From Deltaproteobacteria bacterium (GTDB lineage Bacteria > Myxococcota > Kuafuiibacteriia > Kuafuiibacteriales > Kuafuiibacteriaceae): a DNA stretch of 64,000 nucleotides. This document shows, in pieces, positions 1-64,000 of the stretch. Below the pieces are notes generated by a model, which saw nothing but the letters and a program-made list of their open reading frames with translations, was not told the origin of the DNA and did not search any database. The position numbers were made by a program, and so were the translations under genes. Within the stretch, counting starts at the first letter, position 1. The number at the start of each line of letters is the position of its first letter. The stretch spans positions 372,677-436,676 of the forward strand of contig JACKEN010000003.1 in NCBI GenBank assembly GCA_020632995.1, in the 5' to 3' direction.

Positions 1-358
1 CCGTCACATCGGCGTGAAAAAGCACCGCACGGGGTCCACCGTACCCCATCGGGGGGGGGCCACCCGGCCCAAGCGCAGGTTGACTTGCTCGGGCGGAATA
101 CACCCGCGCGCGGGGCAGGCCACCGCCGCCACCACTTGTTCGGAAGTGGAGGCTCGGAACCAACCCCTGTGGCAGACGCTGGCCCTGCGGCGAGGTCCTG
201 TGCGACGGCGAGCTGGTGTGCCTGCCCGACACCGCGCGGTCGACGCTCCCCTGCCGCGGGCGCGGGCGGGGTCAGGTGCAGCTCCGCCCCGATCCGCCGG
301 ACCCAGAACTCCGTGCCAGTGTTCAGCGAATCAAGCCCGAGGCGCCGGATGTCTCGCG

Positions 359-1612
359 TCACCGCTCGAAGGGCGTCAGGTGCACCAGGATCCGCCGCTC
401 GGGCTTGAAGGCGTCCCGCGCCGCCCGCTGCAGCGCGGCCGGGCTCGGGCGGGACGGGTGCAACAGAGCCTGCAGGGTCGCGGTGCGCTCTGGCCCCGAG
501 CGGAGCAGCGCGGGGTGGAGGCGATTGGCGAGCGCGCCCGGATCGGCCCACGCCGCCCGCAGCTGGGCATCCTCACGTCGGCGGATCAGCGCGACCTCCT
601 TGCCGCTCGTCGGCGTCGACGCCGCGCTCGCGAAGGTCTCCTCCACCAGATCCGGCAGCACCGCCCCTTGGAAGGAGCCGCTGATCGTCGTCGCCAGCAG
701 CAGCCGATGACCGCGCAGGCTCGTGCACCTCACGCTCACCTGCGACGCCAGGGCGTCCTCGGCGATGATCTCGGACGTCAGCCTCAGCTCGAGGAGCCGG
801 GACAGGGCCTCGCAGGACGGCGCGTCCAGCTCGGGCACGTGGTACCCGAAGATCACCCCGGTCAGGGGGCCTGGCACGCTCTGGCTCACCGGGACGTTCA
901 GGTCCATCGCCGCCAGCTGCGGAGCCTCGACGTCGGGCTGGGGCGGCCAGTGGACGTGCTCGGACAGCAGCAACTCGACCTGCGCCTTGCTCACGTCCCC
1001 CACCACCATGAACGTGGTGTTGTTCGGCACGTAGTGCTGCGCGTAGAACTCGGTCAGATCCCGAAACGTCAGCTGCCACCTCGTGTTCGTGCTGCCGATG
1101 ACCGGCGGACCTCCGCGGTTGCCCGGAAACAGCACCAGGTCGGCGAGCCAGTGCAGGCCCCGGGCCGAGAACATCTGCGCCTCCACGTCGACGACCCCCA
1201 GCTCCTTGTCGAGGGTGGACAAGGTGACCGCGGGGTTGGTGACCGCGTCGAGGTAGCGCCCCGCCAGGGCGAGCCACGCCCCCTTGGGGGCCTCGAGCTG
1301 ATACTGGGTGTCATCGGGGCTCGTGAAGGCGTTGTAGGTCGCGCCCTCGACCTCGATGAGATCCTGCAGGTCATCGCCGCCGAGGTCGTAGGTGCCGTGG
1401 AAGATGAGGTGCTCCAGCACGTGGGCGAGCCCGTTGCGCTTCCACGGGTCCTGGGCCGCCCCCGAGCGCACGACCACACGTAGCGCAACACGAGTTGCGC
1501 CGGGTACCTGGACGAGCACCACGTCGAGCCCGTCCGCGGTGTCGAACTGCTCGGCCTGGAGGCTGGGCGCCGCGGCGGCGAGGGTCATGAGGAGCGCCGA
1601 TCCGATGATCAT
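359..1612 (-). CDS. M16-family zinc peptidase (pitrilysin/insulinase-like), probable active subunit, secreted
   Basis: Inverzincin HxxEH motif HVLEH near the N-terminus; signal-peptide-like MIIGSALLMTLAAAA at the trimmed start; start ATG overlaps the upstream stop by 4 bp (ATGA). Upstream part of the 359..1675 ORF rejected as run-on. Confidence 0.8.
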   Translation of the reverse strand: MIIGSALLMTLAAAAPSLQAEQFDTADGLDVVLVQVPGATRVALRVVVRSGAAQDPWKRNGLAHVLEHLIFHGTYDLGGDDLQDLIEVEGATYNAFTSPDDTQYQLEAPKGAWLALAGRYLDAVTNPAVTLSTLDKELGVVDVEAQMFSARGLHWLADLVLFPGNRGGPPVIGSTNTRWQLTFRDLTEFYAQHYVPNNTTFMVVGDVSKAQVELLLSEHVHWPPQPDVEAPQLAAMDLNVPVSQSVPGPLTGVIFGYHVPELDAPSCEALSRLLELRLTSEIIAEDALASQVSVRCTSLRGHRLLLATTISGSFQGAVLPDLVEETFASAASTPTSGKEVALIRRREDAQLRAAWADPGALANRLHPALLRSGPERTATLQALLHPSRPSPAALQRAARDAFKPERRILVHLTPFER

Positions 1613-2871
1613 CTCTTCGGCCTCCCCTCGGTCGGGGACAGGACCACGTGCGCGACCCGCTCCGACGACGCCCACGGCGCGATCTGGGCCCGAAACTCCG
1701 CGAAGGTCATGGCGCGCGCCGCCGCGACGACGGCGGGATCGAACCAGGGCACCTGGCCCTTGCCCATCGCCAGCTCGGTCGCGAGCGCAATCGGTGTTGC
1801 GTCGACACGCTCGACGTCGTGCAGCAGGATCCGCTGGTAGCGCTCGAATGCCTGCTCGTCGAACGCATCCCCGGCGCCCACCTCACCGATGAGGCGGTTC
1901 AGCTCCCGCTCGATGGGGAACGACGGGTCGCCGTACGTCGGCACGGTGATCAGCAGGAACTGCAGCCACGGGCGCCGCAGGACCGAGACTTCGGTGGCGT
2001 AGCTGACCCCCGCGGCGCGGAAGCGCCGCTGCACGCGGGCGCGCAGCACTACCCCGAGCATCCGCATCGCCGCCGCCTGCTCAGGCGTGCCGAGGGGGGC
2101 CGGCAGCCCGACCAGCCGGACCTCGAAGCGCGCCGACATCCGGTGCACCCCGGCGACGGTGGTCCGGCGCTCCGCCTCCGGTCGACGGGCCCCGCCTCGG
2201 AACGAGCGCACGACCTTGCTCAGGCGCGGGCTGGAGAATCCGCCGGCCAGGACCACGGTGGCGTTGGCGGGGCGGAAGTGCTTCGCGATGTGGGCCTGCA
2301 CCTGGCCGAAGGTCAGGTTGGACATGATGGTGTGGTCGCCGTCGGGGCTCTCCGCGAAGCCGTAGTCGGCCATCGCGGCCTGGCTGAACAGGGCCGCCTC
2401 GTCGATCCCTGTGGACCCGAGGTCCTGGTGGTACATGCGCCGGACCGCCTCCTTGAACGCGCCCCGGTCGAGGTCGGGAGACAGGATCTGCCGGAGCAGG
2501 CGCTCCGCGAGGTCGTCGAACGCGCCCCGCGCGCCCTCGACCACGAAGCGGCAGCTGAGCTGGCCGGTGGTGACCTCGACGGTGGCGTCGGCCCCGTAGA
2601 CCAACTCGGTCCGGCGGGCCGAGGACATCCGCCGGCTCGCCTCGAGCAGGACGTATTGCGAAAGGTGGGTGATGCCGGAGCTCACCCCGTCGTCGACGCC
2701 GCCCACCCCGAACTCGATGATCATCGCGGCGCGCTCGACGTCCCGCGGCGCGACGACCAACAGCGGTCGCGCGTCGGTGGGCGGCAAGACCACTTGCTGC
2801 GCCAGGGTCGGGGCCTCGCCGGGGAGCCCCGCGATGGCGCCGTAGGTCGCCCACAGCAGCAGGGAGTTCAT
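1609..2871 (-). CDS. M16-family peptidase-like protein, probable non-catalytic partner subunit
   Basis: Same two-domain M16 architecture but HxxEH degenerate (HLSQY); signal-like MNSLLLWATYGAIAG at the internal ATG; ATGA overlaps with both neighbours. Confidence 0.7.
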   Translation of the reverse strand: MNSLLLWATYGAIAGLPGEAPTLAQQVVLPPTDARPLLVVAPRDVERAAMIIEFGVGGVDDGVSSGITHLSQYVLLEASRRMSSARRTELVYGADATVEVTTGQLSCRFVVEGARGAFDDLAERLLRQILSPDLDRGAFKEAVRRMYHQDLGSTGIDEAALFSQAAMADYGFAESPDGDHTIMSNLTFGQVQAHIAKHFRPANATVVLAGGFSSPRLSKVVRSFRGGARRPEAERRTTVAGVHRMSARFEVRLVGLPAPLGTPEQAAAMRMLGVVLRARVQRRFRAAGVSYATEVSVLRRPWLQFLLITVPTYGDPSFPIERELNRLIGEVGAGDAFDEQAFERYQRILLHDVERVDATPIALATELAMGKGQVPWFDPAVVAAARAMTFAEFRAQIAPWASSERVAHVVLSPTEGRPKR

Positions 2872-3659
2872 CGTCGCCTCCGCGCCTGGATGCTCCGGAT
2901 CAGGTCGGGGGAGGCCCGAAGCGCGTGTGGCCCCGGCCCGCCCTCGACCGCGAAGCCCATCCGCTCGATCCGGGACCGCGTCGCGACGTACAGCGGGGGC
3001 TGCTCGCTCTGCCCGGCCCGGAAGAGGTGATCGAGGCGGTTCTCCCACCAGCTGGGGGTCTGACCGCCGAAGATCATGTCCCGCACCGGGCCCTGCTGAT
3101 CCTCGTTGGGCGGCGCGGGGGCCGGAGCCGGGGCCGGGGCCGGGGCGAGCTCGGGCGGCGGTGCCACCGGGGCCGCCTCGGTGAGGACGACCGATGCCGG
3201 CTCGGCCTCGCCCGGCAAGGTCGATTGCAGGAGCGGGGACGGCGCGCGGTAGCTGTGGTACGCGAGCGCCCCGGCCACCCCTACCCCGACCACGAGCAAC
3301 GCGAGGACTACCGGGGCCCGCCTCGGGCGCCGGCCCACGCGCGGCGCCGCGCTGACCCTCGGGCGCTGGGCGACGGGCCGCGGCGGGGGCGGCGCGGCAA
3401 CGCTGGGCGCGATCAGGTCGTCGGTGAAGACGACCGGCGGCGCGGGGGGCGGCACCTCCAACAGCAGCGCGTCATCGGGCAACCGAGGCAGGTCTTCGCT
3501 CGGCAGCTCGAGGAACTCGTCCTCGGCCGCGAACGTCTCGCCGCAGCCGGGACAGACCCGGTGCGGCTCGGGATCAGCCCTCGCCTCCAAGACAGACTCA
3601 GGCCCGCACGTCGGACACCATGGACCGTCGTAGATGGGGGTGCCACGGCCGAGACCCAT
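2868..3659 (-). CDS. Zinc-ribbon (CxxC..CxxC), proline-rich single-pass membrane protein
   Basis: WCPTCG...VCPGCG double CxxC at the N-terminus; central hydrophobic helix VVLALLVVGVGVAGALAY; APAPAPAPAP low complexity; stop overlaps downstream M16 start. Confidence 0.55.
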   Translation of the reverse strand: MGLGRGTPIYDGPWCPTCGPESVLEARADPEPHRVCPGCGETFAAEDEFLELPSEDLPRLPDDALLLEVPPPAPPVVFTDDLIAPSVAAPPPPRPVAQRPRVSAAPRVGRRPRRAPVVLALLVVGVGVAGALAYHSYRAPSPLLQSTLPGEAEPASVVLTEAAPVAPPPELAPAPAPAPAPAPPNEDQQGPVRDMIFGGQTPSWWENRLDHLFRAGQSEQPPLYVATRSRIERMGFAVEGGPGPHALRASPDLIRSIQARRRR

Positions 3660-3756
3660 GCCCCGGAGCCTAGGCAGACCGCCCTCGATCTCGCCATTGC
3701 TGAAAGTCCGACCTGTCCCTAGGGTCAGGATCCGTGGCGCATGGCGAGACTCCAGC

Positions 3757-6700
3757 TCAGCTCGGCGAGAACCGCGCGCGCACCGCGTACATCGCGGCGG
3801 CGAGGAGGAGCGCGGCGAACATCAGGAGCGGCACGTGCAGCGCCGCGCACCACAACCCGAGGGCGAGGACCAGGATCAGCACCATGAGGAGCCCGATGAG
3901 CGCCAGGTAGAGTCTGCGGAGGCAGATCCCGACGACCACCAGGAACAGGGCCGCGACGGTCCATAGGCAGAGGTGCTCGAGCAGCCAGCCCACGCCCCGC
4001 GGTGGCGTCTTGCACGCCGGCTCGTCGCCGGGGCCCCACGGCGTCGGATCGGAGCCATCGGGCACGCCGTCTCCGTCGCTGTCGGTGTCCACGACGTTGT
4101 CCTGGCCGTCCCCGTCGATGTCGCCGTCGGGCTCGAGGCCGTCGGGGATCCCGTCGTCGTCGCTGTCCGGGTCCAGCTGGTTCGGGACGCCGTCGTGGTC
4201 GGCGTCGCCCTGCACCTCGTGGTCGTCGGGCCGCCCGTCCCCGTCTTGGTCGCCCGTGGGGGGCCACGGGACGGTGAGGCTCCCGGTCGCCGTCGTGGCC
4301 GGACCCTGGCAGCCCTGGGGTGGGAAGTAGGCGGCCACGCCCCACGTACCGCCCTCCACGGTGGCGTAGCTGTCCTCGTAGCACCCGAACGCGTCGGTGG
4401 TGACCTCGTGATAGACAGGGTTCCCCGCGGGGTCCGTGTACTTCAGGATCACCGTCTGGTTCGGCAGCGGCGGGTCGGTGCAGCCGGCGGCGTGCAGCCT
4501 CGCGCAGCGCTTCGTCGAAGCCGCGGAGGCCTCGACGTTCAGGCCCGACTTGCGCTCGTCGCAGCGCGACAGGTCGGGCTTCACGTCAAGCTGCGTGTTG
4601 TGGCGGAGGTCGACGTCCACGGTGGCCCCGCCCACGCGGATGAGGGTGTCACCGCGCGGCCGCCACGCGGTCACGAACATCCGATGGTCCGTGCAGTTCG
4701 GGGCGTCGACGGGCGGCCGGACGTCGAGCGCGCCGACGACGGAGGCACCGGGCAGCAGGAGCCGCTTCGGGGGCGTGAGCACGCGATCCCAGGTCCCCGG
4801 GACGTCCTCGGCGCGGAAGTACACGAGCTTCGGCGTCGACTCCGTGTTCTCCAGCTGGAAGTCGAAGTGGACGGGCTGGTAAGGGCTGTGGCTCGTCGAA
4901 TACTCGACCTGCAAGTTCTGTTGCGCATCATCGTCCGAGGCGTTGCTGTTCTTGAACAGCCGCCGGATCTCCACCCGCACGCAGCTGTGCGGATCGTCGG
5001 CGCTCAGCGGCCTCCAGACCGCGTAGACGTCGGCGTGGGCGCCGGGGTCCAGCTTGGGGATCAGCACGATCTTGTGCAGGTCGAATTGCCCATCGGTCCC
5101 CACCGTGTGGTACGGATCCGAGAGCAGGAAGTGCACCTCGAAGTCGTAGGCGGTGCCCGGGCCGTCGTTGTAGATGCGGGCGTAGATCCGATTGTCCTGC
5201 CCCCCGAGCGGCCTCTCCCCTGACGGTCCGGTCGGTTGCCCCAGGTCCGCGGCGTAGCCGCCGCCGTCACGCTGGTTGTCGACCCAGATGTCGGGGCTCT
5301 CCCACTCGTGGGCCCCGCGGCGGATGCGCACGTTGTAGTCGTCGAAGGGCGGCGCCCAGTCGATCTCGATCGAGTACCCGTTCGCGGCCGGCAGCTCGGA
5401 GACCACGCGCATGGTGATGCCGGTGCCCGCCGGCGCGTCGGTGTCCCCCACCCCGAAGGCCGCGTCGTCGACGGTGTCGGTGCCGGGGGCGTGGTCGCGC
5501 AGCAGGACCGGGGCCTGCCCCTGCGGGATCAGCCGGTTCGCGGTGTACGCGAGCACCCCGCGCATCGGGACCACCGCGTCGTAGTCGCCCAGGTTCGGGC
5601 TGCGCGCCTCGACCCAGTAGAACTGCGTCTCGTCGGTGAGCGCGGTGACCCCGGGGGTGAGGCCGAGCGCGATGCCGACCGTCTCCCCCGCGAGCGCGCT
5701 GCTGTTGAAGACCAGCGGCATCGGTGCGCCGTTGATGGGGGCGGTCGGCGCGGGGCGCGGGATGTAAGTGATCTTGCGGTTGGCGCCGGTGACCCAGGTG
5801 GCGAGCTCCTTCGACCAGGTCAGGGGGTGCGCCCCGGTCTCCGGTCTCGCCATGTCGTCCCAGCCGTCGACCACGTGCGGCTTGGGGAAGGTGACATTCT
5901 CGTGGATGTAGAGGTCCTCGAGACCCACCTGATGCGCGAAGCCGTGGGCGAACACGGGCAGCGGGTTGTTCGGGCCCTGGATCGACACCGACAGGAACCG
6001 GATCCCGGTCGGGGTGGTGTACGGCCACAGGCCGGTCGTGGCGTAGTCCCGGTCGAAGGCGGAGTCGTTGAGCACCAGGATGACCCGGTCGATGTCGTCG
6101 CCGGGGGCCGCGGTGGGGCCGTCGAGCACCGCAGGTTCACTTGCGATCGCGAGGCCGAGCGCCTCCTCGGCGAGCTCGACCGCGGGGTGGAGCTCCGCCG
6201 CCTCGTAGAACGCGAGGGGGTGCGCCAGGGTGACCGGCCCGCGATACAGCGGGTCGATGCTCGTGGCCCCGTAGCTCGCCTCGCTCACCCACGCCGAGAG
6301 CTCGTCGATGCGCGCGCTCACCGTGCCGGGATCGGCGTCGCCGGCGACGTCGGGGAGGTTTACGCGGAGCACGAGGGTGTCCTGATCGCCGATCGGGGTG
6401 GGGCCCTGGCTCACCCTCACCGTGCGCAGCGCGAGGTTGTTGTTGAGGCGGATCTGGTCCGTGCCCGTCCCGGTCTCCGTCGGATCGAAGGCCGCCACCA
6501 CCCGCGCCAACAGGGCCATGTCCTCGCTGATCGCGGCGGGTGAGGCCGGCGCGGGGGGCTCCCACAGCAGCGGTCCGAGGACGACGTAGGCGCCCGGGCC
6601 CAGCTCCGGGACGCTGAGGGTGTTGCTCGCCGCCCCCTTCGCGAATGCGGCGTCGACCGCGAACAGGCCGCTCGACTTCCAGTCGTCGGGGAACAGCAAG

Positions 6701-7932
6701 GGGCTGCCGTGGTGGGCCCAGAAGATCCGCAGCTGCGCGCTCGGCGCGACGAGGGTGCCCCGGTTCGCGACGCCGGCGTAGACGTACACCGCGTGTCCGG
6801 CGGTCACGCTCTGGAACGCGTAGGCCTCCAGACCCGAGGTCGCCGCGGCGCTCACGTCGACGTCGTGATCGTGCCGCACCAGCAGGTCTGGTGACGCGAG
6901 CGCGAAGGCGGCGTTCGAGGGCTGCACGCCGGGGTCCGTCAGGTAGTCCCGCGCGAACAGGTCGAAGGGCGGCGGGTCGAGCGGGCCGCGGAACGCCACC
7001 ACCCGCTTCGCCTGCGAGTCGACGACGTAGACGTGCCCGCCTCGCAAGGTGACCTTCTCCGGCCGCATCATCAGCGGCGCGACGGCCAGGTTCTGGGCGT
7101 GCGCGCCGGTGCTCTTCAGGATCTCGATGCGGTGGTTGTCGGTGTCCGCGACGTACATGCGGCCGTCGGGGCCGAGGGCCACGTCGCGCGGGAAGCGAAA
7201 GGCTCCGTTCTGGGCGCCGAAGAACCCGAAGCTCACCGAGGGTCCGGTGGTCGGGTAGCGGACGATACGGTGGTGATCGGTGTCGGCGACCACGATCGTG
7301 CCGTCCGCGCCGACGTCCAGGCCGTAGGGGTTGAGGAGCGTCGCGTCGGTGCGCTCCACGCTCCACGCGGTGTCGTTCGGCCCGTCCGCGACGAGGATGC
7401 GGCGGTTGCCGGAGTCGAGCAGATGGATCTTGCCGTCCGCGCCGATCGCGATGTCGCGGGGCAGGGCGTTGGGCACGCCGTCGACGGTGGAGGCGTTCGT
7501 GCCGCAGAACGTCGGGTCGTAGGTGTACGTGCCGGCGACCGCGTCGTAGCGGAACAGGCGCACGTCGCCGGCGAAGGTGTCCACGACGTAGACGTTGCCG
7601 CCGCCGTCGACGGCGATCGCCTGGGGTTCGTGCAGGGAGGCGGCGTCGCCGATCGAGGGCGTGGCGCCGTGGGCGACCCACTTGGTCGGGTCGCCCAGGT
7701 CCGCGAGCGGCCGGACCAGGAAGCGGTGCGCGCCCGCGTCGCTGACGAAGAGCCGAGCCTCGCCGGCGTCCACGGCGACCCCCATCGGGAGCGTGAGCGT
7801 CCCCGCGATCACCTGCGGGGGTCCGAACTCCAGGCTGTCCGCGCGGGCCGGGGTCGCGCACACCACGACCCCCACGGCGGTGAAGGACAACGCGAGTGGA
7901 GACCAATGGGGCGCGTGCGTCATGGCGTTCAC
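3757..7932 (-). CDS. Giant secreted/membrane-anchored protein: six NHL repeats (beta-propeller), M6-like zincin-like region with degenerate HGFAH motif, C-terminal TSP3 Asp-rich calcium-binding repeats, C-terminal TM helices
   Basis: Signal peptide; six repeats of the YVxDxxNHRIxxF NHL type; VFAHGFAHQVGLEDLY around aa 660-675; DxDxDGxxD repeats near the C-terminus, followed by about 80 hydrophobic residues; coding-like codon bias; ATG overlaps upstream stop (ATGA). Confidence 0.8.
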   Translation of the reverse strand: MNAMTHAPHWSPLALSFTAVGVVVCATPARADSLEFGPPQVIAGTLTLPMGVAVDAGEARLFVSDAGAHRFLVRPLADLGDPTKWVAHGATPSIGDAASLHEPQAIAVDGGGNVYVVDTFAGDVRLFRYDAVAGTYTYDPTFCGTNASTVDGVPNALPRDIAIGADGKIHLLDSGNRRILVADGPNDTAWSVERTDATLLNPYGLDVGADGTIVVADTDHHRIVRYPTTGPSVSFGFFGAQNGAFRFPRDVALGPDGRMYVADTDNHRIEILKSTGAHAQNLAVAPLMMRPEKVTLRGGHVYVVDSQAKRVVAFRGPLDPPPFDLFARDYLTDPGVQPSNAAFALASPDLLVRHDHDVDVSAAATSGLEAYAFQSVTAGHAVYVYAGVANRGTLVAPSAQLRIFWAHHGSPLLFPDDWKSSGLFAVDAAFAKGAASNTLSVPELGPGAYVVLGPLLWEPPAPASPAAISEDMALLARVVAAFDPTETGTGTDQIRLNNNLALRTVRVSQGPTPIGDQDTLVLRVNLPDVAGDADPGTVSARIDELSAWVSEASYGATSIDPLYRGPVTLAHPLAFYEAAELHPAVELAEEALGLAIASEPAVLDGPTAAPGDDIDRVILVLNDSAFDRDYATTGLWPYTTPTGIRFLSVSIQGPNNPLPVFAHGFAHQVGLEDLYIHENVTFPKPHVVDGWDDMARPETGAHPLTWSKELATWVTGANRKITYIPRPAPTAPINGAPMPLVFNSSALAGETVGIALGLTPGVTALTDETQFYWVEARSPNLGDYDAVVPMRGVLAYTANRLIPQGQAPVLLRDHAPGTDTVDDAAFGVGDTDAPAGTGITMRVVSELPAANGYSIEIDWAPPFDDYNVRIRRGAHEWESPDIWVDNQRDGGGYAADLGQPTGPSGERPLGGQDNRIYARIYNDGPGTAYDFEVHFLLSDPYHTVGTDGQFDLHKIVLIPKLDPGAHADVYAVWRPLSADDPHSCVRVEIRRLFKNSNASDDDAQQNLQVEYSTSHSPYQPVHFDFQLENTESTPKLVYFRAEDVPGTWDRVLTPPKRLLLPGASVVGALDVRPPVDAPNCTDHRMFVTAWRPRGDTLIRVGGATVDVDLRHNTQLDVKPDLSRCDERKSGLNVEASAASTKRCARLHAAGCTDPPLPNQTVILKYTDPAGNPVYHEVTTDAFGCYEDSYATVEGGTWGVAAYFPPQGCQGPATTATGSLTVPWPPTGDQDGDGRPDDHEVQGDADHDGVPNQLDPDSDDDGIPDGLEPDGDIDGDGQDNVVDTDSDGDGVPDGSDPTPWGPGDEPACKTPPRGVGWLLEHLCLWTVAALFLVVVGICLRRLYLALIGLLMVLILVLALGLWCAALHVPLLMFAALLLAAAMYAVRARFSPS

Positions 7933-8645
7933 TCGAGGAGGTTGTCTGCGAACAAGAGCGTGCCGCCCTCGTCGTAGACGAGCCGGAGGTGACTACGCTC
8001 CGACTCGGGGAGGCCCGCCGCCGGACCCTTGCCAGGGACGGGCCTCGTGCCTCGCAGGTTGATCACCCAGACCGGCGCGGGGGCGCCGCCGCGCGTCGCC
8101 ATCATCACCCGCTTGATGCGGACCTCGTGGGCGTGCTCGAGGTCCGCGAACCCTTGCTGCGCGGCGCGCGCGAGCAGCTCGGGGACGCCGAGCTTGGGGG
8201 GCGCCGCCACCAACCCCACGTAGCGGCTGTCGGTGGCGGCCATCCTCGCCTCGAGGGCGGCCCGATCCGGGATCGGAGGCTCGAGCGTCGCCGCGCCGTC
8301 GCTGGGCACCGACTGCCACGCCACGAGGGCGCCGCTCGCGGGGTCGAGGGTCACCTCGAAGCCGGACAGGTTGCGGTTCTTCGGCAGCACCGCCTCGCTC
8401 TTGCCGGTCAGGCGCCAGACCTCGGACGGCACCGCGACGAACGGGATCCGGGCAAGGCCCGGTCCCGGCGCGGCGCGGGCCGCGGCGGGCGAGGCGGTCA
8501 CCCGGAGCACGTCCTTGACGTGGCGCGCGGCGTCCTCCGCGGTCTTCAGCGGCCGCGGGCCGTGGGGGCCGTCCTGACCGCCCGCGGGGGGGCACGCGAC
8601 GAGGCACGCGAGGAGCGCGAGCGGCGACGGGTTCCACTTCATCAT
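7929..8645 (-). CDS. Small secreted lipoprotein (about 238 aa), unknown function
   Basis: Internal start MMKWNPSPLALLACLVACPP (lipobox-like); the preceding 180 codons of ORF 7929..9194 are the run-on frame across the upstream gene end; start ATG overlaps the upstream stop and the stop overlaps the downstream ATG. Confidence 0.6.
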   Translation of the reverse strand: MMKWNPSPLALLACLVACPPAGGQDGPHGPRPLKTAEDAARHVKDVLRVTASPAAARAAPGPGLARIPFVAVPSEVWRLTGKSEAVLPKNRNLSGFEVTLDPASGALVAWQSVPSDGAATLEPPIPDRAALEARMAATDSRYVGLVAAPPKLGVPELLARAAQQGFADLEHAHEVRIKRVMMATRGGAPAPVWVINLRGTRPVPGKGPAAGLPESERSHLRLVYDEGGTLLFADNLLE

Positions 8646-11600
8646 CAGTACTCCACGACCTGATCCCACATGTCGACGCTGGCGGCGCCGTTGAAGGTGT
8701 AGGCCCACTCGGGCGACGTCGCGGGGTTGAAGGCGGCGCCGTTCTTGTCGATGTCCGTGATCTTCACGTCGGCGGCCGCGTAGGCCGTCGCGCCCCACAC
8801 GCCGGCGTCGTTCACCTGCATGTTGGTGAGGACGCACTTGTTGGCCGCGGTCCCCGGGTTCTGATCCACGGAGTGGAACATCTCGCTGCCGAACTGGTAG
8901 TTCGGGAGGCGCCGCGTCTTCCACTCCACGTGGGTGAAGCTGTCCCACTCTACGCCGCCGATGCGCGCGACCACCTTGCCGGTGGCTACGTCCTCCACCG
9001 CCGCGCTGAAGTCGCCGGCCGTCCAGCCCCCGGCGGGCTTGAGCTTGTAGTAGTGCCCCCCGGCCGTCCCCGTGTTCACCTCGAAGTACACCGCCGTGGT
9101 GGCGGCAGCGGCGGCGGCGTTGCGGTCCACGGCGAGGCCGGTCTGGATCCAGTAGTCGCCGGTGACGGTGCCCATGTCCTGGACGCTGAACCACACGTTC
9201 GTGGAGGCGAACGTCCGCATCGGCGCCGGCGACCAGTCGACCTTCGCCTCCGGCGACGCGATGTTCCCGCGCATCCCCATCAGCGTCGTGGTGGGGTGGT
9301 TGTGGCTCCCGTTGATGCGATAGCGCACCGCCCCCCCGGCGGGGTCGCGATCGACATTGGCGACGACCTTGACGTCGTCCGCCGCGAGCACGTGGTTGGA
9401 GCTGTCCAGCAGCACGAGGCTCAGCAGGACGTTGCCGTGGTTGAAGCTCTCCATCGCGTAGGACAGATCCCCGGCGGTGATCTTCGCGGTCGGGACCACG
9501 AACACGTCCTTGTCAGGACCGCCGTCGGCCATCTTCGGACCGATGACGCCGTTGGTCTTCGTGTCGTCGAAGATCCGCAGCGGCGCCCGGTCCGCCGCCG
9601 TCCACGGCATGCCGGTGGCGGAGTTCGCGCTGCGCAGCTCGACCTTGCCCCCGGGCGGGACGAAGTCGATCTTGCGCAGCAGGAGCGTGGTGAGCTGCGC
9701 GACGTCGGCGGCGCCGTTCGTCGCGTTGTCGAGGTGATCTGCGTTGCCGTCGCCGTCGTTGTCGTCGTTGTTGACATTGACGATCATCGCCTTGGCGTCG
9801 AGCTCGTGGCCGTCGTCGGTCAGCCCGATCGTGCCGTCCATGTCCGTGTCGAGGTCCAGATCCACCGCGGCGACGTGGAGCACCCAGCTTCGGGTGGCGA
9901 GCGGGAAGCCCGTGTCGTCCTGCATCTCGAGGGTCAGCGTCGCATCGCCGGCCCCGATGCCTTCGGCGAACACGTTGGCCGGGATGGTGTCGGCGAGGAG
10001 GTCCCAGGGGGTCGCGAGGGAGAACGGCGCGGTCTTCACCGCGGTGGTCGACAGCGCCGCGTTCCCCGCCCCGACATCGAACCGCAGGTCAGCGTGCATC
10101 GGGACGCCGGTCGGCAGCACCACCACCGAGAAGGCCACGAGGTCGTTCTCGCCGAGGATCGGGCCGGGCTGGTTCGCGTCGCGGACGCCGTTGACGTCGT
10201 CGTCGTCGTCGTTGAGCCGCAGGAACGCCTCCGGCGGCGCGACGCCGAGGTCGCCGGCGGCGGGGGTCAGCGACAGGTAGTAGACGACGACGTGATGCGG
10301 TGCGCTCTTGCCGAAGCTCGCGAAGCTCGAAGACAGCGCCTCGATCTGCACCGTGTACTCACCGGGCGGCACCGTGACGCCGGCGGACTTGCCGTCCCAG
10401 TGGAAGGTCCCGCTCGCGGCCGCGCCGAGGTCGACCTCGGCCACCAGCGTCGACGAGGCGTCGCGAACGCGCGCGATGCAGTGGCCGAGGGTGACCGACC
10501 CGAGCACCTGGTACGGTACGTCGATGGTGCTCGTCCCCGCTTCGAGCGGGTCGCGCTCGACGTAGCGGGTGGCCGCGGCGCCGATCTTCACCTCCGCGAC
10601 CTCGATCCAGATCGCGTCCGGCTGGGCGTCGCCGTAGGTCGTCGGTCCGAGCAGGGCGTCGTCCAGGGTCAGGACGACGGTGTAGAAGCCGGGCTGCGGC
10701 AGGGCCCCCGAGGCGCCGTAGCCGTTCCAGTGGAAGGCGAGGACCGATCCCTTGGTGGAGGCCAGGACGTTCGGGTCCCAGGCGGTGAAGACCGGGACCA
10801 GGCTGCCCTGGGGGAACACGTCGAGCCGGGTGAAGAGGCCGAACGAGAACAGCGGGTCGTCGTAGAGGGTGGCGTCGACGAAGTAGGAGATCATCACGTC
10901 GGTGTCGCTCGCCAACTCCACGAAGGCCGGGAACACGGTGGTCGGCGCGTTGATGCACACCGCGGTCGGGCAGTTGCCGATCGTGACGTAGGTCGTCTGG
11001 CTCCCATGGAAGGCCGGCGTGTCGTCGTCGGTGACGTCCACCGAGATGCTCCAGGTGCCCATGCAGGCGGGGGGGATCGCCGCCCCCGCTGTGAACAGGG
11101 TGAGGGTGGTCAGCGTTGCCCCGGAGGTGATGGAGGGCCCGAGCCCGCAGCCCGCGGGCGCGACGAAGGACCAGGCATAGTCCGAGATCCCGGTGCCGTA
11201 CTGCGTCGGGTCGCCGAGGAGGAAGTTGTCGAGGTCGACCGCGAACACCGACACCGCGATGTCGGCGAGGGTGACGCCGCCGGTGGTCTCGAAGCGCGCC
11301 GACGGTGAGATGAAGACCAGAGGGGGCACGTTGGGGTCGTTGATGAGCACGTCTTCGGTGTCCGAGCCGCTCGTCGTCTCGGCGTCGGCGATCTCCAGCG
11401 AGAACCCCCACTGGCCCGGTTTGATGTTCGAGAACGGGATCGTCGCCGTGGGGCCGCTCGCGGTGACGCCGAGCGCGTCGTCGACCCGGCCCGGGAAGAA
11501 CGTGGCGCTCTGCTCGATGGGGATGTCGATCAAGCTCCACGTGTACTGCGTGACGCCGCCCGAGATCCCCGCCACCGGGCGCCCGTCCGTGACATGGCAG

Positions 11601-13051
11601 TCGTGCGCGGGGTCGAGGGGGCAGTCCGAGTCGGGGTCCCAGGAGCGGCGCCCATCGAGGACGAGCGGAAACGAGAGGAACGAGATCGTCCCGGGACCGT
11701 CGATGTTCGCCTGCGGCGGCGCGTTGACGAGCACGGAGAAGGTGTCCTTCACGCTCTCGCCCTCGTTGTCGGTCACGGTCAGCTCGAAGACCCAGGTGCC
11801 CGCGTCGAGGAAGGTGGTCGGCATCGAGATCGTCGGCAAGCTGCTGTACCCGGTCTGTAGCCCGGCGGTGCCGCTGCCCGGCGCCTGGACGATGTCCCAG
11901 CGATAGGTGAGCGCGCCGCCGTCGAGGTCCGCGGTGAACGTCGTCTCCGCCTGCACCAGGTCTCCGATCTCCACCCGCGGGCTCCCGGAGAAGTGGATCT
12001 CGGGGGGGATGTTCTTGACCTCGATGGTGTGATCCGCGGTGCCCGTGGTGCTCTCGTTGTCGGTCGCGGTGACGTGGAACTTCCAAACCCCGATGTCGAT
12101 GTCGGTCGTCGGCAGGACGAGGGTGGCGGTGGTGGCGATGTTGCTGGCCGGGGCGTGCGAAGCGCCCGACGGTGACTGCACCAGGTCCCACGAGAAGGTC
12201 AGGTTGCCGCCGTCGACGTCGGTGGTCGGCGTGATCTGCAGGCTGATGTCCTGGGTGGCGTCGACGCTCGCTGGCCCGGTGATGGAGATCGACGGTGGCA
12301 CGTTGGGGACCTTGAAGGTATGGGTGAAGGTCTTGCGCTCCCCTTCGTTGTCGTCGAGGAGGAGCTGGAACGTCCAGTCCCCCAGATCGGCGTCGCTCGT
12401 GAACGCGATGCTCGGGTCCGCGGTGTTGGCCCCGGACAGCGTCTTGGAGGACGACGCGGGCTTGTGGGTGATGCTCCAGGAGTGCTTCAGCGCGCCTCCA
12501 TCCGGGTCGTTGCTGTGGGCGTGCAGGTGCACGGTGGCGTTCCAGGCCGGCGCCGGGTCGTGGGTGATGCTCGCGGTCGGCGGATTGTTGAACACGTCGA
12601 CGATGTAGTGCAGCGGCTCGGAGCAGTGGTACACGTAGCCCGGGTCGCAGGTGGGGGTGCAGGTCCCAGCACAGGCCGCGGGGTTGGCGGCCAGGCAGTC
12701 ACAGTCGATCTTCCAGGTCCCGACGTCGAGGAGGGAGAGGAACCGAAACGAGAAGTCGGCGCAGCACTGCCCGCTCGAGCAGTTCATCCAGCAGGCGGGC
12801 ACCACGCCAAACTCGGCCGACGTGGTCTGGTGACCGGGATCGCTCCCCGGCGCGATGGTGATGCCGTTCGCGCCCGGGTGGGTGACGATCACGCACGAGA
12901 AGCCGAAGATGGCGTCGACCCCACCATCCACGCACTCGCCGTAGGGCTGGGTCGTCTTGACGAGGTGGCTCATGTGGACGGTGTTGCCCGCGCGCGCCGC
13001 GCCCGGCGCGAGCAGCAACGCGAGCGGCACGAGGAAGCGGCGGGCCATCAT
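8645..13051 (-). CDS. Giant secreted protein with Cys-rich N-terminal module and multiple PKD/Ig-like beta-sandwich repeats
   Basis: Signal peptide MMARRFLVPLALLLAPGAARA at the internal ATG pair; at least four repeats introduced by N[VIA]PP..I.[GS]P... (NVPPSISITGP, NIPPEIHFSGSP, NAPPQANIDGPG, NVPPLVFISPS); Cys-rich block CWMNCSSGQCC...CDCLAANPAACAGTCTPTCDPGY; ATGA overlaps at both ends. Confidence 0.8.
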   Translation of the reverse strand: MMARRFLVPLALLLAPGAARAGNTVHMSHLVKTTQPYGECVDGGVDAIFGFSCVIVTHPGANGITIAPGSDPGHQTTSAEFGVVPACWMNCSSGQCCADFSFRFLSLLDVGTWKIDCDCLAANPAACAGTCTPTCDPGYVYHCSEPLHYIVDVFNNPPTASITHDPAPAWNATVHLHAHSNDPDGGALKHSWSITHKPASSSKTLSGANTADPSIAFTSDADLGDWTFQLLLDDNEGERKTFTHTFKVPNVPPSISITGPASVDATQDISLQITPTTDVDGGNLTFSWDLVQSPSGASHAPASNIATTATLVLPTTDIDIGVWKFHVTATDNESTTGTADHTIEVKNIPPEIHFSGSPRVEIGDLVQAETTFTADLDGGALTYRWDIVQAPGSGTAGLQTGYSSLPTISMPTTFLDAGTWVFELTVTDNEGESVKDTFSVLVNAPPQANIDGPGTISFLSFPLVLDGRRSWDPDSDCPLDPAHDCHVTDGRPVAGISGGVTQYTWSLIDIPIEQSATFFPGRVDDALGVTASGPTATIPFSNIKPGQWGFSLEIADAETTSGSDTEDVLINDPNVPPLVFISPSARFETTGGVTLADIAVSVFAVDLDNFLLGDPTQYGTGISDYAWSFVAPAGCGLGPSITSGATLTTLTLFTAGAAIPPACMGTWSISVDVTDDDTPAFHGSQTTYVTIGNCPTAVCINAPTTVFPAFVELASDTDVMISYFVDATLYDDPLFSFGLFTRLDVFPQGSLVPVFTAWDPNVLASTKGSVLAFHWNGYGASGALPQPGFYTVVLTLDDALLGPTTYGDAQPDAIWIEVAEVKIGAAATRYVERDPLEAGTSTIDVPYQVLGSVTLGHCIARVRDASSTLVAEVDLGAAASGTFHWDGKSAGVTVPPGEYTVQIEALSSSFASFGKSAPHHVVVYYLSLTPAAGDLGVAPPEAFLRLNDDDDDVNGVRDANQPGPILGENDLVAFSVVVLPTGVPMHADLRFDVGAGNAALSTTAVKTAPFSLATPWDLLADTIPANVFAEGIGAGDATLTLEMQDDTGFPLATRSWVLHVAAVDLDLDTDMDGTIGLTDDGHELDAKAMIVNVNNDDNDGDGNADHLDNATNGAADVAQLTTLLLRKIDFVPPGGKVELRSANSATGMPWTAADRAPLRIFDDTKTNGVIGPKMADGGPDKDVFVVPTAKITAGDLSYAMESFNHGNVLLSLVLLDSSNHVLAADDVKVVANVDRDPAGGAVRYRINGSHNHPTTTLMGMRGNIASPEAKVDWSPAPMRTFASTNVWFSVQDMGTVTGDYWIQTGLAVDRNAAAAAATTAVYFEVNTGTAGGHYYKLKPAGGWTAGDFSAAVEDVATGKVVARIGGVEWDSFTHVEWKTRRLPNYQFGSEMFHSVDQNPGTAANKCVLTNMQVNDAGVWGATAYAAADVKITDIDKNGAAFNPATSPEWAYTFNGAASVDMWDQVVEY

Positions 13052-14220
13052 GGCCTCCGGGGGCTCGGTACGTTCGGCTTGCCCGGGCCCGCGCGCAGAG
13101 GACCCTCCGCCGCCGGGCCCGCGGCGGGTGGACCGAAGCGCGCCTCGGAGAACTCGGCGTAGCGCGGCGTGAAGCGGTCCTCGATCTTCGCCGCGGCCCG
13201 CAGCGCACTGACCAGCTCGCCCCGCCGCGCCGAGAAGCGGGCGGCCTCGATCGCCCCCAGGATCTCCGGCCGCGCCTCCTGCAGGCTGCGTTTCACCTCT
13301 GGCACGCGCTCGCGTCCGAACAGGAGCACCGCGCGATCGTCGAGCGCCACCACCTCGGACATGGCCCCCTCCGCGAGGCCATCGAGCGCCCGCCACAGGG
13401 CTGGCGCGAGGGTCTGCGAGGTCGCGTCGCCCAGGTCGCCGCCGAAGTCTCGCGACGGCGCATCGGAGACCGCCCGCGCCATGGCCGCGAACGAGAGGCC
13501 TTCGCGGGCGATCCGGTCCCGCAGCGCGCGGAGATCACGAACCCGCGCCACCACGTCGGCGTCGGGCCGAGCGATGAAGACGATCTCATTGCCCCGGCGG
13601 TGCGCGGGCCGGACGAAGCGGACGCGGTTGCGAGCGTAGAACGCCTCGACGTCGGCGTCCGTGATCGCCGGCGGGGGGCCGAGCAGCTTGCGGGTGAGGA
13701 CGAGGATCTCTTGCGCCCGCGTCGCGTCCGCGGCGTTGGGGCCGGCCATGTAGCGCTCGAAGGACGCCGGGGACGGGAACGTCGCGCCGAACGCCGCGAG
13801 CGCGTCGTCCCGCTCGGTCGCTGACACAGTGAGCCCCCGGCGCGTCGCGGCCTCACGGACGAGCGCCTCGTCCACCAGCTCGGCGATCACCGCCCGCTTG
13901 AGCCGGAACGCCGACACCTGGTCTGCGCCCGCGACGTTGGCGCGCTGAAACCGCTGCGCGAAGCGGCGGTTGACGTCCGCCGCCGGGATGGGGACGCCGT
14001 CGAGCGACACGGGCGACGTGGTCTCGGGGAGGGCCGCGTTCGGAGGGGCGGGCGAGTCGACCTTCGGGGGTTTCTTGGGCGGCGTAGGCGCCGGGCACCC
14101 CGTCGCGAGGACGATGAGGACGCACAGGGCGCCAGGGCCTGCGGCTCCGACCAAGAGTCTTCGTTTCACCGTCTCCCCCCCCGGAGCGATCAGCGCTCGT
14201 CCTATTCCCTGCGTGACCAA
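13048..14220 (-). CDS. SurA/PpiC-type peptidyl-prolyl cis-trans isomerase lipoprotein (parvulin domain)
   Basis: Lipoprotein-like LCVLIVLATGCPAP; parvulin-like DFGGDLG motif with flanking SurA-like chaperone region; first gene of the coupled operon; start codon uncertain (14220 or a downstream GTG). Confidence 0.65.
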   Translation of the reverse strand: MVTQGIGRALIAPGGETVKRRLLVGAAGPGALCVLIVLATGCPAPTPPKKPPKVDSPAPPNAALPETTSPVSLDGVPIPAADVNRRFAQRFQRANVAGADQVSAFRLKRAVIAELVDEALVREAATRRGLTVSATERDDALAAFGATFPSPASFERYMAGPNAADATRAQEILVLTRKLLGPPPAITDADVEAFYARNRVRFVRPAHRRGNEIVFIARPDADVVARVRDLRALRDRIAREGLSFAAMARAVSDAPSRDFGGDLGDATSQTLAPALWRALDGLAEGAMSEVVALDDRAVLLFGRERVPEVKRSLQEARPEILGAIEAARFSARRGELVSALRAAAKIEDRFTPRYAEFSEARFGPPAAGPAAEGPLRAGPGKPNVPSPRRP

Positions 14221-14599
14221 CTCCTACGCCTTTGTCTCGCGGTTCTCAATGGTGGCGCTGCGGACCTACTTTTCCCTTCAGATGAACTGCCCGAGGCGGC
14301 GTCTCTACCGCCAATCCCGGGAGTCTTCAGGGTCCAAAGCAACCATCGTCAACCTTGGTTGCGATCGACGAGCGCCTCGGGCTGGGTGAGGTTGTAGATC
14401 CTCGACCTTGACCCACGTGTGCCAGCCGTTCTCGCCGTGAGCCTCGGCGAAAGCCGACTTGCATCGATGCCGCGCTTCGTGCTCGCGGGAGCAGGCGTGT
14501 GACCGGTCCCTGCCAGGACGCGTGAACCCGAGCCACCGAAACAGGTTCCCGTCGATTGCGGTCCGCGGCCGATCGCCGAGGTTCGGGCCGACCCCGTCA
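14221..14599. promoter_or_regulatory. Intergenic region upstream of the minus-strand giant operon, presumed promoter
   Basis: About 380 bp non-coding gap between convergent/divergent units; lower GC than flanks; no specific motif identified. Confidence 0.25.
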
Positions 14600-15661
14600 T
14601 CACCGCGCGTCGTCGAGCTCGGCGGCGGGTCGGGGTTCCATGACCTCGAGTTGGAGCGCGTCGGGCGAGAGCGAGGTCAGGAAGGCGCGTGCGTCGAAGA
14701 GCTCGCCCGGGGCGAAGGCCCCCACGCGGTCGTCGTCGAGGATGCGGACCGCTGCCTCGACGACGAGCGGTGCGGTGACGGCGTAGATGTCACGACCCTC
14801 GACCCGGATCATCTGTGTCCAGCCGCCGCTTTGGGCTCGGACCTGCACCTGGAACTGCTGGCAGGACCGTCCGCTGTCGTCGGCGGCGACAGGCGCGGGC
14901 GTCGCCTCGTCCAAGACGTCGGCGAGCGCGCGGTCGGCGAGCCAGGTGGTGACCTGGTCCACCTCGATGTGGCGATGGATCAGCGGCATCTCGCTGAACG
15001 GCACCACGGTCACCGGCTGCACCTCGAACGGCGGCCCAAACACGATTCTTCGTCGGCCGCGCTCCGCCTCGACGGGGACCAGGCAGGCACCTCGGATGAT
15101 CTGACGCCGCACCGTGTTGCGTCGACCGGTGGCGCGGGTGCCGGCGGTGGGGTGCCACGAGTCGAGGGCGATCGCGATCTCGACGTCTTCGAGCGGACCG
15201 AGCTGGTCGGCGGCGATGGTCACGATCAGGTCTGCCAGCCCCCCGAAGAAGCCCATGCCAGGGACGACACGGACCCCGGCGGCACGGGCGGGGGCGTCGA
15301 ACTCGGCGAGGGTCGCGGCGGCGCTCGCCTGCTCGGCGGTGACGTCGAGGTAGTGCGCGCCGGCCCTCAGTGTAGCCCGCACGACCGCGTCGGCGGTGTC
15401 GAGGAATGGCCCCGCGCAGTTGATGACGACGGGGACGCCGGCCAGCGCCTCGGTGAGCCGAGCCGGATCCCACACGTCGGCCTCGCGGCGCTCGACGCGC
15501 GGATCCAGGCTTGCGAGCGGCTGGGCGCTTCGTCCGACGGCGACCACCGAGAGGTCTCGGCGCAGGAGCTCGGCGACGACGAATCGACCGGTGTGGCCGC
15601 CTGCCCCCACGACGGCAACGCAGGGTCCTTGGGCTGGGTCGAGGGCTGCTTCTTCCTGCAT
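14600..15661 (-). CDS. Saccharopine dehydrogenase-like NAD(P)-binding oxidoreductase
   Basis: Rossmann motif VAVVGAGGHTGRFV after the internal ATG; saccharopine-dehydrogenase/NAD(P)-binding fold pattern; upstream 68 codons of the ORF are run-on. Confidence 0.7.
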   Translation of the reverse strand: MQEEAALDPAQGPCVAVVGAGGHTGRFVVAELLRRDLSVVAVGRSAQPLASLDPRVERREADVWDPARLTEALAGVPVVINCAGPFLDTADAVVRATLRAGAHYLDVTAEQASAAATLAEFDAPARAAGVRVVPGMGFFGGLADLIVTIAADQLGPLEDVEIAIALDSWHPTAGTRATGRRNTVRRQIIRGACLVPVEAERGRRRIVFGPPFEVQPVTVVPFSEMPLIHRHIEVDQVTTWLADRALADVLDEATPAPVAADDSGRSCQQFQVQVRAQSGGWTQMIRVEGRDIYAVTAPLVVEAAVRILDDDRVGAFAPGELFDARAFLTSLSPDALQLEVMEPRPAAELDDAR

Positions 15662-15815
15662 CGATGGATAATACAGACAGGTCTGTCTTTCTGCAACTGG
15701 ACATGTACGAGGCGCGATCGTCCTCGATCTGGGCCATCGAGCGGGGCAGGCCCGCGGTAGGGTCGGGCGCCTCGAGGTCTGTCTCGTGGGGAGGTCGGCG
15801 GCTAGTCTCGAGGAC

Positions 15816-16403
15816 ATGCCGCCCTCGTCCCGACCCTCCGATGTGCGCGAGCGCATCCTCGCCACCGCCGCGTCGCTCTTCTACGAGCAGGGCGCCCGTG
15901 CGGTCGGCATCGATCTCGTCATCGAACGGGCGAAGGTCGCCAAGGCGAGCCTCTACCGGCACTTCGCGACGAAGGACGACCTCGTCGCGGCGTTCCTCGA
16001 GCTCGAGGACGCGGACTTCTGGCGAACCTGGGACGCCGTCGCCGCGGAGCACGCTGGCGACCCCGCCGCCGAGCTCGAGGCGCACGCGAGGTGGATCGCC
16101 GAGCGGCTCGCGCGCCCTGGGTATCGCGGCTGCCCACAGCTGAACGTCGCGGCCGAGTTCGCCGATCCGAACCACCCCGCTCGTCGAGTCGCCGTCGACC
16201 ACAAACGGAGGATGCGCGCTCGGCTGCGCTCGTCCGCCGAGCTTCTCGAGGTCGCCGATCCGGATCAGTTGGCCGGGCAGCTGACGGTGTTGTTCAACGG
16301 CGCGTTCGTCAGCTCCGGGGTGATCGACGCAGGTGAGGCGGAGGCGCTCCTGGTGATGGCGGTCCGAGCGCTCGCCGCCGGCTCGGCCCGTCGAGGCGCT
16401 TGA
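15816..16403 (+). CDS. TetR/AcrR-family transcriptional regulator
   Basis: N-terminal HTH RERILATAASLFYEQGARAVGIDLVIERAKVAKASLYRHFATKDDLV; divergent from the oxidoreductase gene. Confidence 0.8.
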   Translation: MPPSSRPSDVRERILATAASLFYEQGARAVGIDLVIERAKVAKASLYRHFATKDDLVAAFLELEDADFWRTWDAVAAEHAGDPAAELEAHARWIAERLARPGYRGCPQLNVAAEFADPNHPARRVAVDHKRRMRARLRSSAELLEVADPDQLAGQLTVLFNGAFVSSGVIDAGEAEALLVMAVRALAAGSARRGA

Positions 16404-16434
16404 CCCGTGAATCCGAGTCCCGGGTAGTGGTCCT

Positions 16435-17560
16435 GTGAGTACCGCGACCGGAACGGTGGTCTCGGCAACGGCACGTACGCCCCTGCCGGAGCCCTATGTC
16501 TCGGCCTATATTGCAGGCGGCGACCCCGCGCGTGAGCAGGACTGGGTCCGGTTGGCCTCGGGCTTCACCGATGTGCGGGGTGTGTTCAGCTTGAGCTACG
16601 AGCTGGCTGACTTGCGGCAACGGGGCCAAGCGGCGCTTCTCGTGCGGGTGGTCGAGACCGCGCGGCCGCGCGACGGTGGCGAGACCCAACCGACCATGAG
16701 CGCTTCTTGTTTCGCATTGCTGAGGCGCAGCTACTCGAGGCAGGCGAGACGCCGCGGGAAAGTAGTGCGAGCGTCGACGTGGTGCTCGAGACCCGACGCA
16801 GGAGCAGAGAGCGGTTGGCGCGTTCGATCGCGAAGAGGGCCGGCACATGGCGGCGGCGATGTCGCAACACGCGACGCAGGCATCGCGCGTCGAGGAAGAC
16901 CGCGATCGACTCGTGGAGCACGTCTCATCGACCGGCGCGCGCCCTGACGAGCTTGAGCTGCGGACGCGCGTCGGACGGCACGACAGCGTCTACCAGGCCA
17001 ACGTGTCGACGATTCGCGCCGGCATCGAGCAGACCGTCAACACCTCGACGCAGCATGGACGCCTGTTTCTCGACGGCGACCAGCTCGCGGCGTTGCAGGA
17101 TTCGCATGGCCAACTCTCGAGCGTGATTCCGGCCGAAGCGCTGATGGCGCTGATTCGCCCCCAGAGCAAAGGTGACTTCCTCGACCTGTACCACGGGCCG
17201 CCACTCGCGGACCTATGCACAAACGACCTGCCACGCGACCCGTGCCTCGAACTGCTGAAGACCGAGGCGAGCGGTACGACCGACGACCCGGAGCCGGGCG
17301 GCAGTGCACCGCCCCCGGATAGTGACGACGGCGCTCGAGCCCCGGCCGCGCCGCTCACCGAGGCGCGCGTTGCTGAGCTGCTCAGCGCGCTGTTGGCCGG
17401 TGCCGAGGCGAAGCTGCCCGTGCTCGACAGCGGCGCCTCCACCGACACGATCAGCGAGGGCATTCGGGACTTCGTGCTGCACAGCGGGCCGGCGGTGCGG
17501 TCGGCCCCCCGCCCTCGCCGCGATTCGGACGAAGACCCAGAGAAGCGATCCGCCGCCCGT
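16435..17560 (+). pseudogene. Lower-GC stretch with coding-like ORF pieces in three successive frames, possible frameshifted or degraded gene
   Basis: ORFs 16435-16700 (frame 1), 16707-16850 (frame 0) and 16847 onward (frame 2) each show GC3-rich codon bias but are out of phase; no recognisable domain; the frame-2 ORF runs antisense into the fascin-like gene. Confidence 0.3.
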
Positions 17561-17595
17561 GACGCCCCCTGTGTTCGCTGGGGGCCCGAAGCGAC

Positions 17596-18357
17596 CTACT
17601 GCGCGCCGTCCATCCGGAATTGCTCCCAGGGACCGATCTGGTCGCGGTTGGCGTTCAGCTCGCCGTTGGACTCTGCCACCAGGTACTTCCCGTGCGCGCT
17701 CCGGAACGACACCGTGCCGTCGCCGTGCGACACCATCTGCCACTTCTCCCACGGGCCCACCCCGTCCCGGTTCGCGTTCGCGCGCCCGTCGCCCTCCGCC
17801 ACCAGGTACTTGCCGTGGTGGCTCTGGAAGGTCACCGTGCCGTCGGGGTTCTGCGTGAGGATCCACTTCTCCCACGGCCCCACCGCCTTGCGGTCGGCGC
17901 GGGCCCGGCCGTCCGCTTCGGCCACGACGAACGTGCCGTGCGCGGTGCGCAGTGAGACGAGGCGGTTCGGGGCCGGGGGCGGAGGAGGCGGGCTCCCCCC
18001 GCCGCCGTCGGCGCCCACGATGCTGTACAGGACCCCGCCGTTCACCAGCACCTGCTTCTTCCAGAGGTCGAGCTGCACGCTCGCTCCGTCCGACTTCCTC
18101 AGGTACACCGACCACTCGTCGCGGTTCTCCTCGGTGAAGGTCGCGTGGGGGCTCGAGCTGCCCGCTTTGTACTCGGCCCACGCCCGCGGACCCGACTCCC
18201 GAAAGGACCCGCCGCTCCCGCCGGCCCCCACGTAGAAGACCGCGCTCGCGTCTGGCCCTTTGACCTGGGCCGACGCGGGCTTGGGCAGGGCGACGAGCAG
18301 CCCCGCAGCCACGACGAGCGCGGCGAGGGTGAGTAAGGGGTTGGATTGGGTGCGCAT
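17596..18357 (-). CDS. Secreted protein with three fascin-like (beta-trefoil) repeats after a poly-Pro linker
   Basis: Signal peptide MRTQSNPLLTLAALVVAAGLLVALPKPASA; three repeats of HGK[FY]LVAE.DGR.NANRD..GPWE.[WF]; GGGGSPPPPPPAP linker. Confidence 0.7.
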   Translation of the reverse strand: MRTQSNPLLTLAALVVAAGLLVALPKPASAQVKGPDASAVFYVGAGGSGGSFRESGPRAWAEYKAGSSSPHATFTEENRDEWSVYLRKSDGASVQLDLWKKQVLVNGGVLYSIVGADGGGGSPPPPPPAPNRLVSLRTAHGTFVVAEADGRARADRKAVGPWEKWILTQNPDGTVTFQSHHGKYLVAEGDGRANANRDGVGPWEKWQMVSHGDGTVSFRSAHGKYLVAESNGELNANRDQIGPWEQFRMDGAQ

Positions 18358-18496
18358 GGGGTCCTCCGGGGGCTGGGGCTCCGCAGAGCCGTGCTCATCG
18401 TTTCCAGCCCTGTTACGGAATCGGGCGCACCGCCCCCTCATCGACGAGCAATCCTTCCACCTCCCGGTGGAGCCGCCCCGCGGTAACCGTGGCGCG

Positions 18497-18859
18497 CTAC
18501 TGGCGTCCGCCGGTGACCGTGACCTGGGTCGTCTCGCCGGCCACGACGTCGGCGGTGCCCTCGATGAGGTCGAACAGGCCCGTCGGCCCTTCGCCGGCGA
18601 CCTCGTAGAAGTACTTGCCGGGCTCGAGCTCGGTGAAGGAGACCACCCCCGCGCTGTCGGTCCGGTCGGTGTAGTCGTACTCGTTGCGGTCGAAGGTCGC
18701 CTGGTCGGCGGCGACGTACACGTCGTTCCCGGAGCTCGGCTGGCCGCTCTGCAGGTATGTGATGACGAGGTCTCCGGTCTGCCCGCAGGCGCAGAGCACG
18801 CTCGCGATCAAGACCGCGCCGAGGCACGAGAGGGTCGTTTTCAGGGCTCGATGTCTCAT
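18497..18859 (-). CDS. Small lipoprotein, unknown function
   Basis: Signal plus lipobox LSCLGAVLIASVLCACGQ; compact 120 aa beta-rich composition. Confidence 0.55.
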   Translation of the reverse strand: MRHRALKTTLSCLGAVLIASVLCACGQTGDLVITYLQSGQPSSGNDVYVAADQATFDRNEYDYTDRTDSAGVVSFTELEPGKYFYEVAGEGPTGLFDLIEGTADVVAGETTQVTVTGGRQ

Positions 18860-19055
18860 CGTCGGGACCTCCGGTTCGCGTGTAGACAGACCGGGGTGTC
18901 CCGGTAGGGAGAGACCCTAGCAGGACCGCGTGGGGATTGCATGGCCTCGAGTAGCCTCGTTCCGAGGCACGGCGCCGAGGCCCCGTCGCTTTGCCGACGG
19001 TCCCGGACGCAATGCGTTGATCGCGCGCCCGCGGCTGTCGATTGCTCTGCGCGTC

Positions 19056-20309
19056 ATGGCATGTCTTCGGAGCCCGACCCTCTGGGTGCTGGCCGTCTCC
19101 ACCTGCCTGACGACCTCCGCCCGGGAGGCCGCCGCGGGTGAGTCCAGCCCCACCTTCAAGATAGCGCTCAGCGGCCGGCTGCTGGACAGCCTCTCCACCG
19201 ACGCTGCGACCCTCGAGGAGCTGTCGCCCGGGGCCGCGGTGCGGGCCCTGGAGAGCGACGGTGAGCGCCTCCGGGTGGTCACCCCCAGCGGGGCGGTGGG
19301 TTGGATCTCCACCTTCATCCTCGCCGACAGCGCCCAACTCCGGGTGCGCAAGGCCGCGCAGCTCCACCGGAGCATCAGCAAGGATGAGTACCGCGCGCCC
19401 CGCGACCCCATGGGCCCCCTCGCCGTGGGTACCCCGCTGACCCGCCTCGGGGTGGACCGTCGCGCGGCGGCGGTGAAGGTGCGGACCGCGGAGGGCAAGA
19501 CCGGCTACGTGCACCCGTGGGCGGTGGAGCCCGCGGCCCCTCTGGCCCTGCCTGAGTACGCCGCGCCGGTCCCTGAGTACCTCGACCGTGCGCAGCTCGA
19601 CGCCCTGGTCCGTGAGGCCGAGCGCATCGCCCTGGAGGCTCGCTTCGGCGCGCCGGCGGTGGCCAGCCCCAAGAGCGCCGCTCGACCTTGGGCCCGCTGG
19701 ACCCACGTGGTCACGGTGGACGAGGGCCGGCGCTACTCAGGCTTCGAAGTTGAGTTCGCGAGCGGTGAGGCCAGGGCCAAGGCGGCGAAGCTCCTCGGCG
19801 AGGGCGACTGGAGCCTGGTGGACCGCCTGCCCCTGGCCGCCCAGGTGCGCGCGTTGGAGCTGGCGCCCCTGGAGTGGCTCGACGCGCAGCTCCGCCGCGC
19901 GATCTCGCCCAATGGCGGCAGCGAGTGGTTCCGCGGCGGCGTGCTCCTCGCCTTCTTCGTGGGGCTCACGGTGCTCACCTTCTTCGTCCTGACCCTGCCG
20001 AGCATGGCGCTCCTGAAGGTCCGCCCCCTCTCCAACGGCGTGGTGATTCTCGCCTCGGTGCTGCTGATCGGCGCCCTGGCCTACGGCTGGTACCTGCTCG
20101 TGGTGCTCCAGCTCCTGCAAGACACCCAGTGGCTCTCCATGGTGGTGATGGCCACGCTGGGCGTCGCCGCCCTCAAGCTCATCGAGGATCAGGTCAGCGA
20201 GAACCGGTGCCCCTATTGCCACGTCATGGACCAGGTCGAGACCGTCGAGCACGAGCACGGCCCAAGCCAGCATCGAACCGAGCAGCGTGACCGATCAGCG
20301 AAGCCCTGA
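19056..20309 (+). CDS. Membrane protein with two bacterial SH3-like domains, C-terminal TM helices and CxxC; C-terminus replaced by IS66 insertion
   Basis: Signal peptide; two SH3b-like segments (GAVGWISTFIL, KTGYVHPWAV); two TM helices; CPYCH; the reading frame continues into the IS66 left end and terminates there. Confidence 0.65.
   Translation: MACLRSPTLWVLAVSTCLTTSAREAAAGESSPTFKIALSGRLLDSLSTDAATLEELSPGAAVRALESDGERLRVVTPSGAVGWISTFILADSAQLRVRKAAQLHRSISKDEYRAPRDPMGPLAVGTPLTRLGVDRRAAAVKVRTAEGKTGYVHPWAVEPAAPLALPEYAAPVPEYLDRAQLDALVREAERIALEARFGAPAVASPKSAARPWARWTHVVTVDEGRRYSGFEVEFASGEARAKAAKLLGEGDWSLVDRLPLAAQVRALELAPLEWLDAQLRRAISPNGGSEWFRGGVLLAFFVGLTVLTFFVLTLPSMALLKVRPLSNGVVILASVLLIGALAYGWYLLVVLQLLQDTQWLSMVVMATLGVAALKLIEDQVSENRCPYCHVMDQVETVEHEHGPSQHRTEQRDRSAKP
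20276..20286. repeat. Target-site duplication (left copy) ACCGAGCAGCG of the IS66 insertion
   Basis: Identical 11-mer found at 22742-22752 immediately outside the right inverted repeat. Confidence 0.7.
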
Positions 20310-20369
20310 GGACAGCCTGGATCTGACGTGCGACAATAGGGTGGCACCCGCCCCATCGCGTAGTTTCGG

Positions 20370-21947
20370 CTACTTGGAAGCGGCCAGGGCGGCCTTGTAG
20401 GCCGCCGGCGTGACGTCAGCCGCGGTCAGCCCGTAGACATCGCGGTGGGTGCCGAGGCGCGTGAAGGCCCAGGCGAGGTAGGCGTTCGCATCAATCCCGA
20501 GGGCGCGGCAGGTGGCGACGATGCCGAGGAGCGTCGCCATTCGATGAGCCCCTTCGGTGCTGCCCGCGAAGAGGCGGTTGTAGCGGAACTTGGCGACGTT
20601 CTGGAACTCTCGCTCGGTGGCGGAGTTGTCGATGGGGATCTGTGGGTGGTCGACGAACCGAAAGAGGGCCTGCCAATGGGCGCGGTAGTAGCGGATGACC
20701 TTGGCCAGTTCGTCGTTGGGAGTGAGCCCCGGCTCGACGGCGTCCATCCACGCTCGGAGTTTCTCTTTGATCGGGGGGATCTTCTCCTGTCGCCACTTCC
20801 GGAGCGCATCATCCGTGAGGCCGTTCCGGCGCGCCTCTTCCTCAGCCACGTACATGGCCGAGATGAAACCTCCCGCCTCCTTGGCGAGGACGGGCTGCGA
20901 CGTCTCGGCGGCTTGTAGCTTCCGGCGGCCATGCGCGTTGCATCCCGCCTCGATGATGTCACCGTTCTCGAAGAGCGCGTTGTGCCGGTGCTCCGCGTCC
21001 GCGACGAGGATGCCCTTGAAGCCGGAGAGCTTGCTCACGAGGGCGTCGCTGCCCTTGTGTGGCTCGTACTGAAGGACAACCTGCCGTCCGTTCTGATAGG
21101 CCTCCAGGTAGCCGTTGTGGCTGCCTGGCAGCTTCGGGACGAGGACCTTGAGCCCGGTCGCGTCGGTGGCCATCCACTCGCCCGCGAGCAACTGCTTCCA
21201 ATGTTCTCCGTCCACCGGACCGAGGATGTCGGCGGCACGCTCGAGCTGCGTGACAAGGTAGCTCATAGCGACCTTGATTCCACGGCTCACGAGGTCCCGG
21301 CGGATCCGGTCCAGGGGAACGAGGAGGACAAAGTGCTGGTGGAGAAGCCAAGCGAGCCACTCGCAGGTGGCCTTGCTTCGCGAAAAGGGGGCGGGCAGAG
21401 ACCTCGCGGTCGTGCGCTCACCGCAAGCTCGACAGCAGACGGTCTTGCGGTGGACGACGCGGCGGCGCTGGTGCTCCTGGACGACATGGAGCTTGGTCTC
21501 CACGACCTCGTCGACAGGGTCGAGCGCGTCGCTGCCGCAGCGTCCGCAGGCATCCGGCGTGCGACGGTGAACGTCGGGCTCGAGATGTTCAGGGACCGGC
21601 TTTCGCCCCGTGGGGCGGGGCGGCTTGTGCGGCTTGGGCGCCTTCTCAGGAGGCGTCGGTGGCATCGGCCGGTCGTCGAAGCGCGCCTTCGCGTCGCCAC
21701 CGAGCTCAACGGGTGGCGGCGGGGCGGGCGAGTCCTCAGATGGGCCCCGCGAGGTCCTTGCGCGCTGCTTCCGCTGAGCGACCGCGAGCAGCTCCACCAG
21801 GCGGTCGTTCCCTTGCGCCACCAAGTCCGCGAGACGCCCCACCTCGCGGGTCAACGTCTCTATTCGGGCGTTGGCTTCGTCCAGCTGGCGTTGAGTGCGG
21901 CCAAGGTGCGTACGCAGCTCAGCGTTCTCCTGGCGGAGCGCCTGCAT
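20370..21947 (-). CDS. tnpC: IS66 transposase TnpC
   Basis: N-terminal leucine zipper, zinc finger CGRCGS...CCRACG, DDE core with conserved IS66 blocks (GILVADAEHRHNALF, HPQIPIDNSATEREFQNVAKFRYN); start trimmed to internal ATG MQALRQENAEL. Confidence 0.85.
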   Translation of the reverse strand: MQALRQENAELRTHLGRTQRQLDEANARIETLTREVGRLADLVAQGNDRLVELLAVAQRKQRARTSRGPSEDSPAPPPPVELGGDAKARFDDRPMPPTPPEKAPKPHKPPRPTGRKPVPEHLEPDVHRRTPDACGRCGSDALDPVDEVVETKLHVVQEHQRRRVVHRKTVCCRACGERTTARSLPAPFSRSKATCEWLAWLLHQHFVLLVPLDRIRRDLVSRGIKVAMSYLVTQLERAADILGPVDGEHWKQLLAGEWMATDATGLKVLVPKLPGSHNGYLEAYQNGRQVVLQYEPHKGSDALVSKLSGFKGILVADAEHRHNALFENGDIIEAGCNAHGRRKLQAAETSQPVLAKEAGGFISAMYVAEEEARRNGLTDDALRKWRQEKIPPIKEKLRAWMDAVEPGLTPNDELAKVIRYYRAHWQALFRFVDHPQIPIDNSATEREFQNVAKFRYNRLFAGSTEGAHRMATLLGIVATCRALGIDANAYLAWAFTRLGTHRDVYGLTAADVTPAAYKAALAASK

Positions 21948-22021
21948 GCTGCCCTGCGGCCCGTGCGCCACGGCGCCAAGCAGATCACGGTAGATCTTCG
22001 ATGTCGATCCCCCGGAGCGTG

Positions 22022-22372
22022 TCAGGTCGACTTGCGGCGGTACCACCGCCGGCGCTCGGCGGCGAGGTCGATACCCGCCAGCAGTGCCGCCAGAGTGGCT
22101 GGGTCCACCGCGACCTGCCGCGCACCCTCGGGCGCGGTCGGCAGCTCGAAGGTTCCTCGTTCCAGTCGCTTGCTGAACAGGCACCAGCCCGAGCCGTCGA
22201 ACCAGACCATCTTGCAGAGCCTCCGACGCCGGTTGAAGAACAGGTAGAGGTGGCCGCTGAGGGGCTCGAGACCGAGCCGTCGCGCCGCGCCCGCCAACGA
22301 GTTGAAGGAGCCACGCATGTCGACGGGTTCCATACCGACGAAGATGCGGACTCCCGGTCCGAGACTCAGCAT
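22022..22372 (-). CDS. tnpB: IS66 Orf2 (TnpB)
   Basis: Typical IS66 TnpB sequence IFVGMEPVDMRGSFNSLAGAARRLGLEPLSGHLYLFFNRRRRLCKMVWFDGSGWCLFSKRLERGTF. Confidence 0.85.
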   Translation of the reverse strand: MLSLGPGVRIFVGMEPVDMRGSFNSLAGAARRLGLEPLSGHLYLFFNRRRRLCKMVWFDGSGWCLFSKRLERGTFELPTAPEGARQVAVDPATLAALLAGIDLAAERRRWYRRKST

Positions 22373-22680
22373 TCGACGGCAACCCGCAGGAGCCGGAGGA
22401 GCGCGGCCTCATCGAAGTCCGCGCCCACCTCGACCTCGACGCGCCCCGCCCGGACGACGAACGTGGCCCCGCGCTTCGGCGCCCCCGGGGCAACCAGTTC
22501 GAGGAGCCGGATCGGCGACCGTACTGGCGCTCGGTCCCGAAGGGCCAGCCACCAGCAGTGGAGCGAGCGGCCGTCGACTCCGTTCGACCGCGCCCAGTCG
22601 CGCCGGCTCATGCCGCTGGCCTCGGCCGCCGCCAGGCAGGTGAGCGCGTCCGTCTCGTCCAGGATCTTCCGTCGTGCCAT
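22366..22680 (-). CDS. tnpA: IS66 Orf1 (TnpA)
   Basis: About 104 aa HTH-containing protein in the position and size of IS66 TnpA; overlaps tnpB. Confidence 0.75.
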   Translation of the reverse strand: MARRKILDETDALTCLAAAEASGMSRRDWARSNGVDGRSLHCWWLALRDRAPVRSPIRLLELVAPGAPKRGATFVVRAGRVEVEVGADFDEAALLRLLRVAVEC

Positions 22681-22738
22681 TGGGGGCGAGCAGCATGGGC
22701 GAGGGCCGCGGGGCTACGCCACCGGGCTTCGCTGATGG

Positions 22739-22968
22739 GTCACCGAGCAGCGCACCCGCGACGTCCACGTCGGCCGCGATGTCAAAGAGTACGAGCGCAC
22801 CCGCCTCGACGGGGAGCGGGTCAAGGTCCGCGAGACCACCGACCACTACGAGCGCCGCGCCTACGATCAGAAGGTCACCGACCGCAGCTTCACCATCCAC
22901 CGCGCCTGCCGCGCGTGTCAGCGGGGCTGGGCGATCCACGGCAAGACCACCGTGCTCGGGCACGTCTG
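22739..22968 (+). pseudogene. Orphaned 3' fragment of the SH3b/zinc-ribbon membrane protein gene split by the IS66 insertion
   Basis: No start codon; frame opens at the duplicated target site; encodes VTEQRTRDVHVGRDVKEY...HRACRACQRGWAIHGKTTVLGHV*. TEQR repeats the last residues before the IS in the upstream gene, and the second CxxC would complete a CPYC...CRAC zinc ribbon. Confidence 0.55.
22742..22752. repeat. Target-site duplication (right copy) ACCGAGCAGCG
   Basis: Matches 20276-20286. Confidence 0.7.
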
Positions 22969-23121
22969 AGCTCGGGTTGGACGCGCCTGTGTGCCGCCAC
23001 GGCCACCGCATCGACATCCGCAACATCAAGCGCCCCATCGTGGCGCTCACCTCCCACGGCGACAACATCACCCCGACCGCGCAGGCCCTGAACTGGATCC
23101 TCGAGCTCTAAGTTGGCTCCA

Positions 23122-23634
23122 TCACCGGAGAAGGAGCTCGGCGCTTCCGTGCCCGCGGGTAGACACGCTCTGCATCTGGTGCACGAGCACGTCGAACATC
23201 GTATCGGCGCCCTCAGCCCACGACGCCGCGATCTCCGGAAAGGGATCTTCGCCTTCCCGCTCCTCCTCGAGCCATGAATGGAGGATCTCGGAGCCGAGGT
23301 ATGGCCGTGACTCGGCCGAACCTTCCCAAATGATCGTGTATGGGTAGTCGAGACCAAACCCGCCAAAGAGGCAGTCGTCGAAGCTGTGAAAGGACGAACC
23401 GAAATAGCCACCCGGACCGTTCACGGCCTCGCCCATGGCACAAAAGAAACCGAGCAATCCATCTACGAGGCTACCCTCGAGCACGATTGTCCGGTCTGGC
23501 CGCGGAGCGACCCGGCCGCGAGCCGCATTCTCGAAGTGATGAGTGCAGGCGGCTCTCAGCCACACTTTTCGATCACCGGCATCCTGGTCGCGCCACAGCC
23601 CCGTCACCGGTGGAGGGAAGACGAAGCGTTTCAT
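23122..23634 (-). CDS. Hypothetical cytoplasmic acidic protein in lower-GC islet
   Basis: Coding-like ORF (alternative start 23691); about 58-60 % GC versus about 70 % in flanks; no recognisable motif. Confidence 0.45.
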   Translation of the reverse strand: MKRFVFPPPVTGLWRDQDAGDRKVWLRAACTHHFENAARGRVAPRPDRTIVLEGSLVDGLLGFFCAMGEAVNGPGGYFGSSFHSFDDCLFGGFGLDYPYTIIWEGSAESRPYLGSEILHSWLEEEREGEDPFPEIAASWAEGADTMFDVLVHQMQSVSTRGHGSAELLLR

Positions 23635-23797
23635 AGCCGCGAGGCTAGCTGCGGCGGCGTAGGAAGCACAAGATCTTATGACTTTCCTCACGCCCAGCCC
23701 AAGTACGAAGTCGAATTTCCCACGCTGCGAGACACACTCGCGTTGCCCCAGCCCCAGCTCCAGCTCGGTGGCCAGGACGACCCGCCGGAGAACTAAG

Positions 23798-24469
23798 TTA
23801 GAGCCAGCCGAGGACGGACCAGTTGAGGAAGTGAGCGACCGATGAGGGGACGGTGGAGCCGCTGCGCTCGCGGGCCAGCCCCCAGATCACGCCCCAGAGC
23901 ACGTTCCCAAGGAAGCCCATGGGCGAGAAGTTGACGTGGTAGGCGGCAAAGATCAGCGAGGTGATGCCGATTGCGAGGGCGGGGCCAAAGCGAGCGCGGA
24001 GCCCGGGCTGGAGGTAGCCCCGGAACAACACCTCCTCACCGAATACGACGTGGATGCCGACCAGGACGATCACGAGGCGCTGGCGGGTGCTGTAGCCGAT
24101 GGCGGCCTGCCAGATATCCGAGACCGGGTCTCCGTCGATCGCGAAGCGGACTGCGATCACCACGAGGCCTGCGGCGAAGACAGCGACGCCGGTCAGGAGG
24201 TTTCGCCTGAGCCCCTCGCGTGAGAAGCCGAGGTCCTTCCAGGTCACCTTGGCGATCTTGACAAGGAACAGGAGCACGAATCCCACGGCCATCAACGCGA
24301 GGATCGCTTGCTCCAGCAACTCCGGATTGCTGCCTGTCTTGCGGGGGAGGTCCGCGGTGAGCAGGGGCCGGAGCACTCCGAGGAGCACGGCTCCGAAGAT
24401 CAGCATACGCAAGATCACGAGTCCGTGCGCCCAAGCCAGCTGCTTGGTGCTCCCATAGTCCCATCGCAT
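23798..24469 (-). CDS. CPBP-family (CAAX-protease-like) intramembrane metalloprotease
   Basis: Multi-TM; conserved CPBP motifs EEVLFRGYL, FAAYH, HFLNW; start trimmed to MRWDYGSTKQ. Confidence 0.75.
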   Translation of the reverse strand: MRWDYGSTKQLAWAHGLVILRMLIFGAVLLGVLRPLLTADLPRKTGSNPELLEQAILALMAVGFVLLFLVKIAKVTWKDLGFSREGLRRNLLTGVAVFAAGLVVIAVRFAIDGDPVSDIWQAAIGYSTRQRLVIVLVGIHVVFGEEVLFRGYLQPGLRARFGPALAIGITSLIFAAYHVNFSPMGFLGNVLWGVIWGLARERSGSTVPSSVAHFLNWSVLGWL

Positions 24470-24756
24470 GTCGCGTCCGACAACTTGCGTTGCGGCGAGG
24501 TTCCCTGCCACCTGCCGCTCTCTGCGATGATGCGTCGGAGCCCAGCGCGTGGACCGCACGATGTGCGAGGAGCCTGCGGCGCGGTCCCGTGCGAGGGGTG
24601 CGACGCGGGCCGTTCTCGCCATGATGAGGCGCGTGGGCGATCCCTGATGTAGACCAGGGCCCGCGCCCCCGGGCCCGGCTGCGGACTCGAGTCCGCGCGG
24701 CAGGGGCGGTACGTCTGGCGGTCGGTCCTGGCCCCGAACTTGCTCGACTCAGCGCG

Positions 24757-25893
24757 GTGCGGATCCCGATCCTGCTCTCACTCACGGTGCTCATTGGCTG
24801 CGGCGGTGTGACCTCCGACCCGCTTGGGCTCGATGCCGGGGGCGACGCGGGCGCGCTGGCCGATGCGTCGCCATTCGACGCCGCGTCGCTGGACGCGGGC
24901 TCCACCCTGGACCTGAAGCCGTTGCCGCGCGGGGTGTTCGAGTCGACCGTCGGCCTGCGCACGCCGAGCTCCGACGTGGTTGGGGATCGCAGCCCGGACC
25001 CGCTCACCGGGGTGATGCTGAAGGTGCCGTGGGATCTGTGTGAGCAGGACTGCTTGCTCGACACCATCGAGGGCCAGCTCGACGCGGCCCACGCCCGCGG
25101 CCTCCAAGCCTCACTGATCGTGCTCGACGCGTTCAACGCGCCCGCGCGCGTCCTCGAGCGGTGTGCGCGCTTCGAGTACTCGTTCCGCGGTGAGCCGAAG
25201 CAGATGTGCCTGCCCTGGGACGAGGTCTACCTCGAGGAGAAGGCCAGCTTGCTCTCTGCGCTGGGCGCGCGCTTCGACGACCACCCGGCGCTCGCCTACG
25301 TTTACTTCACCGGGGCGTGCGCCACCAACGGAGCGGAGGGGCACTGCCGGGTCGACGAGGCGGGTTACACCGCCGCGGGCTACACCGAGGCGCGCCTCGT
25401 GGAGGCCTACCTGCGGATCATGCGCGCGCAGCGGGCGGCGTTCCCACGAACCCCGATCGCCTTCGAGGTGCACGCGATCTTCGGCCGCGCCGAGCCGTGG
25501 GCTTCATTGTGGGACGAAGTGAAGGCCAGCGGTCGGGTCGGGGTCGCCGCGTGGTGGTGCGCCGAGCGGCTGTCGCTGTCCGGCGACGAGATCACCCCGG
25601 TCTGGGGCCTCGTACAGGAGGCGGCCACGTCCGCCTTCAGCGTGTGTCAGACGGTGGGGAGCTTCTCGAGCCAGCCCTACCGCTTCTCGGACCCCGCCCA
25701 GGGCTTCGACTACGGGACCGAGACGGACTGGGACGCGGCGGATGTGAACCAGGCCTTCGAGCAGACCATGGACTGGGCTCAGGGGCGGGCCAGCCACGGC
25801 GGTCAGGGCCCGATCGTGCCGTTCTCGGTGCTCGAGCCCTGGAGCCAGGATGTCGTCAACCCGGCCTTCGTCGACCGGCTTCGCACCTGGTGA
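24757..25893 (+). CDS. Lipoprotein, unknown function (secreted, Cys-containing)
   Basis: Signal plus lipobox LLSLTVLIGCGG; coding-like composition; no confident domain assignment. Confidence 0.55.
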   Translation: MRIPILLSLTVLIGCGGVTSDPLGLDAGGDAGALADASPFDAASLDAGSTLDLKPLPRGVFESTVGLRTPSSDVVGDRSPDPLTGVMLKVPWDLCEQDCLLDTIEGQLDAAHARGLQASLIVLDAFNAPARVLERCARFEYSFRGEPKQMCLPWDEVYLEEKASLLSALGARFDDHPALAYVYFTGACATNGAEGHCRVDEAGYTAAGYTEARLVEAYLRIMRAQRAAFPRTPIAFEVHAIFGRAEPWASLWDEVKASGRVGVAAWWCAERLSLSGDEITPVWGLVQEAATSAFSVCQTVGSFSSQPYRFSDPAQGFDYGTETDWDAADVNQAFEQTMDWAQGRASHGGQGPIVPFSVLEPWSQDVVNPAFVDRLRTW

Positions 25894-25947
25894 GTCACTC
25901 GCGGGAAGGTGTGCCGAGCAGGCCAGGCTCGAGGATGGCGCGGGCAG

Positions 25948-28900
25948 CTACTCGGTGACCTCGAAGCGCACGCCGGGCGCCTCGGCCCGGATGTCCGGCT
26001 GGTAGTAGACGTACATCTCGGACGCCGGGGCCTCCACGCTCGCGCTGAGCCCGGGGACCAGCCCGAAGGACAGATCCCGCGGCTGCCCCGCGGTGAGGCC
26101 CATCAGGTAGAAGGTCACGTACTCGGCGTCCACCTCATAGCGGGCGGCCCGGCCGTCGGCGACGATCGCGTCGAGGTCGGCGGTCCGCGGCGAGAAGCCG
26201 GGGGCCCGGCCCACCCGCACCATCACCTGATCCCGCACCCCCTGCCCGGTGAAGGTGGCCTGCACATGGGCGGTCACCGGCGCGCCCACCGCAATCTGGG
26301 TTGCGTCGTAGGAGACGCCCAGCGCCAGCTCGGGGCTGGTCTGCGGGGCGGCGGGGGGCAGGTAGGCCTCGCGCGTCAGCTTGTAGGTCACCTCGCCGGT
26401 GCCCTGCATGCTGAGGGCGATGGTGTTGGCGCCGGGCTGCACGTAGTCGGTGATGTCGAAGCTGCGGAACAGGTCGCCGTTGGCCGGGGTCACCGAGATC
26501 GGCTCGAGGGCCAGGCCGTTGACGGTGATGGTGAAGGTGCCGTTCGCGTCGGAGCCCTGGGGCGAGGCCGCGGCGAGCAGGGCCCGGAGCGCGTTCATGG
26601 TGGCCTGGGTGTTGTACCAGCTGCCCACCGCGTCCTTGTTGCTCACCAGGTAGCGCATCGCGCCGGCCGCGTCGTCGGGGAACGCGCGGGCCTGGAAGAG
26701 ACCGTAGGCCACGAGGCCGGTGGTCTCGATCGCCGCGACGTCGCCCGCCGCGCCGGTCCACGAGGGCGCCTCGGTGGGCCACAGCACCTTGCCCTCGCCC
26801 GCGTCGGTCTTCAGGCCGTCGAGCCGGGACAGGAGGGTGGAGGTGGCGGCGGCGCTGGGCGCGACCTTGGCGAGCGCGTTCATGGAGAGCGCGTTGGCGT
26901 ACAGGTCGGCGCCGTCCGGCAGGTTGGCCTGCAACCAGGTGCCGCCGCGGGTGACCGCCTCGGGGGCCCAGCCGGTGTGGGCCAGGGCCCAGGTGATGAA
27001 CGCGGTGGTCCGGATGTCGCTCGTGCCGAGCACCTCGTTGCCGGCGTGGAGCGCGTCGCCCGAAGCGAAGTGCCCGTCGCCCTGCTGCTGGGCGATGAGC
27101 CACTGCAGGGTGCGGTCACGCACGTCGGTGTCGATCTCGATGAGCGACTCGAGGTCCTTCAGGTGCCACAGCATGATGGCGGACAGGATCCGGTTGCCGG
27201 GATCCGCGTCGCCCCACCAGTTGAAGCCGCCGGTCGGGCTCTCGAAGGTGAGCAGGCGCTGGTAGCCGCGCTGGACGAGGGGGAGGACCTCCTCGCGCAG
27301 CTCCTCCGTCATCTGGCCGGTGGTGACCATGTACTCGGCCACCAGGGTGTTGGGCCACGCGCTCGAGGTGGTCTGCTCGAAGCAGCCGTTCGGCTCCTGG
27401 AGCATGCCCTCGAGGCCCTGGACCGCCTCGGCCGCGAAGCCGGGGGTGAGGCTCACCGAGACGAAGGTGCCGCCCTCGAGGGCATCCACCGGGACCTCGA
27501 TGGTCTGGATGACGTCGCCGCCCAGCTTGTCGGAGACGCTCTCGAGGTCGAGGGTGCCGTTCGGCACCACCGCCACCGTGCGCACCAGGGCGTCTGCAAT
27601 GCTCCCTGCGTTCCCCTGGAGGGTGAGGGACTGGTCGCCCGCCGCGTCCACTCGGATGCGGAAGCGGGCGGCGCGGACCTCGCTCGGCTCGAGGTGCACG
27701 GTCTGCTCGGCCGTGCCCAGCACCGTCATCCACGACGCGGGGGTGACCGCCACCCGGACGTCCTGCGCGGTGTCGAGGTAGTTGTAGACCACCGCCGGGA
27801 CCTCGATCTCGTCCCCCACCGTGAGGCGGGTGGGGAGGGTCACGTCGACGAAGAAGTCCTGGAAGGTCTTCACCCCGAGGCGCGCCGAGCCCAGCCGGCC
27901 GTCCTGGGTGTGGGCGTCGGCCGAGAGGCGCCAGGTGGTGATCGAGTCGGCGAGGGGGAAGCGCACCGAGGCGGTGCCGCTGCCGTCGGTGACCAGCCAC
28001 GGGTTGGCGAAGACGGTCTCACGGAAGTCCGATCGCACCTTCGCCGCGCCGCCGGAGGCGTTGCTGTCGTCCGTGGTGGGGTCGAGCGGGGCCTGGCCGC
28101 CCGCCTCGGGTGCGGGCGGGCCCGCGCCGTTGGCGAGGTCGACGCCGTCGCGCTCACCCCAGAGCAGCCACTGGTACCAGCGCTCGAGGGTCACGTCGTC
28201 CGCGGTGCCGGGGCGCTCGTCGGGGCCGCTGGAGGTCACCTTCACGAAGTACTGGTCCCTGTCGTTCTCGACCTGGTAGCGGTGGCCGAAGGGGTCCACC
28301 AGCCGCAGGAGAGCTTGCTCGATTCGGCTCGGGAGCTCGTTCTGCTCCGGGTTCGTGTTCAGCACCGCGAGGAGCGCGGTGTCGACGTCGGCCACCACCG
28401 CCTTCTCGACCAGCGCGGCCACCCGCGGGCGCTCGGAGACCACCGAGTTGTAGTCCACGCCGGTCGCGGCGGGGGCGCCGCTGGCCGCGAAGAGCAGGGC
28501 GGCGAGGGCGTCGGCGTCGGCGCCGGGGGCCTGGGCCAGCAGGTCCTTGGGGCCCTGGCCGAGCGCGCTGGTGGCGGCGGGGAGGACCCGCGGATCCAGG
28601 CTGAAGAAGGTCCTGAGGTCATCACCCGGCTCGCCGCCGAGCGCGAAGACCGCCTCGTCCACCGCGGTGAGGCCCACCGCGGCCACCTTGGGCTGACCCT
28701 GGGGATCGAGCGCGCGGATCGTCACCACCGCCTCCTCGCCCGGGCCGTAGGTGTCGGCGGAGGCCGTCAGCTCGACCTGCAGGCGGTCATCCGCCTGGGC
28801 GTAGAGGCGCCGCTGGCCGCTGAGCACCTCGCCCGCCGTGGCCATCGCGAAGGCGTCGATGAGCAGGCCACCCTGCATGTTCGTGCCGAGGGTGAAGCGC

Positions 28901-30681
28901 AGGCTGCCGCGGCCGCCCTCGAGGCTCACCGCCTGGGTGAGGCGGCCCTCACCGCCCTGGCGCACCCCGACGAAGGCGCGGGACACGCCGCTCGGGGCCT
29001 GCACCTGGACCACGACCTCCTGGCCGGGCCCGTAGAACGCGTGATCGGTGCGGACCAGGAGCCCTGGCCCAGCGGTGAGGCTCACCGCGCGGGAGGCGGT
29101 GCGGTCCGCGCCGTCGGTGGCCTGGAAGTTCAGCTCGAGGCTGCCGGAGGGGGTGACCTCGAAGGACGCGACGCCGCGGGCGTCGGTCTGCAGGCCGGCC
29201 TGCGTGAGGTCGCCCGAGACGTCGACGTTGGCCACCACCGGGCGGCCGAGCGGATCGGCAACGAGCACGTAGACCCGGTTCGCGAGGCCCGCGACCATGG
29301 GGCTGACCTCGGGGAGGACGCGCACCACCAGCGGGTCCTTCACCATGCGCAGGTTGGCCTGCGCGATCTCGGCCTGCCCGGCCGCGTCGGTGACGGTGGC
29401 CTCGACCGTGAGGGTGACACCCTCGGCCACCGCGCTGCCGCCCGCCTGGGCGGGGATCTGGAGGGTGTAGCTCGCGCTGCCCTCGGCGTCGGTGGTGGCG
29501 TTCACCGCCGCGACGACCTGGTCGCCGACCTTGGCCTGGACCTGGACCGTGGCCTGGGTCACCGGCATCCCGAACAGGTAGTGGGCCCGCACCGTGCCCT
29601 GGATGGTCTGGCCGGGCTGCAGGTAGGCCTGCGCGCTCTCCACCGCCACCTTGAGCTTGGGGAGGTTGTAGCGGAGCACCGGGATGGTGAGCTCCTCACG
29701 GACGTCGCCGGCGGAGGCGCGGATCTTCCAGTCGCCCTCGTTCACCCGGGTGTCGGTGGGGATGTCCACCGCGGCGACGCCGAAGGCGTCGGTCTGCACG
29801 GTGCGCTTGAAGACCTTGTTGCCCTTGGCGTCCATCGCCTCGACCGCCACCTCGCGGTCGGCGAGGGGCAGGCGCTGATCCTGGGTGAGGCCGATCAGCC
29901 GGGCGTGCAGGGTCTGACCGGGCTGGTAGATGGTCTTGTCGAGGGCGACCCGGAGGCGCTCGGCCCGGGCGTGGGCGAGGCGGGTGTTGGTCCAGGCCTC
30001 GACGTCGCCGCTCCGGACGGTGATCCGGACGTCGCCGGACTCGACGCCCTCGGGCAGGGCGACCTGCAGGAGGAGCTCACCCTTGTCGTCGGTGGCGCCG
30101 GTGGCGAGCTCGCGCTGGCCGGCCTCCTCGAGCAGGCTGGCTTGCACCTGTGCCCCGGCGACCGGCGCGCCCGCCTCGTCGCGGGTCAGGACCCACAGCT
30201 CGGCGCGCTCCGCGAGCTCGGTCGCGCCCCGGACCTGGACCTCCATGGTGCCGAGCGCGGTGTAGAGGCTGCGGCTGCCAAACAAGGTGCCGGAGGGCGT
30301 GGCGACCCTCCACCGTACCACGAGGCCGGCGGTGTCGGCCCGCGCGAGTCCGGCAGGAAGGCCTGCGAGACGCACCTCGTGCCGCTGGACCTGAGCGTCC
30401 TGCAGGATCTGGGTGGTGGCGACCGAGAGGATCCGATCCTCGGCCTCGGTCACGTCGACGAGCTCGGCCCGGAGCGCGGCCTCGAGCATGCCCGATCCCC
30501 GCTTCTCGACCTGGAAGGCGACCTGGGCCACCGCGCCGTCGGTGGACGCGCGGATCTGACCCTCGTCCACCGCGGCGGACGCGTTGGCGAGCACCTCGGG
30601 CGGCGGATTGGCGGAGTTGCCGCCGGTGCATGAGAGCGCGGCGAGGGGGAGCAGGAGGGTGGGCCAGGTTCTTGATCGCAT
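25948..30681 (-). CDS. Bacterial alpha-2-macroglobulin family lipoprotein with intact thioester
   Basis: Lipobox LAALSCTGG; long series of MG-like domains; thioester motif GCFEQT (CxEQ); size about 1577 aa typical of YfhM/ECAM-type A2M. Confidence 0.85.
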   Translation of the reverse strand: MRSRTWPTLLLPLAALSCTGGNSANPPPEVLANASAAVDEGQIRASTDGAVAQVAFQVEKRGSGMLEAALRAELVDVTEAEDRILSVATTQILQDAQVQRHEVRLAGLPAGLARADTAGLVVRWRVATPSGTLFGSRSLYTALGTMEVQVRGATELAERAELWVLTRDEAGAPVAGAQVQASLLEEAGQRELATGATDDKGELLLQVALPEGVESGDVRITVRSGDVEAWTNTRLAHARAERLRVALDKTIYQPGQTLHARLIGLTQDQRLPLADREVAVEAMDAKGNKVFKRTVQTDAFGVAAVDIPTDTRVNEGDWKIRASAGDVREELTIPVLRYNLPKLKVAVESAQAYLQPGQTIQGTVRAHYLFGMPVTQATVQVQAKVGDQVVAAVNATTDAEGSASYTLQIPAQAGGSAVAEGVTLTVEATVTDAAGQAEIAQANLRMVKDPLVVRVLPEVSPMVAGLANRVYVLVADPLGRPVVANVDVSGDLTQAGLQTDARGVASFEVTPSGSLELNFQATDGADRTASRAVSLTAGPGLLVRTDHAFYGPGQEVVVQVQAPSGVSRAFVGVRQGGEGRLTQAVSLEGGRGSLRFTLGTNMQGGLLIDAFAMATAGEVLSGQRRLYAQADDRLQVELTASADTYGPGEEAVVTIRALDPQGQPKVAAVGLTAVDEAVFALGGEPGDDLRTFFSLDPRVLPAATSALGQGPKDLLAQAPGADADALAALLFAASGAPAATGVDYNSVVSERPRVAALVEKAVVADVDTALLAVLNTNPEQNELPSRIEQALLRLVDPFGHRYQVENDRDQYFVKVTSSGPDERPGTADDVTLERWYQWLLWGERDGVDLANGAGPPAPEAGGQAPLDPTTDDSNASGGAAKVRSDFRETVFANPWLVTDGSGTASVRFPLADSITTWRLSADAHTQDGRLGSARLGVKTFQDFFVDVTLPTRLTVGDEIEVPAVVYNYLDTAQDVRVAVTPASWMTVLGTAEQTVHLEPSEVRAARFRIRVDAAGDQSLTLQGNAGSIADALVRTVAVVPNGTLDLESVSDKLGGDVIQTIEVPVDALEGGTFVSVSLTPGFAAEAVQGLEGMLQEPNGCFEQTTSSAWPNTLVAEYMVTTGQMTEELREEVLPLVQRGYQRLLTFESPTGGFNWWGDADPGNRILSAIMLWHLKDLESLIEIDTDVRDRTLQWLIAQQQGDGHFASGDALHAGNEVLGTSDIRTTAFITWALAHTGWAPEAVTRGGTWLQANLPDGADLYANALSMNALAKVAPSAAATSTLLSRLDGLKTDAGEGKVLWPTEAPSWTGAAGDVAAIETTGLVAYGLFQARAFPDDAAGAMRYLVSNKDAVGSWYNTQATMNALRALLAAASPQGSDANGTFTITVNGLALEPISVTPANGDLFRSFDITDYVQPGANTIALSMQGTGEVTYKLTREAYLPPAAPQTSPELALGVSYDATQIAVGAPVTAHVQATFTGQGVRDQVMVRVGRAPGFSPRTADLDAIVADGRAARYEVDAEYVTFYLMGLTAGQPRDLSFGLVPGLSASVEAPASEMYVYYQPDIRAEAPGVRFEVTE

Positions 30682-30902
30682 GTTGTAGGACCTCCGGGGC
30701 GTGACCAAAAGCACGCCATGTACCGCCTCGGGATGCCTGGGAATTCCCGTGGTTTTGGGCTCCGCCGGTATCAGAAGTGCGGGGACGCGGCGGGGGCGCC
30801 CTCAGGAATCCGCGGCCCCCCGAACCCCGACACACCGCGTCATTCTCATGGGTTACGTGAGCTTTTCTAACAAAAAGGCCTTGCCTTCGGGACGCGAGGA
30901 CC

Positions 30903-30930
30903 TTAGAGCATTCAATTAATCAATTGAATC
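30903..30930. promoter_or_regulatory. AT-rich palindrome ATTCAATTAATCAATTGAAT immediately upstream of the ArsR-rhodanese gene, candidate operator
   Basis: Near-perfect inverted repeat in an otherwise 70 % GC genome, about 10 bp before the start codon of the ArsR-family regulator. Confidence 0.4.
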
Positions 30931-30934
30931 TTCT

Positions 30935-31651
30935 ATGACGCCCGTGCCCGCCCAGCTCCGACAGAGCGCCCTGGATCACTACGAAGAGATGGCTCGGCTC
31001 GGGCAGGCCTTCGGCAGCCCGGTCCGGCTCCGATTGCTGGATCTCTTGCGGCAGGCGCCGCGCAGCGTGGACGCGCTGAGTGAAGAGGCGGGCCTGCCGG
31101 TGGCGAACGTGAGCCAGCACCTGCGTCAGCTCCGCGCCGCTCACGTGGTGAGCTCCGAGCGCCAAGGCCAGCGGGTGATCTACCGACTCTCCGGACCGAT
31201 GGTGGCGTCGTTCTTCCTCGCGTTCCGAACGTTCGGCGAGATGCTCCTTCCGGAGCTGGATCGGTTGAAGAAAGACATCCAATCCGCCGAGCGCGGTCTC
31301 GCGCCCGACGAGTTCCGCCAGTTGCTCGATCGCGGCAAGGCCCTCGTGGTGGATGTGCGTCCGAACGAGGAGTACCATCACGCTCACTTCGACGACGCAG
31401 TCTCCATCCCGCTAGAGGAGCTGCCCAGCCGACTGCACGAGCTACCGAGGAGCAAGGTGGTGGTGCCCACGTGTCGAGGCCCTTACTGCCCTCTGGCCAT
31501 CCAGGCCGTGAGCCTGCTCCGTGAGGCCGGCTTCGAGGCCGCCCACTTCGATCTCGATGAATTTAGCGAGGGCATCGGCGTAGAGACGCCGATGGTCCCG
31601 CGGTCGGCCCCGACCAAGAAGGCCGCGGCTCGAAAGAAGAGGAGTTCATGA
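30935..31651 (+). CDS. ArsR/SmtB-family HTH transcriptional regulator fused to a C-terminal rhodanese domain
   Basis: Winged-helix region RLRLLDLLRQAPRSVDALSEEAGLPVANVSQHLRQLRAAHVV; C-terminal rhodanese fold with Cys loop VVVPTCRGPYC; stop overlaps next ATG (ATGA). Confidence 0.8.
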   Translation: MTPVPAQLRQSALDHYEEMARLGQAFGSPVRLRLLDLLRQAPRSVDALSEEAGLPVANVSQHLRQLRAAHVVSSERQGQRVIYRLSGPMVASFFLAFRTFGEMLLPELDRLKKDIQSAERGLAPDEFRQLLDRGKALVVDVRPNEEYHHAHFDDAVSIPLEELPSRLHELPRSKVVVPTCRGPYCPLAIQAVSLLREAGFEAAHFDLDEFSEGIGVETPMVPRSAPTKKAAARKKRSS

Positions 31652-32589
31652 ACATGCGTTGGATGATTCTTGGTGCTGCGCTCCTGTGGAGCGCCACCGC
31701 GCAAGCTGCTGACGAGTACTTCGTCTCCGTGGACGAGGCGAAGGCCCAGGTGGGCAAGGCCCGTTTCATCTGGGCCGACAAGGAGAGCGACTTCGAGAAG
31801 GAGCACATCCCGGGCTCCGGCATCGCCTACGCCCACGATCTGTCGATCCTGAGCGACGTGAAGGCCTGCAAGGGCCTGCCGCTCTGCGAGCCGGCCGCGG
31901 CCAAGCTGATCGGCCAGGAGCTCGGCATCGACAACGACACCGACGTCATCGTCTACGACGGCGGCGCGGGGGCAAACGCGAGCGGGATCTGGTTCCTGCT
32001 CAAGCTGTACGGCCACGACAAGGTCAAGATCCTGGATGGCGGCCTCGCCACCTGGAAGGCCCACGGCGGCAAGGTGGAGTCGGGGCACGCGGCCAAGGTG
32101 GCGGCCAAGTCGTTCACCCCCAAGGTGCAGTGGGACATGATCGCCAACGTCGACGAGGTCAAGAAGGCGACCGGCGACCAGGGGCACTACCTCCTGGTGG
32201 ACGCGCGCCACAACCTCGACGAGTACACCGGCCGCACCCTGCAGGCGGCCATGGCGGCGCCGGGCAAGGAGGCCACCGTGGCGCGCGGCGGCTACATCCC
32301 CACCGCGGTCTTCTCGCCGTGGAGCAAGTACGCTGGCAACAAGGGCGGCAAGGCCGACCAGCCCACCTTGAAGGACCAGAAGGAGCTGCAGAAGCAGCTC
32401 AAGAAGCTGTCGAAGAACGGCTACGCGCCGGACAAGACCGTCATCAGCTACTGCCACGTGGGCCTCGGCCGCGGCTCGTTCCAGTACCTCGCCCTCAAGA
32501 AGGCCGGGCACAAGAACGTGAAGCTCTACATCGGTTCCTGGAACGAGTGGGGCAACGACCCCTCCCTGCCCCTGGGCACCCAGCCCTGA
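31648..32589 (+). CDS. Secreted tandem-rhodanese thiosulfate/3-mercaptopyruvate sulfurtransferase
   Basis: Signal peptide; two rhodanese domains; catalytic loop YCHVGLGRG. Confidence 0.8.
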   Translation: MNMRWMILGAALLWSATAQAADEYFVSVDEAKAQVGKARFIWADKESDFEKEHIPGSGIAYAHDLSILSDVKACKGLPLCEPAAAKLIGQELGIDNDTDVIVYDGGAGANASGIWFLLKLYGHDKVKILDGGLATWKAHGGKVESGHAAKVAAKSFTPKVQWDMIANVDEVKKATGDQGHYLLVDARHNLDEYTGRTLQAAMAAPGKEATVARGGYIPTAVFSPWSKYAGNKGGKADQPTLKDQKELQKQLKKLSKNGYAPDKTVISYCHVGLGRGSFQYLALKKAGHKNVKLYIGSWNEWGNDPSLPLGTQP

Positions 32590-32605
32590 TCTGAAGGAGT
32601 ACGGC

Positions 32606-33730
32606 ATGACGTCGCTTCTCACCGGTCTTCTCACTGGCATGGGGTTCGGCATCCTCCTCTACAAGGTGGGCGCCACCCGGTACTCGCGGATCATGGGGAT
32701 GCTGACCCTCCGCGATACCAAGATCATGAAGTTCGCTTTCACCACCATCGCGGTGGCCTCCATGTTGTATGGGTTGGCGAGCCTCGCGGGCATCGCCAGT
32801 GACTGGAACCTCGAGACGCGCGTCATGCCGTTCATGGGCGGCGCCCACATCCTGGGCGGCATCCTGTTCGGCGCGTCGCTCGGCGTGACCGGGCTCTGCC
32901 CGGGCACCTGCGCCGCCAAGGCGGGCGGGCGCGCGGGCGAGAAGCGCTTCGTGCTCCCCGCCGCCCTCATCGGGCTCGTCCTCGGCGTGGTCATGTACGC
33001 CTGGCTGAAGGAGCCGCTGGTGGACGCGGGCATCGTGGCGCGGCCGCGGCAACTCACCTTGCACGGCTACCTCGGCCTCCCCTACGGCGTGGTGGCGGTC
33101 GTCTTCGGCGCGGTCATCATGACCATCGTCCTCGTCGTGGATCGCTTCACCCCCGAGAAGCGCTACGAGCCGGTGAAGGAGCGCCACTCGATCGTCGACT
33201 GGGTGCGGGGCGAGTGGAGCTTCCTCGCCTCCGGCACCATCGCCGGCCTCTTGATCGTGGGCGCCACCGCGCAGGGCGGGTACCTCGGCTTCTCCGGCTC
33301 CCTCCTCGCGCTGGTGGGCGCGGTGTCCAACGTCATCGGGATCAAGATGGCGGCGGTGCCGGTGGTGAACGACAGCATCCTCTGGCACTCCGGCCTGATC
33401 GTGGGGGCGCTGGTGGGTGGCTTCCTCTCCAGCCTGGTGTCCACGTACTCGAAGGGCTACGTCGGGGTCCCGAAGAAGAAGACCCTCGATCCGAAGGCCA
33501 TCGCCATCACCATGTCCGGCACCGCGATCATGGCGCTGGGCGCGATGGTGGGCGGCGGGTGCACGACCGGGGCCTTCCTCTCCGGCTGGCCGACCCTCTC
33601 GATCGGGAGCTTCGCCATGGCGATCACGTTCTTCGCCACCTCGATGGCGGTCTCGAACCTCCGCCTCCTGGTCGCGCACACCTACGACCTCAACGCCGCC
33701 CAGAAGATCGGCGAGCAGGTCTATGACTGA
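32606..33730 (+). CDS. YeeE/YedE-family sulfur-compound (thiosulfate) transporter
   Basis: Duplicated multi-TM architecture with conserved Cys-containing loops (GLCPGTCAA, GGGCTTGAF). Confidence 0.8.
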   Translation: MTSLLTGLLTGMGFGILLYKVGATRYSRIMGMLTLRDTKIMKFAFTTIAVASMLYGLASLAGIASDWNLETRVMPFMGGAHILGGILFGASLGVTGLCPGTCAAKAGGRAGEKRFVLPAALIGLVLGVVMYAWLKEPLVDAGIVARPRQLTLHGYLGLPYGVVAVVFGAVIMTIVLVVDRFTPEKRYEPVKERHSIVDWVRGEWSFLASGTIAGLLIVGATAQGGYLGFSGSLLALVGAVSNVIGIKMAAVPVVNDSILWHSGLIVGALVGGFLSSLVSTYSKGYVGVPKKKTLDPKAIAITMSGTAIMALGAMVGGGCTTGAFLSGWPTLSIGSFAMAITFFATSMAVSNLRLLVAHTYDLNAAQKIGEQVYD

Positions 33731-33734
33731 GGCA

Positions 33735-33865
33735 TGGAGCTGATGATGAGTCGTCAACTGCGGGTCGCCGCAATCATCGCCGTCGTGGTCCTCGCGGTGT
33801 CCTGGATCATGCTCCGACAGCACAACGCACAGGTCGCCGCTCCGGCGGCGGAGGCGCAGCAATGA
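33735..33865 (+). CDS. Small (43 aa) single-TM protein, translationally coupled to downstream rhodanese
   Basis: ATG with hydrophobic core VAAIIAVVVLAVSWIML; stop overlaps next ATG (ATGA). Confidence 0.3.
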
Positions 33866-34326
33866 AGAAGTTCGAGCCCTTCATCTACATCGTCCTCTTC
33901 GTGGTGTTCGGGGGCCTCGTGCTCTCCGAGGGCGCGAAGGCCGCGGCGCTCGATCGGTCCATCGCGCTGACCCCGAAGGAGCTGTACCGCAAGATCGCGA
34001 AGCGGGAAGGTGCCTTGCAGATCGTCGACGTGCGCGAGGACGTCGAGGAGAACTACGAGGACACCCACATCCCCGGCGCCATCCCCTTCCCCAACTGCGA
34101 CATGAAGGAGACGCCGGAGGGTGCGCGCGACCAGGTGGAGCCGTCGGTGCCCACCATCATCGTGTCCGGCGATGGCGATCAGGAGCTGTTCAACAAGTGC
34201 GCGGCGTACTTCACCTCCGCGCGTAACCTGGAGGGTGGGCTCGAGGCCTGGGACGACGAGAACCTCCCCGAGGATAGCGGTGAGTACCAGCCCCCCAAGG
34301 TGGGCGCGGGCGGCGGATGTCTGTGA
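33862..34326 (+). CDS. Membrane-anchored single-domain rhodanese-like protein (active-site Cys not evident)
   Basis: N-terminal TM; rhodanese fold pattern LQIVDVRE...THIPGAIPFP...PTIIVSGDGD. Confidence 0.6.
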   Translation: MKKFEPFIYIVLFVVFGGLVLSEGAKAAALDRSIALTPKELYRKIAKREGALQIVDVREDVEENYEDTHIPGAIPFPNCDMKETPEGARDQVEPSVPTIIVSGDGDQELFNKCAAYFTSARNLEGGLEAWDDENLPEDSGEYQPPKVGAGGGCL

Positions 34327-34336
34327 GGCGAGTGCG

Positions 34337-37225
34337 ATGACCATCTCGAGACGCGACGTACTGAAGAACATGGCCGCGGTGAGCGCGGGGGCCGCCGCGG
34401 TCTCCGCCCTGGACGGGCGCGCCCTGGCCAAGGGGCTCCCCAAGCCGGAGCGGCGGGACGATCCCCGCCATCACCCGCCGGCCAAGGAGACGTCGGTCGA
34501 GGCCATGTATCGGGCCGAGTTCGCCGAGACCTTCGGCGACGCGGGCGAGAAGGGCTTCGCGTACCACTGCGTGAACTGCCAGGGGAACTGCGCCTGGCAG
34601 GTCTGGAGCAAGGACGGCAAGGTCACCCGCGAGAACCAGAGCGCGTCCTATCCGCAGATCGCGGACGACATCCCGGACGCGAACCCGCGCGGCTGCAACA
34701 AGGGCGTGCAGCACAGCCAGATCATGTACTCGCAGGACCGCCTGCTCTACCCGATGAAGCGGGTGGGCGAGCGCGGCGAGGGCAAGTGGGCCCGGATCAG
34801 CTGGGACGAGGCCATCTCCACGGTGGCCGAGAAGCTCTACGACACGATGCTCCGGGTGGGCCCGGAGGGGAACTACATCCACGTCGGCGCGGGGATCCTC
34901 ACCGAGGCCAGGGCCGCGTCGGTGAAGCGCCTCGGGGCGCTGTTGGGCGCGGTGCGTCCGTACATCGCCTCCTATGTCGGTGACATGTTCCCTGGCGTCT
35001 CGGTGGTGTACGGCGAGGGCAACATCGGTTGCACCTTCGACTTCATCTACAAGTCGAACGTCGCGGTGTTCTGGGGCTGCAACCCCAACACCTCGCGCAT
35101 CCCGGACGCCCACTACCTGTGGGAGGGCAAGTACAACGGCTGCAAGGTCGTGGTGATCACCCCAGAGTTCAACTCCACCGCGATCCACGCCGACCTGTGG
35201 GTGCCGGTGAAGCCGGGCGGCGACGGCCACCTGGCCATGGCCATCATGAACCGGATCGTGAAGCGGCGGCTCCACAACCCGAAGTTCCTGGCCACCTACA
35301 CCGACCTGCCGCTCCTGGTCCGCGAGGACAACGGCAAGCTCCTCACCCTCCACGACGTGGACGCCGAGGCCCTCGACTCGAAGCTAGTGGAGCTGTTCGG
35401 TGAGGACGAGGCGAAGCACCACGAGGTCTTCCTCGCCTGGGATCAGCGCACCAAGAAGGCGGTGCCGCTGCCCGGCTGCGAGGGGAGCGCGGTGCCGACG
35501 CTGCGCCTGAAGGACAACGCCTGGAACATCTCCCCCGCCCTGAAGGGCACCTACAAGGTGAAGCTCTCGGACGGGAGCATGGTCACCGTGAAGCCGGTGT
35601 ACGAGCGCTTCGAGCAGGAGCTGGCCGCGTTCGCGCCCGAGAAGGTGCAGGCGATCACCGGCGTCCACCCGAAGGTGGTGGACGAGCTGGCGGTCGACCT
35701 CGCCAAGTCGAAGACCGCGGTCATCACCCTCGGCTTCGCGGTGGGCAAGCACTTCAACGGCATGCTCTCGCAGCGCGCGATCTCGACCCTGGCCGCGCTG
35801 TCCGGGAAGCTCGGCCCCAACGGCGGCATCAACTCCGAGAACGAGTGGAACATCACCGGCCTCGGCGGCCTGAGCAGCTTCGATGGGCGCTTCGTGCACC
35901 GCTTCGCGTCCGGCTTCACCTCCGAGTTCATGCTCGGCGATGGCCTGAAGACCTACGACAAGGGCTTCGCGGACGAGGACGTGAGGCGCGCCACCGGGAT
36001 GTCCAAGTCGGACTACAAGTCCCGGGTGGAGCAGATGCTCACCAAGGGGAAGAACGACGACGGCTACAAGGACGGCGGCAAGCCGTACTGGACCACGGTC
36101 GAGACCTTCTTGATGTTCGCGGACTCCCGGTTCCGTCGGAACAAGGGTGAGTACAAGGAGGCCTTCCTCGAGAAGGCCAAGTTCATCGCCTACGGCGACA
36201 TCCGCATGAGCGACTTCGCGCAGTACGCGGACGTGCTCCTGCCCTGCAAGTCGCACTACGAGGTCTGGGACATCCGGACCAACCCCGGCTACCACCGCTT
36301 CGCGAACATCGCGTACCCGCCGCCCCACCTCGAGAACGTGGGTGAGGCGAAGAGCGAGTGGGAGATCTCGACCCTCATCGTGGAGAAGATGGAGGCCCTG
36401 GCCAAGGCGCGCTACGCCAAGACCAAGGACGAGAAGGACATCAAGATCCCGGACGAGACCCACACCCAGGAGGGCTTCCGGCCCATGGGTGAGCTCGTCA
36501 AGGAGTTCACCCAGGACGGGAAGGTGCGCACCGACCGCGAGGCGGTGGAGTACGCGCTCGAGCACGTCGACCAGTTCAAGCCGAACACCATCCAGACGGT
36601 GTACGACCGCGGCGGGTTCCTGCAGCTCAACGACAAGTCCGGCAAGTCGAGTCCGCTCTATGCGGACCGGCCCTACAACACGTTCGAGAGCCAGCTGTAC
36701 TTGTTCCAGCGCTTCGACACCGTCAGCGGGCGGCTCACGTTCTACGTGGACCACCCACTGTGGGTCGAGATGGGGGCGGCGATCGTCACCGCGCGGGAGC
36801 CCATCCGGCCGAAGAAGTACCCGCTGGCCCTAATGACCCCGCACGCGCGGTGGTCGATCCACTCGACGTACAAGACCTCGCCGACCCTGCTGCGTCTGCA
36901 GCGCGGCAAGCCGTACGTCATGATCAACCCCGAGGTGGCGGCGTCCCGCGGCATCGCGGACGGCGACGACGTCCGGATGTTCAACGACCTGGGCGACACC
37001 GTGTTGATGGCGAAGCTGGTGCCCGGCGTGCCGAAGAACGCGGTGGTGATGGAGCACGGCTGGGAGCCCTTCATGTTCCGCGGCCGCAAGGGGCAGAACG
37101 TCCTCGTGGGCGACATGCTCAACTTGCTTGAGCTCAGCGACGGGTGGGGACACCTGAAGTTCGGCACCAACTGGGACGGGAACCAGCACGCCTACGACGC
37201 CACCGTCGAGCTGGCGAAGGTCTGA
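34337..37225 (+). CDS. Tat-exported molybdopterin (Mo-bisPGD) oxidoreductase catalytic alpha subunit, type II (NarG/EbdA/SerA/DdhA-like)
   Basis: Twin-arginine signal MTISRRDVLKNMAAVSAGAAA; FS0 motif AYHCVNCQGNCAW...PRGCNKG aligns with NarG HGVNCTGSCSW...PRGCPRG (His-x3-Cys-x3-Cys); RLLYPMKR matches NarG RLKYPM; about 962 aa. Confidence 0.85.
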   Translation: MTISRRDVLKNMAAVSAGAAAVSALDGRALAKGLPKPERRDDPRHHPPAKETSVEAMYRAEFAETFGDAGEKGFAYHCVNCQGNCAWQVWSKDGKVTRENQSASYPQIADDIPDANPRGCNKGVQHSQIMYSQDRLLYPMKRVGERGEGKWARISWDEAISTVAEKLYDTMLRVGPEGNYIHVGAGILTEARAASVKRLGALLGAVRPYIASYVGDMFPGVSVVYGEGNIGCTFDFIYKSNVAVFWGCNPNTSRIPDAHYLWEGKYNGCKVVVITPEFNSTAIHADLWVPVKPGGDGHLAMAIMNRIVKRRLHNPKFLATYTDLPLLVREDNGKLLTLHDVDAEALDSKLVELFGEDEAKHHEVFLAWDQRTKKAVPLPGCEGSAVPTLRLKDNAWNISPALKGTYKVKLSDGSMVTVKPVYERFEQELAAFAPEKVQAITGVHPKVVDELAVDLAKSKTAVITLGFAVGKHFNGMLSQRAISTLAALSGKLGPNGGINSENEWNITGLGGLSSFDGRFVHRFASGFTSEFMLGDGLKTYDKGFADEDVRRATGMSKSDYKSRVEQMLTKGKNDDGYKDGGKPYWTTVETFLMFADSRFRRNKGEYKEAFLEKAKFIAYGDIRMSDFAQYADVLLPCKSHYEVWDIRTNPGYHRFANIAYPPPHLENVGEAKSEWEISTLIVEKMEALAKARYAKTKDEKDIKIPDETHTQEGFRPMGELVKEFTQDGKVRTDREAVEYALEHVDQFKPNTIQTVYDRGGFLQLNDKSGKSSPLYADRPYNTFESQLYLFQRFDTVSGRLTFYVDHPLWVEMGAAIVTAREPIRPKKYPLALMTPHARWSIHSTYKTSPTLLRLQRGKPYVMINPEVAASRGIADGDDVRMFNDLGDTVLMAKLVPGVPKNAVVMEHGWEPFMFRGRKGQNVLVGDMLNLLELSDGWGHLKFGTNWDGNQHAYDATVELAKV

Positions 37226-37238
37226 GGAGAAGCACTCG

Positions 37239-38288
37239 ATGTCGAAGCGTCAGCTCGCCATGGTCATGGACCTCAACAAGTGCATCGGCTGCCAGACGTG
37301 CACGGTGTCCTGCAAGACGCAGTGGACCAACCGCAACGGCCGGGAGTACATGTACTGGAACAACGTCGAGACGAAGCCCGGCGATGGCTACCCCAAGAAG
37401 TGGGAAGACATGGGCGGCGGGTTCGACGAGCGAGGTCAGCTGAGGGACGGCCACGTGCCCTCACGCTCCTCGGAGTACGGCACGCCCTGGGACTACAACC
37501 TGAACGAGCTCGACTCCGGGAAGCTCCTGGAGGCGCAGCAGAAGCTCCAGGTGGGGCCGAACTGGGACGAGGATCAGGGCAAGGGCGACTTCCCGAACTC
37601 GTACTACTTCTACCTCCCCCGCATCTGTAACCACTGCAGCAACCCGGGTTGCCTGGCCGCCTGCCCCCGCGGGGCGATCTTCAAGCGGGACCAGGACGGC
37701 ATCGTGCTCGTGGATCACGATCGCTGCGAGGGCCTGCGGTATTGCATTGCAGGTTGTCCTTACAAGAAGATCTACTTCAACCCGAAGCTCTTCAAGAGCG
37801 AGAAGTGCATCTTCTGCTTCCCTCGCATCGAGAAAGGGCTCCCGCCCGCGTGCGCCCACCAGTGCGTGGGGCGCATCCGCTTCGTGGGCTACCTCGACGA
37901 CGAGGAGAGCCAGGTCTACAAGCTGGTGCACAAGTACAAGGTCGCGCTGCCGCTCCACGCCGAGTACGGCACCGTGCCCAACGTCTTCTACGTGCCGCCG
38001 CTCCCCGGGCCCCCGAAGTACGACGCGTTCGGCAAGCCCGTGGCGGGCAGCGAGCGCATCCCGCTCGAGTACCTCGAGAGCCTGTTCGGGCCCGACACCA
38101 AGGCCTCCCTCGCGGTGCTCGAGAAGGAGATGGCGAAGCGCAAGGCCGGCAAGACGTCGGAGCTGATGGACATCCTCATCGCCTACAAGCACTCCGACAT
38201 GTTCCGCATCGACGCCCCGAAGCCCACCGCCAGCGTGGGCACCGATCTCATCCAGATCGGCAAGAAGGCAGAGAGGAGCCCGGCGTGA
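37239..38288 (+). CDS. NarH-like iron-sulfur beta subunit of type II molybdoenzyme
   Basis: Block-by-block similarity to NarH: LNKCIGCQTCTVSCK, YWNNVETKPGDGYP, GPNWDEDQG, YLPRICNHCSNPGCLAACP, GIVLVDHDRCEGLRYCIAGCPYKKIYFN, SEKCIFCFPRIE, CVGRIRFVG, VALPLHAEYGTVPNVFYVPPLP. Confidence 0.9.
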   Translation: MSKRQLAMVMDLNKCIGCQTCTVSCKTQWTNRNGREYMYWNNVETKPGDGYPKKWEDMGGGFDERGQLRDGHVPSRSSEYGTPWDYNLNELDSGKLLEAQQKLQVGPNWDEDQGKGDFPNSYYFYLPRICNHCSNPGCLAACPRGAIFKRDQDGIVLVDHDRCEGLRYCIAGCPYKKIYFNPKLFKSEKCIFCFPRIEKGLPPACAHQCVGRIRFVGYLDDEESQVYKLVHKYKVALPLHAEYGTVPNVFYVPPLPGPPKYDAFGKPVAGSERIPLEYLESLFGPDTKASLAVLEKEMAKRKAGKTSELMDILIAYKHSDMFRIDAPKPTASVGTDLIQIGKKAERSPA

Positions 38289-39487
38289 AGGCGCGGCTGA
38301 TGATGGGCGCCGTCCTCGGCGCCGCGATGCTCATGGGCGGGAGCGCCCGGGCCGACGACGCCTACCTTAAGGCGGAGGCGGTGACGGTGACCCGCACCCA
38401 GAAGGTGCCGAAGGATCCGCGGGACGCGGCGTGGGCCAAGGCCCCGGCGGCCCGGGTGATGCTGGGCGCTCAGCGGACGGTGCGCCTCAACGATCGGGAC
38501 GCCAACCCGCACCGGGACGACGCCCAGAAGTTCGCCGAGGTGCAGGCCTACAGCGACGGCAAGACGCTGGCGATGCGGGTCTCGTGGGTCGATCCCACCG
38601 AGGACCGGGCGCTCTACGACGAGACCTCGGTGTTCGGCGACGCGGTGGCGATGGAGATGCCGGCCGCCTTCGGGGCGGAGCACCGCCTGCCCTACGTCGG
38701 CATGGGCGACCCCGACGAGAACGTGGTGGTGTCGATGATCCGCGCCACCACCAGCTACCAGGGCGCGCCGATGTCGCGGCCGCGGACCACGGTGGCGGCG
38801 GGCTTCGGCTCCCTCACCCGGGCCCCGCTGCCGTGGATGGACATGGTCATGTACTACGACCGCAAGCTGCCTGGCTGGCGGGCCACCTTCGTGCGGCCGG
38901 TGACCACCCCCGAGCACGACATCGCGCGCCCCCTGGTGCCGTTCGCGCTCGCGGTTTGGGACGGGGCCGAGAAGCAGCGCGGCGGCAACAAGTCGCTGTC
39001 CCGCTGGAAGGTGCTGCACGACGCCCAGGCCAAGGCGGAGCCCGCGTACCTCGAGAAGCTGGCCTACGGGTACGGCGCGCAGGCCACCGGTGATGCGGCC
39101 AAGGGCAAGGCGCTCGCCACCGCGGTGTGCATCGCCTGCCACCGCTTCGCGGAGTACCAGGTGGCGCCGCCCGAGCTCGCGCCGGAGCTGACCAACGTCG
39201 GCGTCATCACCAACCCGACGTATCTGCGCGACTCCATCAAGGAGCCGAGCCAGATCATCGTGCCGGTGCTGAACCTCAACCGCCACTACTCCAAGTCGAA
39301 GGAGCGGGACCGGTACGGCGCCTACCAGAACGACGACACCTACCAGTGGTTCTCCATCGACGCCGCGGGCAAGCGGGTGTCCCGCATGCCGAGCTTCGCG
39401 GGCTTCAGCCCCGAGCAGATCGCGGATCTGGTGGCGTTCCTGCAGACCCTCGGTACCCAGCCTGCCCCGAAGAAGGAAGGTCAGTGA
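38285..39487 (+). CDS. Gamma subunit: EbdC/SerC-type heme-b domain fused to a C-terminal cytochrome c domain
   Basis: GTG start overlapping beta stop (GTGA); signal peptide; N-terminal about 250 aa of type-II heme-b-subunit size; C-terminal CIACH (CxxCH) with downstream Met-rich cytochrome c-like region. Confidence 0.7.
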   Translation: MKARLMMGAVLGAAMLMGGSARADDAYLKAEAVTVTRTQKVPKDPRDAAWAKAPAARVMLGAQRTVRLNDRDANPHRDDAQKFAEVQAYSDGKTLAMRVSWVDPTEDRALYDETSVFGDAVAMEMPAAFGAEHRLPYVGMGDPDENVVVSMIRATTSYQGAPMSRPRTTVAAGFGSLTRAPLPWMDMVMYYDRKLPGWRATFVRPVTTPEHDIARPLVPFALAVWDGAEKQRGGNKSLSRWKVLHDAQAKAEPAYLEKLAYGYGAQATGDAAKGKALATAVCIACHRFAEYQVAPPELAPELTNVGVITNPTYLRDSIKEPSQIIVPVLNLNRHYSKSKERDRYGAYQNDDTYQWFSIDAAGKRVSRMPSFAGFSPEQIADLVAFLQTLGTQPAPKKEGQ

Positions 39488-39488
39488 C

Positions 39489-39899
39489 ATGAAGCGCAGC
39501 GTGTTGATGCTCGGTGTGTTGAGCGCCGCTCTCTGGGCGGCCCCCGCCTCGGCCCAGGAGAAGGGCGACGACGTGGAGGTGACCTCCGGCTCGGTGACCG
39601 GGCTCTCCTGCGCCCTCGAGGCCCAGAAGACCGGCCACCTGGAGCTGCTGGCCGCGTGCCCGCTCCAGGAGGCGGTGAAGGAGATCGTGATCTTCGACGT
39701 GGCGGAGCGCGCGATCTATCGGCTCCAGGGCGTCACGGTGGCCATGTACGAGCTCGAGATGGCCTACGGCGGCGGCTCCATCGACATGGAGGGCGTCGTC
39801 ACCAAGGTCGACAAGAAGACCGGCGTGGCCACGGTGAAGGTGGCAGAGTACTCCATCACCAAGAAGCCGAAGGCGGGCGGGTTCAAGGGCTGCCTGTGA
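39489..39899 (+). CDS. Small periplasmic protein of unknown function in molybdoenzyme operon
   Basis: Signal peptide MKRSVLMLGVLSAALWAAPASA; 136 aa; stop overlaps next GTG start. Confidence 0.5.
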   Translation: MKRSVLMLGVLSAALWAAPASAQEKGDDVEVTSGSVTGLSCALEAQKTGHLELLAACPLQEAVKEIVIFDVAERAIYRLQGVTVAMYELEMAYGGGSIDMEGVVTKVDKKTGVATVKVAEYSITKKPKAGGFKGCL

Positions 39900-40789
39900 A
39901 GGACCTGATCCAGATCGGCGCCGGGGTGCAGGCGGGCAAGCCCGACCTCCGCTTCGGCACCAGCGCCGCCCCCAACGATCGCGCCGGCTTCGCTCGCGCG
40001 GTGGTGGCGGTGACGTCTGGAAAGGGCGGGGTGGGCAAGTCCACCGTGGCGGTCAACCTGGCGGTGGGCTGCGCGCAACGCGGCTTGCGGGTGGGCCTGT
40101 TGGACGCGGACGTCTACGGGCCCAGCGTGCCCCGCATGCTGTCGCTCCACGGCGAGCGCCTCGAGTGGAGCGACGACGACAAGATGATCCCGGCCGAGAA
40201 CTTCGGGGTCAAGCTCGTGAGCACCGCCCTCACCACCCCCGAGCTCGACACGCCGCTCGCGTGGCGCTCCTCGGTGGCCACCAGCGCGCTGGTGCAGCTC
40301 ATCGAGGACGTGGACTGGGGTGAGCTCGACATCCTCTTCGTCGACATGCCGCCGGGCACCGGCGACGTGCAGATCACCGTGGTCCAGGAGGTGAAGCTCA
40401 CCTACGCGGTGGTGGTCACGACCCCGCAGACGGTGGCCACCGACGACGTGGCGCGGGCGATCCGCATGCTGGCCGACGTGGGTGTGCCCGCCGGCCTGGT
40501 CGAGAACATGAGCTTCTTTCGGGCCCCGGACACCGGGGCCATCTACCATCCCTTTGGCGAGGGCGGCGGTCGAGGCCTGGCGGAGCGCTATCAGCTGCCG
40601 CTGCTGGGCACCCTGGCCCTGGCACCTTCGGTCATGACGCGGGCAGACGAAGGTCTGCCTGCGGTGGCCGGTGGCGCGCCCGAGGACCAGGCGCCGTGGC
40701 AGGCGCTGGTCGATCACCTCCTCAAGCAACCTTCTCTGCTCGAGCGGCTCCCACCGGGGACCGCAACAACCCATCAGGAGAACATATGA
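39896..40789 (+). CDS. apbC: Mrp/NBP35/ApbC-family Fe-S cluster carrier ATPase
   Basis: Walker A SGKGGVGKST; conserved CxxC-type region and Mrp signature blocks; GTG start overlapping upstream stop; stop overlaps cytochrome c ATG. Confidence 0.8.
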   Translation: MKDLIQIGAGVQAGKPDLRFGTSAAPNDRAGFARAVVAVTSGKGGVGKSTVAVNLAVGCAQRGLRVGLLDADVYGPSVPRMLSLHGERLEWSDDDKMIPAENFGVKLVSTALTTPELDTPLAWRSSVATSALVQLIEDVDWGELDILFVDMPPGTGDVQITVVQEVKLTYAVVVTTPQTVATDDVARAIRMLADVGVPAGLVENMSFFRAPDTGAIYHPFGEGGGRGLAERYQLPLLGTLALAPSVMTRADEGLPAVAGGAPEDQAPWQALVDHLLKQPSLLERLPPGTATTHQENI

Positions 40790-41166
40790 AGAAGACCATC
40801 CTTATCGTGCTCGGAGCCCTCTTTGTCGCCAACGCCGCCGTGGCCGCCCCCAAGGCCAAGGCGCCCAAACCCACCAAGGAGCTGCTCGAGAAGGGCAAGG
40901 CCACCTTCACCGTGAACTGCGTGGCCTGCCACGGCGAGAAGGGCGACGGGACGGGCCCCGCGGCGGTGGCGCTCGACCCCAAGCCGCGAAACTTCTCGAC
41001 CGACCAGTTCAAGAACGGGGACAAGCCCGACCAGGTGTTCAAGACGATCTCCGAGGGGCTCGCGGGGACGCCGATGGTGGCGTATGGTCACCTCTCCGAG
41101 GAGGAGCGGTGGGGGCTGGTGTACTACGTCCTCGAGTTCCACAAGAAGGCCGGCAAGAAGAAGTAG
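40786..41166 (+). CDS. Monoheme class I cytochrome c
   Basis: Signal peptide; CVACH heme-binding motif; distal Met (GTPMVAYG). Confidence 0.75.
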   Translation: MKKTILIVLGALFVANAAVAAPKAKAPKPTKELLEKGKATFTVNCVACHGEKGDGTGPAAVALDPKPRNFSTDQFKNGDKPDQVFKTISEGLAGTPMVAYGHLSEEERWGLVYYVLEFHKKAGKKK

Positions 41167-41211
41167 GTCGCGGTCGGGCTCGGAGTCCCGGATGACGGGA
41201 GGGGGCGTGGA

Positions 41212-41847
41212 ATGAGGCTTGGATTTCTCGTGGACCTGGACCTCTGCATGGGCTGCAAGGCCTGTGAGGTCGCGTGCAAGGCGGAGAACAACGTGCCCGT
41301 CGGGGCGTGGCGCTTGCGCGTGAAGTATGTGGACACCGGGACCTATCCCGACGCCAAGCGCGCATTCACACCCATGCGCTGCAACCAGTGTGACAACGCC
41401 CCCTGCGAGCGGGCCTGCCCGGTGGGGGCGTTGCACTACCTCGACAACGGCATCGTCGACGTCGACAAGGACCGTTGCATCGGCTGCGCCGCGTGCATGA
41501 TGGCTTGCCCATACGGCGCCCTCTACATGGACCCCGAGACCAACACCGCCGACAAGTGCACCTTCTGCGCGCACCGGGTCGAGGGCGGCCTCGAGCCGGC
41601 CTGTGTGGTCGCCTGCCCGGTGGAGGCGAACATCTTCGGTGACCTGGACGATCCGCGCAGCAGGATCAGCCAGTACATCATGGCCCACAACGACTCGCGG
41701 GTGAGGAAGCCCGAGAAGGGCACCGTGCCGAAGCACTACTACACCGGTGGCGGCGCGGTGCACCTCGACCCCCTGGCCTCACGCCGGGAGCCGGGCTTCA
41801 ACCTCTTCAACCGCATCGGCACGCTGGACAAGATCGGGGGGCACTAG
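41212..41847 (+). CDS. 4x[4Fe-4S] ferredoxin subunit (TtrB/PsrB/NrfC-like)
   Basis: Four Cys clusters (CMGCKACEVAC, CNQCDNAPCERACP, CIGCAACMMACP, CTFCAHRVEGGLEPACVVACP). Confidence 0.8.
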   Translation: MRLGFLVDLDLCMGCKACEVACKAENNVPVGAWRLRVKYVDTGTYPDAKRAFTPMRCNQCDNAPCERACPVGALHYLDNGIVDVDKDRCIGCAACMMACPYGALYMDPETNTADKCTFCAHRVEGGLEPACVVACPVEANIFGDLDDPRSRISQYIMAHNDSRVRKPEKGTVPKHYYTGGGAVHLDPLASRREPGFNLFNRIGTLDKIGGH

Positions 41848-42711
41848 ATGAACTCTGCTGTCGTCACCCTGGACGTCCTGCACTCCGGAGTCATCTGGGG
41901 CTGGTACGTCACCATGAACTTCTGGGCCAAGAGCATCGCCACCGGCGTGATCCTCCTGGCGCCCTGGCTCCTGAAGCGCTCCGAGAACCCGCAGCTGCGC
42001 TTCCTCACCGCGGGGGTGGGCTTCGTCTTCTTGAACATCACACTGCTGTTCACCGTGTTGGACCTGCACCAGCCCTTCAGGTTCTGGCACATGTTCGTGC
42101 ACCCGCACTTCACGAGCGTCATCAACATCGGGGCGTGGATCCTCACCGCCCTGAACGGCCTGTTGGTGCTCCACCTGTTCATGGCGTGGCGCAAGCGCGA
42201 CGCGCTCTACGACAAGCTCCTGCCGGTGACCTGGTTCGTGGCCTTCCTCGCCACGATCTACACCGCGGGCCTGCTCGGGCAGGCGAACGCGCGTGAGATC
42301 TGGCAGGCGCCGGCCGAGGTGGCCCAGATGATCCTGGCCGCCACCCTCTCGGGCAGCGCGGTGTTCCTGCTCATCGGGGGCGGCGACGCAGAGATCAAGC
42401 GGCACCTCGGCACCGTCCTCGGGGTCTCCGCCCTCGTGGCGCTGAGCATCTTCCTCGCGGAGATCTTCCTCGCCCCCCAGAAGTCCGAGGAGGCCGAGTA
42501 CCTGATCCACATCCTGGTCTCGGGTCAGCTCAGCGGGCTGTTCCTGGGCGGTCTGGTGGTGGGCTTCGTGGCGCCGGCGGTGCTCGCCTATGTCGGGGTT
42601 CGCAAGAACCAGGCAGGGCTCCTTGCGCTGGCCAGCGTGATGGGCCTGGTCGGCCTGTGGCTGGTGAAGCACGCGTGGCTCATCGCGCCCCAGCTCATCC
42701 CCCTCAGCTGA
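41848..42711 (+). CDS. NrfD/PsrC-family integral membrane quinol-interacting anchor (TtrC-like)
   Basis: Eight predicted TM helices; NrfD-like pattern; ATG one base after the B-subunit stop. Confidence 0.8.
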   Translation: MNSAVVTLDVLHSGVIWGWYVTMNFWAKSIATGVILLAPWLLKRSENPQLRFLTAGVGFVFLNITLLFTVLDLHQPFRFWHMFVHPHFTSVINIGAWILTALNGLLVLHLFMAWRKRDALYDKLLPVTWFVAFLATIYTAGLLGQANAREIWQAPAEVAQMILAATLSGSAVFLLIGGGDAEIKRHLGTVLGVSALVALSIFLAEIFLAPQKSEEAEYLIHILVSGQLSGLFLGGLVVGFVAPAVLAYVGVRKNQAGLLALASVMGLVGLWLVKHAWLIAPQLIPLS

Positions 42712-42730
42712 GAATCGGTCGGAGCATAAC

Positions 42731-45700
42731 ATGGCGACCCATCGACGAACCTTCCTCAAGGCAGCCACCATCTCCACCGGCGCCGCAGCGGCGCTGGTGG
42801 GCTCGATCCGGTCCTTCATCCCCAAGGCCCGGGCCGGTGAGTCCGTGGCGACCAAGTACGACAAGCTCCCCGTGGTGAACGGGAACCTGGAGCGCTACCC
42901 GCCGTTCGAGAAGTGGAACGGTTGGCGCGAGATGGACGGTGACGACTGGAAGCGTGGCGGCATCCTGCGCCACGACGTGAAGGTCAACGACTACATGTTG
43001 GTCCCGACCGTCTGCAACAACTGCGAGGCGGTGTGCGGCCTGACCGCGTGGGTCGACAAGGAGACCCTCACCGTCCGGAAGTACATGGGCAACCCGCTCC
43101 ACACCGGGAGCCAGGGTCGCAACTGCGCCAAGGGCTACGCGGTGCTCACGCAGATGTACGATCCCGACCGGATCCCGTTCCCGCTCAAGCGGGCCCCCGG
43201 GACCAAGCGCGGCGACGGCAAGTGGGTGCGCACCACCTGGGACGAGGCCATGGCCACCATCGGTGGCAAGATGCGCGAGGCCCTCTCCAAGGGCGATGAG
43301 TTCACCAAGAAGTCCATCATGCACCACGTGGGCCGGCCCAACGAGTCCGGGTTCACGCCGCGGGTGTGGGCGAGCCTGGGGCAGGACTTCCAGAACAGCC
43401 ACACCAACATCTGCTCCGCGAGCGGGCGCTTCGGGAGCCTGTTGTGGGCGAACGACGACCGCAGCTCCTCGGACTGGTCCAACGCGCGGCTGATCTTCCT
43501 GATCTCCTCCCACGCGGCGGACGCGGGCCACTACTTCCAGCAGTCGGCGCGGCAGATCGCCGAGGCGCGCAAGAAGGGCGCCAAGCTGGTGGTGCTCGAC
43601 CCGCGCCTGTCCAACTCCGCCGGCATGGCGGATCTGTGGATCCCGTGCTGGCCCGGGAGCGAGGCGGCAATCCAGCTTGCCATCGCTGGGCGGCTGATCA
43701 AGGAGCGCCGCTACAACCGTGAGTTCGTCCGCCGGTGGTGGAACTGGCAGGACTTCATGGCGTCCAAGGACACCCACCAGCTCCTCCTCGAGCAGGGCTT
43801 CATCACCAAGCTGCCCGCGGGTGAGGGCTTCGAGGCCTTCGAGGCCTTCATGGAGGACATGTACGGCGCCTACACCCTCGAGTGGGCGGCGGAGCAGGCG
43901 CGGGTCCCGCTCTCCAAGCTCGAGACGCTGTACGAGTACTTCCTGTACGCGGGCGACCGCGTGGCGAGCTTCCACTGGCGGGCGACCGCGGCGGGGAACC
44001 GGGGCGGCTGGATGTCGTCGTCCCGCACCGGCATCTTCCTGATCAGCCTCCTCGGTAACTACAGCGGCGTCGGCGCGCTGGGCTACCACCACGGGCGCGA
44101 GATCGCGGTGGCGGGAAAGGGCGGCAAGAGCACGGTGGGCGAGAAGCCGCCGAAGGTGGACGAGTGGAACGACCTGTCGTGGCCGCCGGAGTGGCCGCTC
44201 GCCTCTTATGAGCTGAGCTTCCTGTTGCCGCACCTGTTGACCGACACCGACTGGCAGCAGAAGTGGCGCGACAAGGGGCTCACCGTGCCCTCCAAGATCC
44301 CGGTGTACTTCCCGCGGATGTACAACCCGGTGTGGATCAACCCGGACGGCTTCCGGTGGATCGAGGTGCTGCGGGACGAGTCCAAGATCGAGCTCGCGAT
44401 CAACCCGTCGCCGATCTGGTCCGAGACCAACTGGTTCATGGACTACATCCTCCCCACCGGCCTGTCGGGGGAGCGGCACGACCAGCACTCCGAGCCCACC
44501 AACACCGAGGCCTGGGTGGCGTTCCGTCAACCTGTCTTGCGCGCGGCGCTCGAGAAGATGGGCTGGGAGCCCAAGGACCCGGCGCGGGCCACGTTGGAGG
44601 CCCACATGAAGGCGGGCCTGGGTGAGATCTGGGAGGAGAACGAGTTCTTCATCAACCTCCTGTTCCACCACGTGGATCCGGACGGCGCCCTCGGGATCCG
44701 GCAGTACTGGGAGAGCCGGGCCCGCCCCGGCAACCCGGTGACGATCGCCGAGTACTATGACGCCGCCTTCGGCACTCTGCCCGGCCTGACCAAGGCCGCG
44801 AAGGAGGCCGCGGCCAAGAAGGCGAAGGACGCCAAGACGCCGGAGGAGAAGAAGCTCGCGGCGTTCGCGGCCCAGCACCCCTGCTACGACATGATGCGGG
44901 ACCGGGGCGCCTGGACCGAGCACGTCGACGTCTTCAACCAGTACGAGGAGGAGCTCGAGGTCGACGAGGCCCGCGGCGTGGTGAAGACGAAGGCGATGGA
45001 CGTCTTCGGCGGCGCCGTCGAGTACCCGATCAAGAGCGTCAAGACGGACCCGAAGACCCAGCAGCTCTACGTCGAGACGCCCGAGGGGCGCCACAACGTC
45101 GGCGTGGTGGGCGAGCGCGGGGGCTGGGAGGTCGGCTTCCCCACCCCGAGCCGCAAGATGGACTTCTTCGCCGGCTGGATGAAGGACTGGGGTTGGCCGG
45201 AGTACACCATCCCGATCTACCCGCGCACCAAGGCCCAGATGGACAAGATGATCCACCTGGTCTCCCACGTGCACCATCAGTACATGACGGAGGAGAACGC
45301 GTTCGCCCTGAACCCGATCTTCCGCCTCTCGTACAACATCCACACCCGCGGCGTGAACTCGAAGTGGCTGCAGGAGATCAGCCAGAACCACGCGCCCCTG
45401 TGGATCAGCATGCAAGACGCCCGGCGGATGGGCCTCGGTCGCGGTGACCCGGTCAAGGTGCGGGTGGTCGACACGCTCTCCGGCAAGGAGTCGGGCTACT
45501 TCGTGGCCATGGCGATGCCCACCGAGGGCATGGCGCCCGGGGTGCTGTCCTGCAGCCACCACGCCGGCCGGTGGCGCGTGGTGGACAAGGTCGACATCTC
45601 GGGCTTCGAGCAGCCGCTCCACATCATGCGGGCCGGCAGCCCGCAGGCGGAGCTGAAGGAGGAGGGCTCGACGCAACGCAGCCTGCGCTACACGAAGGGC

Positions 45701-46081
45701 ATCGAGGCCTTCCTCCCCACGCCCACCAAGGAGTTCGGCGACAAGGGCTGGCCCTTCGCCGCGGTCAACCAGGACCTCGACAACATCAGCTGGGACGGCC
45801 TGAGCGGGGTCTGGCAGAACGCCACGCACCACCCGCACCCGGATCCGATCTCCGGCATGCACTGCTGGCACCAGAAGGTGCTGCTCGAGAAGGCGGGGCC
45901 GGGCGACCGGATCGGCGACCTCAAGGTCGACATCTCGGCCACCTACGCCACCTACCAGGCCTGGCGTGACGAGCTCACCCGGCCGGCGCCGGGGCCGGGC
46001 GGCCTGCGCCGACCCGAGCACCTGAAGCGCCCGTGGGTCGCGATCACCCGCGACGCCTACAAGATGAAGACCAAGGCGTGA
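42731..46081 (+). CDS. Tat-exported molybdopterin oxidoreductase catalytic subunit, TtrA/SrdA-like (gene order B-C-A)
   Basis: Twin-arginine signal MATHRRTFLKAATISTGAAAA; 4Fe-4S motif CNNCEAVCGL...GRNCAKGY (Cx2Cx3C...C); about 1116 aa; B-C-A order matches ttrBCA/srdBCA-type operons. Confidence 0.8.
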   Translation: MATHRRTFLKAATISTGAAAALVGSIRSFIPKARAGESVATKYDKLPVVNGNLERYPPFEKWNGWREMDGDDWKRGGILRHDVKVNDYMLVPTVCNNCEAVCGLTAWVDKETLTVRKYMGNPLHTGSQGRNCAKGYAVLTQMYDPDRIPFPLKRAPGTKRGDGKWVRTTWDEAMATIGGKMREALSKGDEFTKKSIMHHVGRPNESGFTPRVWASLGQDFQNSHTNICSASGRFGSLLWANDDRSSSDWSNARLIFLISSHAADAGHYFQQSARQIAEARKKGAKLVVLDPRLSNSAGMADLWIPCWPGSEAAIQLAIAGRLIKERRYNREFVRRWWNWQDFMASKDTHQLLLEQGFITKLPAGEGFEAFEAFMEDMYGAYTLEWAAEQARVPLSKLETLYEYFLYAGDRVASFHWRATAAGNRGGWMSSSRTGIFLISLLGNYSGVGALGYHHGREIAVAGKGGKSTVGEKPPKVDEWNDLSWPPEWPLASYELSFLLPHLLTDTDWQQKWRDKGLTVPSKIPVYFPRMYNPVWINPDGFRWIEVLRDESKIELAINPSPIWSETNWFMDYILPTGLSGERHDQHSEPTNTEAWVAFRQPVLRAALEKMGWEPKDPARATLEAHMKAGLGEIWEENEFFINLLFHHVDPDGALGIRQYWESRARPGNPVTIAEYYDAAFGTLPGLTKAAKEAAAKKAKDAKTPEEKKLAAFAAQHPCYDMMRDRGAWTEHVDVFNQYEEELEVDEARGVVKTKAMDVFGGAVEYPIKSVKTDPKTQQLYVETPEGRHNVGVVGERGGWEVGFPTPSRKMDFFAGWMKDWGWPEYTIPIYPRTKAQMDKMIHLVSHVHHQYMTEENAFALNPIFRLSYNIHTRGVNSKWLQEISQNHAPLWISMQDARRMGLGRGDPVKVRVVDTLSGKESGYFVAMAMPTEGMAPGVLSCSHHAGRWRVVDKVDISGFEQPLHIMRAGSPQAELKEEGSTQRSLRYTKGIEAFLPTPTKEFGDKGWPFAAVNQDLDNISWDGLSGVWQNATHHPHPDPISGMHCWHQKVLLEKAGPGDRIGDLKVDISATYATYQAWRDELTRPAPGPGGLRRPEHLKRPWVAITRDAYKMKTKA

Positions 46082-46686
46082 TGGAGGCCCAGGGGCGCGC
46101 CAACCTCTACGGCTTCTTCTCCCGGCTGTTCATCCGGGAGCTCGACGACGAGGCGGTGGCGCTGTTGGCGGGGCCGCTCGGGCAAGATCTCTTGCCCGAG
46201 GCCACCGCGGCGGGGGACGTGGCGCTGGCCGCCGACCCCGCCCGTCGGCACGCGGTGCTGGACCCCGACTACACCCACATCACGGTGGTGAACGTGGTGC
46301 CCTACGCCTCGTTCTACCTGCGCGACGACGCCATGGTGGAGGGCGGCACGGCGAACCCGGCGGCGGAGTTCCTGAAGGAGTACGGCTTCGAGGTGGATCT
46401 GGTGGCGGCGCGCTCGCTCGCGCCCGACCACATCGGGATCCTGCTCGAGAGCATGGCGGTGCTCGCCAACGCCGAGGCGGAGGCCGAGGCGCGTCCGGAC
46501 CCTGCCTACGCGGCCCGGATCCGGCAGGTGCAGCGCACGTTTCTGCAGGACCACCTGCTCTCCTGGGCGCCCGTCTACCTGTACGCGGTGGAGCGCTGCG
46601 CGCACAGCACCCTCTACCGCGAGGCGGCCAGCGTGCTGATGGACTTCCTCGGGAGCGACGCCCAGGACCTGGAGGCAGAGGCGTGA
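46081..46686 (+). CDS. TorD/DmsD/NarJ-family molybdoenzyme maturation chaperone
   Basis: Size and helical pattern of REMP chaperones (LYGFFSRLFIRELD...); start overlaps TtrA-like stop. Confidence 0.65.
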   Translation: MEAQGRANLYGFFSRLFIRELDDEAVALLAGPLGQDLLPEATAAGDVALAADPARRHAVLDPDYTHITVVNVVPYASFYLRDDAMVEGGTANPAAEFLKEYGFEVDLVAARSLAPDHIGILLESMAVLANAEAEAEARPDPAYAARIRQVQRTFLQDHLLSWAPVYLYAVERCAHSTLYREAASVLMDFLGSDAQDLEAEA

Positions 46687-47762
46687 ACACCGCCCTCGGG
46701 CTGACCTACGAGGCGTGCGTGCGCACGCTCTCCCGGAGCGCCACCTGCACCGTTTGCCGCGACGCCTGCCCGGTGCGGGCGGTGGGCCTGGAGGGCATCC
46801 GGGGCTCGGTGACGGTGGCCCTCGACCGCTGCACCGGCTGCGGCCTGTGCAGCGCCGCCTGCCCCACCGACGCCTTCACCGCGCCCTTCGCGCTGGGCGA
46901 GGTGCTGGCCGGCTCGGACGGGCAGCTCGCCTGCGGGCAAGGTGGCTTGCCGTGCATCGGCGCCCTGTCGGCCGAGGACCTCATCGCCCTCGCCACCCGG
47001 GTGAAGGTGGTGGCGCTCCACGACGGCCCCTGCGCCTCTCGGGAGCCCGGCCACCACGCGGCCGCGGCGCGGGCGGCCGAGGCCCAGGCCTTCCTCGACG
47101 CGGTGGGGATCAAGGCCACCGTCTCCTTCGCGCCGGCCGAGGCGCTCCCGCCCGCGGCCGATCGTCGCCCGGAGGCGGCGGAGCCGGCCAAGGCCCCCGA
47201 GGTGTCGGCGGAGCGCCGCCGGATGCTGCGGATGCTGGTGCCCACCCTCAAGCAGGGCCCGAAGGAGGTCTTGCAGCAGCCCGATCGCCTGGACCGAGCC
47301 CGGATGCAGCAGCTCCCCGAGCGGCGTCGGCGCCTCCTCGCCGCGCTGCCGCCCGGGGTGGAGGCCCGGGAGGCCACTGTGCCCACCGCGACGCTGGGCT
47401 TCGTGTCGAGCAAGCAGGTCGACGAGCACGCCTGCACCGCCTGCACGGTGTGCTTCAGCGTGTGCCCCACCGGGGCGCTGCAGGCCCCCCGCTCGCTGAA
47501 GGAGCTGCGCTTCGACACCAGCCGCTGCACCCGGTGCGGGCTCTGCCACGACGTCTGCGAGCCGGACGCCCTGCGCCTGGCCCCCGAGACCTCGCTGGAG
47601 GACTTCCTGGAGTTCACCCCGCGGGTTCTGGCCCGGCTGCCGGTGACCCGCTGCGGGGAGTGCGGCCTGCCCTACAACCGGGCCGAGGGCTCGGCGGGGC
47701 TGTGTCCACGGTGTTGGGCGATGGAGGAGGAGGCCATGGACCTGAGCGGAGGCAACCGATGA
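46683..47762 (+). CDS. Poly-ferredoxin-like protein with multiple 4Fe-4S CxxCxxC(xxx)C motifs
   Basis: At least four Cys clusters (CTVCRDACP, CTGCGLCSAACP, CTACTVCFSVCP, CTRCGLCHDVCEP) plus C-terminal CGECG...CPRC. Confidence 0.7.
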   Translation: MNTALGLTYEACVRTLSRSATCTVCRDACPVRAVGLEGIRGSVTVALDRCTGCGLCSAACPTDAFTAPFALGEVLAGSDGQLACGQGGLPCIGALSAEDLIALATRVKVVALHDGPCASREPGHHAAAARAAEAQAFLDAVGIKATVSFAPAEALPPAADRRPEAAEPAKAPEVSAERRRMLRMLVPTLKQGPKEVLQQPDRLDRARMQQLPERRRRLLAALPPGVEAREATVPTATLGFVSSKQVDEHACTACTVCFSVCPTGALQAPRSLKELRFDTSRCTRCGLCHDVCEPDALRLAPETSLEDFLEFTPRVLARLPVTRCGECGLPYNRAEGSAGLCPRCWAMEEEAMDLSGGNR

Positions 47763-48124
47763 TGCCCGAAGGCCCCCTGGACGAGATGGCGGCGGATCTC
47801 GTGATCCCGGCCAAGAGCGGGATCTACATCGCCAAGAGCGAGGTGATCGTGCTCGCCCACCTGGTGGAAGGTAGCTTGCGGGTGAACGAGCGTCGCCGCA
47901 TGCTCGCCGACGTCCTGAAGTCGCCGGACTCCCTCGAGGGGCTCATGGCCCTGGTGAGCCGCCTGATGGACTTCACCCAGGCCCACCTGGACCGCTACGC
48001 AGAGCTGGCGGAGGCGTTCCCGGCCATGGCCCCCTCGCTCGCGCCGTGGCGCGAGAAGGCCGCGCGCACCCTGGGGCGGCTGGCCGATGTCCGGGAGCAG
48101 ATGGAAGACGAGACCGAGCTCTGA
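47759..48124 (+). CDS. Hypothetical protein (about 121 aa) terminating the oxidoreductase cluster
   Basis: ATG ATG overlapping upstream stop; coding-like composition; no motif. Confidence 0.45.
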   Translation: MMPEGPLDEMAADLVIPAKSGIYIAKSEVIVLAHLVEGSLRVNERRRMLADVLKSPDSLEGLMALVSRLMDFTQAHLDRYAELAEAFPAMAPSLAPWREKAARTLGRLADVREQMEDETEL

Positions 48125-48133
48125 TCTGCAGCT

Positions 48134-49390
48134 CTACTCGACGTGGAGCCCGAGCTGCTCCATGAGGCCCCTGAGGGTGGCGCCGGTGGCCGGCAGGCTG
48201 CCCTGCAGACGACCCGCTCGCGCGGCGATCCACGGATCCACCTTCGGGAGCGGCTTCACCGCGCCGGCCAGGCCGAGCAGGCGGCTCCACTCCTCGGTGC
48301 GGCCCTCGCCGTAGGCGGTGAGCTTCTCCATGCCCGCGTCGCCCTTGAGGACGTTGGCGATGGCGTGGGCCAGATCGTGACCCTCCCGGAGCCCCACGTT
48401 CATGCTCTGGATGCCGGCGGGGCCGGTCATGTGGCCCGCGTCGCCGGCCAGCCAGGTGCGCCCGCGCCCGAAGCTGGTGGCGAGCCGCTTCTCGAAGCGC
48501 ACCACCAGGCGCCAGTCGATGTCATCGATCGCGCCCTTGAACCACGGCGCCCGCTCCTTCAGGAACCCGTACAGGTGCTCCGGGTCCAGCACCGGGTACT
48601 CGTCGCCGCCGACCTGCACCAGGAGGCGGTCCTTCTGGCGCGACAGCTCGTCGCCCGAGAACTCCTCGAGCTCGAAGCTCCACCGCATGCGCCGGCCGGG
48701 GAGCGGCCACAGCACGTTGGTGCGCTCCGCCTCCAGCACCAGCCGCATCTCCGGGCCGAGGTCGGCGTCGGTCTCGAACTCGAAGACCGCGAAGTGCTGG
48801 GCCTTGCCGACCTCCGGGAACGGGATGTCGAGGCTGCGCCGCACGAAGGACTGGTAGCCGTCCGCGCCGAGCACGAAGGGCACCTTCCAGTCGTAGCTCT
48901 TGGCGATCGTCCAGTCGAAGCGAGCCACGCCGTAGCCCATGGACTCCTTCTCCAGCTTGTCGACCGCGACGTGCACCCTGTCGCCCGCCTCCTCCATGTG
49001 GGAGATGCGGTGGCTCCACAGGATCGGGACGCCCAGGGCCTCCAGCGCCTCACCCAGCAGGCCCTCGAGCCGGTCCTGGCTCATGACGGCCACGAAGGCC
49101 CGCCGGTCTCCCGCTGTGAGCCGCACCTCGGCCTTGCGGTCCGAGCCCTCGTACAGCCCCACCGTGTCCACCCGACGGGCCTTCTCGAGCACGCGGCCGA
49201 CCAACCCAACCTCTTCCAACAGATCCAAGGAGGCGCCGTGCAGCGCCAGCGCGTAGGCCCGGGAGGCGGGACGCCACGCCTTGTCCACCACCGTCACCGG
49301 GATCTTGTGCCTGGCCAGCACCAGGGCGGAGTACAGCCCCACCGGGCCCGCCCCCACCACCAGGACGTCAGGCGCCTTCTTGCCGAACAT
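48134..49390 (-). CDS. FAD-dependent monooxygenase/hydroxylase
   Basis: GxGxxG dinucleotide motif VLVVGAGPVGLYSAL at trimmed start; conserved GD (DAGH) FAD-binding motif GRTWLAGDAGHMTGP. Confidence 0.75.
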   Translation of the reverse strand: MFGKKAPDVLVVGAGPVGLYSALVLARHKIPVTVVDKAWRPASRAYALALHGASLDLLEEVGLVGRVLEKARRVDTVGLYEGSDRKAEVRLTAGDRRAFVAVMSQDRLEGLLGEALEALGVPILWSHRISHMEEAGDRVHVAVDKLEKESMGYGVARFDWTIAKSYDWKVPFVLGADGYQSFVRRSLDIPFPEVGKAQHFAVFEFETDADLGPEMRLVLEAERTNVLWPLPGRRMRWSFELEEFSGDELSRQKDRLLVQVGGDEYPVLDPEHLYGFLKERAPWFKGAIDDIDWRLVVRFEKRLATSFGRGRTWLAGDAGHMTGPAGIQSMNVGLREGHDLAHAIANVLKGDAGMEKLTAYGEGRTEEWSRLLGLAGAVKPLPKVDPWIAARAGRLQGSLPATGATLRGLMEQLGLHVE

Positions 49391-49630
49391 GTTGCGCACC
49401 TCCGTGGTGGCGGTCCCCACACCGCCACCGTCACTGAGTTTGACCGCCACTCATCGCATGCATAACCGCGACCAAGCGGTGTGGCTTGGCGCACGGGCGA
49501 CGGCGGGGCGTCGCGCGTGGCGCCTCGGTACGATCCGCCCGGGGCGGCGTCACCACGGCCGAGGTCGGCAGGCCGACTTGCGCGACGCTGCGGCCGGATC
49601 ATGCGTTCGCTTCGACCACAACGCCCGCGC

Positions 49631-51031
49631 CTAGAACTGGAAGTAGATGAAGGACGGGGCGCCGAAGCTCACGGTGATGAACAGGAGCATCAGGCCAGCG
49701 TAGGCGGTGGCCTGCAGCGGCGCGGGGAGGCGGGTGAAGCGCTCGCCCAGCCGCTCCAGCGCGCCCTTGGGGTAGAAGTGCAAGGCGGCGGCCGCCGCGA
49801 GCACCACGTAGTAGAGGCCCGACAATCGTGTGCCCCAGGAGAGCTGACCGAGGCCCCACACGTAGTCCACGAAGTTCTCCCACCCGGTGACCCGGAACAG
49901 GAGCCAGCTCACCAGCACGAGGTGGAAGGTCAGCGCCCGGCGCCGCACCTTCACCGCGAGGGCGGCCTCGTCGTCGTGCTTGGTGGCCTTCCGCGCGAAC
50001 ATGAGCAGGACGCCGTGGTAGGCGCCCCAGATGATGAAGTTCAGCGCCGCGCCGTGCCAGAGGCCGCCGAGGACCATGGTGACCATCAGGTTGAAGCGCA
50101 CGCGGCGCGGGCTCCCGCGGTTCCCCCCGAGGGCGATGTAGAGGTAGTCGCGGAGCCAGGACGACAGCGAGATGTGCCACCGGGTCCAGAACTCCCGCAC
50201 GTTCTGGGAGAGGTACGGGCGGTTGAAGTTGGGGGTGAGCTCGTAGCCCAGCACGCGCGCGGCGCCGATCGCGATGTCGCTGTAGCCTGAGAAGTCGCAG
50301 TAGATCTGGAACGCGTAGCCGTAGAGCCCGAAGAGCAGATCCCAGCTCGAGAAGGCGCGGGGGTTGGCGAACACCGCGTCCACCCCGAGGGTGGCCAGGG
50401 TGTCGGCCAACACCACCTTCTTCACCAGCCCCTGGAACATGAGCCGCAGGCCGTCGTCCACCCGCGCCCGCGTCACGTTCGGGGTGCTGTGCATCTGGGG
50501 CAGGAACTCGAAGGCCCGCACGATCGGCCCCGCCACCAGCTGAGGGAAGAACGCAACGTAGACTGCGAACTTGATGAAGCTGCGCTCGTGCTCGATGCGG
50601 CGGTGGTACAGGTCGATCGTGTAGCTGAGGGTCTGGAACGTGTAGAACGAGATCCCCACCGGCAGGAGGAGCCGGTGGTAGAGGAAGCTCACGTCGTGCC
50701 CCATGAGCTGGGCCCCGTCCTGGGCCAGGCTCACGAAGAAGTTGAAGTACTTGAACAGGCCGAGCAGGCCCAGGTTCAGGGTGAGGCTGGCCAGGAGCAG
50801 CGCCTTTCGTTGCCGCTGGCGCTCCTCCTTCGCCATGCGGAGCCCGATGCCGTAGTCCACCAGGGTCGAGAACGCGATGAGCCCCGCGTAGCGCCAGTTC
50901 CAGCTCATGTAGAACACGTAGCTGGCCACCAGGAGCACCCCGTCCCGGAGGTGCTCGCGCCGGAACACCGCGAGGTAGATCAGGACCACGGTGGGGAAGA
51001 AGAGCAGGAACTCGGGCGAGTTGAAGTTCAC
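49631..51031 (-). CDS. MBOAT-family membrane-bound O-acyltransferase (AlgI/DltB/PatA-like)
   Basis: Typical N-terminus FNSPEFLLFFPTVVL after GTG start; conserved His regions (WRRWHISLSSWLRDYLYI, LWHGAALNFIIWG). Confidence 0.85.
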   Translation of the reverse strand: MNFNSPEFLLFFPTVVLIYLAVFRREHLRDGVLLVASYVFYMSWNWRYAGLIAFSTLVDYGIGLRMAKEERQRQRKALLLASLTLNLGLLGLFKYFNFFVSLAQDGAQLMGHDVSFLYHRLLLPVGISFYTFQTLSYTIDLYHRRIEHERSFIKFAVYVAFFPQLVAGPIVRAFEFLPQMHSTPNVTRARVDDGLRLMFQGLVKKVVLADTLATLGVDAVFANPRAFSSWDLLFGLYGYAFQIYCDFSGYSDIAIGAARVLGYELTPNFNRPYLSQNVREFWTRWHISLSSWLRDYLYIALGGNRGSPRRVRFNLMVTMVLGGLWHGAALNFIIWGAYHGVLLMFARKATKHDDEAALAVKVRRRALTFHLVLVSWLLFRVTGWENFVDYVWGLGQLSWGTRLSGLYYVVLAAAAALHFYPKGALERLGERFTRLPAPLQATAYAGLMLLFITVSFGAPSFIYFQF

Positions 51032-52056
51032 CGCGCGGTCTCCCGGTCCTGCAGGAGAGCCTTCGTGAGCACCTGGGCCACCCGCTCGTGCCCCTCCCAC
51101 TTGAAGTGGTGGAAGTCGCTGAAGAGCGCGCTCTGCCCGCCGATGGCGGCGTCGAGGTCGATGATGGGGACGTCAAGACGACTTGCCATGGCGTACAAGC
51201 CCTGGTTGAGCTCGCGCACCGTCTGCATCCACCCCGCGATCGAGAGGTGCATGTTGAAGCTGTAGACGTAGTACTGCCACGGCTCCGGCATCTGTTGGAG
51301 CTGGTCCGCGCGGTGGCTCACCGCGAAGGTCACCAGCACCGGCTCGATCCCCAGCGCCCGCGCCCGGACCACGAAGCGCTCTACCGCGGTGAGGAAGCGC
51401 GCCTCGCCCGCCGCCCCGAGGCCATCGGCGAGCACCCGGCTCGGCACCAGGCGCGAGGTGAGGTTGGTCTTCACCAGGACCCAGGTGGTGGTGCGCTCCC
51501 CGGTGCGGGCGGGCCAGCTGGGCAGGAGCGGCTCCGGCGCCTCCGCCGGGCGCTCGTGCGCGCTGGGGTCCTGCGCCCCGAGGTACTCGCCGCTGAGGGC
51601 GCTGACGTCGTTCGCCATCTGGTAGAGGACCGCCACGTCGGGGCGCCAGGCGGGCGCAAGCGCCTCGAGGGTGGCGATGTTCTCGTCCACCAGGAGGCCG
51701 GGCTCGCTCGCGTTGAGCACCTCACACCGTCGCCCGGCCGCGCTGCACTCGCGCTCCATGAGGGTGGGGAAGATGCGGCTCTTGGGGACGTCCATCGGGG
51801 CGGCGTGGGAGGTGGAGGCGACCCAGATCCGCAAGGTGCCTGGCGATCGCGCCTGGCCGTGCACCGGGCCCCAGAACGGATAATCCTCGCGAGGCCCGTA
51901 CGAGACGTCGCCCGCCGCCTCCGCGCGCTGGATCGGGCCCGGGCCCAGGAGCAGCGTCTCCCACCCGCGCAGGTGGGCGCGCAGCTCGAGTCCGGCTTCG
52001 AGGCCCAGGAGCAGGACCAGGAGCCAGAGGGGTGTCGAGAGGTCCTTCAGCCGCAT
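51028..52056 (-). CDS. Secreted partner protein of MBOAT (AlgJ/AlgX/DltD-like SGNH-type acyltransferase/esterase, tentative)
   Basis: Signal peptide; stop overlaps MBOAT GTG start (GTGA); genomic pairing typical of O-acetylation systems; catalytic motifs not confidently identified. Confidence 0.55.
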   Translation of the reverse strand: MRLKDLSTPLWLLVLLLGLEAGLELRAHLRGWETLLLGPGPIQRAEAAGDVSYGPREDYPFWGPVHGQARSPGTLRIWVASTSHAAPMDVPKSRIFPTLMERECSAAGRRCEVLNASEPGLLVDENIATLEALAPAWRPDVAVLYQMANDVSALSGEYLGAQDPSAHERPAEAPEPLLPSWPARTGERTTTWVLVKTNLTSRLVPSRVLADGLGAAGEARFLTAVERFVVRARALGIEPVLVTFAVSHRADQLQQMPEPWQYYVYSFNMHLSIAGWMQTVRELNQGLYAMASRLDVPIIDLDAAIGGQSALFSDFHHFKWEGHERVAQVLTKALLQDRETAR

Positions 52057-52177
52057 GGCCAGCCCCGACCTTTCGACAACTACGCCCGGCCTGAGGGCCG
52101 CGCAATGATGATTGCGGCGCCGACCCAGCCCGTATCACTTGCCTTTGCCGGCCGGATCCGCCGAATGTTCGCACCCG

Positions 52178-53518
52178 ATGGCCGAAACTGCGTATCGAAC
52201 CGCCCCCGTCAAGACAAGCGGCTGGCCCAGCGGCATCCCGTACATCATCGGGAACGAGGCCGCGGAGCGCTTCAGCTACTACGGCATGCGCTCGATCCTC
52301 GTGGTGTTCATGACCGAGTTCCTCATGGGCGCGGACGGCAACCTGGCCCCCATGTCCGACGCGGATGCGCGCGCCTGGTACCACGTGTTCGCGCAGGCGG
52401 TGTACTTCCTCCCGATCCTCGGCTCGATCCTCTCGGACGGGATCCTCGGCAAGTACAAGACGATCCTCAGCCTCTCGATCGTGTACTGCCTCGGCCACCT
52501 GACCCTGGCCCTCGACGAGACCCGGCTCGGCCTCGCGCTCGGTCTCGGGCTGATCGCGATCGGCTCGGGCGGCATCAAGCCCTGCGTCTCCGCCAACGTG
52601 GGTGATCAGTTCGGGCAGTCCAACCAGCACCTCCTCTCGAAGACCTTCAGCTGGTTCTACTTCTCCATCAACTTCGGCTCCTTCTTCTCGACCCTCCTCA
52701 TCCCCTGGCTCCTGCGCGCCTACGGGCCCAACGTGGCGTTCGGCCTCCCCGGGCTCCTGATGCTCCTCGCCACGATCGTGTTCTACCTGGGCCGCCGCGA
52801 GTTCGTGCACGTGCCCCCGGCGGGGATGGACTTCGTGCGCGAGACCTTCAGCGTGGCGGGGCTGCGCACCATCGCGCGGCTCTTCGTGTTGATGGTGTTC
52901 CTGCTGCCGTTCTGGGCCATCTTCGATCAGACCGGCTCTGCGTGGGTGCTCCAGGCCAAGCAGATGGACCTGAACTTCTTCGGCATCGAGCTCCTCCCGG
53001 CCCAGGTCCACGCCGCCAACCCCATCATGGTGATGCTCTTCGCGCCGATCTTCGCCTACGGCGTGTACCCGAGGGTCTCGAAGATCTGGCCGATGACCCC
53101 GCTCCGGAAGATGGGGGTGGGCTTCTTCGTCGCGGGGCTCTCGTTCGTGGTCTGCGCCTACGTGGAGCAGCTGATCGCGGCCGGCCAGCGCCCCTCGGTG
53201 TGGTGGCAGATCTTCGCCTACGCGATCATCACCGTGGCCGAGGTGATGGTGTCGATCACCTCGCTGGAGTTCTTCTACACCCAGGGCCCGAAGCGCATGA
53301 AGTCGCTGATCATGTCGATCCAGATGCTCTCGATCTCGCTCGGGAACGGCTTCACCGCCCTGGTCAACTTCGTCATCAAGAACGACGACGGCACCGACAA
53401 GCTCTCCGGCCCGTCGTACTACATGTTCTTTGCCGCGGTGATGTTGGTGGCGTCGGTGCTCTTCGTGTTCGTAGCCATGCGCTACAAGGAGCACACTCAC
53501 CTGCAGGACGAGGCATGA
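52178..53518 (+). CDS. POT/PTR2-family proton-dependent oligopeptide transporter (MFS)
   Basis: PTR2 signatures ERFSYYGMRSILVVF and FYFSINFGSF; 12-14 TM helices. Confidence 0.85.
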   Translation: MAETAYRTAPVKTSGWPSGIPYIIGNEAAERFSYYGMRSILVVFMTEFLMGADGNLAPMSDADARAWYHVFAQAVYFLPILGSILSDGILGKYKTILSLSIVYCLGHLTLALDETRLGLALGLGLIAIGSGGIKPCVSANVGDQFGQSNQHLLSKTFSWFYFSINFGSFFSTLLIPWLLRAYGPNVAFGLPGLLMLLATIVFYLGRREFVHVPPAGMDFVRETFSVAGLRTIARLFVLMVFLLPFWAIFDQTGSAWVLQAKQMDLNFFGIELLPAQVHAANPIMVMLFAPIFAYGVYPRVSKIWPMTPLRKMGVGFFVAGLSFVVCAYVEQLIAAGQRPSVWWQIFAYAIITVAEVMVSITSLEFFYTQGPKRMKSLIMSIQMLSISLGNGFTALVNFVIKNDDGTDKLSGPSYYMFFAAVMLVASVLFVFVAMRYKEHTHLQDEA

Positions 53519-54375
53519 GCCGGCGCAAGAAGACGTCGGGCGAGGTGAAGGCGAGGAGCGCGCTCTCCCCCGAGGCGGTGCAAGGTACCCTGCTCGAGGG
53601 GCAGTCGCTCCCGGTGCTCCAGGCCCTCGGGCTGGTGACGCCCCGGGGCGGGGCGAGCGCCGACGCCCACCGCAAGATCAAGCAGATCAGCCACTTCGTG
53701 CAGCAGATCGCCCCCGCCCTCGACGACCTCTTCGAGCGGCACCCCGAGCCGGTGCTGGTGGACGCCGCGGCGGGCAAGGCCTACCTGGGCCTGGTGATCT
53801 ACGAGCGCTGGATCGCGCGCCACGGCCGCGGCCGCCTGATCGCGATCGAGGGCCGTCCTGACCTCGTGACCCGCGTCCAGGGCATCGCGACCGAGCTCGG
53901 CTTCGATCGCCTCGAGGTGCAGCCCGCGCGCATCGCGGAGGCCGAGTGGCCGGAGCGGGTGCACTTCGCGATGGCGCTCCACGCGTGCGACACCGCCACC
54001 GACGAGGCGCTCGCGATGGCGCTCGCGGCCAAGGCCGACCACGTCGCGCTGGTGCCGTGCTGTCAGGCCGAGGTGGCGCGCCTCTTGAAAGAGGTGGACG
54101 CGGGGCCGGCGGATCTGTGGCGGCACGCCTGGCACCGGCGCGAGTTCGGCGCCCACCTCACGAATGTCATCCGCGCCCTCGCGCTGCAGTCCTACGGCTA
54201 CCAGGTCACGGTGACCGAGCTCGCGGGATGGGAGCACAGCCTGAAGAACGAGCTGATCCTCGGCCGCCGGGTGGCGCGCTTTCACGCGGGGGCGGAGCGC
54301 CAGCTGGCCCAGCTCCTCGAGCAGATCCCGGTGCGGCCGTGGCTCCTCGAGCACCTGCCGCCGCGCGAGACCTAG
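53515..54375 (+). CDS. Probable SAM-dependent methyltransferase
   Basis: ATGA overlap with POT stop; Rossmann-like VLVDAAAGKAYLGL glycine-rich motif; no further assignment. Confidence 0.5.
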   Translation: MSRRKKTSGEVKARSALSPEAVQGTLLEGQSLPVLQALGLVTPRGGASADAHRKIKQISHFVQQIAPALDDLFERHPEPVLVDAAAGKAYLGLVIYERWIARHGRGRLIAIEGRPDLVTRVQGIATELGFDRLEVQPARIAEAEWPERVHFAMALHACDTATDEALAMALAAKADHVALVPCCQAEVARLLKEVDAGPADLWRHAWHRREFGAHLTNVIRALALQSYGYQVTVTELAGWEHSLKNELILGRRVARFHAGAERQLAQLLEQIPVRPWLLEHLPPRET

Positions 54376-54384
54376 CCCGAGACC

Positions 54385-55662
54385 CTAAGGCTGATCCTCT
54401 TCGTCCAGCTCCTCCGGCGTCTCCGCTGGCGCGCGCGTCCCCGGGGGGCCGAAGGGGTTGGTGATCACCGGCCGGTTGAGCGGGCTGTCTTCGAAGGGGC
54501 TCTTCGCGAAGGGGCTCTTGTCGAAGCGGCTCTTCATCGGGTCGTAGCGCTGCTCGCGCTCGCCCACCAGGCCCGCGGGATCGTCGCCGCCGTTCACCGG
54601 GATCATGCGCACGTTGACCCCGGTGGACTCGGGGCTGAGGTTGAGCTGCTTGTCGAGGAAGCCCTGGCGCTTGAGGATCACCACCGCGCGGTCCCCGCCC
54701 ACCGGGCGCGGCACCGTGGTCGGGGTCTCGCCGACCATGCGACCGCCCACCCAGACCTCGGCCCCGGCGGGGTTGCTGCTGATCTCCACCTCGCCGCCCG
54801 CCTGCATCATCTCCTCGAGGGGGGAGCGCTTCTTGTCCTGCTTCTTGTTGCCCGCGCCGTACCAGCCCAGCCGCGTGGGCTCGGTGACCCGCGGGTTGTA
54901 GTACGGCGAGTACATGCTCTCGTCGTCGATGACGTAGTAGACCACCAGCACCGCGAGCATCCCGAAGGCCACCCAGAGGTGACCGGGCAGGCCGAGGAAC
55001 TTCGACTGGCCGTCGCGCTCCTTCTTGCTCTTCTTCGGCGGGATGAGCTGCACCGCCATCGGCTGCGCCTGGGGCACCGCGGTGTAGGGCACCGCGGTGG
55101 GCATGGCCCCCGCCGGCCCGAGGAACTCACGATCGTGCTGGTCGAGCACGCCGAGGCAGGTCTGCAGGAAGAGCGCCGCGGTGTGCCGCTCCACGCTGCC
55201 CTGCGTCAAGATGGCTTGCGGTCCCCGCTGGGCGTCGTACGCCATCACCAGGAACGGGGTCTGGCTCACCGGCTCCACCCCGAAGTCCAACACCTGGGCG
55301 AGCTCCGGGCGCATGAAGTGCGCCGCGATCTCGGGGCGCCGCACCAGGCTGTCGAGGAGGCGGGCCCGGCGGGCGAGGCGCTCCGAGGGGAAGCTCTCCA
55401 GCACCACCGTCCGCCCGTCCCCCAGCGCGGTGGCCAGGTAGGTGCCCTGGGTGCCCTGGGCGAGGAGCACGTGGTCGATCCGGTAGCGCCCGCCGAGCAC
55501 CGTGCCGGGCTGCAGGGTGGGGGTCAGGGCAGGCCCGTAGGCCACCCCGGGCACCTGATGCACCGGGCACATCCCCGCCGGGGTGGGGACCCCACACAGC
55601 GGGCAGTAGCGGGCCGCGGCCTCCAACGCATCTAGCGGAGCATCGCGCGCGGTGGGGAGCAA
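54385..55662 (-). CDS. Zinc-ribbon plus truncated kinase-like N-lobe plus TM plus C-terminal PEGA-domain protein
   Basis: CPLCG...CPVH ribbon; LGGRYRIDHVLLAQGTQGTYLA glycine-loop-like segment without HRD/DFG; TM helix HLWVAFGMLAVLVVYYVI; PEGA-like GEVEISSNPAGAEVWVGGRMVGETPT; start uncertain (TTG candidates near 55662/55623). Confidence 0.5.
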   Translation of the reverse strand: MLPTARDAPLDALEAAARYCPLCGVPTPAGMCPVHQVPGVAYGPALTPTLQPGTVLGGRYRIDHVLLAQGTQGTYLATALGDGRTVVLESFPSERLARRARLLDSLVRRPEIAAHFMRPELAQVLDFGVEPVSQTPFLVMAYDAQRGPQAILTQGSVERHTAALFLQTCLGVLDQHDREFLGPAGAMPTAVPYTAVPQAQPMAVQLIPPKKSKKERDGQSKFLGLPGHLWVAFGMLAVLVVYYVIDDESMYSPYYNPRVTEPTRLGWYGAGNKKQDKKRSPLEEMMQAGGEVEISSNPAGAEVWVGGRMVGETPTTVPRPVGGDRAVVILKRQGFLDKQLNLSPESTGVNVRMIPVNGGDDPAGLVGEREQRYDPMKSRFDKSPFAKSPFEDSPLNRPVITNPFGPPGTRAPAETPEELDEEDQP

Positions 55663-56023
55663 GGGCCCAGCGCGCCCTGGATCGAGGTACTTGTGCCGTC
55701 GTGACCCACATCGACCCCCATCGGGCCGGTGCGTCCCATGCTGGACCGAGGGTCCACCCCGCGCCCCAGCGGGGTGAGATAACGCGCGTCTGGAGCCGCT
55801 CTGGCGCCCTCGCGCGCGAGCGCTTGAAAGGTACCTTTCCGACCCGATGGCGGGCTCCATGGGCAGAATCGGGGTGTCAACCGGGGTTGCCGTGATCCGA
55901 CACCGACCTACACGAAAGCGAAGCCTCGACGCCTCAGGTGAGGGGTCGGCGCCACATTGGGTCGATTCCGGTCCGTTTGCCGACTGATGGGCGGGTGAGG
56001 GGGGCCTTCACTAACACCGAGGC

Positions 56024-57100
56024 GTGGGCGTCCTGCGGCACCCGGCTCTGTTCCTCGGCGTAGCCGCGCTCGCGGCGTGCACGAAGTCCGGCCCGTACTC
56101 GACCGAGGATCGGGCAGCGCTCCAGGGGTCCATCTACTACGTCACCGGCGGCTCGGAGCACGGGGAGGGCACCACGGTGAAGCGGCTGCGCCTGTCCGAC
56201 GGTCGGGTGGACGCGCTCACCGGGGGCGAGGCCCCCGCCTTCGTGTACGGCCAGAGCCCCACCGATGGGCGGCTCGCGCTCACCGTGGCGGACGACCTCT
56301 ACCTCGCGCGCCCCGACGGCAGCGAGCTCACCAAGGTGGCCTCCAGCCCCGAGCTGGACTGGTACCCGCGCTTCTCGCCCGACGGGCGCTTCTTGGTCTT
56401 CGAGTCGGCCCGAGCCTCGTTCCGCGACCTGTACCGCCTGGAGCTGAGCACCTCCGAGGTCGTGCGGCTCACCGACAACGAGCAGGGCAACTTCGACGCG
56501 ACCTGGTCGCCCGACGGGCGCAAGCTGGCCTTCGCCTCGAGCCGCGCCGGGCAGCTCGATCTGTGGGTGATGGACGCGGACGGCGCCAACCCGAAGCGCC
56601 TCACCTTCCATCCCGGTGACAGCGTGAAGCCGGCGTGGTCGCCCTCGGGCAAGTACATCGCCTTCATCTCGGCCCGCGACGGCAAGGACGACCTGTTCGT
56701 GGTGCGCCCAGACGGCAGCGACATCCGGAAGCTCACCCCCGAGGCCGAGGCCAAGAAGCGGTGGGAGGGCGCCCACGTGCAGCGCTACGCCTGGCACCCC
56801 ACCGAGGACCGCATCGCCTACGAGGACCAGGCGCCGCGGGCCCACAGCCAGCTCCACGTGGTGGACGCGGTGACCGGCGCGATGAAGACGCTGAGCAAGC
56901 CGGAAGAGGACGATCGAGAGCCGGCGTGGTCCCCGGACGGCGAGCACATCGTGTTCGCGTCGGTGCAGGACGACGCCTCCGACATCTACATCATGCGCGC
57001 GGACGGATCCCGTCGGACCCGGATGACCCGGGAGCAGGATCGCGCGTGGCTTCCCCGGTGGACCCGGGGTGATCGAGACGCAGTGAAGGAGCCGAAGTGA
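56024..57100 (+). CDS. TolB-like PD40/WD40-like beta-propeller lipoprotein
   Basis: Lipobox LAACTK; repeated SPDGR.L.F.S.R.G..DL[WY] PD40 units. Confidence 0.7.
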   Translation: MGVLRHPALFLGVAALAACTKSGPYSTEDRAALQGSIYYVTGGSEHGEGTTVKRLRLSDGRVDALTGGEAPAFVYGQSPTDGRLALTVADDLYLARPDGSELTKVASSPELDWYPRFSPDGRFLVFESARASFRDLYRLELSTSEVVRLTDNEQGNFDATWSPDGRKLAFASSRAGQLDLWVMDADGANPKRLTFHPGDSVKPAWSPSGKYIAFISARDGKDDLFVVRPDGSDIRKLTPEAEAKKRWEGAHVQRYAWHPTEDRIAYEDQAPRAHSQLHVVDAVTGAMKTLSKPEEDDREPAWSPDGEHIVFASVQDDASDIYIMRADGSRRTRMTREQDRAWLPRWTRGDRDAVKEPK

Positions 57101-58701
57101 AGTTCAAGCGAGCCAAGCAACTCCAGAAGGTACTGGCCGCGGTGGGGACCGCGACCATGGTGGCGTGTGTCCCGGCCGGGGAGGGCAAGTTCTCCGGCAA
57201 GCTGGCCACACAGGGGGCGGAGGTCGAGGAGAGCTCTGGTCTGGCGCTGGTCTTCGACGAGGCGGCCGAGGCCTGGCGCGTCCCGGTGGACGTCCTCAAG
57301 GCCATGGCCTATGCCGAGACCCGGCTCGTGCCCGCCCAGGGCGAGGTGGAGTTCGACGAGCAGCCGCAGCCTTGGGGCATCTTCGCGATCCGGGGCGAGG
57401 AGCTCGTCCTGGCAACCCAGCTTGCGGGCTACACGGCGGAGGAGATCAAGACCGACGTGGAGGCCAACATCCACGCCGCCGCCGCGCTCATGTCGTACTA
57501 CGCGGACGAGGCGGGCCTCGACCCCGCGCTCCGCCCCGAGCCGATGGTGTGGGGCGAGGCGATCGGCATGTACGGCAAGCTCGACACCGAGTTCCAGGCC
57601 ACCTACGCCGAGAACGTGCTCCGCTACGTGCGCACCGGCCTCGCGGTGCCCACCCCGGACGGCGAGACCCTGCTCATCGGGCGCCACGGGCAGGACGCCG
57701 AGGGCACCTCGAGCGCCGCCATCCGCGCCCCCGGCACGGTGTGGAAGTCCTCCCCCAACTTCAACTCGCGCGGCGGCAAGAGCCCCCGCTTCGTGGTGAT
57801 CCACACCTGTGAGGGCGCGTACTCCGGCTGCGTGAGCTGGCTGCGCAACTCGGCCTCGGGGGTGAGCGCGCACTACGTGGTGAACGACACCGGCTCCGAG
57901 ATCTCGCAGCTGGTCGAGGAGGAGAACCGGGCCTGGCACATCGGCGCCGCGTACCGCTCGCGCCTCAACGGCGGCCAGATGACCGACATCGAGGGCGCGT
58001 CCTCGAACACCTACTCGGTGGGCATCGAGCACGCCGGCCGCGCGAGCCAGCCCAGCTGGGACGAGCGGATGATCGAGGCGAGCGCCGATCTGGTGGCGGG
58101 CATCACCGATCGCCACAACATCCCGAAGGACCGCTACCACGTGGTGGCGCATGGTACCTTGCAGCCCGAGAACCGCGTCGACCCCGGCCCCAACTGGCCG
58201 TGGACCCACTACCTCGACCTGGTCCGCGGCGGCGCGGTGACCCCGCCCCCGCCGACCCCGACTCCGACCCCGACCCCGCCGCCGACCACCCCCACCACCA
58301 GCGTGACGGTGGACAACGAGACCCAGGGGCGCTTCCGGGCCTCGAGCGCGTGGGACGTGTCCTCGTGGTCCTCGGGCCGCATCGGCAGTAACTACCGCTT
58401 CCGTCGTCCGCAGCAGAAGAGCGACCCCGCGGAGTGGCGGGTGCCGGTACCCGAGACGGGCAACTGGGAGATCTTCGCCCGGGTCCCTGGCTACGGCTAC
58501 AACAACAAGGCGCCGTTCCTCATCTACAACAGGGGGCAGACCACCGTGGTCTGGCGCAACCTCGGCCAGTTCGGCGGGGAGTGGATGAGCCTCGGCACCT
58601 TCGCGCTCGACGCCGGGGATGACTGGCTGGTGGGGCTCTCCTGCTGGACGAACGGCACGGGCTACCTGATCGCCGACGCGGTGCGCATCGAGCGCCGCTG
58701 A
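57097..58701 (+). CDS. N-acetylmuramoyl-L-alanine amidase (amidase_2/PGRP fold) with N-terminal domain, Pro/Thr linker and unknown C-terminal beta-rich domain
   Basis: Lipobox; amidase_2 core RFVVIHTCEG...HYVV...WHIG...GIEH; PPPPTPTPTPTPPPTTPTT linker. Confidence 0.75.
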   Translation: MKFKRAKQLQKVLAAVGTATMVACVPAGEGKFSGKLATQGAEVEESSGLALVFDEAAEAWRVPVDVLKAMAYAETRLVPAQGEVEFDEQPQPWGIFAIRGEELVLATQLAGYTAEEIKTDVEANIHAAAALMSYYADEAGLDPALRPEPMVWGEAIGMYGKLDTEFQATYAENVLRYVRTGLAVPTPDGETLLIGRHGQDAEGTSSAAIRAPGTVWKSSPNFNSRGGKSPRFVVIHTCEGAYSGCVSWLRNSASGVSAHYVVNDTGSEISQLVEEENRAWHIGAAYRSRLNGGQMTDIEGASSNTYSVGIEHAGRASQPSWDERMIEASADLVAGITDRHNIPKDRYHVVAHGTLQPENRVDPGPNWPWTHYLDLVRGGAVTPPPPTPTPTPTPPPTTPTTSVTVDNETQGRFRASSAWDVSSWSSGRIGSNYRFRRPQQKSDPAEWRVPVPETGNWEIFARVPGYGYNNKAPFLIYNRGQTTVVWRNLGQFGGEWMSLGTFALDAGDDWLVGLSCWTNGTGYLIADAVRIERR

Positions 58702-58931
58702 CCTTCGCGGCGCCGCAGCCTCTCCCTCCTGAAGTCTGTCTTCTGCGGCCTGGAGCCTGGCCCCTCGAGCCTGAGACCTGCCTCTGAAGCCTGAGGCCGC
58801 GGTCGCCCGAAGAAGGGCGCGCGGAGCCGTAGAGCCCGGGCCGATCGGCCTCAGGTATCAGAGACAGGCATCAGGCTTGGGATCTCAGGTTCGATCGCCT
58901 GGGCTCCTGGTCGGGCAGGGTGGGTTGCGGC

Positions 58932-58961
58932 CCCGCCTCTGATGAGACGGGGCCGCGGGCA
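58932..58961. terminator. GC-rich hairpin (9-bp perfect stem GCGGCCCCG/CGGGGCCGC, 12-nt loop) between convergent genes
   Basis: Seen directly in sequence a few nt 3' of the minus-strand gene stop (58966) and 230 nt 3' of the plus-strand amidase gene. Confidence 0.5.
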
Positions 58962-58965
58962 TGAC

Positions 58966-61185
58966 TCAGTGGGTCCGGCGGTGCCGCCAGAAGGCGCCCG
59001 GCTGATCCGCCTCGCGGGTCCGTGCGGCCCGCACCGCGTCCTCCAGGGTGCCGAGCGCGCGCTCGGCGTCTTGGGTGGTGGTGGCGTTGAGCAGGTCACC
59101 CTTCGCCGTCTCCACCGCGGTGAAGAGCTCCGCGTCGCTCAGCTGCGCCTCGGGCGCCTGGGCGGTGGAGATCGTCGACTGCGAGGAGAGGCTGGTGGTG
59201 GAGATCGACTGGCTCAGCTGCACCGGGGTCAGGATCGACCGGCAGACCCCGGGGGTGTCGGTGAAGCGGCACACCTGACCGCAGCCGCAGATCATCACGC
59301 CGTCGCAGACCTCGCCCCGGGCGCAGTCCGCGTTCTCCCAGCAGCCGCCCTTGGGGGGCAGGCCCTTGCAGACGCCGGCCTGGCCAGCCGCGCAGTCCTC
59401 GCCGATGCACTCGCCACCCTTGAGGGCGCTGCACTGGCTGTCGTCGAAGCAGCAGCCGGCCGGCGGCCGGAGGTTGCAGACGTTGCTGTTGCAGGCGCCC
59501 TGGCTCGACACGTCGACGCCGGCCTGGTTCGCGAAGCACTCGTTGGTGTACGTGTTGCCGTCGCAGCCGCAGACCTCGTTGACGGTGTAGCCGCAGTTGA
59601 CCGGGCGCGGCGTGCACACGCCGGGGCCGGCGGCGCCGCACACGTTGTAGGGCCCGAACTCGCAATACTCGTTGCTGCCGCAGGTGCTCCCGTAGGCCCC
59701 GCCACACGGGGTCGAGGTGCCGCCGCTGTCCACCACGCCCGAGTCGACCACGCCCGAGTCGGTCACGCCCGAGTCGGTCACGCCGGCGTCGGAGCCGCCG
59801 CTGGCGTTACACACGAAGGTCTCCAGGATCTGGGCGCGCGCGGGGAGGAAGCAGCTGGTGAGGGCAGAAGAGAGCGCGACGACGGCGGGCGGGGTGTTGG
59901 TGGGCGAGGTCGGCCCGGTCTCCTTCACGTGCACGAAGCCGCCCGCGGCCACGCCCGGCCAGTTGGCGGTCGGCGAGATCGCCTGGCCCACCGAGAACTG
60001 GTGGCAGCCGCCGCAGGTCATGGCGCCGGCGCGGGCGAGCACGTGGCTGTTGTTGAGCCCGGCGAAGGCGGAGTTGCCGCTGAGCACGCCGTCGATGGTT
60101 GCGCGGAACGCCGGGCTGGCGATGCTGTTCGGATCGTCCGAGGGGCCCTGGGAGACGCTCTGGAACTCGTTGTAGCGGTCGTCGAAGCCGGCCCCCACCG
60201 TGTTGACCTCGGGGCAGGCGCTGACGCCGGCGCCGTTCAGCTCGAAGTCGAGCAGGTTGTTCATGTTGATGGTGGCGAAGTCGTTGGAGAAGGCGGCCTG
60301 CTCGGAGATGAAGAGCGGGGTGCCGAAGCTGGTCTCGTCGTAGAACTCGGCCAGCGGGTTGTCCTTCACGGTGTCGGGGGTGAACACCGCCTGCCCGCTG
60401 AGGTTGAAGCTGGTGCGCCACTCGCGCAGCATCCACAGCGGGGTCATGAACATGTTGGCGCGGACCTGCCCCAGGGGCACGCCGTAGTTGGCGTGGGTCA
60501 CCACGGCCGAGAAGCCGGGGAGGCCGTTATAGTAGAAGTCCTCCAGCATCTGGCCGCGCTGCGTGTCGCTGAGCGCGGCGTCCGAGAGCTGGTGCCAGAA
60601 CTGCGCGACGGGGAGGCAGCCGGCGAGGCCCAGGCCCGGGTTCGGGTTGGGGAGCCGCGCCTCGAAGATCACCAGGTACCGGTTGAAGGTGCTGTTGGGG
60701 TAGCGGCCGTACACGATCCGGTACTCGCCGCAGTTGGCGCCGGTCGCCGGGGCGAGATCGAAGCGGTTGAAGAGCGCGATGGGCTGCATGTCGGTGAGGA
60801 GCCCGGCGCCGGTGAGCCCCGCCTCGGCGGACCGGGTGTTCGCGGCCATGGCCAGGCCGCTCGTGGGGTTGGTGAAGGAGGTGTTCAGGAGCCCCGAGGT
60901 CAGGGTCTGGGCGAGCGCCGCGTCGGTGGTGATCGCGCCGCCGCTGGAGTTGCGGATGGCCTGGATGGTGCGCTGGAAGCTGAAGTTCCCCGCGGTGATG
61001 ATCGCCTGGTCGTGGATGACCATCGACTGATCCACGTTCACGGAGTCGCACGGGCCGATACCCGCAATCGAAGTTGCGAAGGACGGCGTCTCGGCGGCGC
61101 CCTGCGCGGGGTCGGCCTTGGTACAGGCCTGGCTGAGGAGCGCCGCCGCCACGGCGCCCGTGTACATTGACAACTTGGCTTTCAT
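58966..61185 (-). CDS. Secreted lipoprotein with large N-terminal domain, (DSGV[TV])n linker and Cys-rich C-terminus containing a Kazal-like module
   Basis: Signal plus lipobox MKAKLSMYTGAVAAALLSQAC; Kazal signature CGCDGNTYTNEC; about 40 Cys in the last 200 aa. Confidence 0.7.
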   Translation of the reverse strand: MKAKLSMYTGAVAAALLSQACTKADPAQGAAETPSFATSIAGIGPCDSVNVDQSMVIHDQAIITAGNFSFQRTIQAIRNSSGGAITTDAALAQTLTSGLLNTSFTNPTSGLAMAANTRSAEAGLTGAGLLTDMQPIALFNRFDLAPATGANCGEYRIVYGRYPNSTFNRYLVIFEARLPNPNPGLGLAGCLPVAQFWHQLSDAALSDTQRGQMLEDFYYNGLPGFSAVVTHANYGVPLGQVRANMFMTPLWMLREWRTSFNLSGQAVFTPDTVKDNPLAEFYDETSFGTPLFISEQAAFSNDFATINMNNLLDFELNGAGVSACPEVNTVGAGFDDRYNEFQSVSQGPSDDPNSIASPAFRATIDGVLSGNSAFAGLNNSHVLARAGAMTCGGCHQFSVGQAISPTANWPGVAAGGFVHVKETGPTSPTNTPPAVVALSSALTSCFLPARAQILETFVCNASGGSDAGVTDSGVTDSGVVDSGVVDSGGTSTPCGGAYGSTCGSNEYCEFGPYNVCGAAGPGVCTPRPVNCGYTVNEVCGCDGNTYTNECFANQAGVDVSSQGACNSNVCNLRPPAGCCFDDSQCSALKGGECIGEDCAAGQAGVCKGLPPKGGCWENADCARGEVCDGVMICGCGQVCRFTDTPGVCRSILTPVQLSQSISTTSLSSQSTISTAQAPEAQLSDAELFTAVETAKGDLLNATTTQDAERALGTLEDAVRAARTREADQPGAFWRHRRTH
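59735..59800. repeat. 15-bp tandem repeat (about 4.3 copies, CACGCCCGAGTCGAC-like) inside the Kazal-protein gene
   Basis: Direct repeats gtcgaccacgcccgagtcgaccacgcccgagtcggtcacgcccgagtcggtcacgccggcgtcgga encoding DSGVTDSGVTDSGVVDSGVV. Confidence 0.6.
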
Positions 61186-61358
61186 TCGTCCCCTCCTCAC
61201 CGCATGCGCGGCAGGTTGACCTTGCGTCTCAGTTGCGAGGCGCGGCGCCAGGGAAACAGCCCCCCCGAGACCGTGTCGATGTGCGCGAGGTGTGCGGGTA
61301 AAACCACGCGGCCGGGCGCGAATTTCACCCATATGGGGGGCGCGACAAACTGCGCGGT

Positions 61359-62126
61359 ATGGGCCCGCTACCAAGGGAAGCGGCGCCTCCTGGCCGGCGT
61401 TGTGCCCGGGTGAGCGCGATCCTCGCACTGCTCCTCGGGGCGACGGTGGCGGCCGCGCCGCCGCTGGTGTTCATCGACGCCGGACACGGAGAGGGCGACA
61501 ACCAGGGGGCTCAGACCGTGCGCTGCGGGACCGAAGCGGACTTCACGCTGAGCCTGGCCCGCGACCTCGCGGCGCGGCTCGAGGCGGGAGGGCGCTTCCG
61601 GGTGCGCCTGTCGAGGACCAGCTCCACCGGACCCTCCTACCCCCAGCGCCTGGCGCGGGCCCGGGCGGCGGGGGCGCGGGCGCTGTTGAGCCTGCACGCC
61701 GACGCCCGGGGCGCCCTGAGCTGGCACAAGACCCTGGACGGGCGCTCGTGCCTGCGCAGCCTGGAGCAGCCGGGCTTCTCGGTGCTCTACTCGGACGAGG
61801 GGAGCGCAGGTCGGGTTGCGCGACGCCGCCGGCTCGCGCGCGCGGTGGCGACCCGGATGACGAATGCAGGCTTCATTGCCTACGACGGCTTCGACTACGG
61901 CGGGCTCTACGAGGTGGACCCGACCGAGGGGGTGTTCATCGATCGGCGGCGGCTCTTCATGCTCCGTCGACCCCCGATGCCGTCGGTGATCATCGAGACC
62001 CACCACGCCTTCCACCCCGAGGACCACGCGGACTGGCAGCGCGACGAGACCCGCGCCCGCTTCGCGGCGGCGGTCGAGGCGGCGCTGTGGGAGGTGCTCA
62101 CGCCCGGCGTAGGGCGTGGAGGGTGA
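61359..62126 (+). CDS. N-acetylmuramoyl-L-alanine amidase (amidase_3/AmiC-type)
   Basis: Signal peptide; conserved FIDAGHG and SLHADA motifs; alternative GTG start at 61410. Confidence 0.7.
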   Translation: MGPLPREAAPPGRRCARVSAILALLLGATVAAAPPLVFIDAGHGEGDNQGAQTVRCGTEADFTLSLARDLAARLEAGGRFRVRLSRTSSTGPSYPQRLARARAAGARALLSLHADARGALSWHKTLDGRSCLRSLEQPGFSVLYSDEGSAGRVARRRRLARAVATRMTNAGFIAYDGFDYGGLYEVDPTEGVFIDRRRLFMLRRPPMPSVIIETHHAFHPEDHADWQRDETRARFAAAVEAALWEVLTPGVGRGG

Positions 62127-63126
62127 ACAGGGCGACCGAGAGGAGGGCGAAGGCGCCCAGCTGGTGGACTACCGCGGTGACCAGCTCGACCTTGAGCACC
62201 ACGGTGAGGATCCCGAGGAGCACCTGCGCCCCGGTGGCCACCAGGACGAGCAAGAGGCCTCGCCTTGCGCGGGGGGCGGCCACCCGGCGTCGGCCGACGA
62301 GGAACAGCGCGAGCGCGGCCACCGCGACCCCGTAGCCCAGGGTGCGGTGGAGGAAGTGGATGAGCACAGGGTGGCTCAGCCAGCTGGCGTCGGAGGCGGC
62401 GCTCAGGAGCGCGCCGGGGAGGTAGTGGCCGTTCATGTCCGGCCAGGTCGCGAACAGGTACCCGGCTCGGCTCCCGGCCATGAACGCGCCGTAGACGATC
62501 TGCAGGCCGACCAGCGCGACGAAGGGCACCAGCCAACGGGCGAAGGGGCGCGCGCCGGGGTCCTTCGGCTCGGTGTTGGCCGGCCAGCGCAGGTCCATCC
62601 ACAGCCACAGCACGTAGCTGGCCACGGTGAAGGCGAGGCTCAGGTGGGCGGCGAGGCGGAAGTGGCTCACCTGCGGGATGTCGACCAGGCCGCTCTTCAC
62701 CATGAACCAGCCGAGCAGGCCCTGCAGGCCGCCGAGGACGAACGCCACGAAGGTGCGGAGGCGCAAGCGGCCTTGCAGGCGCCCGCGGAGGAGGAACACG
62801 AGCCAGGGCACGAAGAACGCCACCCCGATCAGGCGCCCGATCAGGCGGTGGAACCACTCCCAGAAGAAGATCCGCTGGAAGTCGGCGAGGGTCATCCAGT
62901 CGTTCACGTGCTGGTACTGGGGCGAGGCCTGGTACTTGGTGAAGACGCGGGTCCACTCCGCCTCGGTGAGGGGGGGCAGGGCGCCCATGAGGGGGCGCCA
63001 CTCCACCATCGAGAGGCCGGAGCCGGTGAGGCGCGTGATCCCGCCCACCGCCACGATGGCGGTGATCATGCCGAACACGACCAGGAGCCAGATGCGCACG
63101 CCGCGCAGTCGAGGGTCGGGCTGCAT
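62098..63126 (-). CDS. ctaA: Heme A synthase (COX15/CtaA family)
   Basis: Eight TM helices with paired His (HR..G, HQ.GA) typical of CtaA; start trimmed to MQPDPRLRG. Confidence 0.8.
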   Translation of the reverse strand: MQPDPRLRGVRIWLLVVFGMITAIVAVGGITRLTGSGLSMVEWRPLMGALPPLTEAEWTRVFTKYQASPQYQHVNDWMTLADFQRIFFWEWFHRLIGRLIGVAFFVPWLVFLLRGRLQGRLRLRTFVAFVLGGLQGLLGWFMVKSGLVDIPQVSHFRLAAHLSLAFTVASYVLWLWMDLRWPANTEPKDPGARPFARWLVPFVALVGLQIVYGAFMAGSRAGYLFATWPDMNGHYLPGALLSAASDASWLSHPVLIHFLHRTLGYGVAVAALALFLVGRRRVAAPRARRGLLLVLVATGAQVLLGILTVVLKVELVTAVVHQLGAFALLSVALFTLHALRRA

Positions 63127-63289
63127 TCCGAGCCGGTTTGTTCGCCGCCCGACCCGGCCTCGCAAGGGATTTCTTCGCTTGCCTCAGGGTGGGACCCTTC
63201 ACCACCACGAGACGTCTCACGGGCGGATTGGCAGTCGATCTCGGGTCTGCCCCGTGGTAGCGAGCCGTCCTGGAGGCAAGAAAACCACC

Positions 63290-64000
63290 ATGTTGACCGA
63301 TCGTGTGAAGCAAATCCTGAGCTGGTACGGCTCCGAGAGCATCGGGGTTCGGACGAACCTGGCGCGCATGATGAACACCGGGCGCCTGGCCGGCACCGGC
63401 AAGCTGGTGATCCTGCCGGTGGACCAGGGCTTCGAGCACGGCCCCGCCCGCACCTTCGCCCCGAACCCGGCCGGCTACGACCCCCGGTACCACTTCGAGC
63501 TGGCCCTCGAGGCGGGCTGCAACGCCTACGCGGCGCCCAAGGGGCAGCTGGAGGCGGCGGCCGGTGACTATGCGGGCGAGATCCCGCTGATCCTCAAGCT
63601 GAACAACTCCGACACCCTGCTCAGCACGGACGACCCGTGCTCGGCCGTGACCTCGTCGGTGGAAGACGCCTTGCACCTCGGCGCGAGCGCGATCGGCTTC
63701 ACCATCTACCCCGGCTCCGGCATGCGGAACGAGATGTACGAGCAGATCCGGGAGATCTCCGCCGAGGCCCGCTCGGTCGGTCTGCCCACCGTGATCTGGT
63801 CGTACCCGCGCGGCAGCGGCCTGTCGAAGGACGGTGAGACCGCGATCGACGTGGTGGCCTACGCGGCCCACATCGCCTGCCAGCTCGGCGCCCACATCGT
63901 GAAGGTGAAGCCCCCGACCGCGCACATCGAGCAGAAGGAGGCCAAGAAGGTCTACGAGTCGAAGGGCATCAAGATCGACACCCTGGCCGACCGGATCAGC
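63290..64000 (+). CDS. Class I fructose-bisphosphate aldolase, DhnA/FbaB-type (3' end beyond window)
   Basis: N-terminus MLTDRVKQILSWYGSESIGVRTNLARMMNTGRLAGTGKLVILPVDQGFEHGP and catalytic Lys region IVKVK typical of DhnA-type aldolases; runs off the window end. Confidence 0.7.
   Translation, partial: MLTDRVKQILSWYGSESIGVRTNLARMMNTGRLAGTGKLVILPVDQGFEHGPARTFAPNPAGYDPRYHFELALEAGCNAYAAPKGQLEAAAGDYAGEIPLILKLNNSDTLLSTDDPCSAVTSSVEDALHLGASAIGFTIYPGSGMRNEMYEQIREISAEARSVGLPTVIWSYPRGSGLSKDGETAIDVVAYAAHIACQLGAHIVKVKPPTAHIEQKEAKKVYESKGIKIDTLADRIS

What the first reader, a model, noticed from the sequence alone, without database searches (positions are those of the whole stretch)
359..14220. Seven-gene minus-strand operon coupling a SurA-like PPIase, two giant surface proteins, a small lipoprotein and an M16 peptidase pair
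The PPIase, the PKD-repeat giant, the lipoprotein and the NHL/TSP3 giant are linked by three successive ATGA overlaps. After a 97-bp gap the zinc-ribbon protein, M16-B and M16-A are again linked by ATGA overlaps. The arrangement suggests stoichiometric co-production of two huge extracytoplasmic proteins: a dedicated periplasmic folding factor, and a processing protease pair (one active subunit, one degenerate). It resembles a self-contained export, fold-and-process module for a cell-surface complex. That role could be adhesion, predation or matrix, but function is not inferable from sequence.
Basis: partly seen in the sequence, partly recalled or inferred. Interest (0 to 1): 0.65.

Follow-up and report, generated by a model that had tools for sequence, protein, structure and literature searches.

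The report
Swappable-enzyme two-giant envelope cassette
The seven co-directional genes are real. Only the first four belong to a widespread, undescribed cassette, in which a giant carrier protein has an exchangeable enzyme tip and a matching small partner protein. The M16 peptidase trio is a local neighbour.

Summary
All seven minus-strand genes are real (GC3 0.89-0.95) and tightly packed. Only three of the five claimed ATGA overlaps are exact.

In 22 related loci from at least eight phyla or classes, three genes always occur together: the PKD giant, a small signal-peptide protein, and the NHL giant. A SurA-like PPIase precedes them in about half. The zinc-ribbon/M16B/M16A trio appeared in no relative whose downstream flank was recovered.

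The PKD giant is a conserved carrier of about 1040 aa with an exchangeable C-terminal enzyme. Four classes were seen:
- PADI-type arginine deiminase
- HExxH zincin
- alpha/beta-hydrolase
- in this window, a beta-sandwich whose fold and W..WIQTG..SE motifs resemble eqolisin/neprosin glutamic peptidases

The small downstream protein changes with the enzyme class: 0 of 190 locus pairs share the partner family without sharing the enzyme family. Here it is a tandem PepSY-like lipoprotein.

The NHL giant carries an M6-like domain whose catalytic Glu is Gly in all 53 homologues.

Best reading: an envelope-anchored, effector-presenting two-giant complex with a cognate periplasmic inhibitor or immunity partner. 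The M16 pair is lineage-specific. Function is inferred, not shown.

The parts
13048..14169 (-). SurA/PrsA-like lipoprotein peptidyl-prolyl isomerase. The GTG start at 14169 follows GGGGGGAG; the alternative TTG start is at 14220. It is a frequent but not universal fourth member of the cassette.
   Evidence: Pfam Rotamase_2 39.6 bits (cutoff 27) and SurA_N_3 28.0 bits (cutoff 27.2). Lipobox LATGC. A homologous gene lies directly upstream of the giant in L004, L011, L012, L021, L022, L041, L042, L043, L045 and L046.
9932..13051 (-). PKD giant, conserved carrier part (aa 1-1040): signal peptide, a Cys-rich N-terminal domain, K319L-like PKD/Ig domains and FlgD-Ig-like domains.
   Evidence: Pfam K319L-like_PKD 6e-18, REJ, PKD_4 and FlgD_ig. 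It is 32-45% identical to the upstream giant in every full-length related locus.
9347..9931 (-). PKD giant aa 1041-1235: Ig-like, acidic linker region preceding the enzyme tip.
   Evidence: AF2 model. Foldseek matches to PAD3/PAD4 at E about 5e-5, inferred to be their N-terminal Ig domains. Partly low pLDDT.
8648..9346 (-). PKD giant aa 1236-1468: exchangeable C-terminal 'warhead', class W. It is a beta-sandwich resembling glutamic peptidases. Candidate catalytic residues are Q1303 (WIQTG) and E1390 (GSEMF).
   Evidence: Foldseek: neprosin 7zu8 at E 1.6e-7; scytalidoglutamic peptidase 2ifw/1s2b at E 3e-5. Q and E are invariant in 8 sequences down to 28% identity. Motif order and spacing match SGP Q53/E136, and the SGP sequence was verified. 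No sequence-profile support.
7929..8645 (-). 238-aa lipoprotein made of two alpha+beta4 (PepSY-like) units. It is the cognate partner of the class-W warhead.
   Evidence: AF2 pLDDT 88.6, pTM 0.83. 75 representative homologues. 10 of 40 family members hit Pfam PepSY, best 6.6e-9. It is present only in class-W cassettes.
3757..7923 (-). NHL giant: signal peptide; NHL beta-propeller (aa 30-315; 6979-7836); M6-like pseudo-metallopeptidase (aa 520-800; 5524-6366; HGFAHQVGLED at 5914-5946); CARDB/Ig-like region; DxDxDG calcium-binding repeats (about 4045-4251); three C-terminal TM helices (about 3769-3987).
   Evidence: Pfam NHL 8e-24 and CARDB. PDB TRIM71 NHL 4e-28. TIGR03296 at 6.5e-9 over profile positions 29-285 of 286, below the cutoff. 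HGxxHQxGxxD is conserved in all 53 homologues. 42-57% identical across phyla.
3660..3756 (-). 97-bp intergenic gap that separates the conserved cassette from the lineage-specific trio.
   Evidence: No terminator-like fold and no promoter-like site. Synteny ends here in all relatives.
2868..3659 (-). Zinc-ribbon (CPTCG...CPGCG), single-TM, Pro-rich protein. Not part of the conserved cassette.
   Evidence: Sequence inspection. No Pfam or NCBIfam hit. No tblastn match in any related locus.
1609..2871 (-). Degenerate M16 subunit (HLSQY in place of HxxEH). ATGA-coupled to both neighbours.
   Evidence: Pfam Peptidase_M16_C 27.7 bits. Motif by inspection. No relatives found in the metagenome scan.
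359..1612 (-). Active-type M16 subunit (HVLEH) with a signal peptide.
   Evidence: Pfam Peptidase_M16 3e-20 and M16_C 1e-12. Only two distant relatives in the metagenome scan.

Best explanation
The span holds two units.

Unit 1 (14169-3757) is one member of a horizontally spread cassette with this gene order: an optional SurA-like PPIase, giant A, a small partner, giant B.

- Giant A is a Sec-exported PKD/Ig carrier. Its last 230-900 residues are an exchangeable enzyme. Across lineages this is a PADI-type arginine deiminase, an HExxH zincin or an alpha/beta-hydrolase. In this window it is a probable eqolisin-like glutamic peptidase.
- The small gene that follows, usually translationally coupled, encodes a signal-peptide protein or lipoprotein. 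It is replaced whenever the enzyme is replaced. I infer that it binds the enzyme tip specifically and keeps it inactive in the producer's periplasm, following effector/immunity or inhibitor logic. Here it is a tandem PepSY-like lipoprotein, and PepSY is the inhibitory propeptide module of secreted peptidases.
- Giant B co-evolves with the carrier. It consists of an NHL propeller, a zinc-site-retaining but Glu-less M6-like domain, Ig/CARDB domains, calcium-binding repeats and a lineage-specific envelope anchor. I infer it is the binding and anchoring partner that presents or delivers giant A at the cell envelope.
- The PPIase is a periplasmic chaperone for these beta-rich giants.

Unit 2 (ZnR/M16B/M16A) is a lineage-specific neighbour that may be read through but is not part of the system.

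Shown: gene order, conservation, domain swapping, co-variation and motif states. Inferred: every activity, every interaction, the localisation and the target.
For: Conservation:
- All 14 full-length NHL-giant loci from the genome scan, plus 8 further loci from metagenomes, have the PKD giant and a small signal-peptide ORF directly upstream.
- Giant A's stop and the small gene's start overlap or lie no more than 46 nt apart.

Domain swapping:
- Carrier homology ends at about aa 1040.
- C-termini fall into four unrelated classes: PAD (PF03068, 1e-40 to 1e-46, ending GEVHCGT); HEVGH/HELGH zincin; GHSRGG hydrolase; class W.

Co-variation:
- Small-protein clusters nest exactly inside the enzyme clusters.
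- Of 190 locus pairs, 25 share both families, 17 share the enzyme only and 0 share the partner only.

Shuffling:
- NJ trees of the NHL core and of the carrier are largely congruent with each other.
- Classes W, T and PAD are interspersed on them.
- The window's nearest backbones carry W (L009), T (L022) and PAD (L046).

Class W warhead: fold hits to neprosin and SGP, plus invariant Q/E motifs.

Partner: confident two-domain alpha+beta4 model and recurrent PepSY hits in its family.

Pseudo-M6: HGxxHQxGxxD...WDxMA in 53 of 53 homologues, and TIGR03296 hits in 10 of 10 tested.
Against: - No activity, interaction or localisation is shown.
- The glutamic-peptidase assignment rests on a medium-quality model (pLDDT 70, 7-sequence MSA) and on motifs. 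GH16 jelly rolls score almost as well, and Pfam, PDB-profile and hhalign searches are all negative.
- The window lipoprotein itself does not hit PepSY, and Foldseek found no significant PDB match.
- No secretion or translocation domain beyond Sec signals was found, so how, or whether, the giants cross the outer membrane is unknown.
- Within each class the partners are 30-50% identical. That is not the hypervariability typical of toxin-immunity pairs.
- Locus pairs are not phylogenetically independent, so the co-variation count overstates the number of events.
Confidence: 0.5

Rival explanations
1. All seven genes form one self-contained export, fold and process operon. The M16 heterodimer is the dedicated processing protease of the two giants.
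For: - Same strand, only a 97-bp gap, and no terminator-like structure in the gap.
- Both M16 subunits have signal-peptide-like N-termini, one active and one degenerate.
- Recruitment in this lineage alone cannot be excluded.
Against: - The ZnR/M16B/M16A trio is absent beside the cassette in every relative with a recovered downstream flank. This includes the closest backbones L009 and L022 and cultured Myxococcus and Pyxidicoccus.
- The only hit is a weak M16A match 9 kb away on the other strand in L012.
- The cassette works without the trio across phyla.
Confidence: 0.1
2. The small partner is a class-specific steric foldase or a trans-acting pro-domain, comparable to the lipase-specific foldase Lif or a thermolysin propeptide, rather than an inhibitor or immunity protein. 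On this view the cassette displays degradative enzymes for nutrient scavenging, predation or matrix remodelling, not for antagonism with self-protection.
For: - Partners are periplasmic, sit immediately downstream and are class-specific.
- Several are all-alpha and HEAT-like, as Lif is (sequence inspection).
- PepSY propeptides are both foldases and inhibitors (established knowledge).
- A general periplasmic chaperone gene (SurA-like) often accompanies the cassette.
- Within-class divergence is moderate rather than hypervariable.
Against: - Repeated replacement of chemically unrelated enzymes on the same co-evolving backbone is more typical of conflict systems than of a metabolic enzyme.
- No Pfam Lipase_chap or other foldase family hit.
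Confidence: 0.27
3. The class-W C-terminal domain is not a peptidase. It is a ConA/GH16-like carbohydrate-binding or glycoside-hydrolase module, or a pure adhesin tip, and the lipoprotein is an unrelated structural partner.
For: - GH16 beta-glucanases hit at E 2e-5 to 1e-3, close to the eqolisin scores.
- No sequence-profile link to G1 or neprosin.
- The model is only of medium confidence.
Against: - No ExDxxE GH16 motif is present. The invariant residues are instead W..S, WxQ(T/S)G, YFE and (S/T)E, in the order and spacing of SGP W39, Q53 and E136.
- The top two hits are the neprosin zymogen.
- The three other classes are all enzymes.
- The partner family is PepSY-like, that is, peptidase-associated.
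Confidence: 0.2
4. Chance adjacency of unrelated surface-protein genes with no functional coupling.
For: High-GC genomes pack genes tightly, and overlapping stop and start codons are common.
Against: The same giant/small/giant order recurs in 22 loci across Myxococcota, Acidobacteriota, Alpha-, Beta- and Gammaproteobacteria, Bacteroidota and Elusimicrobia, within otherwise unrelated neighbourhoods.
Confidence: 0.01

Closest known systems
Polymorphic toxin / effector-immunity systems (Zhang, Aravind et al. 2012, PMC3482391); periplasm-acting T6SS effector/immunity pairs (Tae/Tai, Tle/Tli)
   Same: - A conserved N-terminal carrier with interchangeable C-terminal enzymatic domains.
- A small cognate gene immediately downstream that co-varies with that domain.
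- Partners carry signal peptides, as for envelope-acting toxins.
- Zincin and alpha/beta-hydrolase tips are known toxin classes.
   Different: - No T5SS, T6SS, T7SS, RHS or other trafficking or pre-toxin domain.
- An obligatory second conserved giant (NHL/pseudo-M6).
- PADI-type deiminase, eqolisin-like tips and PepSY-like partners are not mentioned in that survey (term search).
- There are few deep classes rather than strain-level hypervariability, and no orphan cassettes were seen.
Lipase / lipase-specific foldase (LipA-Lif) operons and propeptide (FTP-PepSY) control of secreted thermolysin-like peptidases
   Same: A secreted hydrolase followed by, or fused to, a specific periplasmic partner that binds it before release. 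PepSY is the inhibitory and foldase propeptide module.
   Different: Here the partner is a separate lipoprotein. The enzyme is the tip of a 1468-aa Ig-rich giant. The same scaffold hosts four unrelated enzyme types. No Lif-family sequence match was found.
Eqolisin (MEROPS G1) and neprosin (G3) glutamic peptidases
   Same: Beta-sandwich fold (Foldseek E 1.6e-7 to 3e-5). Invariant Gln in WxQTG and Glu in (S/T)E, at spacing like SGP Q53/E136.
   Different: No detectable sequence-profile similarity. It sits as a C-terminal domain of a giant surface protein rather than a small secreted zymogen. No cis pro-domain was demonstrated.
M6 immune inhibitor A (InhA/PrtV) metallopeptidases
   Same: Full-length match to the TIGR03296 M6 domain profile. 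The HxxxHxxGxxD zinc-ligand pattern and a following WDxM are retained. Ig/CARDB-like domains follow.
   Different: The score is far below the curated cutoff (36 versus 110.8 bits). The catalytic Glu of HExxH is Gly in all 53 homologues. It is fused to an N-terminal NHL propeller and a C-terminal envelope anchor.
Heterodimeric M16B peptidases (one HxxEH subunit plus one degenerate subunit)
   Same: M16A has HVLEH and M16B lacks the motif. The two genes are adjacent and translationally coupled.
   Different: Preceded by a zinc-ribbon/TM protein. No conserved link to the cassette upstream.

Membership tests
Polymorphic toxin system | Homologous proteins share an N-terminal region but carry unrelated C-terminal enzymatic domains | tested here: met
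   Carrier homology extends to about aa 1040, followed by four unrelated C-terminal classes.
Polymorphic toxin system | Cognate immunity gene immediately downstream, co-varying with the toxin domain | tested here: inconclusive
   Position and co-variation are met (0 of 190 discordant pairs). A protective function is not testable here.
Polymorphic toxin system | Recognisable trafficking, secretion or pre-toxin processing domain (T5SS/T6SS/T7SS, RHS, PrsW, ZU5 and others) | tested here: not met
   Only Sec or lipoprotein signal peptides. Pfam and NCBIfam show PKD/Ig, FlgD_ig, NHL and CARDB only.
Polymorphic toxin system | Strain-level polymorphism or orphan toxin-immunity modules | tested here: inconclusive
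   The 97%-identical relative L045 has the same warhead and partner. No orphan modules were seen in 20-kb flanks. Swaps are seen between backbones that are about 50-57% identical.
Eqolisin/neprosin glutamic peptidase | Beta-sandwich peptidase fold | tested here: met
   Foldseek hits 7zu8 at 1.6e-7 and 2ifw at 2.9e-5. Caveats: model pLDDT is 70, and GH16 shares the fold.
Eqolisin/neprosin glutamic peptidase | Catalytic Gln/Glu (or Glu/Glu) dyad | tested here: inconclusive
   Q1303 and E1390 are invariant and their order and spacing match SGP Q53/E136. No structural superposition at residue level was possible.
Eqolisin/neprosin glutamic peptidase | Sequence-profile membership (Pfam Peptidase_A4 or Neprosin) | tested here: not met
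   No hit at E <= 10. hhalign against SGP gave probability 0.1. The PDB profile search was negative.
PepSY domain (PF03413) | Match to the PepSY profile; alpha plus 4-stranded beta unit | tested here: inconclusive
   The window protein gives no hit. 10 of 40 family members hit, best 6.6e-9, though most are below the gathering score. The AF2 model shows two alpha+beta4 units. Foldseek found no significant PDB match.
M6 (InhA) metallopeptidase | HExxH with catalytic Glu; score above the family cutoff | tested here: not met
   HGxxH in 53 of 53 homologues. TIGR03296 scores 30-36 bits against a cutoff of 110.8. No PDB InhA match.
SurA/PrsA-type parvulin PPIase | SurA N-terminal chaperone domain plus PPIC rotamase domain | tested here: met
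   Rotamase_2 39.6 bits (cutoff 27), Rotamase 33.4 (21.7), SurA_N_3 28.0 (27.2).
M16 peptidase pair | HxxEH zinc motif in one subunit and a degenerate partner | tested here: met
   M16A: HVLEH, Peptidase_M16 73 bits. M16B: HLSQY, only M16_C at 27.7 bits.
Single seven-gene operon | Co-transcription across the 97-bp gap | not testable with these tools
   No terminator-like or promoter-like signal. Needs RNA data.

The most novel reading that the evidence does not exclude
This is a previously undescribed, phylum-spanning polymorphic effector system. A PKD-giant carrier bears swappable warheads: a PADI-type deiminase, an eqolisin-like glutamic peptidase, a zincin or a lipase-like hydrolase. Periplasmic immunity proteins are co-swapped with the warheads. 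A conserved NHL/pseudo-M6 giant acts as the delivery or receptor-binding machine. As a corollary, PADI-type deiminases in proteobacteria, Bacteroidota and other non-cyanobacterial groups reside as effector tips of this carrier, and PAD-N/M-like Ig domains are part of the carrier itself.
Probability: 0.3. Interest if true: 0.8.

Novelty: new variant of a known kind. Interest (0 to 1): 0.62.

Why it matters
If the model holds, this is a new carrier architecture for exchangeable extracytoplasmic effectors, found from Myxococcota to Bacteroidota. Three consequences would follow:
- Two enzyme types, a PADI-type arginine deiminase and a glutamic peptidase, and a PepSY-like partner would be added to the repertoire. 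None of them appears in the 2012 polymorphic-toxin survey (term search).
- Hundreds of 'hypothetical NHL/PKD giant' genes would gain a testable function.
- It would give a bacterial context for PADI-type enzymes, and an example of a universally Glu-less M6-like domain retained under strong constraint.

Cultivable hosts (Pyxidicoccus, Myxococcus sp., Zobellia, Alcanivorax) make it experimentally tractable.

Tried and rejected
- Homologue search with the C-terminal 428 aa alone: 0 hits, because acidic low-complexity words swamped the candidate list. Repeated with the full protein.
- Sequence-level links of the class-W domain to G1 or neprosin: Pfam at E <= 10, PDB profile search and hhalign against SGP were all negative.
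- PDB profile search with the M6-like region: no InhA match.
- Foldseek of the lipoprotein model against PDB: nothing significant.
- Metagenome scans for relatives of M16B (none) and M16A (two distant fragments). The independent distribution of the ZnR/M16 trio therefore could not be mapped.
- PADLOC and Rfam: no hits, so this is not a known defence system and no RNA element is involved.
- Literature searches for the cassette: nothing.
- GH16 membership considered and rejected, because there is no ExDxxE motif.
- SurA as a marker of peptidase classes only: rejected after L046, a PAD-class locus, showed two SurA-like genes.

Full report
OBSERVATION

The window is about 70% GC. It derives from a MAG annotated 'Deltaproteobacteria bacterium' (NCBI tag H6730_13985). 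Seven minus-strand ORFs occupy 359-14220. All show GC3 of 0.89-0.95, so all are real genes.

The junctions were read directly:
- SurA-like/PKD giant: ATGA overlap.
- PKD giant/lipoprotein: TGATG, a 1-nt overlap.
- Lipoprotein/NHL giant: GTGA with a GTG start, or a 5-nt spacer to the ATG at 7923.
- A 97-bp gap.
- ZnR/M16B and M16B/M16A: ATGA overlaps.

M16A has HVLEH and M16B has HLSQY. Upstream of the first gene, a saccharopine-dehydrogenase-like gene ends at 14600. It is followed by a terminator-like hairpin at 14371-14346. The 97-bp gap has no terminator-like fold (z +0.86) and no sigma-70-like site.

CONSERVATION

The NHL giant has 53 close homologues at 41-56% identity. Gene neighbourhoods came from several sources:
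- four of those homologues;
- a species-representative genome scan, in which 14 of 30 loci were full-length (analysed);
- seven further look-ups.

All show the same core. A PKD/Ig giant is followed by a 175-320-aa signal-peptide protein, which overlaps it or lies within 46 nt, and then by the NHL giant.

The hosts span many groups:
- Myxococcota, including cultured Myxococcus and Pyxidicoccus
- Acidobacteriota (Thermoanaerobaculaceae, Pyrinomonadaceae)
- Alcanivorax and Chromatiales
- Roseovarius
- Nitrosomonas
- Elusimicrobia
- Flavobacteriia (Zobellia, Allomuricauda)

Their flanking genes are unrelated. A SurA-like PPIase gene sits directly upstream in roughly half of the loci: L004, L011, L012, L021, L022, L041, L042 (two copies), L043, L045 and L046 (two copies). 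No relative has the zinc-ribbon/M16B/M16A trio downstream.

THE PKD GIANT IS A CARRIER WITH AN EXCHANGEABLE ENZYME TIP

Homology between the window protein and its relatives covers aa 1 to about 1040 and then stops. The C-termini fall into four unrelated classes:
1. PADI-type protein-arginine deiminase (PF03068, 1e-40 to 1e-46). These end in GEVHCG(T/S)N..R...WW, which from memory is the same C-terminal motif as animal PADIs.
2. A domain with HEVGH/HELGH, a zincin metallopeptidase motif.
3. A GHSRGG alpha/beta-hydrolase, with weak Chlorophyllase and PETase hits.
4. Class W: the window, L009, L013, L041-L043 and P0054-P0059.

For class W I predicted the last 428 aa with a 7-sequence alignment (pLDDT 69.9, pTM 0.54). 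Foldseek against PDB gave these hits:
- neprosin zymogen 7zu8/7zva at E 1.6e-7 and 1.8e-6;
- scytalidoglutamic peptidase 2ifw/1s2b at about 3e-5;
- GH16 jelly rolls from 2e-5;
- PAD3/PAD4 at about 5e-5. I attribute these to the Ig-like first 200 residues matching the PAD N-terminal domains.

In the last 233 aa, eight sequences down to 28% identity keep W..S, W(I/L)Q(T/S)G, YFE and (S/T)E invariant. The order and spacing match SGP W39, Q53 (AILQTG) and E136 (NAEFIIED). My recalled SGP sequence matched 1s2b at 100%. There is no ExDxxE GH16 motif. Profile methods find nothing. The peptidase assignment is therefore fold-plus-motif inference, not family membership.

THE SMALL PROTEIN IS THE COGNATE PARTNER OF THE TIP

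An all-against-all phmmer of the last 400 aa of giant A and of the small proteins, across 20 loci, gave four enzyme clusters. The small-protein clusters nest exactly within them. Of 190 locus pairs, 25 share both families, 17 share only the enzyme family and none shares only the partner family.

The partners differ by class:
- The class-W partner (window 7929-8645) is a lipoprotein. Exhaustive HMMER finds 75 representative homologues. Of 40 family members, 10 hit Pfam PepSY (best 6.6e-9), and the hits map to both halves. Its AF2 model is confident (pLDDT 88.6, pTM 0.83) and shows two alpha+beta4 units. Foldseek finds no significant solved relative.
- Partners of the zincin and PAD classes are all-alpha and HEAT-like by inspection.

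Rough NJ trees of the NHL core and of the carrier are largely congruent with each other. Classes W, T and PAD are interspersed on them, and class D is basal. The window's three closest backbones carry W (L009), T (L022) and PAD (L046). Tip and partner have thus been replaced together several times on a co-evolving two-giant backbone. The trees lack bootstrap support, and locus pairs are not independent.

THE NHL GIANT

Its parts, in order:
- signal peptide;
- six-bladed-type NHL propeller (TRIM71 at 4e-28);
- an M6-like domain covering TIGR03296 positions 29-285 of 286. All scores are far below the cutoff (30-36 versus 110.8 bits; 10 of 10 homologues tested hit);
- CARDB/Ig region;
- DxDxDG calcium-binding repeats;
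- three TM helices.

In all 53 homologues the HExxH glutamate is glycine (HGxxHQxGxxD...WDxMA). The putative zinc ligands are kept but the catalytic base is absent. NHL-less proteins in Actinomycetes, Chloroflexi and other groups share the same Glu-less core.

The C-terminal anchor varies between loci. Some have TM helices, some an OMP beta-barrel (PF13505) and some nothing.

MECHANISM (INFERRED)

Giant A carries an enzyme against an external protein or lipid target. The partner masks the enzyme in the producer's periplasm. Giant B binds and anchors or delivers the carrier. The PPIase assists folding.

The main rival for the partner's role is a Lif-like or propeptide-like foldase. The main rival for the class-W tip is a lectin or GH16-like module.

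The ZnR/M16 trio may be read through, but it is a lineage-specific neighbour.

COMPARISON AND NOVELTY

The logic matches polymorphic effector-immunity systems. However, no known trafficking domain is present and a second conserved giant is obligatory. A term search of the 2012 survey found none of 'deiminase', 'PepSY', 'NHL' or 'glutamic peptidase'. Literature searches for the cassette found nothing. PADLOC and Rfam were negative.

I rate it a new variant of a known kind, of moderate-to-high interest. All functional claims still need experiments.

Noticed in passing
window 25948-30714 (-): 1588-aa bacterial alpha-2-macroglobulin (A2M, TED, MG2 and bait-region domains). It is a broad protease trap encoded 12 kb from the cassette.
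   Followed up: partly
window 34121-37225 (+) and 42731-46081 (+): Two large molybdopterin-oxidoreductase catalytic subunits (Molybdopterin, Molydop_binding and Fe4S4 domains).
   Followed up: partly
L005, L010, L014, L019, L046 (giant A C-termini): Bona fide PADI-type arginine deiminase domains, ending GEVHCG(T/S)N..R...WW like animal PADIs. They occur as the C-terminal tip of 1600-1700-aa PKD giants in Proteobacteria, Bacteroidota and metagenomic bacteria. This is a genomic context not discussed in the PADI evolution paper PMC8826395.
   Followed up: partly
window 9347-9931 (giant A aa 1041-1235): The Ig-like region before the class-W tip gives Foldseek matches to human PAD3/PAD4 (E about 5e-5). 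These presumably match the PAD N-terminal Ig domains, which hints that PAD_N/M-like domains belong to the carrier in non-PAD classes too.
   Followed up: no
L023-L036: NHL-less proteins of about 1300-1570 aa in Actinomycetes, Chloroflexi, Gemmatimonadales, Burkholderiales and Acidobacteriota share the same Glu-less HGxxHQFGxVD core, without a PKD giant upstream. One homologue (P0052) carries a Peptidase_S8 domain. Their context was not examined.
   Followed up: partly
L045 (97%-identical relative) versus window 14220-15865: The closest relative of the cassette has a different upstream neighbour: a 1188-aa gene on the opposite strand, instead of the saccharopine-dehydrogenase-like gene. This is consistent with the cassette being mobile or the region being rearranged.
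   Followed up: no
L041 3137-4323; L046 15232-16322: An IS3-type transposase and a PIN gene lie upstream of one cassette. A RES-Xre toxin-antitoxin pair lies downstream of another. Both are accessory-genome contexts.
   Followed up: no
window 12560-12976 (giant A aa 26-164): Conserved Cys-rich N-terminal domain of the carrier with no family match. It is a candidate docking domain for the NHL giant.
   Followed up: no

Follow-up and report, generated by a model that had tools for sequence, protein, structure and literature searches.

A gene that joins an ArsR/SmtB winged helix to a rhodanese domain raises the question of what such a regulator senses, where it binds and which genes it controls. 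In the literature we found no paper characterising ArsR-rhodanese fusion regulators or how they work. Our analysis of the window (the whole stretch of DNA, 64 kb long) suggests that the product is probably a homodimeric ArsR-type repressor that senses sulfane sulfur through its fused rhodanese and so derepresses a sulfur operon. The regulator gene and the DNA 5' of it contain the following features.

30881–30886, + strand: −35-like box TTGCCT, inferred, 23 nt 5' of the operator
30904–30935, no strand assigned: extended imperfect inverted repeat with 14-nt arms of 86% complementarity
30910–30929, no strand assigned: predicted operator ATTCAATT-aatc-AATTGAAT, matching the family motif ATTCAA-N8-TTGAAT
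30935–31651, + strand: ArsR/SmtB winged-helix plus rhodanese fusion regulator, 238 aa (Pfam, NCBIfam, AlphaFold model)
31472–31489, + strand: codons of the active-site loop C180-R-G-P-Y-C185 of the regulator

The initial annotation had described a Cys-free winged helix joined to a rhodanese domain with a CRGPYC loop; Pfam and NCBIfam agree with this description, and C180 and C185 are the only cysteines of the protein. The HTH domain (around nt 31013–31153) is followed by the rhodanese domain (around nt 31304–31540) and a basic, disordered tail. The Pfam matches, HTH_20/HTH_5 at residues 27–73 and Rhodanese at residues 124–202, all exceed the curated cut-offs, as does the NCBIfam ArsR/SmtB model NF033788 (71 bits, cut-off 55). 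In the AlphaFold model (pLDDT 90, pTM 0.80), the HTH domain superposes on CzrA and Mb0332 (TM 0.88–0.90), and the loop between strand 175–180 and helix 186–197 has six residues, which is the sulfurtransferase length. The regulator has 769 relatives at E ≤ 1e-5, and C180, R181, G182 and C185 are invariant in 119/119 relatives and in 78/78 genome loci. The nearest solved rhodanese domains by sequence are those of the MBL-rhodanese 3tp9 and the CoA-persulfide/NADH persulfide reductases 8a56 and 3nta; since these come from persulfide enzymes, they were counted in favour of sulfane-sulfur sensing.

The rhodanese domain might instead serve only catalysis or sulfur trafficking, with a DNA-binding domain that is constitutive or answers to another input (a metal or a partner protein), so that the fusion would reflect co-expression rather than sensing. 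The loop does appear catalytically competent in sequence and model, and rhodanese domains are joined to many unrelated enzymes (PDO, MFS transporters, CoA-disulfide reductases). However, the known ArsR ligand sites are absent from the HTH domain, which has no Cys in 99 of the 119 relatives, and the NCBIfam BigR equivalog scores only 34 bits on the regulator (cut-off 155), the CmtR equivalog also being far under its cut-off. Furthermore, the fusion is stable, with a fixed domain order, in no fewer than 589 species-level genomes across many phyla, the pTM of the model points to defined packing between the two domains, and an autoregulated ArsR protein without an input would be unusual. We consider a purely catalytic role quite unlikely.

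The palindrome ATTCAATTAATCAATTGAAT consists of perfect 8-nt arms on either side of a 4-nt centre, and lies 5 nt 5' of the ATG of the regulator. The palindrome and AT island that the initial annotation had pointed out were thus both found, the G+C content being 30% at 30900–30939 compared with 69.6% in the window. The extended repeat around it ends on the A of the regulator start codon, and its outer arms are not conserved in the orthologues compared. Further copies, for which a search had been proposed, do not occur in the window: the 8-4-8 pattern is found once (0.01 matches expected, with up to 3 mismatches), and ATTCAA-N8-TTGAAT is likewise a single site (0.09 expected, with up to 2 mismatches).

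The same motif recurs across the family. With at most one mismatch, ATTCAA-N8-TTGAAT stands just 5' of the regulator in 44 of 78 homologous loci (start codons picked heuristically), compared with 2 of 3646 control windows drawn from the same loci, and these 44 loci come from many phyla. Exact matches number 30 in about 1.2 Mb of loci and are nearly all directly 5' of the regulator. A flanking T and A outside the search pattern are also kept (40/52 and 39/52), extending the element to TATTCAA-N8-TTGAATA (20–22 bp, directly 5' of homologous regulators in many phyla); both are absent from the operator at 30910–30929. In seven operon-orthologous upstream regions, the operator is the sole conserved block of intergenic DNA. 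Operator variants co-vary with the recognition helix across the family loci: the helix ANxSQHLQxL pairs with ATTCAA..TTGAAT, KLxSxHLRELR with AATCTAA..TTAGATT, and LGLANxSQHLKxLRE with TTCAGTA..TACTGAA.

The family-wide motif, the phylogenetic footprint and the co-variation with the recognition helix all agree with the autoregulatory operator originally suggested, and judged from these comparisons the palindrome is very likely the operator of the ArsR-rhodanese regulator itself. It could otherwise be an AT-rich repeat that arose by chance, a binding site for a different factor or an RNA hairpin affecting translation, given that it lies so close to the ATG and that, in the mRNA, the extended repeat could form a fold of −8.7 kcal/mol. 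However, chance would yield only 0.01–0.09 sites per window, this motif also stands beside homologous regulators in distant phyla and varies together with the recognition helix, Rfam has no match, and the half-sites TCAA..TTGA, as read from the sequence, are oriented opposite to FNR/CRP boxes. These non-operator explanations are extremely improbable.

The position of the predicted operator is that of a repressor site, with a −35-like box immediately or some way 5' of it. A TTGCCT/TTGACN box is kept 18–23 nt 5' of the palindrome in six of the seven operon-orthologous upstream regions; among the family loci, the operator directly adjoins a TTGAC box in nine and lies 17–23 nt after one in 15, and the start codon follows the operator at a median of 15 nt. 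No full promoter turned up in a sigma-70 consensus scan, and TTGCCT (−35) and TAGAGC (−10) are put forward as a weak promoter prediction. Because the operator and the ATG are only 5 nt apart, there is no space for a Shine-Dalgarno sequence, and the transcript must be leaderless or lack such a sequence.

The genes that follow the regulator are listed here.

31648/31654–32589, + strand: tandem rhodanese with a signal peptide and the catalytic loop C-HVGLG-R (Pfam Rhodanese, two matches)
32606–33730, + strand: YeeE/YedE-type (Sulf_transp) membrane transporter (Pfam PF04143, 87 bits, cut-off 27)
33734/33746–33865, + strand: small single-TM protein of 39–43 aa, called in 3/3 operon-orthologous contigs
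33862–34326, + strand: N-terminally anchored rhodanese-homology protein (Pfam Rhodanese)
34337–39487, + strand: Tat-exported type II DMSO-reductase-family molybdoenzyme (NCBIfam, Pfam), with alpha at 34337–37225, FeS beta at 37239–38288 and EB_dh/cytochrome c gamma at 38285–39487
39489–39899, + strand: secreted 136-aa orphan protein with a C-terminal KGCL-COOH

The tandem rhodanese, the YeeE transporter and the TM-anchored protein of the initial annotation were all recovered. However, the start of the tandem rhodanese is probably the ATG at 31654, 3 nt past the regulator stop and 9 nt past an AGGAG, rather than the overlapping ATGA at 31648, because its six orthologues all begin MRW..; the C-HVGLG-R loop is invariant in them. 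The nearest solved structures are the Mtb thiosulfate sulfurtransferases 3hwi and 3aax, relative to which the loop has a one-residue insertion. The transporter is conserved within the operon orthologues, and NCBIfam TsuA reaches only 47 bits on it, far under the cut-off of 400. Orthologues of the small TM protein, for which Pfam has no match, begin with the Met encoded at 33746 and conserve MSRQLR..W..R..N. The next product had been called a membrane rhodanese; its rhodanese homology stands (Pfam), but Ser102 occupies the canonical position of the catalytic Cys, and in alignments with four orthologues and with some 18 representatives sharing ≤50% identity the C-terminal tail GGGCL-COOH is invariant. 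The KGCL-COOH tail of the 136-aa protein is invariant in 28/28 relatives, none of which has a Pfam domain, and its model (pLDDT 80) has no significant fold match in the PDB.

From the regulator to at least 39899 no intergenic gap exceeds 16 nt, and the molybdoenzyme is co-linear with the regulator in six family loci (L002, L015, L048, L081, L082 and L084). Together with the type II DMSO-reductase-family enzyme, the sulfur genes form one conserved, tightly packed cluster, which is probably one operon; they do not merely lie in front of the molybdoenzymes, as first described, but share a conserved block with the first molybdoenzyme. The description as an import and processing set is also too simple, since the tandem rhodanese, the anchored rhodanese-homology protein, the 136-aa protein and the molybdoenzyme all carry signal peptides or signal anchors and are therefore most likely periplasmic.

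Selenate and chlorate reductases are members of the type II DMSO-reductase family. The regulator might accordingly control an enzyme respiring selenate or another oxyanion and sense another chalcogen or oxyanion (selenite/selenide, tellurite, arsenate or sulfite), its rhodanese Cys binding Se or reacting with sulfite. The beta subunit matches this family above the cut-off (TIGR03478, 517 bits, cut-off 480.7) and alpha below it (TIGR03479, 781 bits, cut-off 985). The tandem rhodanese weakly matches ExtH, the rhodanese of selenite/tellurite operons (53 bits, cut-off 200), its seven-residue C-x5-R loop has the phosphatase/arsenate-reductase length, and BigR is a sulfite sensor in NCBI naming. However, the loop of the regulator itself has six residues and is not of the C-x5-R type, and the neighbours in the family are sqr, pdo and DsrE genes, not ars, selenium or tellurite genes. 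An oxyanion or selenium signal is very unlikely.

Within 6 kb of the 78 regulators, an SQR-like gene is present in 17–18 loci, a PDO-type MBL gene in 17 (overlapping the regulator stop in 10), MFS-rhodanese in 22, cysteine desulfurase in 16 and DsrE in seven. At least one of these sulfur genes is found in 52 loci, and in the other 26 no recognised sulfur gene is present; neighbours without an obvious sulfur link include MMPL, fatty-acid hydroxylase and, in Firmicutes, plain MFS genes. The identity of the SQR-like neighbour was confirmed (E=1e-87 to 3hyv), as was that of the PDO-type neighbour (E=1e-42 to its best match 3r2u, which we take to be S. aureus CstB; also 4ysb and ETHE1).

With these neighbours (sqr, persulfide dioxygenase, rhodanese transporters, DsrE and cysteine desulfurase) and the invariant Cys pair of the loop, sulfane-sulfur sensing at the rhodanese loop would be the best reading. 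A general thiol-oxidation switch, in which C180-x4-C185 forms a plain disulfide on peroxide, disulfide stress or electrophiles and the rhodanese fold merely supplies a reactive low-pKa Cys, would make sulfur no specific signal. Two invariant cysteines five residues apart could indeed form a disulfide without a sulfur donor, thiol-redox neighbours (DsbD-thioredoxin) occur in three loci (L003, L028 and L038), and peroxide sensors are known in the ArsR family, such as RexT (PMC8960804). However, SQR and persulfide dioxygenase, which dominate the neighbours, are the signature regulon of persulfide-specific sensors, and the full C-R-G-P loop is kept, beyond the two cysteines, which suggests retained sulfur-transfer chemistry. 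A switch of this general kind is unlikely.

Sulfane-sulfur sensing could proceed as follows. Without the signal, the winged helices of the homodimer would occupy the 20-bp two-fold operator ATTCAA-N8-TTGAAT, overlapping −10/+1 of the promoter that drives the regulator, and silence the regulator along with the closely spaced genes that follow, up to and beyond the type II DMSO-reductase-family enzyme. Once sulfane sulfur appears in the cytoplasm, perhaps as low-molecular-weight persulfides, polysulfide or thiosulfate that YeeE might import, the catalytic Cys180 would gain a sulfur atom as a persulfide, as rhodaneses normally do in their first half-reaction. Cys185, which sits where ordinary rhodaneses have a Thr, Ser or Arg contacting the persulfide, might then trap it as an intraloop di- or trisulfide. 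The rhodanese domain would pack against the ArsR fold at its C-terminal helices, so that the covalent change lowers DNA affinity and relieves repression. DNA binding, a repressing instead of an activating role, the nature of the inducer, the reactions of Cys180 and Cys185 and the allosteric link between the domains are all inferred, and the role of C185 could be structural or catalysis-tuning rather than that of a resolving thiol. The initial annotation had proposed persulfidation of the rhodanese Cys as the sensing event, comparable to BigR, SqrR and CstR; the loop and the neighbours favour this likeness, but the invariant C-x4-C pair speaks against a one-Cys sensor. By this mechanism reactive sulfur would switch on a sulfur-handling operon. 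Relatives of the regulator occur in hundreds of species.

The regulator shares its ArsR/SmtB winged helix with SqrR, BigR, YgaV, HlyU and SoxR-sHdrR, and Foldseek matches of its HTH domain include BigR 3pqj, SqrR 6o8o, YgaV 3cuo and HlyU 4k2e. The SqrR box, ATTC-N8-GAAT, and the operator described here are both two-fold, AT-rich and built on ATTC/GAAT, but in the latter (ATTC-N12-GAAT) the half-sites are four bp wider apart. As in the ArsR reactive-sulfur sensors, the family has sqr, pdo and rhodanese neighbours and a conserved Cys pair as the likely sensor. However, that pair lies in helices alpha2/alpha5 in the known sensors, whereas here it lies in the fused C-terminal rhodanese loop and the HTH domain is Cys-free. 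A catalytic domain as sensor could permit direct reaction with thiosulfate, which the dithiol sensors are not known to do. In CstR of Staphylococcus aureus (CsoR family), a persulfide-triggered di-/polysulfide between two cysteines frees the DNA, as proposed here, and its regulon contains similar gene types (rhodanese, the PDO CstB, SQR and a YeeE/TauE-like transporter); CstR, in contrast, has the four-helix-bundle CsoR fold rather than a winged helix and no enzyme domain.

The nearest solved HTH domain by sequence (E=1.3e-11, identity about 32%) is that of Mycobacterium Rv0324/Mb0332 (PDB 2KKO, 3GW2), which by fold ranks 2–3 (TM 0.88) in a near-tie behind CzrA. The PDB title reads 'fragment 1-100', i.e. 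part of a longer protein, and Rv0324 is presumably a two-domain ArsR-rhodanese protein. The phenotype reported for Rv0324 is bedaquiline tolerance, without a link to sulfur (PMC9480834). The actinobacterial relative P0123 stops exactly where a rhodanese domain would start. The chromate-responsive ChrB also carries a C-terminal rhodanese-like domain on a transcription regulator, and rhodanese-like domains inside ArsR-type regulators were remarked on in the ChrB paper (PMC3817168). However, ChrB has a different DNA-binding part and inducer (chromate) and no C-x4-C loop; its rhodanese-like domain has been likened to the MST-type CG(S/T)GVT loop, with Arg residues thought to bind chromate. From its sequence, the regulator described here would thus appear to belong among the ArsR-type reactive-sulfur repressors, as a new variant.

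A palindrome, ATTCAATTAATCAATTGAAT, lies at 30910-30929, 5 nt upstream of the start codon of the ArsR/SmtB-rhodanese regulator gene (30935-31651; 238 amino acids), and consists of two perfect 8-nt arms flanking an AATC centre; it can be extended to 14-nt arms with 86% complementarity. The AT island described in the initial annotation is borne out (30% G+C over 30900-30939 against 69.6% across the window). In the window the palindrome is single (8-4-8 pattern, up to three mismatches; chance expectation 0.01), and the chance expectation of the family motif ATTCAA-N8-TTGAAT is 0.09 (up to two mismatches). Scanning 150 nt 5' of the regulator at 78 of the 80 kept loci of regulator relatives, most of them metagenome-assembled and with start codons picked heuristically, revealed this motif with at most one mismatch in 44 upstream regions (21 exact), versus two of 3646 random 160-nt windows drawn from these same loci. 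An extended family element of 22 bp, TATTCAA-N8-TTGAATA, emerges from the 52 loci with a good site, in a matrix carrying a bias at the 12 positions by which sites were selected; the symmetric flanks outside the search pattern are also conserved (T on the 5' side in 40 of 52 loci, A on the 3' side in 39). In the seven upstream regions from loci with the whole operon (the window and loci L081, L082, L084, L002, L015 and L048), the DNA has diverged, and conservation is confined to the palindrome and, in six regions, to a TTGCCT/TTGACN box lying 18-23 nt upstream of it.

Exact ATTCAA-N8-TTGAAT sequences number 30, in 26 loci, when all 84 loci (about 1.2 Mb) are searched, and nearly all are directly 5' of the regulator. 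Exact second copies away from the regulator's own promoter exist in the related loci L026 (11948-11967), L043 (6403-6422; judging from positions, apparently where a DsrE-like gene begins), L067 (5077-5096), L070 (6814-6833 and 10847-10866) and L075 (5554-5573), and such copies hint at small local regulons. An FNR/CRP-type site was ruled out, because the half-sites read TCAA..TTGA and not TTGA..TCAA. No riboswitch or leader RNA was recognized by an Rfam scan of 30500-34400, in which the sole match was a sub-threshold snoRNA inside yeeE. A terminator-like hairpin on the + strand at 30845-30861 (CTCATGGGTTACGTGAG followed by CTTTTCT) lies in the divergent intergenic region with no + strand gene upstream to terminate; its stem is partly kept in L081, and it has no link to the palindrome.

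The operator sequence shifts together with the recognition helix of the adjoining regulator. Helices of the type ANxSQHLQxL, including that of the window (LPVANVSQHLRQL), pair with ATTCAA..TTGAAT, the betaproteobacterial helix KLxSxHLRELR pairs with A(A/T)TCTA(A/G)..(C/T)T(A/G)GA(T/A)T, and the acidobacterial helix LGLANxSQHLKxLRE pairs with TTCAGTA..TACTGAA. Such co-variation is expected of a cognate protein-DNA pair and is hard to explain otherwise, which argues against the palindrome being unrelated to the regulator protein, an idea that we find barely credible. Thus the earlier proposal of a candidate autoregulatory operator gains support both from the motif's occurrence beside homologous regulators and from its co-variation with the helix. 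The helix-operator pairs could be used for specificity studies or as orthogonal sulfur-responsive parts. In the betaproteobacterial branch (Gallionellaceae, Sideroxydans and Sulfuritalea; loci L037, L046, L047, L052, L054, L060, L062, L063, L069, L072 and L080), the palindrome, AATCTAA-N6-TTAGATT or ATTCTAG-N6-CTGGAAT, is situated 70-95 nt upstream and faces a divergent persulfide dioxygenase (PDO)-type gene.

The median distance from operator end to start codon is 15 nt in the 52 loci with a good site. A TTGAC-type box abuts the operator in nine loci, where the spacer and the -10 are taken up by the operator, and lies 17-23 nt upstream in 15 loci, where the operator covers -10/+1. The window has the second layout, with the following two boxes preceding the operator:

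30881-30886, -35-like box TTGCCT, conserved in the operon orthologues
30904-30909, weak -10 TAGAGC, directly before the operator

Such layouts, in both classes, are common for repressors that act sterically, and we infer repression of this kind. A sigma-70 consensus scan of 30600-31100 found no promoter, and the assignment was made solely from the conserved TTGCCT/TTGACN boxes. Because the operator-ATG gap is only 5 nt, the mRNA must be leaderless or have a short, AU-rich leader without a Shine-Dalgarno sequence. The conserved adjoining palindrome, the helix co-variation and the promoter overlap together suggest, indirectly, that a dimer of the regulator binds its own two-fold symmetric promoter site. 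Divergent from the regulator, on the minus strand at 25948-30714, is a gene for a 1588-amino-acid alpha-2-macroglobulin-like protein; MG2, A2M and TED_complement (Pfam) are recorded for its orthologue in L081, a Myxococcota contig of 82% identity that has the same arrangement.

As initially described, the regulator is a Cys-free ArsR/SmtB winged helix fused to a rhodanese domain with a CRGPYC loop, and both parts score above the Pfam and NCBIfam cut-offs. Residues 27-73 match HTH_20 (42.5 bits, cut-off 27) and HTH_5 (41.5 bits, cut-off 22), the protein reaches 71.3 bits with the ArsR/SmtB model NF033788 (cut-off 55), and residues 124-202 match rhodanese PF00581 (40.7 bits, cut-off 22.2), followed by a basic tail. 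An AlphaFold model (pLDDT 90, pTM 0.80) places helices at 4-26, 29-40, 45-52, 56-68 and 88-104 and wing strands at 72-77 and 80-85, the predicted ArsR fold of alpha1-alpha5 with a beta-hairpin wing. Target-normalised TM scores against CzrA and Mb0332 are 0.88-0.90; no solved structure spans both winged helix and rhodanese (best query-normalised TM 0.38). The only cysteines of the regulator are C180 and C185, both in the CRGPYC loop. No Cys is present in residues 1-110, and the DNA-binding half is Cys-free in 99 of 119 aligned relatives. C180, R181, G182 and C185 are invariant in this alignment, P183 and Y184 nearly so, and YCRGPYC is found in all 78 genome-locus proteins.

In the model, the loop runs between a strand (175-180, ending in C180) and a helix (186-197), and is predicted to have the six-residue sulfurtransferase length, not the seven-residue length of phosphatases and arsenate reductases. 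Compared with C-R-x-G-x-[R/T/S], CRGPYC agrees in length and retains R and G, but the Gly is one position early and a Cys occupies position 6. Position 6 of the loop is where rhodaneses contact the persulfide sulfur (bovine rhodanese C247..T252, GlpE C65..S70), so Cys185 would be in an ideal position to resolve the persulfide of C180 as an intraloop di- or trisulfide. The solved rhodanese domains nearest by sequence belong to persulfide-handling enzymes, namely the MBL-rhodanese 3tp9 and CoA-persulfide/NADH persulfide reductases. On computational evidence throughout, and with moderate confidence, we propose that the regulator is an autoregulated repressor that leaves ATTCAA-N8-TTGAAT upon persulfidation of the rhodanese Cys180, Cys185 then capturing the sulfur. 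Two other readings concern the same domain: a non-specific thiol-oxidation switch, which we regard as unlikely, and a rhodanese that serves catalysis alone, attached to a domain that binds DNA constitutively, which we regard as distinctly unlikely. In the proposed repressor, thiosulfate brought in by the co-transcribed YeeE would be a plausible direct sulfur donor, since thiosulfate is the classical rhodanese substrate.

Relatives of the regulator number 769 in the protein collection (E<=1e-5), with at least 589 confirmed matches among species-representative genomes, and belong to Myxococcota, Acidobacteriota, Desulfobacterota, Gallionellaceae and other Betaproteobacteria, Paenibacillus/Bacillus (Firmicutes), Chloroflexota, Actinomycetota and others. 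Their neighbours, counted by tblastn with few representatives, so that divergent genes escape, include PDO-type metallo-beta-lactamases (17 loci, overlapping the regulator stop codon in 10), flavoproteins of the sulfide:quinone type (SQR-like; 17-18 loci), MFS transporter-rhodanese fusions (22 loci), cysteine desulfurase (16), DsrE (7) and DsbD-thioredoxin (3). At 52 of 78 loci at least one of these sulfur/thiol neighbour types lies within 6 kb of the regulator. The SQR neighbour matches Aquifex SQR 3hyv (E=1e-87), and the metallo-beta-lactamase neighbour matches 3r2u (E=1e-42), presumably S. aureus CstB, as well as 4ysb and human ETHE1. With these SQR and PDO identities checked, the gene neighbourhood expected of a sulfide-oxidation regulon is present at the family level. 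That the regulator senses selenium, arsenic or sulfite is, in our judgement, very unlikely. According to reviews, the known persulfide sensors CstR, SqrR and BigR characteristically control sqr, pdo, rhodanese and transporter genes. The window's own cluster has rhodaneses and YeeE, and contains no sqr and no pdo.

The full operon is common to three of 80 genome loci (L002, L015 and L048) and to the contigs of the relatives P0002, P0004 and P0005, all Myxococcota-type, in the strict order regulator, tandem rhodanese, YeeE, small TM protein, Cys-tail rhodanese-like protein, Mo alpha/beta/gamma, 135-aa protein, ParA, cytochrome c and FeS. Since only three of the 80 loci have it, the tie to this gene set is clade-specific, whereas the regulator-operator pair is general. 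In the window the downstream genes follow the regulator with gaps of up to 16 nt:

31648/31654-32589, tandem rhodanese with signal peptide, start probably at 31654 (orthologues begin MRW..)
32606-33730, YeeE transporter, Pfam Sulf_transp 87 bits (cut-off 27)
33734-33865, single-TM ORF (39-43 aa, MSRQLR..W..R.HN), between yeeE and the Cys-tail gene in every orthologous contig
33862-34326, N-terminally anchored rhodanese-homology protein (PF00581 match), ending ..GAGGGCL-COOH, tail conserved
34337-39487, Tat-exported type II DMSO-reductase-family molybdoenzyme, alpha/beta/gamma (NCBIfam, Pfam)
39489-39899, secreted 136-aa orphan, ending ..KPKAGGFKGCL-COOH in 28 of 28 relatives

The secreted tandem rhodanese was recognized correctly at first, except that its start is probably placed after the regulator stop and not in the ATGA overlap that had been taken as translational coupling. 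Its invariant catalytic loop, C-H-V-G-L-G-R, has seven residues, one more than CRIGER, the loop of 3hwi/3aax, which are the closest thiosulfate sulfurtransferases of solved structure. This C-x5-R length is otherwise typical of Cdc25/arsenate-reductase-type rhodaneses; the N-terminal domain has a conserved CKGLPLC pair, and there is a weak match to the selenite/tellurite-operon rhodanese ExtH. The YeeE/YedE transporter scores above the Pfam family cut-off and, at 46.8 bits, far below that of the NCBIfam TsuA equivalog (thiosulfate transporter; cut-off 400). The single-TM ORF, which overlaps the next gene's start (ATGA), may encode a transporter accessory subunit. The protein at 33862-34326, previously called a further membrane rhodanese, has the anchor and the domain match and lacks the catalytic Cys: all four orthologues have Ser102 at this position, and about 22 representatives have Ser, Thr or Ala there.

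Members of the type II DMSO-reductase family include ethylbenzene dehydrogenase, selenate reductase and DMS dehydrogenase. The enzyme of the window, whose beta subunit exceeds the cut-off of TIGR03478 (516.8 bits, cut-off 480.7), whose alpha subunit falls below that of TIGR03479 (781 bits, cut-off 984.75) and whose gamma subunit joins an EB_dh haem-b domain to a cytochrome c in one fusion, keeps strict co-linearity with the sulfur genes at every orthologous locus. The 136-aa orphan, in which C41 and C57 are also invariant, belongs to no Pfam family, and its model (pLDDT 80) matches no PDB fold significantly; a SoxY- or DsrC-like fold was considered and set aside, the PDB search giving only vague OB-fold similarity (E ~0.1). 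Gly-rich tails with a penultimate Cys resemble the swinging arms of DsrC/TusE (..GCV-COOH) and SoxY (..GGCGG-COOH), and by this analogy both GCL-tailed operon proteins are suggested to be covalent sulfur carriers. The cluster continues at 39656-46686 with a ParA/NUBPL-type (ParA/Mrp-type) Fe-S NTPase, a cytochrome c and a second Mo enzyme, composed of FeS (best match TtrB), NrfD and a 1116-aa Mo subunit in the B-C-A order of ttrBCA, together with a NarJ/TorD-like chaperone; no NCBIfam equivalog cut-off was reached in this stretch.

Because of their signal peptides, signal anchor or Tat signal, the tandem rhodanese, the tail proteins and the Mo enzyme are most likely periplasmic. The genes had been regarded as a sulfane-sulfur import and processing set, a description that suits a group of predominantly periplasmic members less well; the module looks more like a periplasmic sulfur pathway, in which one importer may supply the cytoplasmic sensor. 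A wider reading, possible but doubtful, joins the two halves: the rhodanese domain would carry out the first sulfurtransferase half-reaction on itself and the invariant second Cys would trap the product, so that the cell would read YeeE-imported thiosulfate directly, an enzyme acting as sensor, while the operon would constitute an undescribed periplasmic sulfur pathway. In that pathway the penultimate-Cys arms of the two tail carriers (GGGCL-COOH and KGCL-COOH) would present covalently bound sulfur to the type II DMSO-reductase-family enzyme, in the way that SoxY or DsrC do for the enzymes they serve. We know of no characterised reactive-sulfur sensor that reads thiosulfate directly through a rhodanese half-reaction.

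Rhodanese domains within ArsR-type regulators have been remarked on in passing (PMC3817168), the only mention retrieved by a literature search for ArsR-rhodanese fusions and CRGPYC/CRGAYC, which found no functional, operator or mechanistic study. Among named proteins Mb0332/Rv0324 is the nearest to the regulator; its N-terminal 'fragment 1-100' is the solved structure closest by sequence, and by fold ranks second or third in a near-tie just after CzrA. A search with the 2KKO fragment for a CRGxYC rhodanese in Rv0324/Mb0332 gave nothing but short ArsR proteins or entries that were truncated. If Rv0324, which we take to be an ArsR-rhodanese protein, belongs to the family, the result would point to sulfur as an input of a regulator associated with bedaquiline tolerance.

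Bacterial reactive-sulfur sensing is currently explained by three types of regulator, CstR, SqrR/BigR and FisR, all of which, to our knowledge, depend on Cys pairs inside the DNA-binding scaffold. The present locus would represent a fourth, large architecture, in which the proposed sensing thiols reside in a fused catalytic domain and the predicted operator is defined to 20-22 bp. The fold of CstR is unrelated to that of the regulator. SqrR and BigR have their Cys pair in alpha2/alpha5 (SqrR C41/C107, BigR C42/C108), a pair that the regulator lacks, and the regulator scores 34.2 bits with the NCBIfam BigR equivalog, below its cut-off of 155. The sqr box of SqrR, ATTC-N8-GAAT, and the family element, ATTC-N12-GAAT, share the same tetramers, set 8 and 12 bp apart, respectively. 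By analogy, then, the regulator probably works like SqrR, BigR and YgaV, yet stands outside that group in its cysteines, its fit to the BigR model and the spacing of its operator.

Follow-up and report, generated by a model that had tools for sequence, protein, structure and literature searches.

Two conserved molybdoenzyme modules joined in one tightly packed gene block of a Myxococcota bacterium may act on sulfur compounds

Introduction

A 64-kb stretch of DNA from a member of the Myxococcota (the window) carries a run of plus-strand genes in which two molybdoenzymes are encoded together with rhodaneses, a YeeE-type transporter and maturation proteins. This raises the questions of whether these genes form a single unit and what such a unit would do.

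Results

Plus-strand coding was continuous over 30935-48124 in a GC3 frame plot, which bore out the co-directional cluster proposed in a preliminary description. The block is bordered by minus-strand genes (25948-30714 and 48134-49450), and the flanking genes of the window lie on the opposite strand and are unrelated to it. Every junction previously named as overlapping was found to overlap (Table 1), and the g1/g2, gS/g4, g6/g7, g8/g9 and g9/g10 overlaps were seen again in the gene calls of homologous loci. The coding share of the span reaches 99.4% because 4-nt overlaps occur at 8 of the 16 junctions, a frequency judged within one 64-kb window, and the remaining gaps measure only 0, 1, 3, 10, 13, 16, 19 and 45 nt. 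Overlaps of 4 nt (ATGA or GTGA) are commonplace where operon genes of GC-rich bacteria are translationally coupled, and those of the block are tight operon packing that in itself is not unusual. No promoter-like or terminator-like sites beyond shuffled expectation were found inside the block. In place of the 18 genes originally claimed, 17 could be supported, namely 16 ORFs backed by family or frame evidence and the 43-aa ORF at 33734-33865 (gS). We regard gS as a real gene because a 40-52-aa single-helix ORF of the same architecture lies at its position in 17/17 homologous loci, across phyla; its counterpart was called as a gene in loci L083, L084 and L088-L090. The block was divided into module A (g1-g10, 30935-41166) and module B (g11-g16, 41212-48124). 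For none of its proteins was a characterised close relative found.

Table 1. Features of the block, with the overlap between each gene and the next
Feature	Position	Strand	Description	Support	Overlap with next gene
Palindrome	30910..30929	+	Operator-like ATTCAATTAATCAATTGAAT	Inverted repeat; ends 5 nt ahead of g1 start codon	
g1	30935..31651	+	ArsR/SmtB-type HTH + rhodanese domain fusion, 238 aa, cytoplasmic	Pfam HTH_5/HTH_20 + Rhodanese	ATGA
g2	31648..32589	+	Secreted tandem-rhodanese sulfurtransferase, 313 aa	Pfam Rhodanese 86 bits, two stretches	
g3	32606..33730	+	YeeE/YedE-family sulfur-compound transporter, 374 aa	Pfam Sulf_transp, 87.4 bits	
gS	33734..33865	+	43-aa single-transmembrane peptide	Stop overlaps g4 start	ATGA
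g4	33862..34326	+	Membrane-anchored or secreted rhodanese-fold protein, 154 aa	Pfam Rhodanese 43.7 bits	
g5	34337..37225	+	Alpha subunit, type II DMSO-reductase-family molybdoenzyme, 962 aa, twin-arginine signal	TIGR03479 781 bits, under the curated cut-off of this type II alpha model	
g6	37239..38288	+	Beta subunit, four Fe-S clusters, 349 aa	TIGR03478 516.8 bits, above cut-off 480.7	GTGA
g7	38285..39487	+	Gamma subunit, secreted, 400 aa	Pfam EB_dh 45 bits + Cytochrom_C 41 bits	
g8	39489..39899	+	Secreted 136-aa protein, small unnamed family	C-terminus ...PKPKAGGFKGCL-COOH	GTGA
g9	39896..40789	+	Mrp/ApbC/NBP35-type Fe-S cluster carrier ATPase, 297 aa	Pfam ParA (NUBPL) 275 bits	ATGA
g10	40786..41166	+	Small secreted monohaem cytochrome c, 126 aa	Pfam Cytochrom_C 48 bits, Cytochrome_CBB3 44 bits	
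g11	41212..41847	+	Four-cluster Fe-S subunit B, 211 aa, without signal peptide	Pfam Fer4_11	
g12	41848..42711	+	NrfD/PsrC-type integral membrane quinone-interacting subunit C, 287 aa	Pfam NrfD 69.3 bits	
g13	42731..46081	+	Catalytic subunit A, Cys-ligated molybdoenzyme, 1116 aa, twin-arginine signal	Pfam Molybdop_Fe4S4, Molybdopterin, Molydop_binding	GTGATG
g14	46078..46686	+	TorD/NarJ-family chaperone for Tat-exported molybdoenzymes, 202 aa	Pfam Nitrate_red_del 60.3 bits	GTGA
g15	46683..47762	+	Cytoplasmic polyferredoxin, NapF-like, 359 aa	Pfam Fer4 families	ATGATG
g16	47759..48124	+	Predicted 121-aa cytoplasmic protein, last gene of the block	No Pfam or NCBIfam match	

Module A opens with a g1 homologue in L083, L088, L089 and L090 and in at least 13 metagenome loci. 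The g1 protein scored 71.3 bits against the NCBIfam ArsR/SmtB subfamily (cut-off 55); its HTH domain contains no Cys, and C180 and C185 of its rhodanese loop are invariant in 5/5 homologues. It is a probable regulator responsive to sulfane sulfur. The palindrome ahead of g1 occurs once in the window, with 0.01 matches expected by chance, and is a candidate, predicted binding site for this regulator. TTCAA..TTGAA palindromes of similar form lie upstream of the g1 homologues in L088 and L083 and are absent upstream of those in L089 and L090. The transporter g3 scored 46.8 bits against the TsuA equivalog, far under the cut-off of 400; its family membership suggests a role in sulfur import that may serve sensing rather than catabolism. 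In H. denitrificans, the YeeE-like SoxT1B signals to the ArsR-type repressor SoxR, and the SoxT1A locus likewise encodes a rhodanese and a single-helix peptide that lacks Cys (PMC11582611). The sulfur-handling role initially read into the first genes fits both the family assignments and this YeeE-like/ArsR-type precedent.

The best solved relatives of g5 were PcrA (4ydd, 401 bits) and then EbdA (2ivf, 326 bits). It carries an HX3CX3C motif, and an Asp aligns with the Mo-ligand position of both enzymes. Ahead of this Asp, PcrA reads D-W-Y-G-D, with an aromatic pair that we take to be a substrate gate, whereas g5 reads A-S-Y-V-G-D. Against the EbdA model g5 scored 351 bits (cut-off 2000), and against Kuenenia NXR A only 93 bits. 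The g7 protein combines a haem-b (EB_dh) domain with a fused cytochrome c domain at its C-terminus, whose CxxCH cysteines are kept in 19/19 sequences. The g9 protein scored 237 bits against MrpORP and 219 bits against ApbC, each under its cut-off, and in 27 of 46 metagenome loci a homologue is the next gene downstream of g8. In many metagenome loci, as in L083, L088, L089 and L090, the last gene of module A is a g10 homologue. Known type II operons encode a NarJ-like delta chaperone, but none belongs to module A. The 64-kb window contains no genes for an aa3 oxidase and no SorA, Sox or Moco genes.

Three further proteins of module A are secreted or membrane-anchored. The N-terminus of g2 reads as a signal-like sequence, its active-site Cys269 is invariant (14/14), and it matched the ExtH rhodanese of a selenite/tellurite reduction operon weakly (53.5 bits, cut-off 200). 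In g4, as read from the sequence, a Ser occupies the active-site position in place of the canonical catalytic Cys. Its C-terminus is ...PPKVGAGGGCL-COOH; GGGGCL ends were found in 14/14 homologues, and C79, C113 and C153 are invariant (15/15). The g8 protein matched no family in Pfam or NCBIfam and belongs to a tiny one, with 35 cluster representatives among 1.84 billion proteins, whose C-termini read FKGCL (or SKACL) in all but two divergent members. Its AF2 model (pLDDT 80) is an OB-like barrel with a low-confidence, disordered tail; it has no significant match among known folds and differs from the SoxY and DsrC folds. A g8 gene was found only adjoining gamma, directly after it in 48/48 loci. 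The penultimate-Cys ...GCL-COOH tails of g4 and g8 resemble the TusE/DsrC tail. g8 is a candidate sulfur carrier. That the tail cysteines of g4 and g8 carry sulfur is a tentative idea, which we rate somewhat short of an even chance; we put it forward because these ends are kept across phyla and the g8 tail is modelled as disordered, because g4 has lost the rhodanese Cys yet keeps the tail Cys, because the tiny g8 family occurs only beside gamma, and because E. coli TusE, which is known to relay persulfides, ends in ...PKPVKCI-COOH. Separately, such C-terminal cysteines could form a structural disulfide, bind metal or serve regulation.

In module B, the best NCBIfam match of g11 was TtrB (194 bits, cut-off 416), and g13, which belongs to an unnamed lineage, stayed far from the cut-off of every NCBIfam family. 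g13 aligns to PsrA (2vpw) over residues 91-337 only, with Cys228 falling on the Mo-ligand Cys of PsrA/ArrA, and homologues 52-84% identical to it occur in Myxococcota, Aquificota and Campylobacterota. TorD follows subunit A in 49 of 65 loci and the polyferredoxin follows TorD in 47 of 65. g15 has four 4Fe-4S motifs and then a C-terminal CxxC...CxxC, and scored 49.6 bits against napF (cut-off 102). Maturation roles of g14, g15 and the Mrp protein g9 are predicted from family membership. No Pfam or NCBIfam match was found for g16. Downstream of module B, a g16 homologue is present in 6/6 cases in Myxococcota and at 23 loci in Campylobacterota. The B-C-A gene order is common to the Ttr/SrdA lineage (PMC7331816). 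Module B is probably the family termed PsrA1B1C1 in Sulfurovum studies; the Mo-ligand Cys is placed at 247/257 in the Sulfurovum paper and at 248-251 in the Sulfurovum homologues of g13. In those studies PsrA1B1C1 was assumed, by homology only, to be a polysulfide reductase, and its expression showed no significant difference when sulfur reduction was compared with nitrate reduction. Whether module B acts on polysulfide-type (S-S bonded) substrates is, in our estimate, evenly balanced.

Both the joined block and its separate halves recur in other genomes. The whole block is conserved elsewhere: it is complete, with different flanks, in one other assembly (L088) and on one metagenome contig (L094), and near-complete in Myxococcota MAGs (L005-L008), where no Mrp or cytochrome c gene stands between A and B. 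In Aquificota, module B stands behind module A, co-directional and packed, in 9/9 loci, again without these two genes. The A-B order and strand are conserved across two phyla. The module A gene order recurs in dozens of loci, and in all loci and across phyla alpha/beta/gamma are surrounded, in an unvarying order, by the rhodaneses, YeeE, the small peptide and the two tailed proteins. Module A occurred without module B in 22 of the 24 loci anchored on its genes, and it stands alone in L083, L084, L089, L090 and most g8-anchored metagenome loci; module B occurred without module A in 46/46 Campylobacterota loci. In 14 of the 24 loci an aa3 oxidase operon (SCO1-COX2-COX1-COX3) directly follows module A on the same strand, in the place of B. 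At least 10 loci have a gene of the sulfite-oxidase family no more than 7 kb from g8, often immediately behind it. Among the organisms that carry the block are the sulfur-oxidising Sulfurihydrogenibium and Persephonella. The preliminary description had taken the block for a single co-regulated functional unit and its break-up in relatives as a sign of accident. The modules do separate in many genomes, so the block is not one indivisible unit, yet it is not accidental either, because the complete arrangement recurs beside different flanking genes.

Discussion

Sulfur is quite likely the substrate class of the two modules, since the block encodes a YeeE transporter and three proteins with a rhodanese fold and since sulfite-oxidase-family genes are neighbours and sulfur oxidisers are among the carriers. 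Module A probably runs in the oxidative direction, because an aa3 oxidase so often follows it and because it has both an extra cytochrome c domain on gamma and a soluble cytochrome c. The following steps are proposed from family membership and neighbourhood, with inferred substrates. The secreted rhodanese g2 would mobilise sulfane sulfur from thiosulfate or polysulfide, and the sulfur would move onto the penultimate Cys of g4 and g8. The g5-g7 enzyme would oxidise the carried sulfur with an oxygen atom transferred from water, and electrons would pass through five Fe-S clusters, haem b and the fused cytochrome c domain to g10 and a terminal oxidase; sulfite would be the likely product or intermediate. 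YeeE and gS would import a sulfur signal that g1 would read via its rhodanese cysteines. Module B would supply a Cys-ligated enzyme of the Psr/Ttr type that is linked to quinone, is served by maturation factors of its own and works in reduction or oxidation.

The two modules might instead serve sulfur disproportionation, with A oxidising sulfane sulfur and B reducing as a polysulfide/sulfur reductase, or form a dual-use island with which the cell could oxidise and/or reduce polysulfide by redox conditions; rhodaneses, carriers, regulator and maturation factors would be common to both. Persephonella and some Sulfurihydrogenibium both oxidise and reduce elemental sulfur, the modules are packed together in all Aquificota loci, and module B shares with PsrA the NrfD quinol-interacting subunit and Cys ligand besides its probable identity with PsrA1B1C1. 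However, module A electrons enter cytochrome c, from which their return to quinol for B would be uphill, module A loci are mostly paired with an oxidase and not with B, and the Sulfurovum assignment has the basis and expression pattern given above. We consider either version unlikely. Selenium (or arsenic) oxyanion respiration is improbable. Here cytochrome c would feed electrons to g5-g7 as a selenate reductase of the SerABC type, B would be a Srd/Srr-like selenate or selenite reductase, and reduced selenium would be dealt with by the rhodaneses, the YedE-type transporter and the Cys-tailed proteins. YedE has been connected with selenium metabolism, and selenate and arsenate are respired by some species of Sulfurihydrogenibium; the weak ExtH match of g2 and the B-C-A gene order also agree, as does the presence of selenate reductase among type II enzymes (PMC2500031). 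Yet the aa3 oxidase operon after module A speaks for an electron-donating rather than an electron-accepting role, genes of the sulfite-oxidase family are often found nearby, and no selenium- or arsenic-specific genes were found in or near any locus inspected. The block is also present in S. yellowstonense SS-5 (L025), which to our knowledge is described with O2 as the only acceptor.

That module A is another type II enzyme, such as a (per)chlorate reductase, nitrite oxidoreductase or DMS/hydrocarbon dehydrogenase, with sulfur-transfer genes as mere neighbours, is very improbable. PcrA and ethylbenzene dehydrogenase are the closest solved relatives of g5, and DMS dehydrogenase is a type II enzyme able to oxygenate a sulfur atom. 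However, the sulfur-transfer genes are not loose neighbours because their order is fixed in every locus across phyla, no chlorite dismutase occurs in the loci inspected (including L083, L084 and L088-L090), the NXR A and EbdA scores are low, and the residues before the Mo-ligand Asp differ from those of PcrA. Accidental juxtaposition of unrelated same-direction genes could draw on the modules occurring alone and on the missing Mrp and cytochrome c between them in L005-L008 and Aquificota, but recurrence with different flanks, conserved order and strand, overlaps at half of the junctions, 99.4% coding and unrelated opposite-strand neighbours leave it the faintest of chances. It is contradicted by the synteny data.

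The best reading of the whole, which might equally well hold or fail, is a periplasmic system (A) that oxidises sulfane sulfur with the aid of carriers and is fused to a Psr-like enzyme linked to quinone (B). Against it stand the g5 score under the type II alpha cut-off with a perchlorate reductase as nearest solved relative, the lack of a NarJ-like delta chaperone in module A, a g8 that is neither SoxY-like nor DsrC-like, and the absence of aa3 oxidase, SorA, Sox and Moco genes from the window. If module B is a reductase, an operon shared with the oxidative module A needs an extra explanation. In this reading the block is one tightly coupled operon that joins two autonomous, widely conserved modules. 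Module A, of which no published description was found, appears to be a so far undescribed system for sulfur oxidation, centred on two proteins with a flexible-tail Cys.

Results

A tightly packed block of 17 genes

Because the window has a G+C content of ~70%, raw ORF lists were crowded with spurious frames, and genes were therefore called from third-position G+C using a sliding frame plot, with starts picked at frame switches and the translations inspected. The frame plot showed plus-strand coding without interruption throughout the block, and the adjoining genes on either side lie on the minus strand. A preliminary description of this DNA had placed all genes of the block on the plus strand and listed a series of start/stop overlaps, and both statements hold, every listed overlap being present in our junction table; its count of 18 genes, however, has to be lowered to 17 (16 ORFs, g1 to g16, and a 43-aa ORF, gS). 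Genes overlap by 4 nt at 8 of the 16 junctions (ATGA or GTGA, two also readable as TGATG) and the remaining gaps are 0, 1, 3, 10, 13, 16, 19 and 45 nt, so that the 17,190-nt span is 99.4% coding. Promoter-like and terminator-like sites within the block did not rise above shuffled expectation (at or below chance). The overlaps, gaps that never exceed 45 nt and the lack of terminator-like sites above chance would indirectly favour one transcript for all 17 genes. Since start/stop overlaps are ordinary in translationally coupled operons of GC-rich bacteria, those found here show tight packing and are in themselves not odd.

The genes were assigned using Pfam and NCBIfam family searches and solved-structure searches, and are divided here into module A (g1 to g10 and gS) and module B (g11 to g16). 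The only sizeable non-coding DNA near the block is a 220-nt low-GC stretch upstream of g1. The third-position G+C of g1 is 0.82, compared with 0.92–0.97 in the other 16 genes; the stop of g1 nonetheless overlaps the start of g2. The flanks of the block are unrelated to it and encode an alpha-2-macroglobulin-like protein, an FAD monooxygenase, an MBOAT protein and a POT transporter. The first of these is a 1588-aa bacterial protein with MG2, A2M, bait region and TED domains, seemingly unrelated to the cluster.

Features of the block and of homologous loci (L numbers, in other assemblies or metagenomes); coordinates without an L number are those of the window
Feature	Location	Description
Upstream flanking gene	25948-30714, minus	alpha-2-macroglobulin-like protein
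Low-GC stretch	30715-30934	non-coding, upstream of g1
Palindrome	30910-30929	candidate operator
Block	30935-48124, plus	g1 to g16 and gS
Module A	30935-41166, plus	g1 to g10 and gS
g1		ArsR/SmtB HTH and rhodanese domain fusion
g2		tandem rhodanese, secreted
g3		transporter, YeeE/YedE family
gS	33734-33865	single-helix peptide, 43 aa
g4		rhodanese-fold protein, anchored
g5, g6, g7		type II DMSO-reductase-family enzyme: alpha, beta, gamma
g8	39489-39899	136 aa, secreted, without family
g9		Fe-S carrier, Mrp/ApbC
g10		cytochrome c, small
Module B	41212-48124, plus	g11 to g16
g11, g12, g13		second molybdoenzyme: B (four-cluster), C (NrfD), A (1116 aa)
g14		chaperone, TorD family
g15		polyferredoxin
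g16		121 aa, without family
Downstream flanking gene	48134-49450, minus	
Spacer, g8 to subunit B	L006 7902-8456; L007 8018-8456; L008 8030-8455	430–550 nt without convincing plus-strand ORF
Rearranged module A	L170 4408-13400	g4-g5-g6-g7-g8-g2-g3-Mrp
Tandem YeeE genes	L010 3-1818	two copies
Genes around module A	L083 871-6074	divergent sulfite-oxidase-family, Pyr_redox_2 (SQR/FCC-like) and DsrE genes
Genes around module A	L084 5658-6851, 15509-22916	MoeZ-like ThiF-rhodanese, MobA, MoaE, MoaD, MoeA, MOT1 molybdate transporter, MoaC, MoaA
253–286-aa protein	L005 14903-15754; L007 15267-16127; L086 15216-15977	between polyferredoxin and g16 homologue, no Pfam match
Sulfurovum g13 homologue	L076 9938-13282	

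Two modules that occur together and apart

The locus is also present in the MAG GCA_020430745.1 (L001, found with the beta subunit), where the contig stops inside module B. An alignment of g13 homologues (A1) was scanned against one genome per species, and the window proteins were mapped by tblastn onto the resulting 80 loci and tallied. In Aquificota, the genes g2-g3-g4-g5-g6-g7-g8-g11-g12-g13-g14-g15 follow each other in window order at all nine loci with enough upstream sequence; the carriers are Hydrogenothermaceae, Persephonella and Sulfurihydrogenibium, including the cultured S. yellowstonense SS-5 (L025). Four of the six Myxococcota loci have the same order of g2-g8 and g11-g15. All 46 loci from Campylobacterota (Sulfurimonas, Sulfuricurvum, Sulfurovum) hold g11-g12-g13 only, usually with g14 and g15 and often with g16.

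Loci anchored on g5 gave the view from the other module. The full window arrangement recurs with other flanks in L088, whereas in L083 and L090 g1-g10 are followed by SCO1 and COX2-COX1-COX3-COX4, L089 holds g1-g10 alone, and in L084 g2-g8 adjoin molybdenum-cofactor biosynthesis genes and a sulfite-oxidase-family gene. A metagenome scan anchored on g8 yielded 80 further loci. The g8 gene directly follows gamma in 48/48 g8-anchored loci, the series alpha-beta-gamma-g8 is found in all those of at least 6 kb that reach upstream of g8, and the full g1-g8 order in 13. Of the 24 loci anchored on g5 or g8 that extend 6 kb or more downstream of module A, 14 have an aa3 oxidase operon immediately behind it on the same strand, 2 have module B and 8 have neither. 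Eight of the tallied g8-anchored loci carry a sulfite-oxidase-family gene no further than 7 kb from g8, often directly after it, and L083 and L084 have one near module A as well. The preliminary description had taken the block for a single co-regulated unit, to be judged by its conservation in relatives. The outcome is mixed, because synteny keeps the whole block in close relatives and even across phyla, yet modules A and B each occur alone; the block is a fusion of two independently living modules.

Several loci differ in detail. In L006, L007 and L008 a spacer replaces the Mrp and cytochrome c genes of the window, and Mrp is encoded downstream, on the other strand. The spacer could be an internal promoter region; as it parts the modules there, loci other than the window may have a break between A and B. 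In the rearranged L170 the rhodanese and YeeE genes stand behind g8. The genes found around module A in L083 and L084 are listed in the table.

A divergent type II molybdoenzyme in module A

The alpha subunit g5 begins with a twin-arginine signal (MTISRRDVLKNMAAVSAGAAA) and carries the HX3CX3C FS0 motif (YHCVNCQGNC), which aligns with the FS0 region of PcrA. In the solved-structure alignment, SYVGDMFPG of g5 was matched to WYGDHPTG of PcrA and DIGDTYMG of EbdA, and we take the aligned Asp to be at the Mo-ligand position of these established structures. The beta subunit g6 passes TIGR03478 (516.8 against a cut-off of 480.7) and the gamma subunit g7 passes Pfam EB_dh (45 against 33.3), but alpha stays below TIGR03479 (781 against 984.75), gamma stays below TIGR03477 (89.8 against 169.85), and g5 is far below the EbdA model (351 against 2000). 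On these scores g5-g7 are placed as a divergent member of the broad type II family, with no named enzyme as their equivalog. Common to g5-g7 and DdhABC, EbdABC, SerABC and PcrAB are a Tat-exported alpha subunit, the HX3CX3C cluster motif and an Asp Mo ligand; a four-cluster beta subunit, a secreted EB_dh haem-b gamma subunit and electron exchange with c-type cytochromes are likewise shared with type II enzymes. In contrast to the known type II enzymes, g7 is unusual in having a cytochrome c domain fused to gamma, and g5-g7 are always embedded among rhodanese-fold genes, a YeeE gene and the genes of two Cys-tailed proteins. Module A also differs in lacking a delta (NarJ-like) chaperone: no gene of this type was found in module A in the window, L083, L084, L089 or L090, and the sole TorD-family gene, g14, belongs to module B and reaches 41.5 on the type II chaperone model, whose cut-off is 152.3.

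Two proteins with a C-terminal cysteine tail

The ends of g8 and g4 form a common tail in all homologues that could be read, from Myxococcota to Aquificota, apart from two divergent g8 sequences. The consensus is ...PKPKxGxFKGCL-COOH for g8 and ...EYxPPKxxGGGGCL-COOH for g4; in the window, g8 ends in ...PKPKAGGFKGCL and g4 in ...PPKVGAGGGCL. FKGCL or SKACL is the extreme C-terminus of 14 of the 16 g8-family sequences retrieved. Searched exhaustively with a profile, 1.84 billion cluster representatives yielded only 35 members of this family; one distant relative (P0288) lies on a 960-nt contig with an uninformative gene neighbourhood. The AlphaFold2 model of g8 (pLDDT 80) consists of an OB-like barrel and a low-confidence, unstructured tail, and comparison with PDB folds returned no significant structural neighbour. 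Besides the tail Cys135, C41 and C57 are invariant in 23/23 aligned g8 homologues and could form a structural disulfide or serve as resolving cysteines. As read from its sequence, g4 has Ser at the usual rhodanese catalytic-Cys position and keeps three invariant Cys, the tail Cys153 among them.

We compared these tails with three known systems. E. coli TusE ends in ...GLPKPVKCI, and the C-terminal arms of g8 and g4 resemble those of TusE and DsrC in their Pro-Lys-Pro, short linker, penultimate Cys and one hydrophobic residue; no Pfam or NCBIfam match and no sequence homology to DsrC/TusE was detected in g8 or g4. DsrC and TusE are cytoplasmic and mainly helical, whereas g8 and g4 have signal or anchor sequences that mark them as secreted or membrane-anchored, with an OB-like fold in g8 and a rhodanese fold in g4. 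In the Sox system, SoxY, the partner of SoxZ, carries its reactive Cys on a C-terminal GGCGG arm, and SoxCD, a periplasmic molybdoenzyme, passes its electrons to cytochrome c. The likeness to Sox is one of working only, in that a small secreted protein bears a Cys on a flexible Gly-rich C-terminal arm and its gene lies beside that of a periplasmic molybdoenzyme feeding cytochrome c. The tail is GCL and not GGCGG, the g8 model is OB-like and does not have the Ig-like SoxY fold, g5-g7 belong to the DMSO reductase family and not, as SoxCD, to the sulfite oxidase family, and no Pfam or NCBIfam match to Sox families (SoxAX, SoxB, SoxZ) was found in the block. In Wolinella, the Sud rhodanese presumably serves Psr with sulfur, and the Aquifex rhodanese SbdP reportedly goes with sulfur reductase and SOR; module A is similar in that rhodanese-fold proteins are encoded with sulfur enzymes that they presumably supply with sulfane sulfur. 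Unlike Sud and SbdP, however, there are two secreted rhodanese-fold proteins here together with a tailed non-rhodanese protein, and one of the two is catalytically dead in the usual sense and bears a Cys tail.

Regulator and transporter genes

The ArsR/SmtB winged-helix domain of g1 is recognized by NF033788 (71.3 against a cut-off of 55) and by Pfam HTH_5/HTH_20, and g1 fails the BigR model (34 against 155). Sulfane-sulfur sensors of the ArsR family (SoxR/sHdrR, BigR and SqrR type) use a Cys pair. Residues 1–120 of g1 have no Cys, so that its HTH domain, unlike that of SoxR/sHdrR-type sensors, is Cys-less, and two invariant cysteines, Cys180 and Cys185, sit in the fused rhodanese domain instead. 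A perfect AT-rich palindrome, ATTCAATTAATCAATTGAAT (ATTCAATT-AATC-AATTGAAT), which is unique in the window, stops 5 nt before the start codon of g1. This candidate operator for autoregulation by g1 has relatives, TTCAA..TTGAA palindromes, upstream of the g1 homologues of L088 and L083.

The transporter g3 passes Pfam Sulf_transp (87.4 against 27) and fails the TsuA equivalog (46.8 against 400), and gS is kept in position and architecture at 17/17 loci. Two tandem YeeE copies were observed in one Hydrogenothermaceae locus (L010). In Hyphomicrobium denitrificans, a Cys-less single-helix protein and a rhodanese adjoin the YeeE-like SoxT1A, and the YeeE-like SoxT1B signals to SoxR (PMC11582611). 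Like that system, the block combines a YeeE-family transporter with an ArsR-type regulator and presumed sulfur-oxidation genes, and gS and the rhodanese gene next to the transporter parallel the neighbours of SoxT1A (PMC11582611). Since the catabolic enzyme is periplasmic, import through YeeE may serve signalling alone.

The Cys-ligated molybdoenzyme of module B

A twin-arginine signal and the cluster motif CX2CX3C...C are both present in the catalytic subunit g13, whose Cys228 aligned to the Mo-ligand Cys position of PsrA and ArrA; we take the ligand cysteines of these two to be Cys173 and Cys193. No more than the first third of g13 aligned to a solved structure, with residues 91–337 of 1116 as the sole part matching PsrA (2vpw); an AlphaFold2 model from an 11-sequence alignment (pLDDT 51) was judged unusable, and g13 had no exact-sequence match in the assembly index. 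No named NCBIfam model comes near its cut-off (PhsA 124/694, ArrA 76/1600, TtrA 62/1750), and module B is also below the cut-offs of TtrB (194 against 416) and TtrC (30 against 314). Pfam Fer4_11 in g11 and NrfD in g12 indicate a four-cluster B subunit and an NrfD-type C subunit. The gene order is B-C-A, which has been reported for the Ttr and ‘Unk’ clades, and TtrB bears a Tat signal (PMC2500031); g11 starts with MRLGFLVDLDLCMGC, without a twin arginine, and in this is unlike TtrB. PsrABC and PhsABC have the order A-B-C and no full-length similarity of their A subunits to g13, which at 1116 aa is also unlike the 765-aa PsrA of T. thermophilus. A Tat-exported A subunit with a CX2CX3C...C cluster, a Cys Mo ligand, a four-cluster B and an NrfD-type C are shared with Psr, Phs, Ttr and Arr, but the accompanying TorD, polyferredoxin and 121-aa protein are not. 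Judged from these sequences, module B encodes an enzyme of the Psr/Ttr/Arr kind, quinone-linked and Cys-ligated, which could reduce polysulfide or, running in reverse, oxidize sulfide. The enzyme is 52–58% identical over three phyla and is present in most of the Sulfurimonas, Sulfuricurvum and Sulfurovum genomes sampled; our literature search found no published demonstration of its substrate.

Module B probably corresponds to Sulfurovum ‘PsrA1B1C1’ (group I), with which it shares the ligand Cys position: Cys 247/257 are published for PsrA1 (PMC10045233), and the Sulfurovum homologues have theirs at 248–251. When each ORF is translated from its first Met, these g13 homologues (L076 to L079) plainly show a twin-arginine motif (for example ...EGRRSFLKGTAYSVAG). 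This contradicts the published statement on what is probably the same gene, for which the absence of a Tat motif was concluded and the enzyme placed in the cytoplasm (PMC10045233). The MOLY cluster of sulfur disproportionators (MolyA, MolyB and the TorD-type MolyC), compared by its description, was set aside; it is described without NrfD and in Desulfobacterota. In some Myxococcota and Sulfurimonas loci, the gene of a 253–286-aa protein lies between those of the polyferredoxin and of the g16 homologue; the window and L058, in which g15 and g16 overlap directly, lack it.

Discussion

The anatomy of the block, its cofactor motifs, conservation and modularity, the oxidase linkage and the tails are observations; from gene content, neighbouring genes and hosts we infer that module A is oxidative and acts on sulfur. 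An electron-donating dehydrogenase fits better than a reductase because the cytochrome c domain fused to gamma and the small cytochrome c g10 are mostly accompanied by an aa3 oxidase of the module's own and a copper chaperone. Sulfur is suggested as the substrate class by the three rhodanese-fold proteins, YeeE, the frequent sulfite-oxidase-family neighbours and the sulfur-oxidizing hosts.

The strongest rival to this reading is a dual-use or disproportionation island in which module A oxidizes and module B reduces; it agrees with the Psr label of module B but is energetically difficult, as electrons would have to pass from cytochrome c to quinol. Respiration of selenium or arsenic agrees with the enzyme families and with a weak ExtH match, but it does not fit the oxidase linkage and is at odds with the sulfite-oxidase-family neighbours. 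That module A serves some other type II function is unlikely, given an enzyme always embedded between sulfur-transfer genes, and chance juxtaposition of the genes is excluded by synteny.

For sulfur oxidation by module A, two precedents can be named: DMS dehydrogenase is a type II enzyme that oxygenates sulfur, and SoxCD oxidizes carrier-bound sulfane sulfur. By analogy with these two, g2 would put sulfane sulfur on the tail cysteines of g4 and g8, g5-g7 would oxygenate the tail-bound sulfur with water, and sulfite or sulfate would be released. Much as SoxT1B signals to SoxR, YeeE and gS would probably relay a sulfur signal inward to g1, and Mrp, TorD and the polyferredoxin would, from family membership, be maturation factors. 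Put at its fullest, module A would be a third periplasmic carrier-protein pathway of sulfur oxidation, alongside Sox but distinct from it and so far unrecognized, with persulfide held on the penultimate Cys of two tail proteins, a type II enzyme oxygenating it with water, and a cytochrome c/aa3 chain; we regard this full version as possible but rather doubtful.

All its large components come from known superfamilies, so the block does not amount to a new category of system. What marks module A as new is the fixed 10–11-gene unit, the g8 family, the common ...GCL tails, the fusion of a Cys-less ArsR domain to a rhodanese, and the direct coupling to an aa3 oxidase operon. None of these features, and no description of module A or of the tailed proteins, was found in the full-text literature, including DMSO-reductase-family phylogenies and papers on MOLY/YTD sulfur disproportionation, Aquificales metagenomes, chlorate reductase, Thioalkalivibrio and vent metaproteomics, a search whose incomplete coverage makes this weak evidence.

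The packing of the block is ordinary; its content is a widespread, cross-phylum, uncharacterized sulfur system, module A being spread among thermophilic Aquificota and uncultured Myxococcota of soils and wetlands, and the invariant ...GCL tails are a concrete mechanistic handle that can be tested by mass spectrometry and point mutants. If module A oxidizes carrier-bound sulfur, its DMSO-reductase-family dehydrogenase would be a new class of dissimilatory sulfur-oxidation enzyme, replacing SoxCD, rDsr or sHdr. A gene set now labelled generically as ‘DMSO reductase type II’ or ‘selenate/chlorate reductase’ by metagenome pipelines would then have a function, the sulfur-oxidizing potential of soils, wetlands and hot springs would be scored differently, and the Myxococcota would gain a lithotrophic trait.
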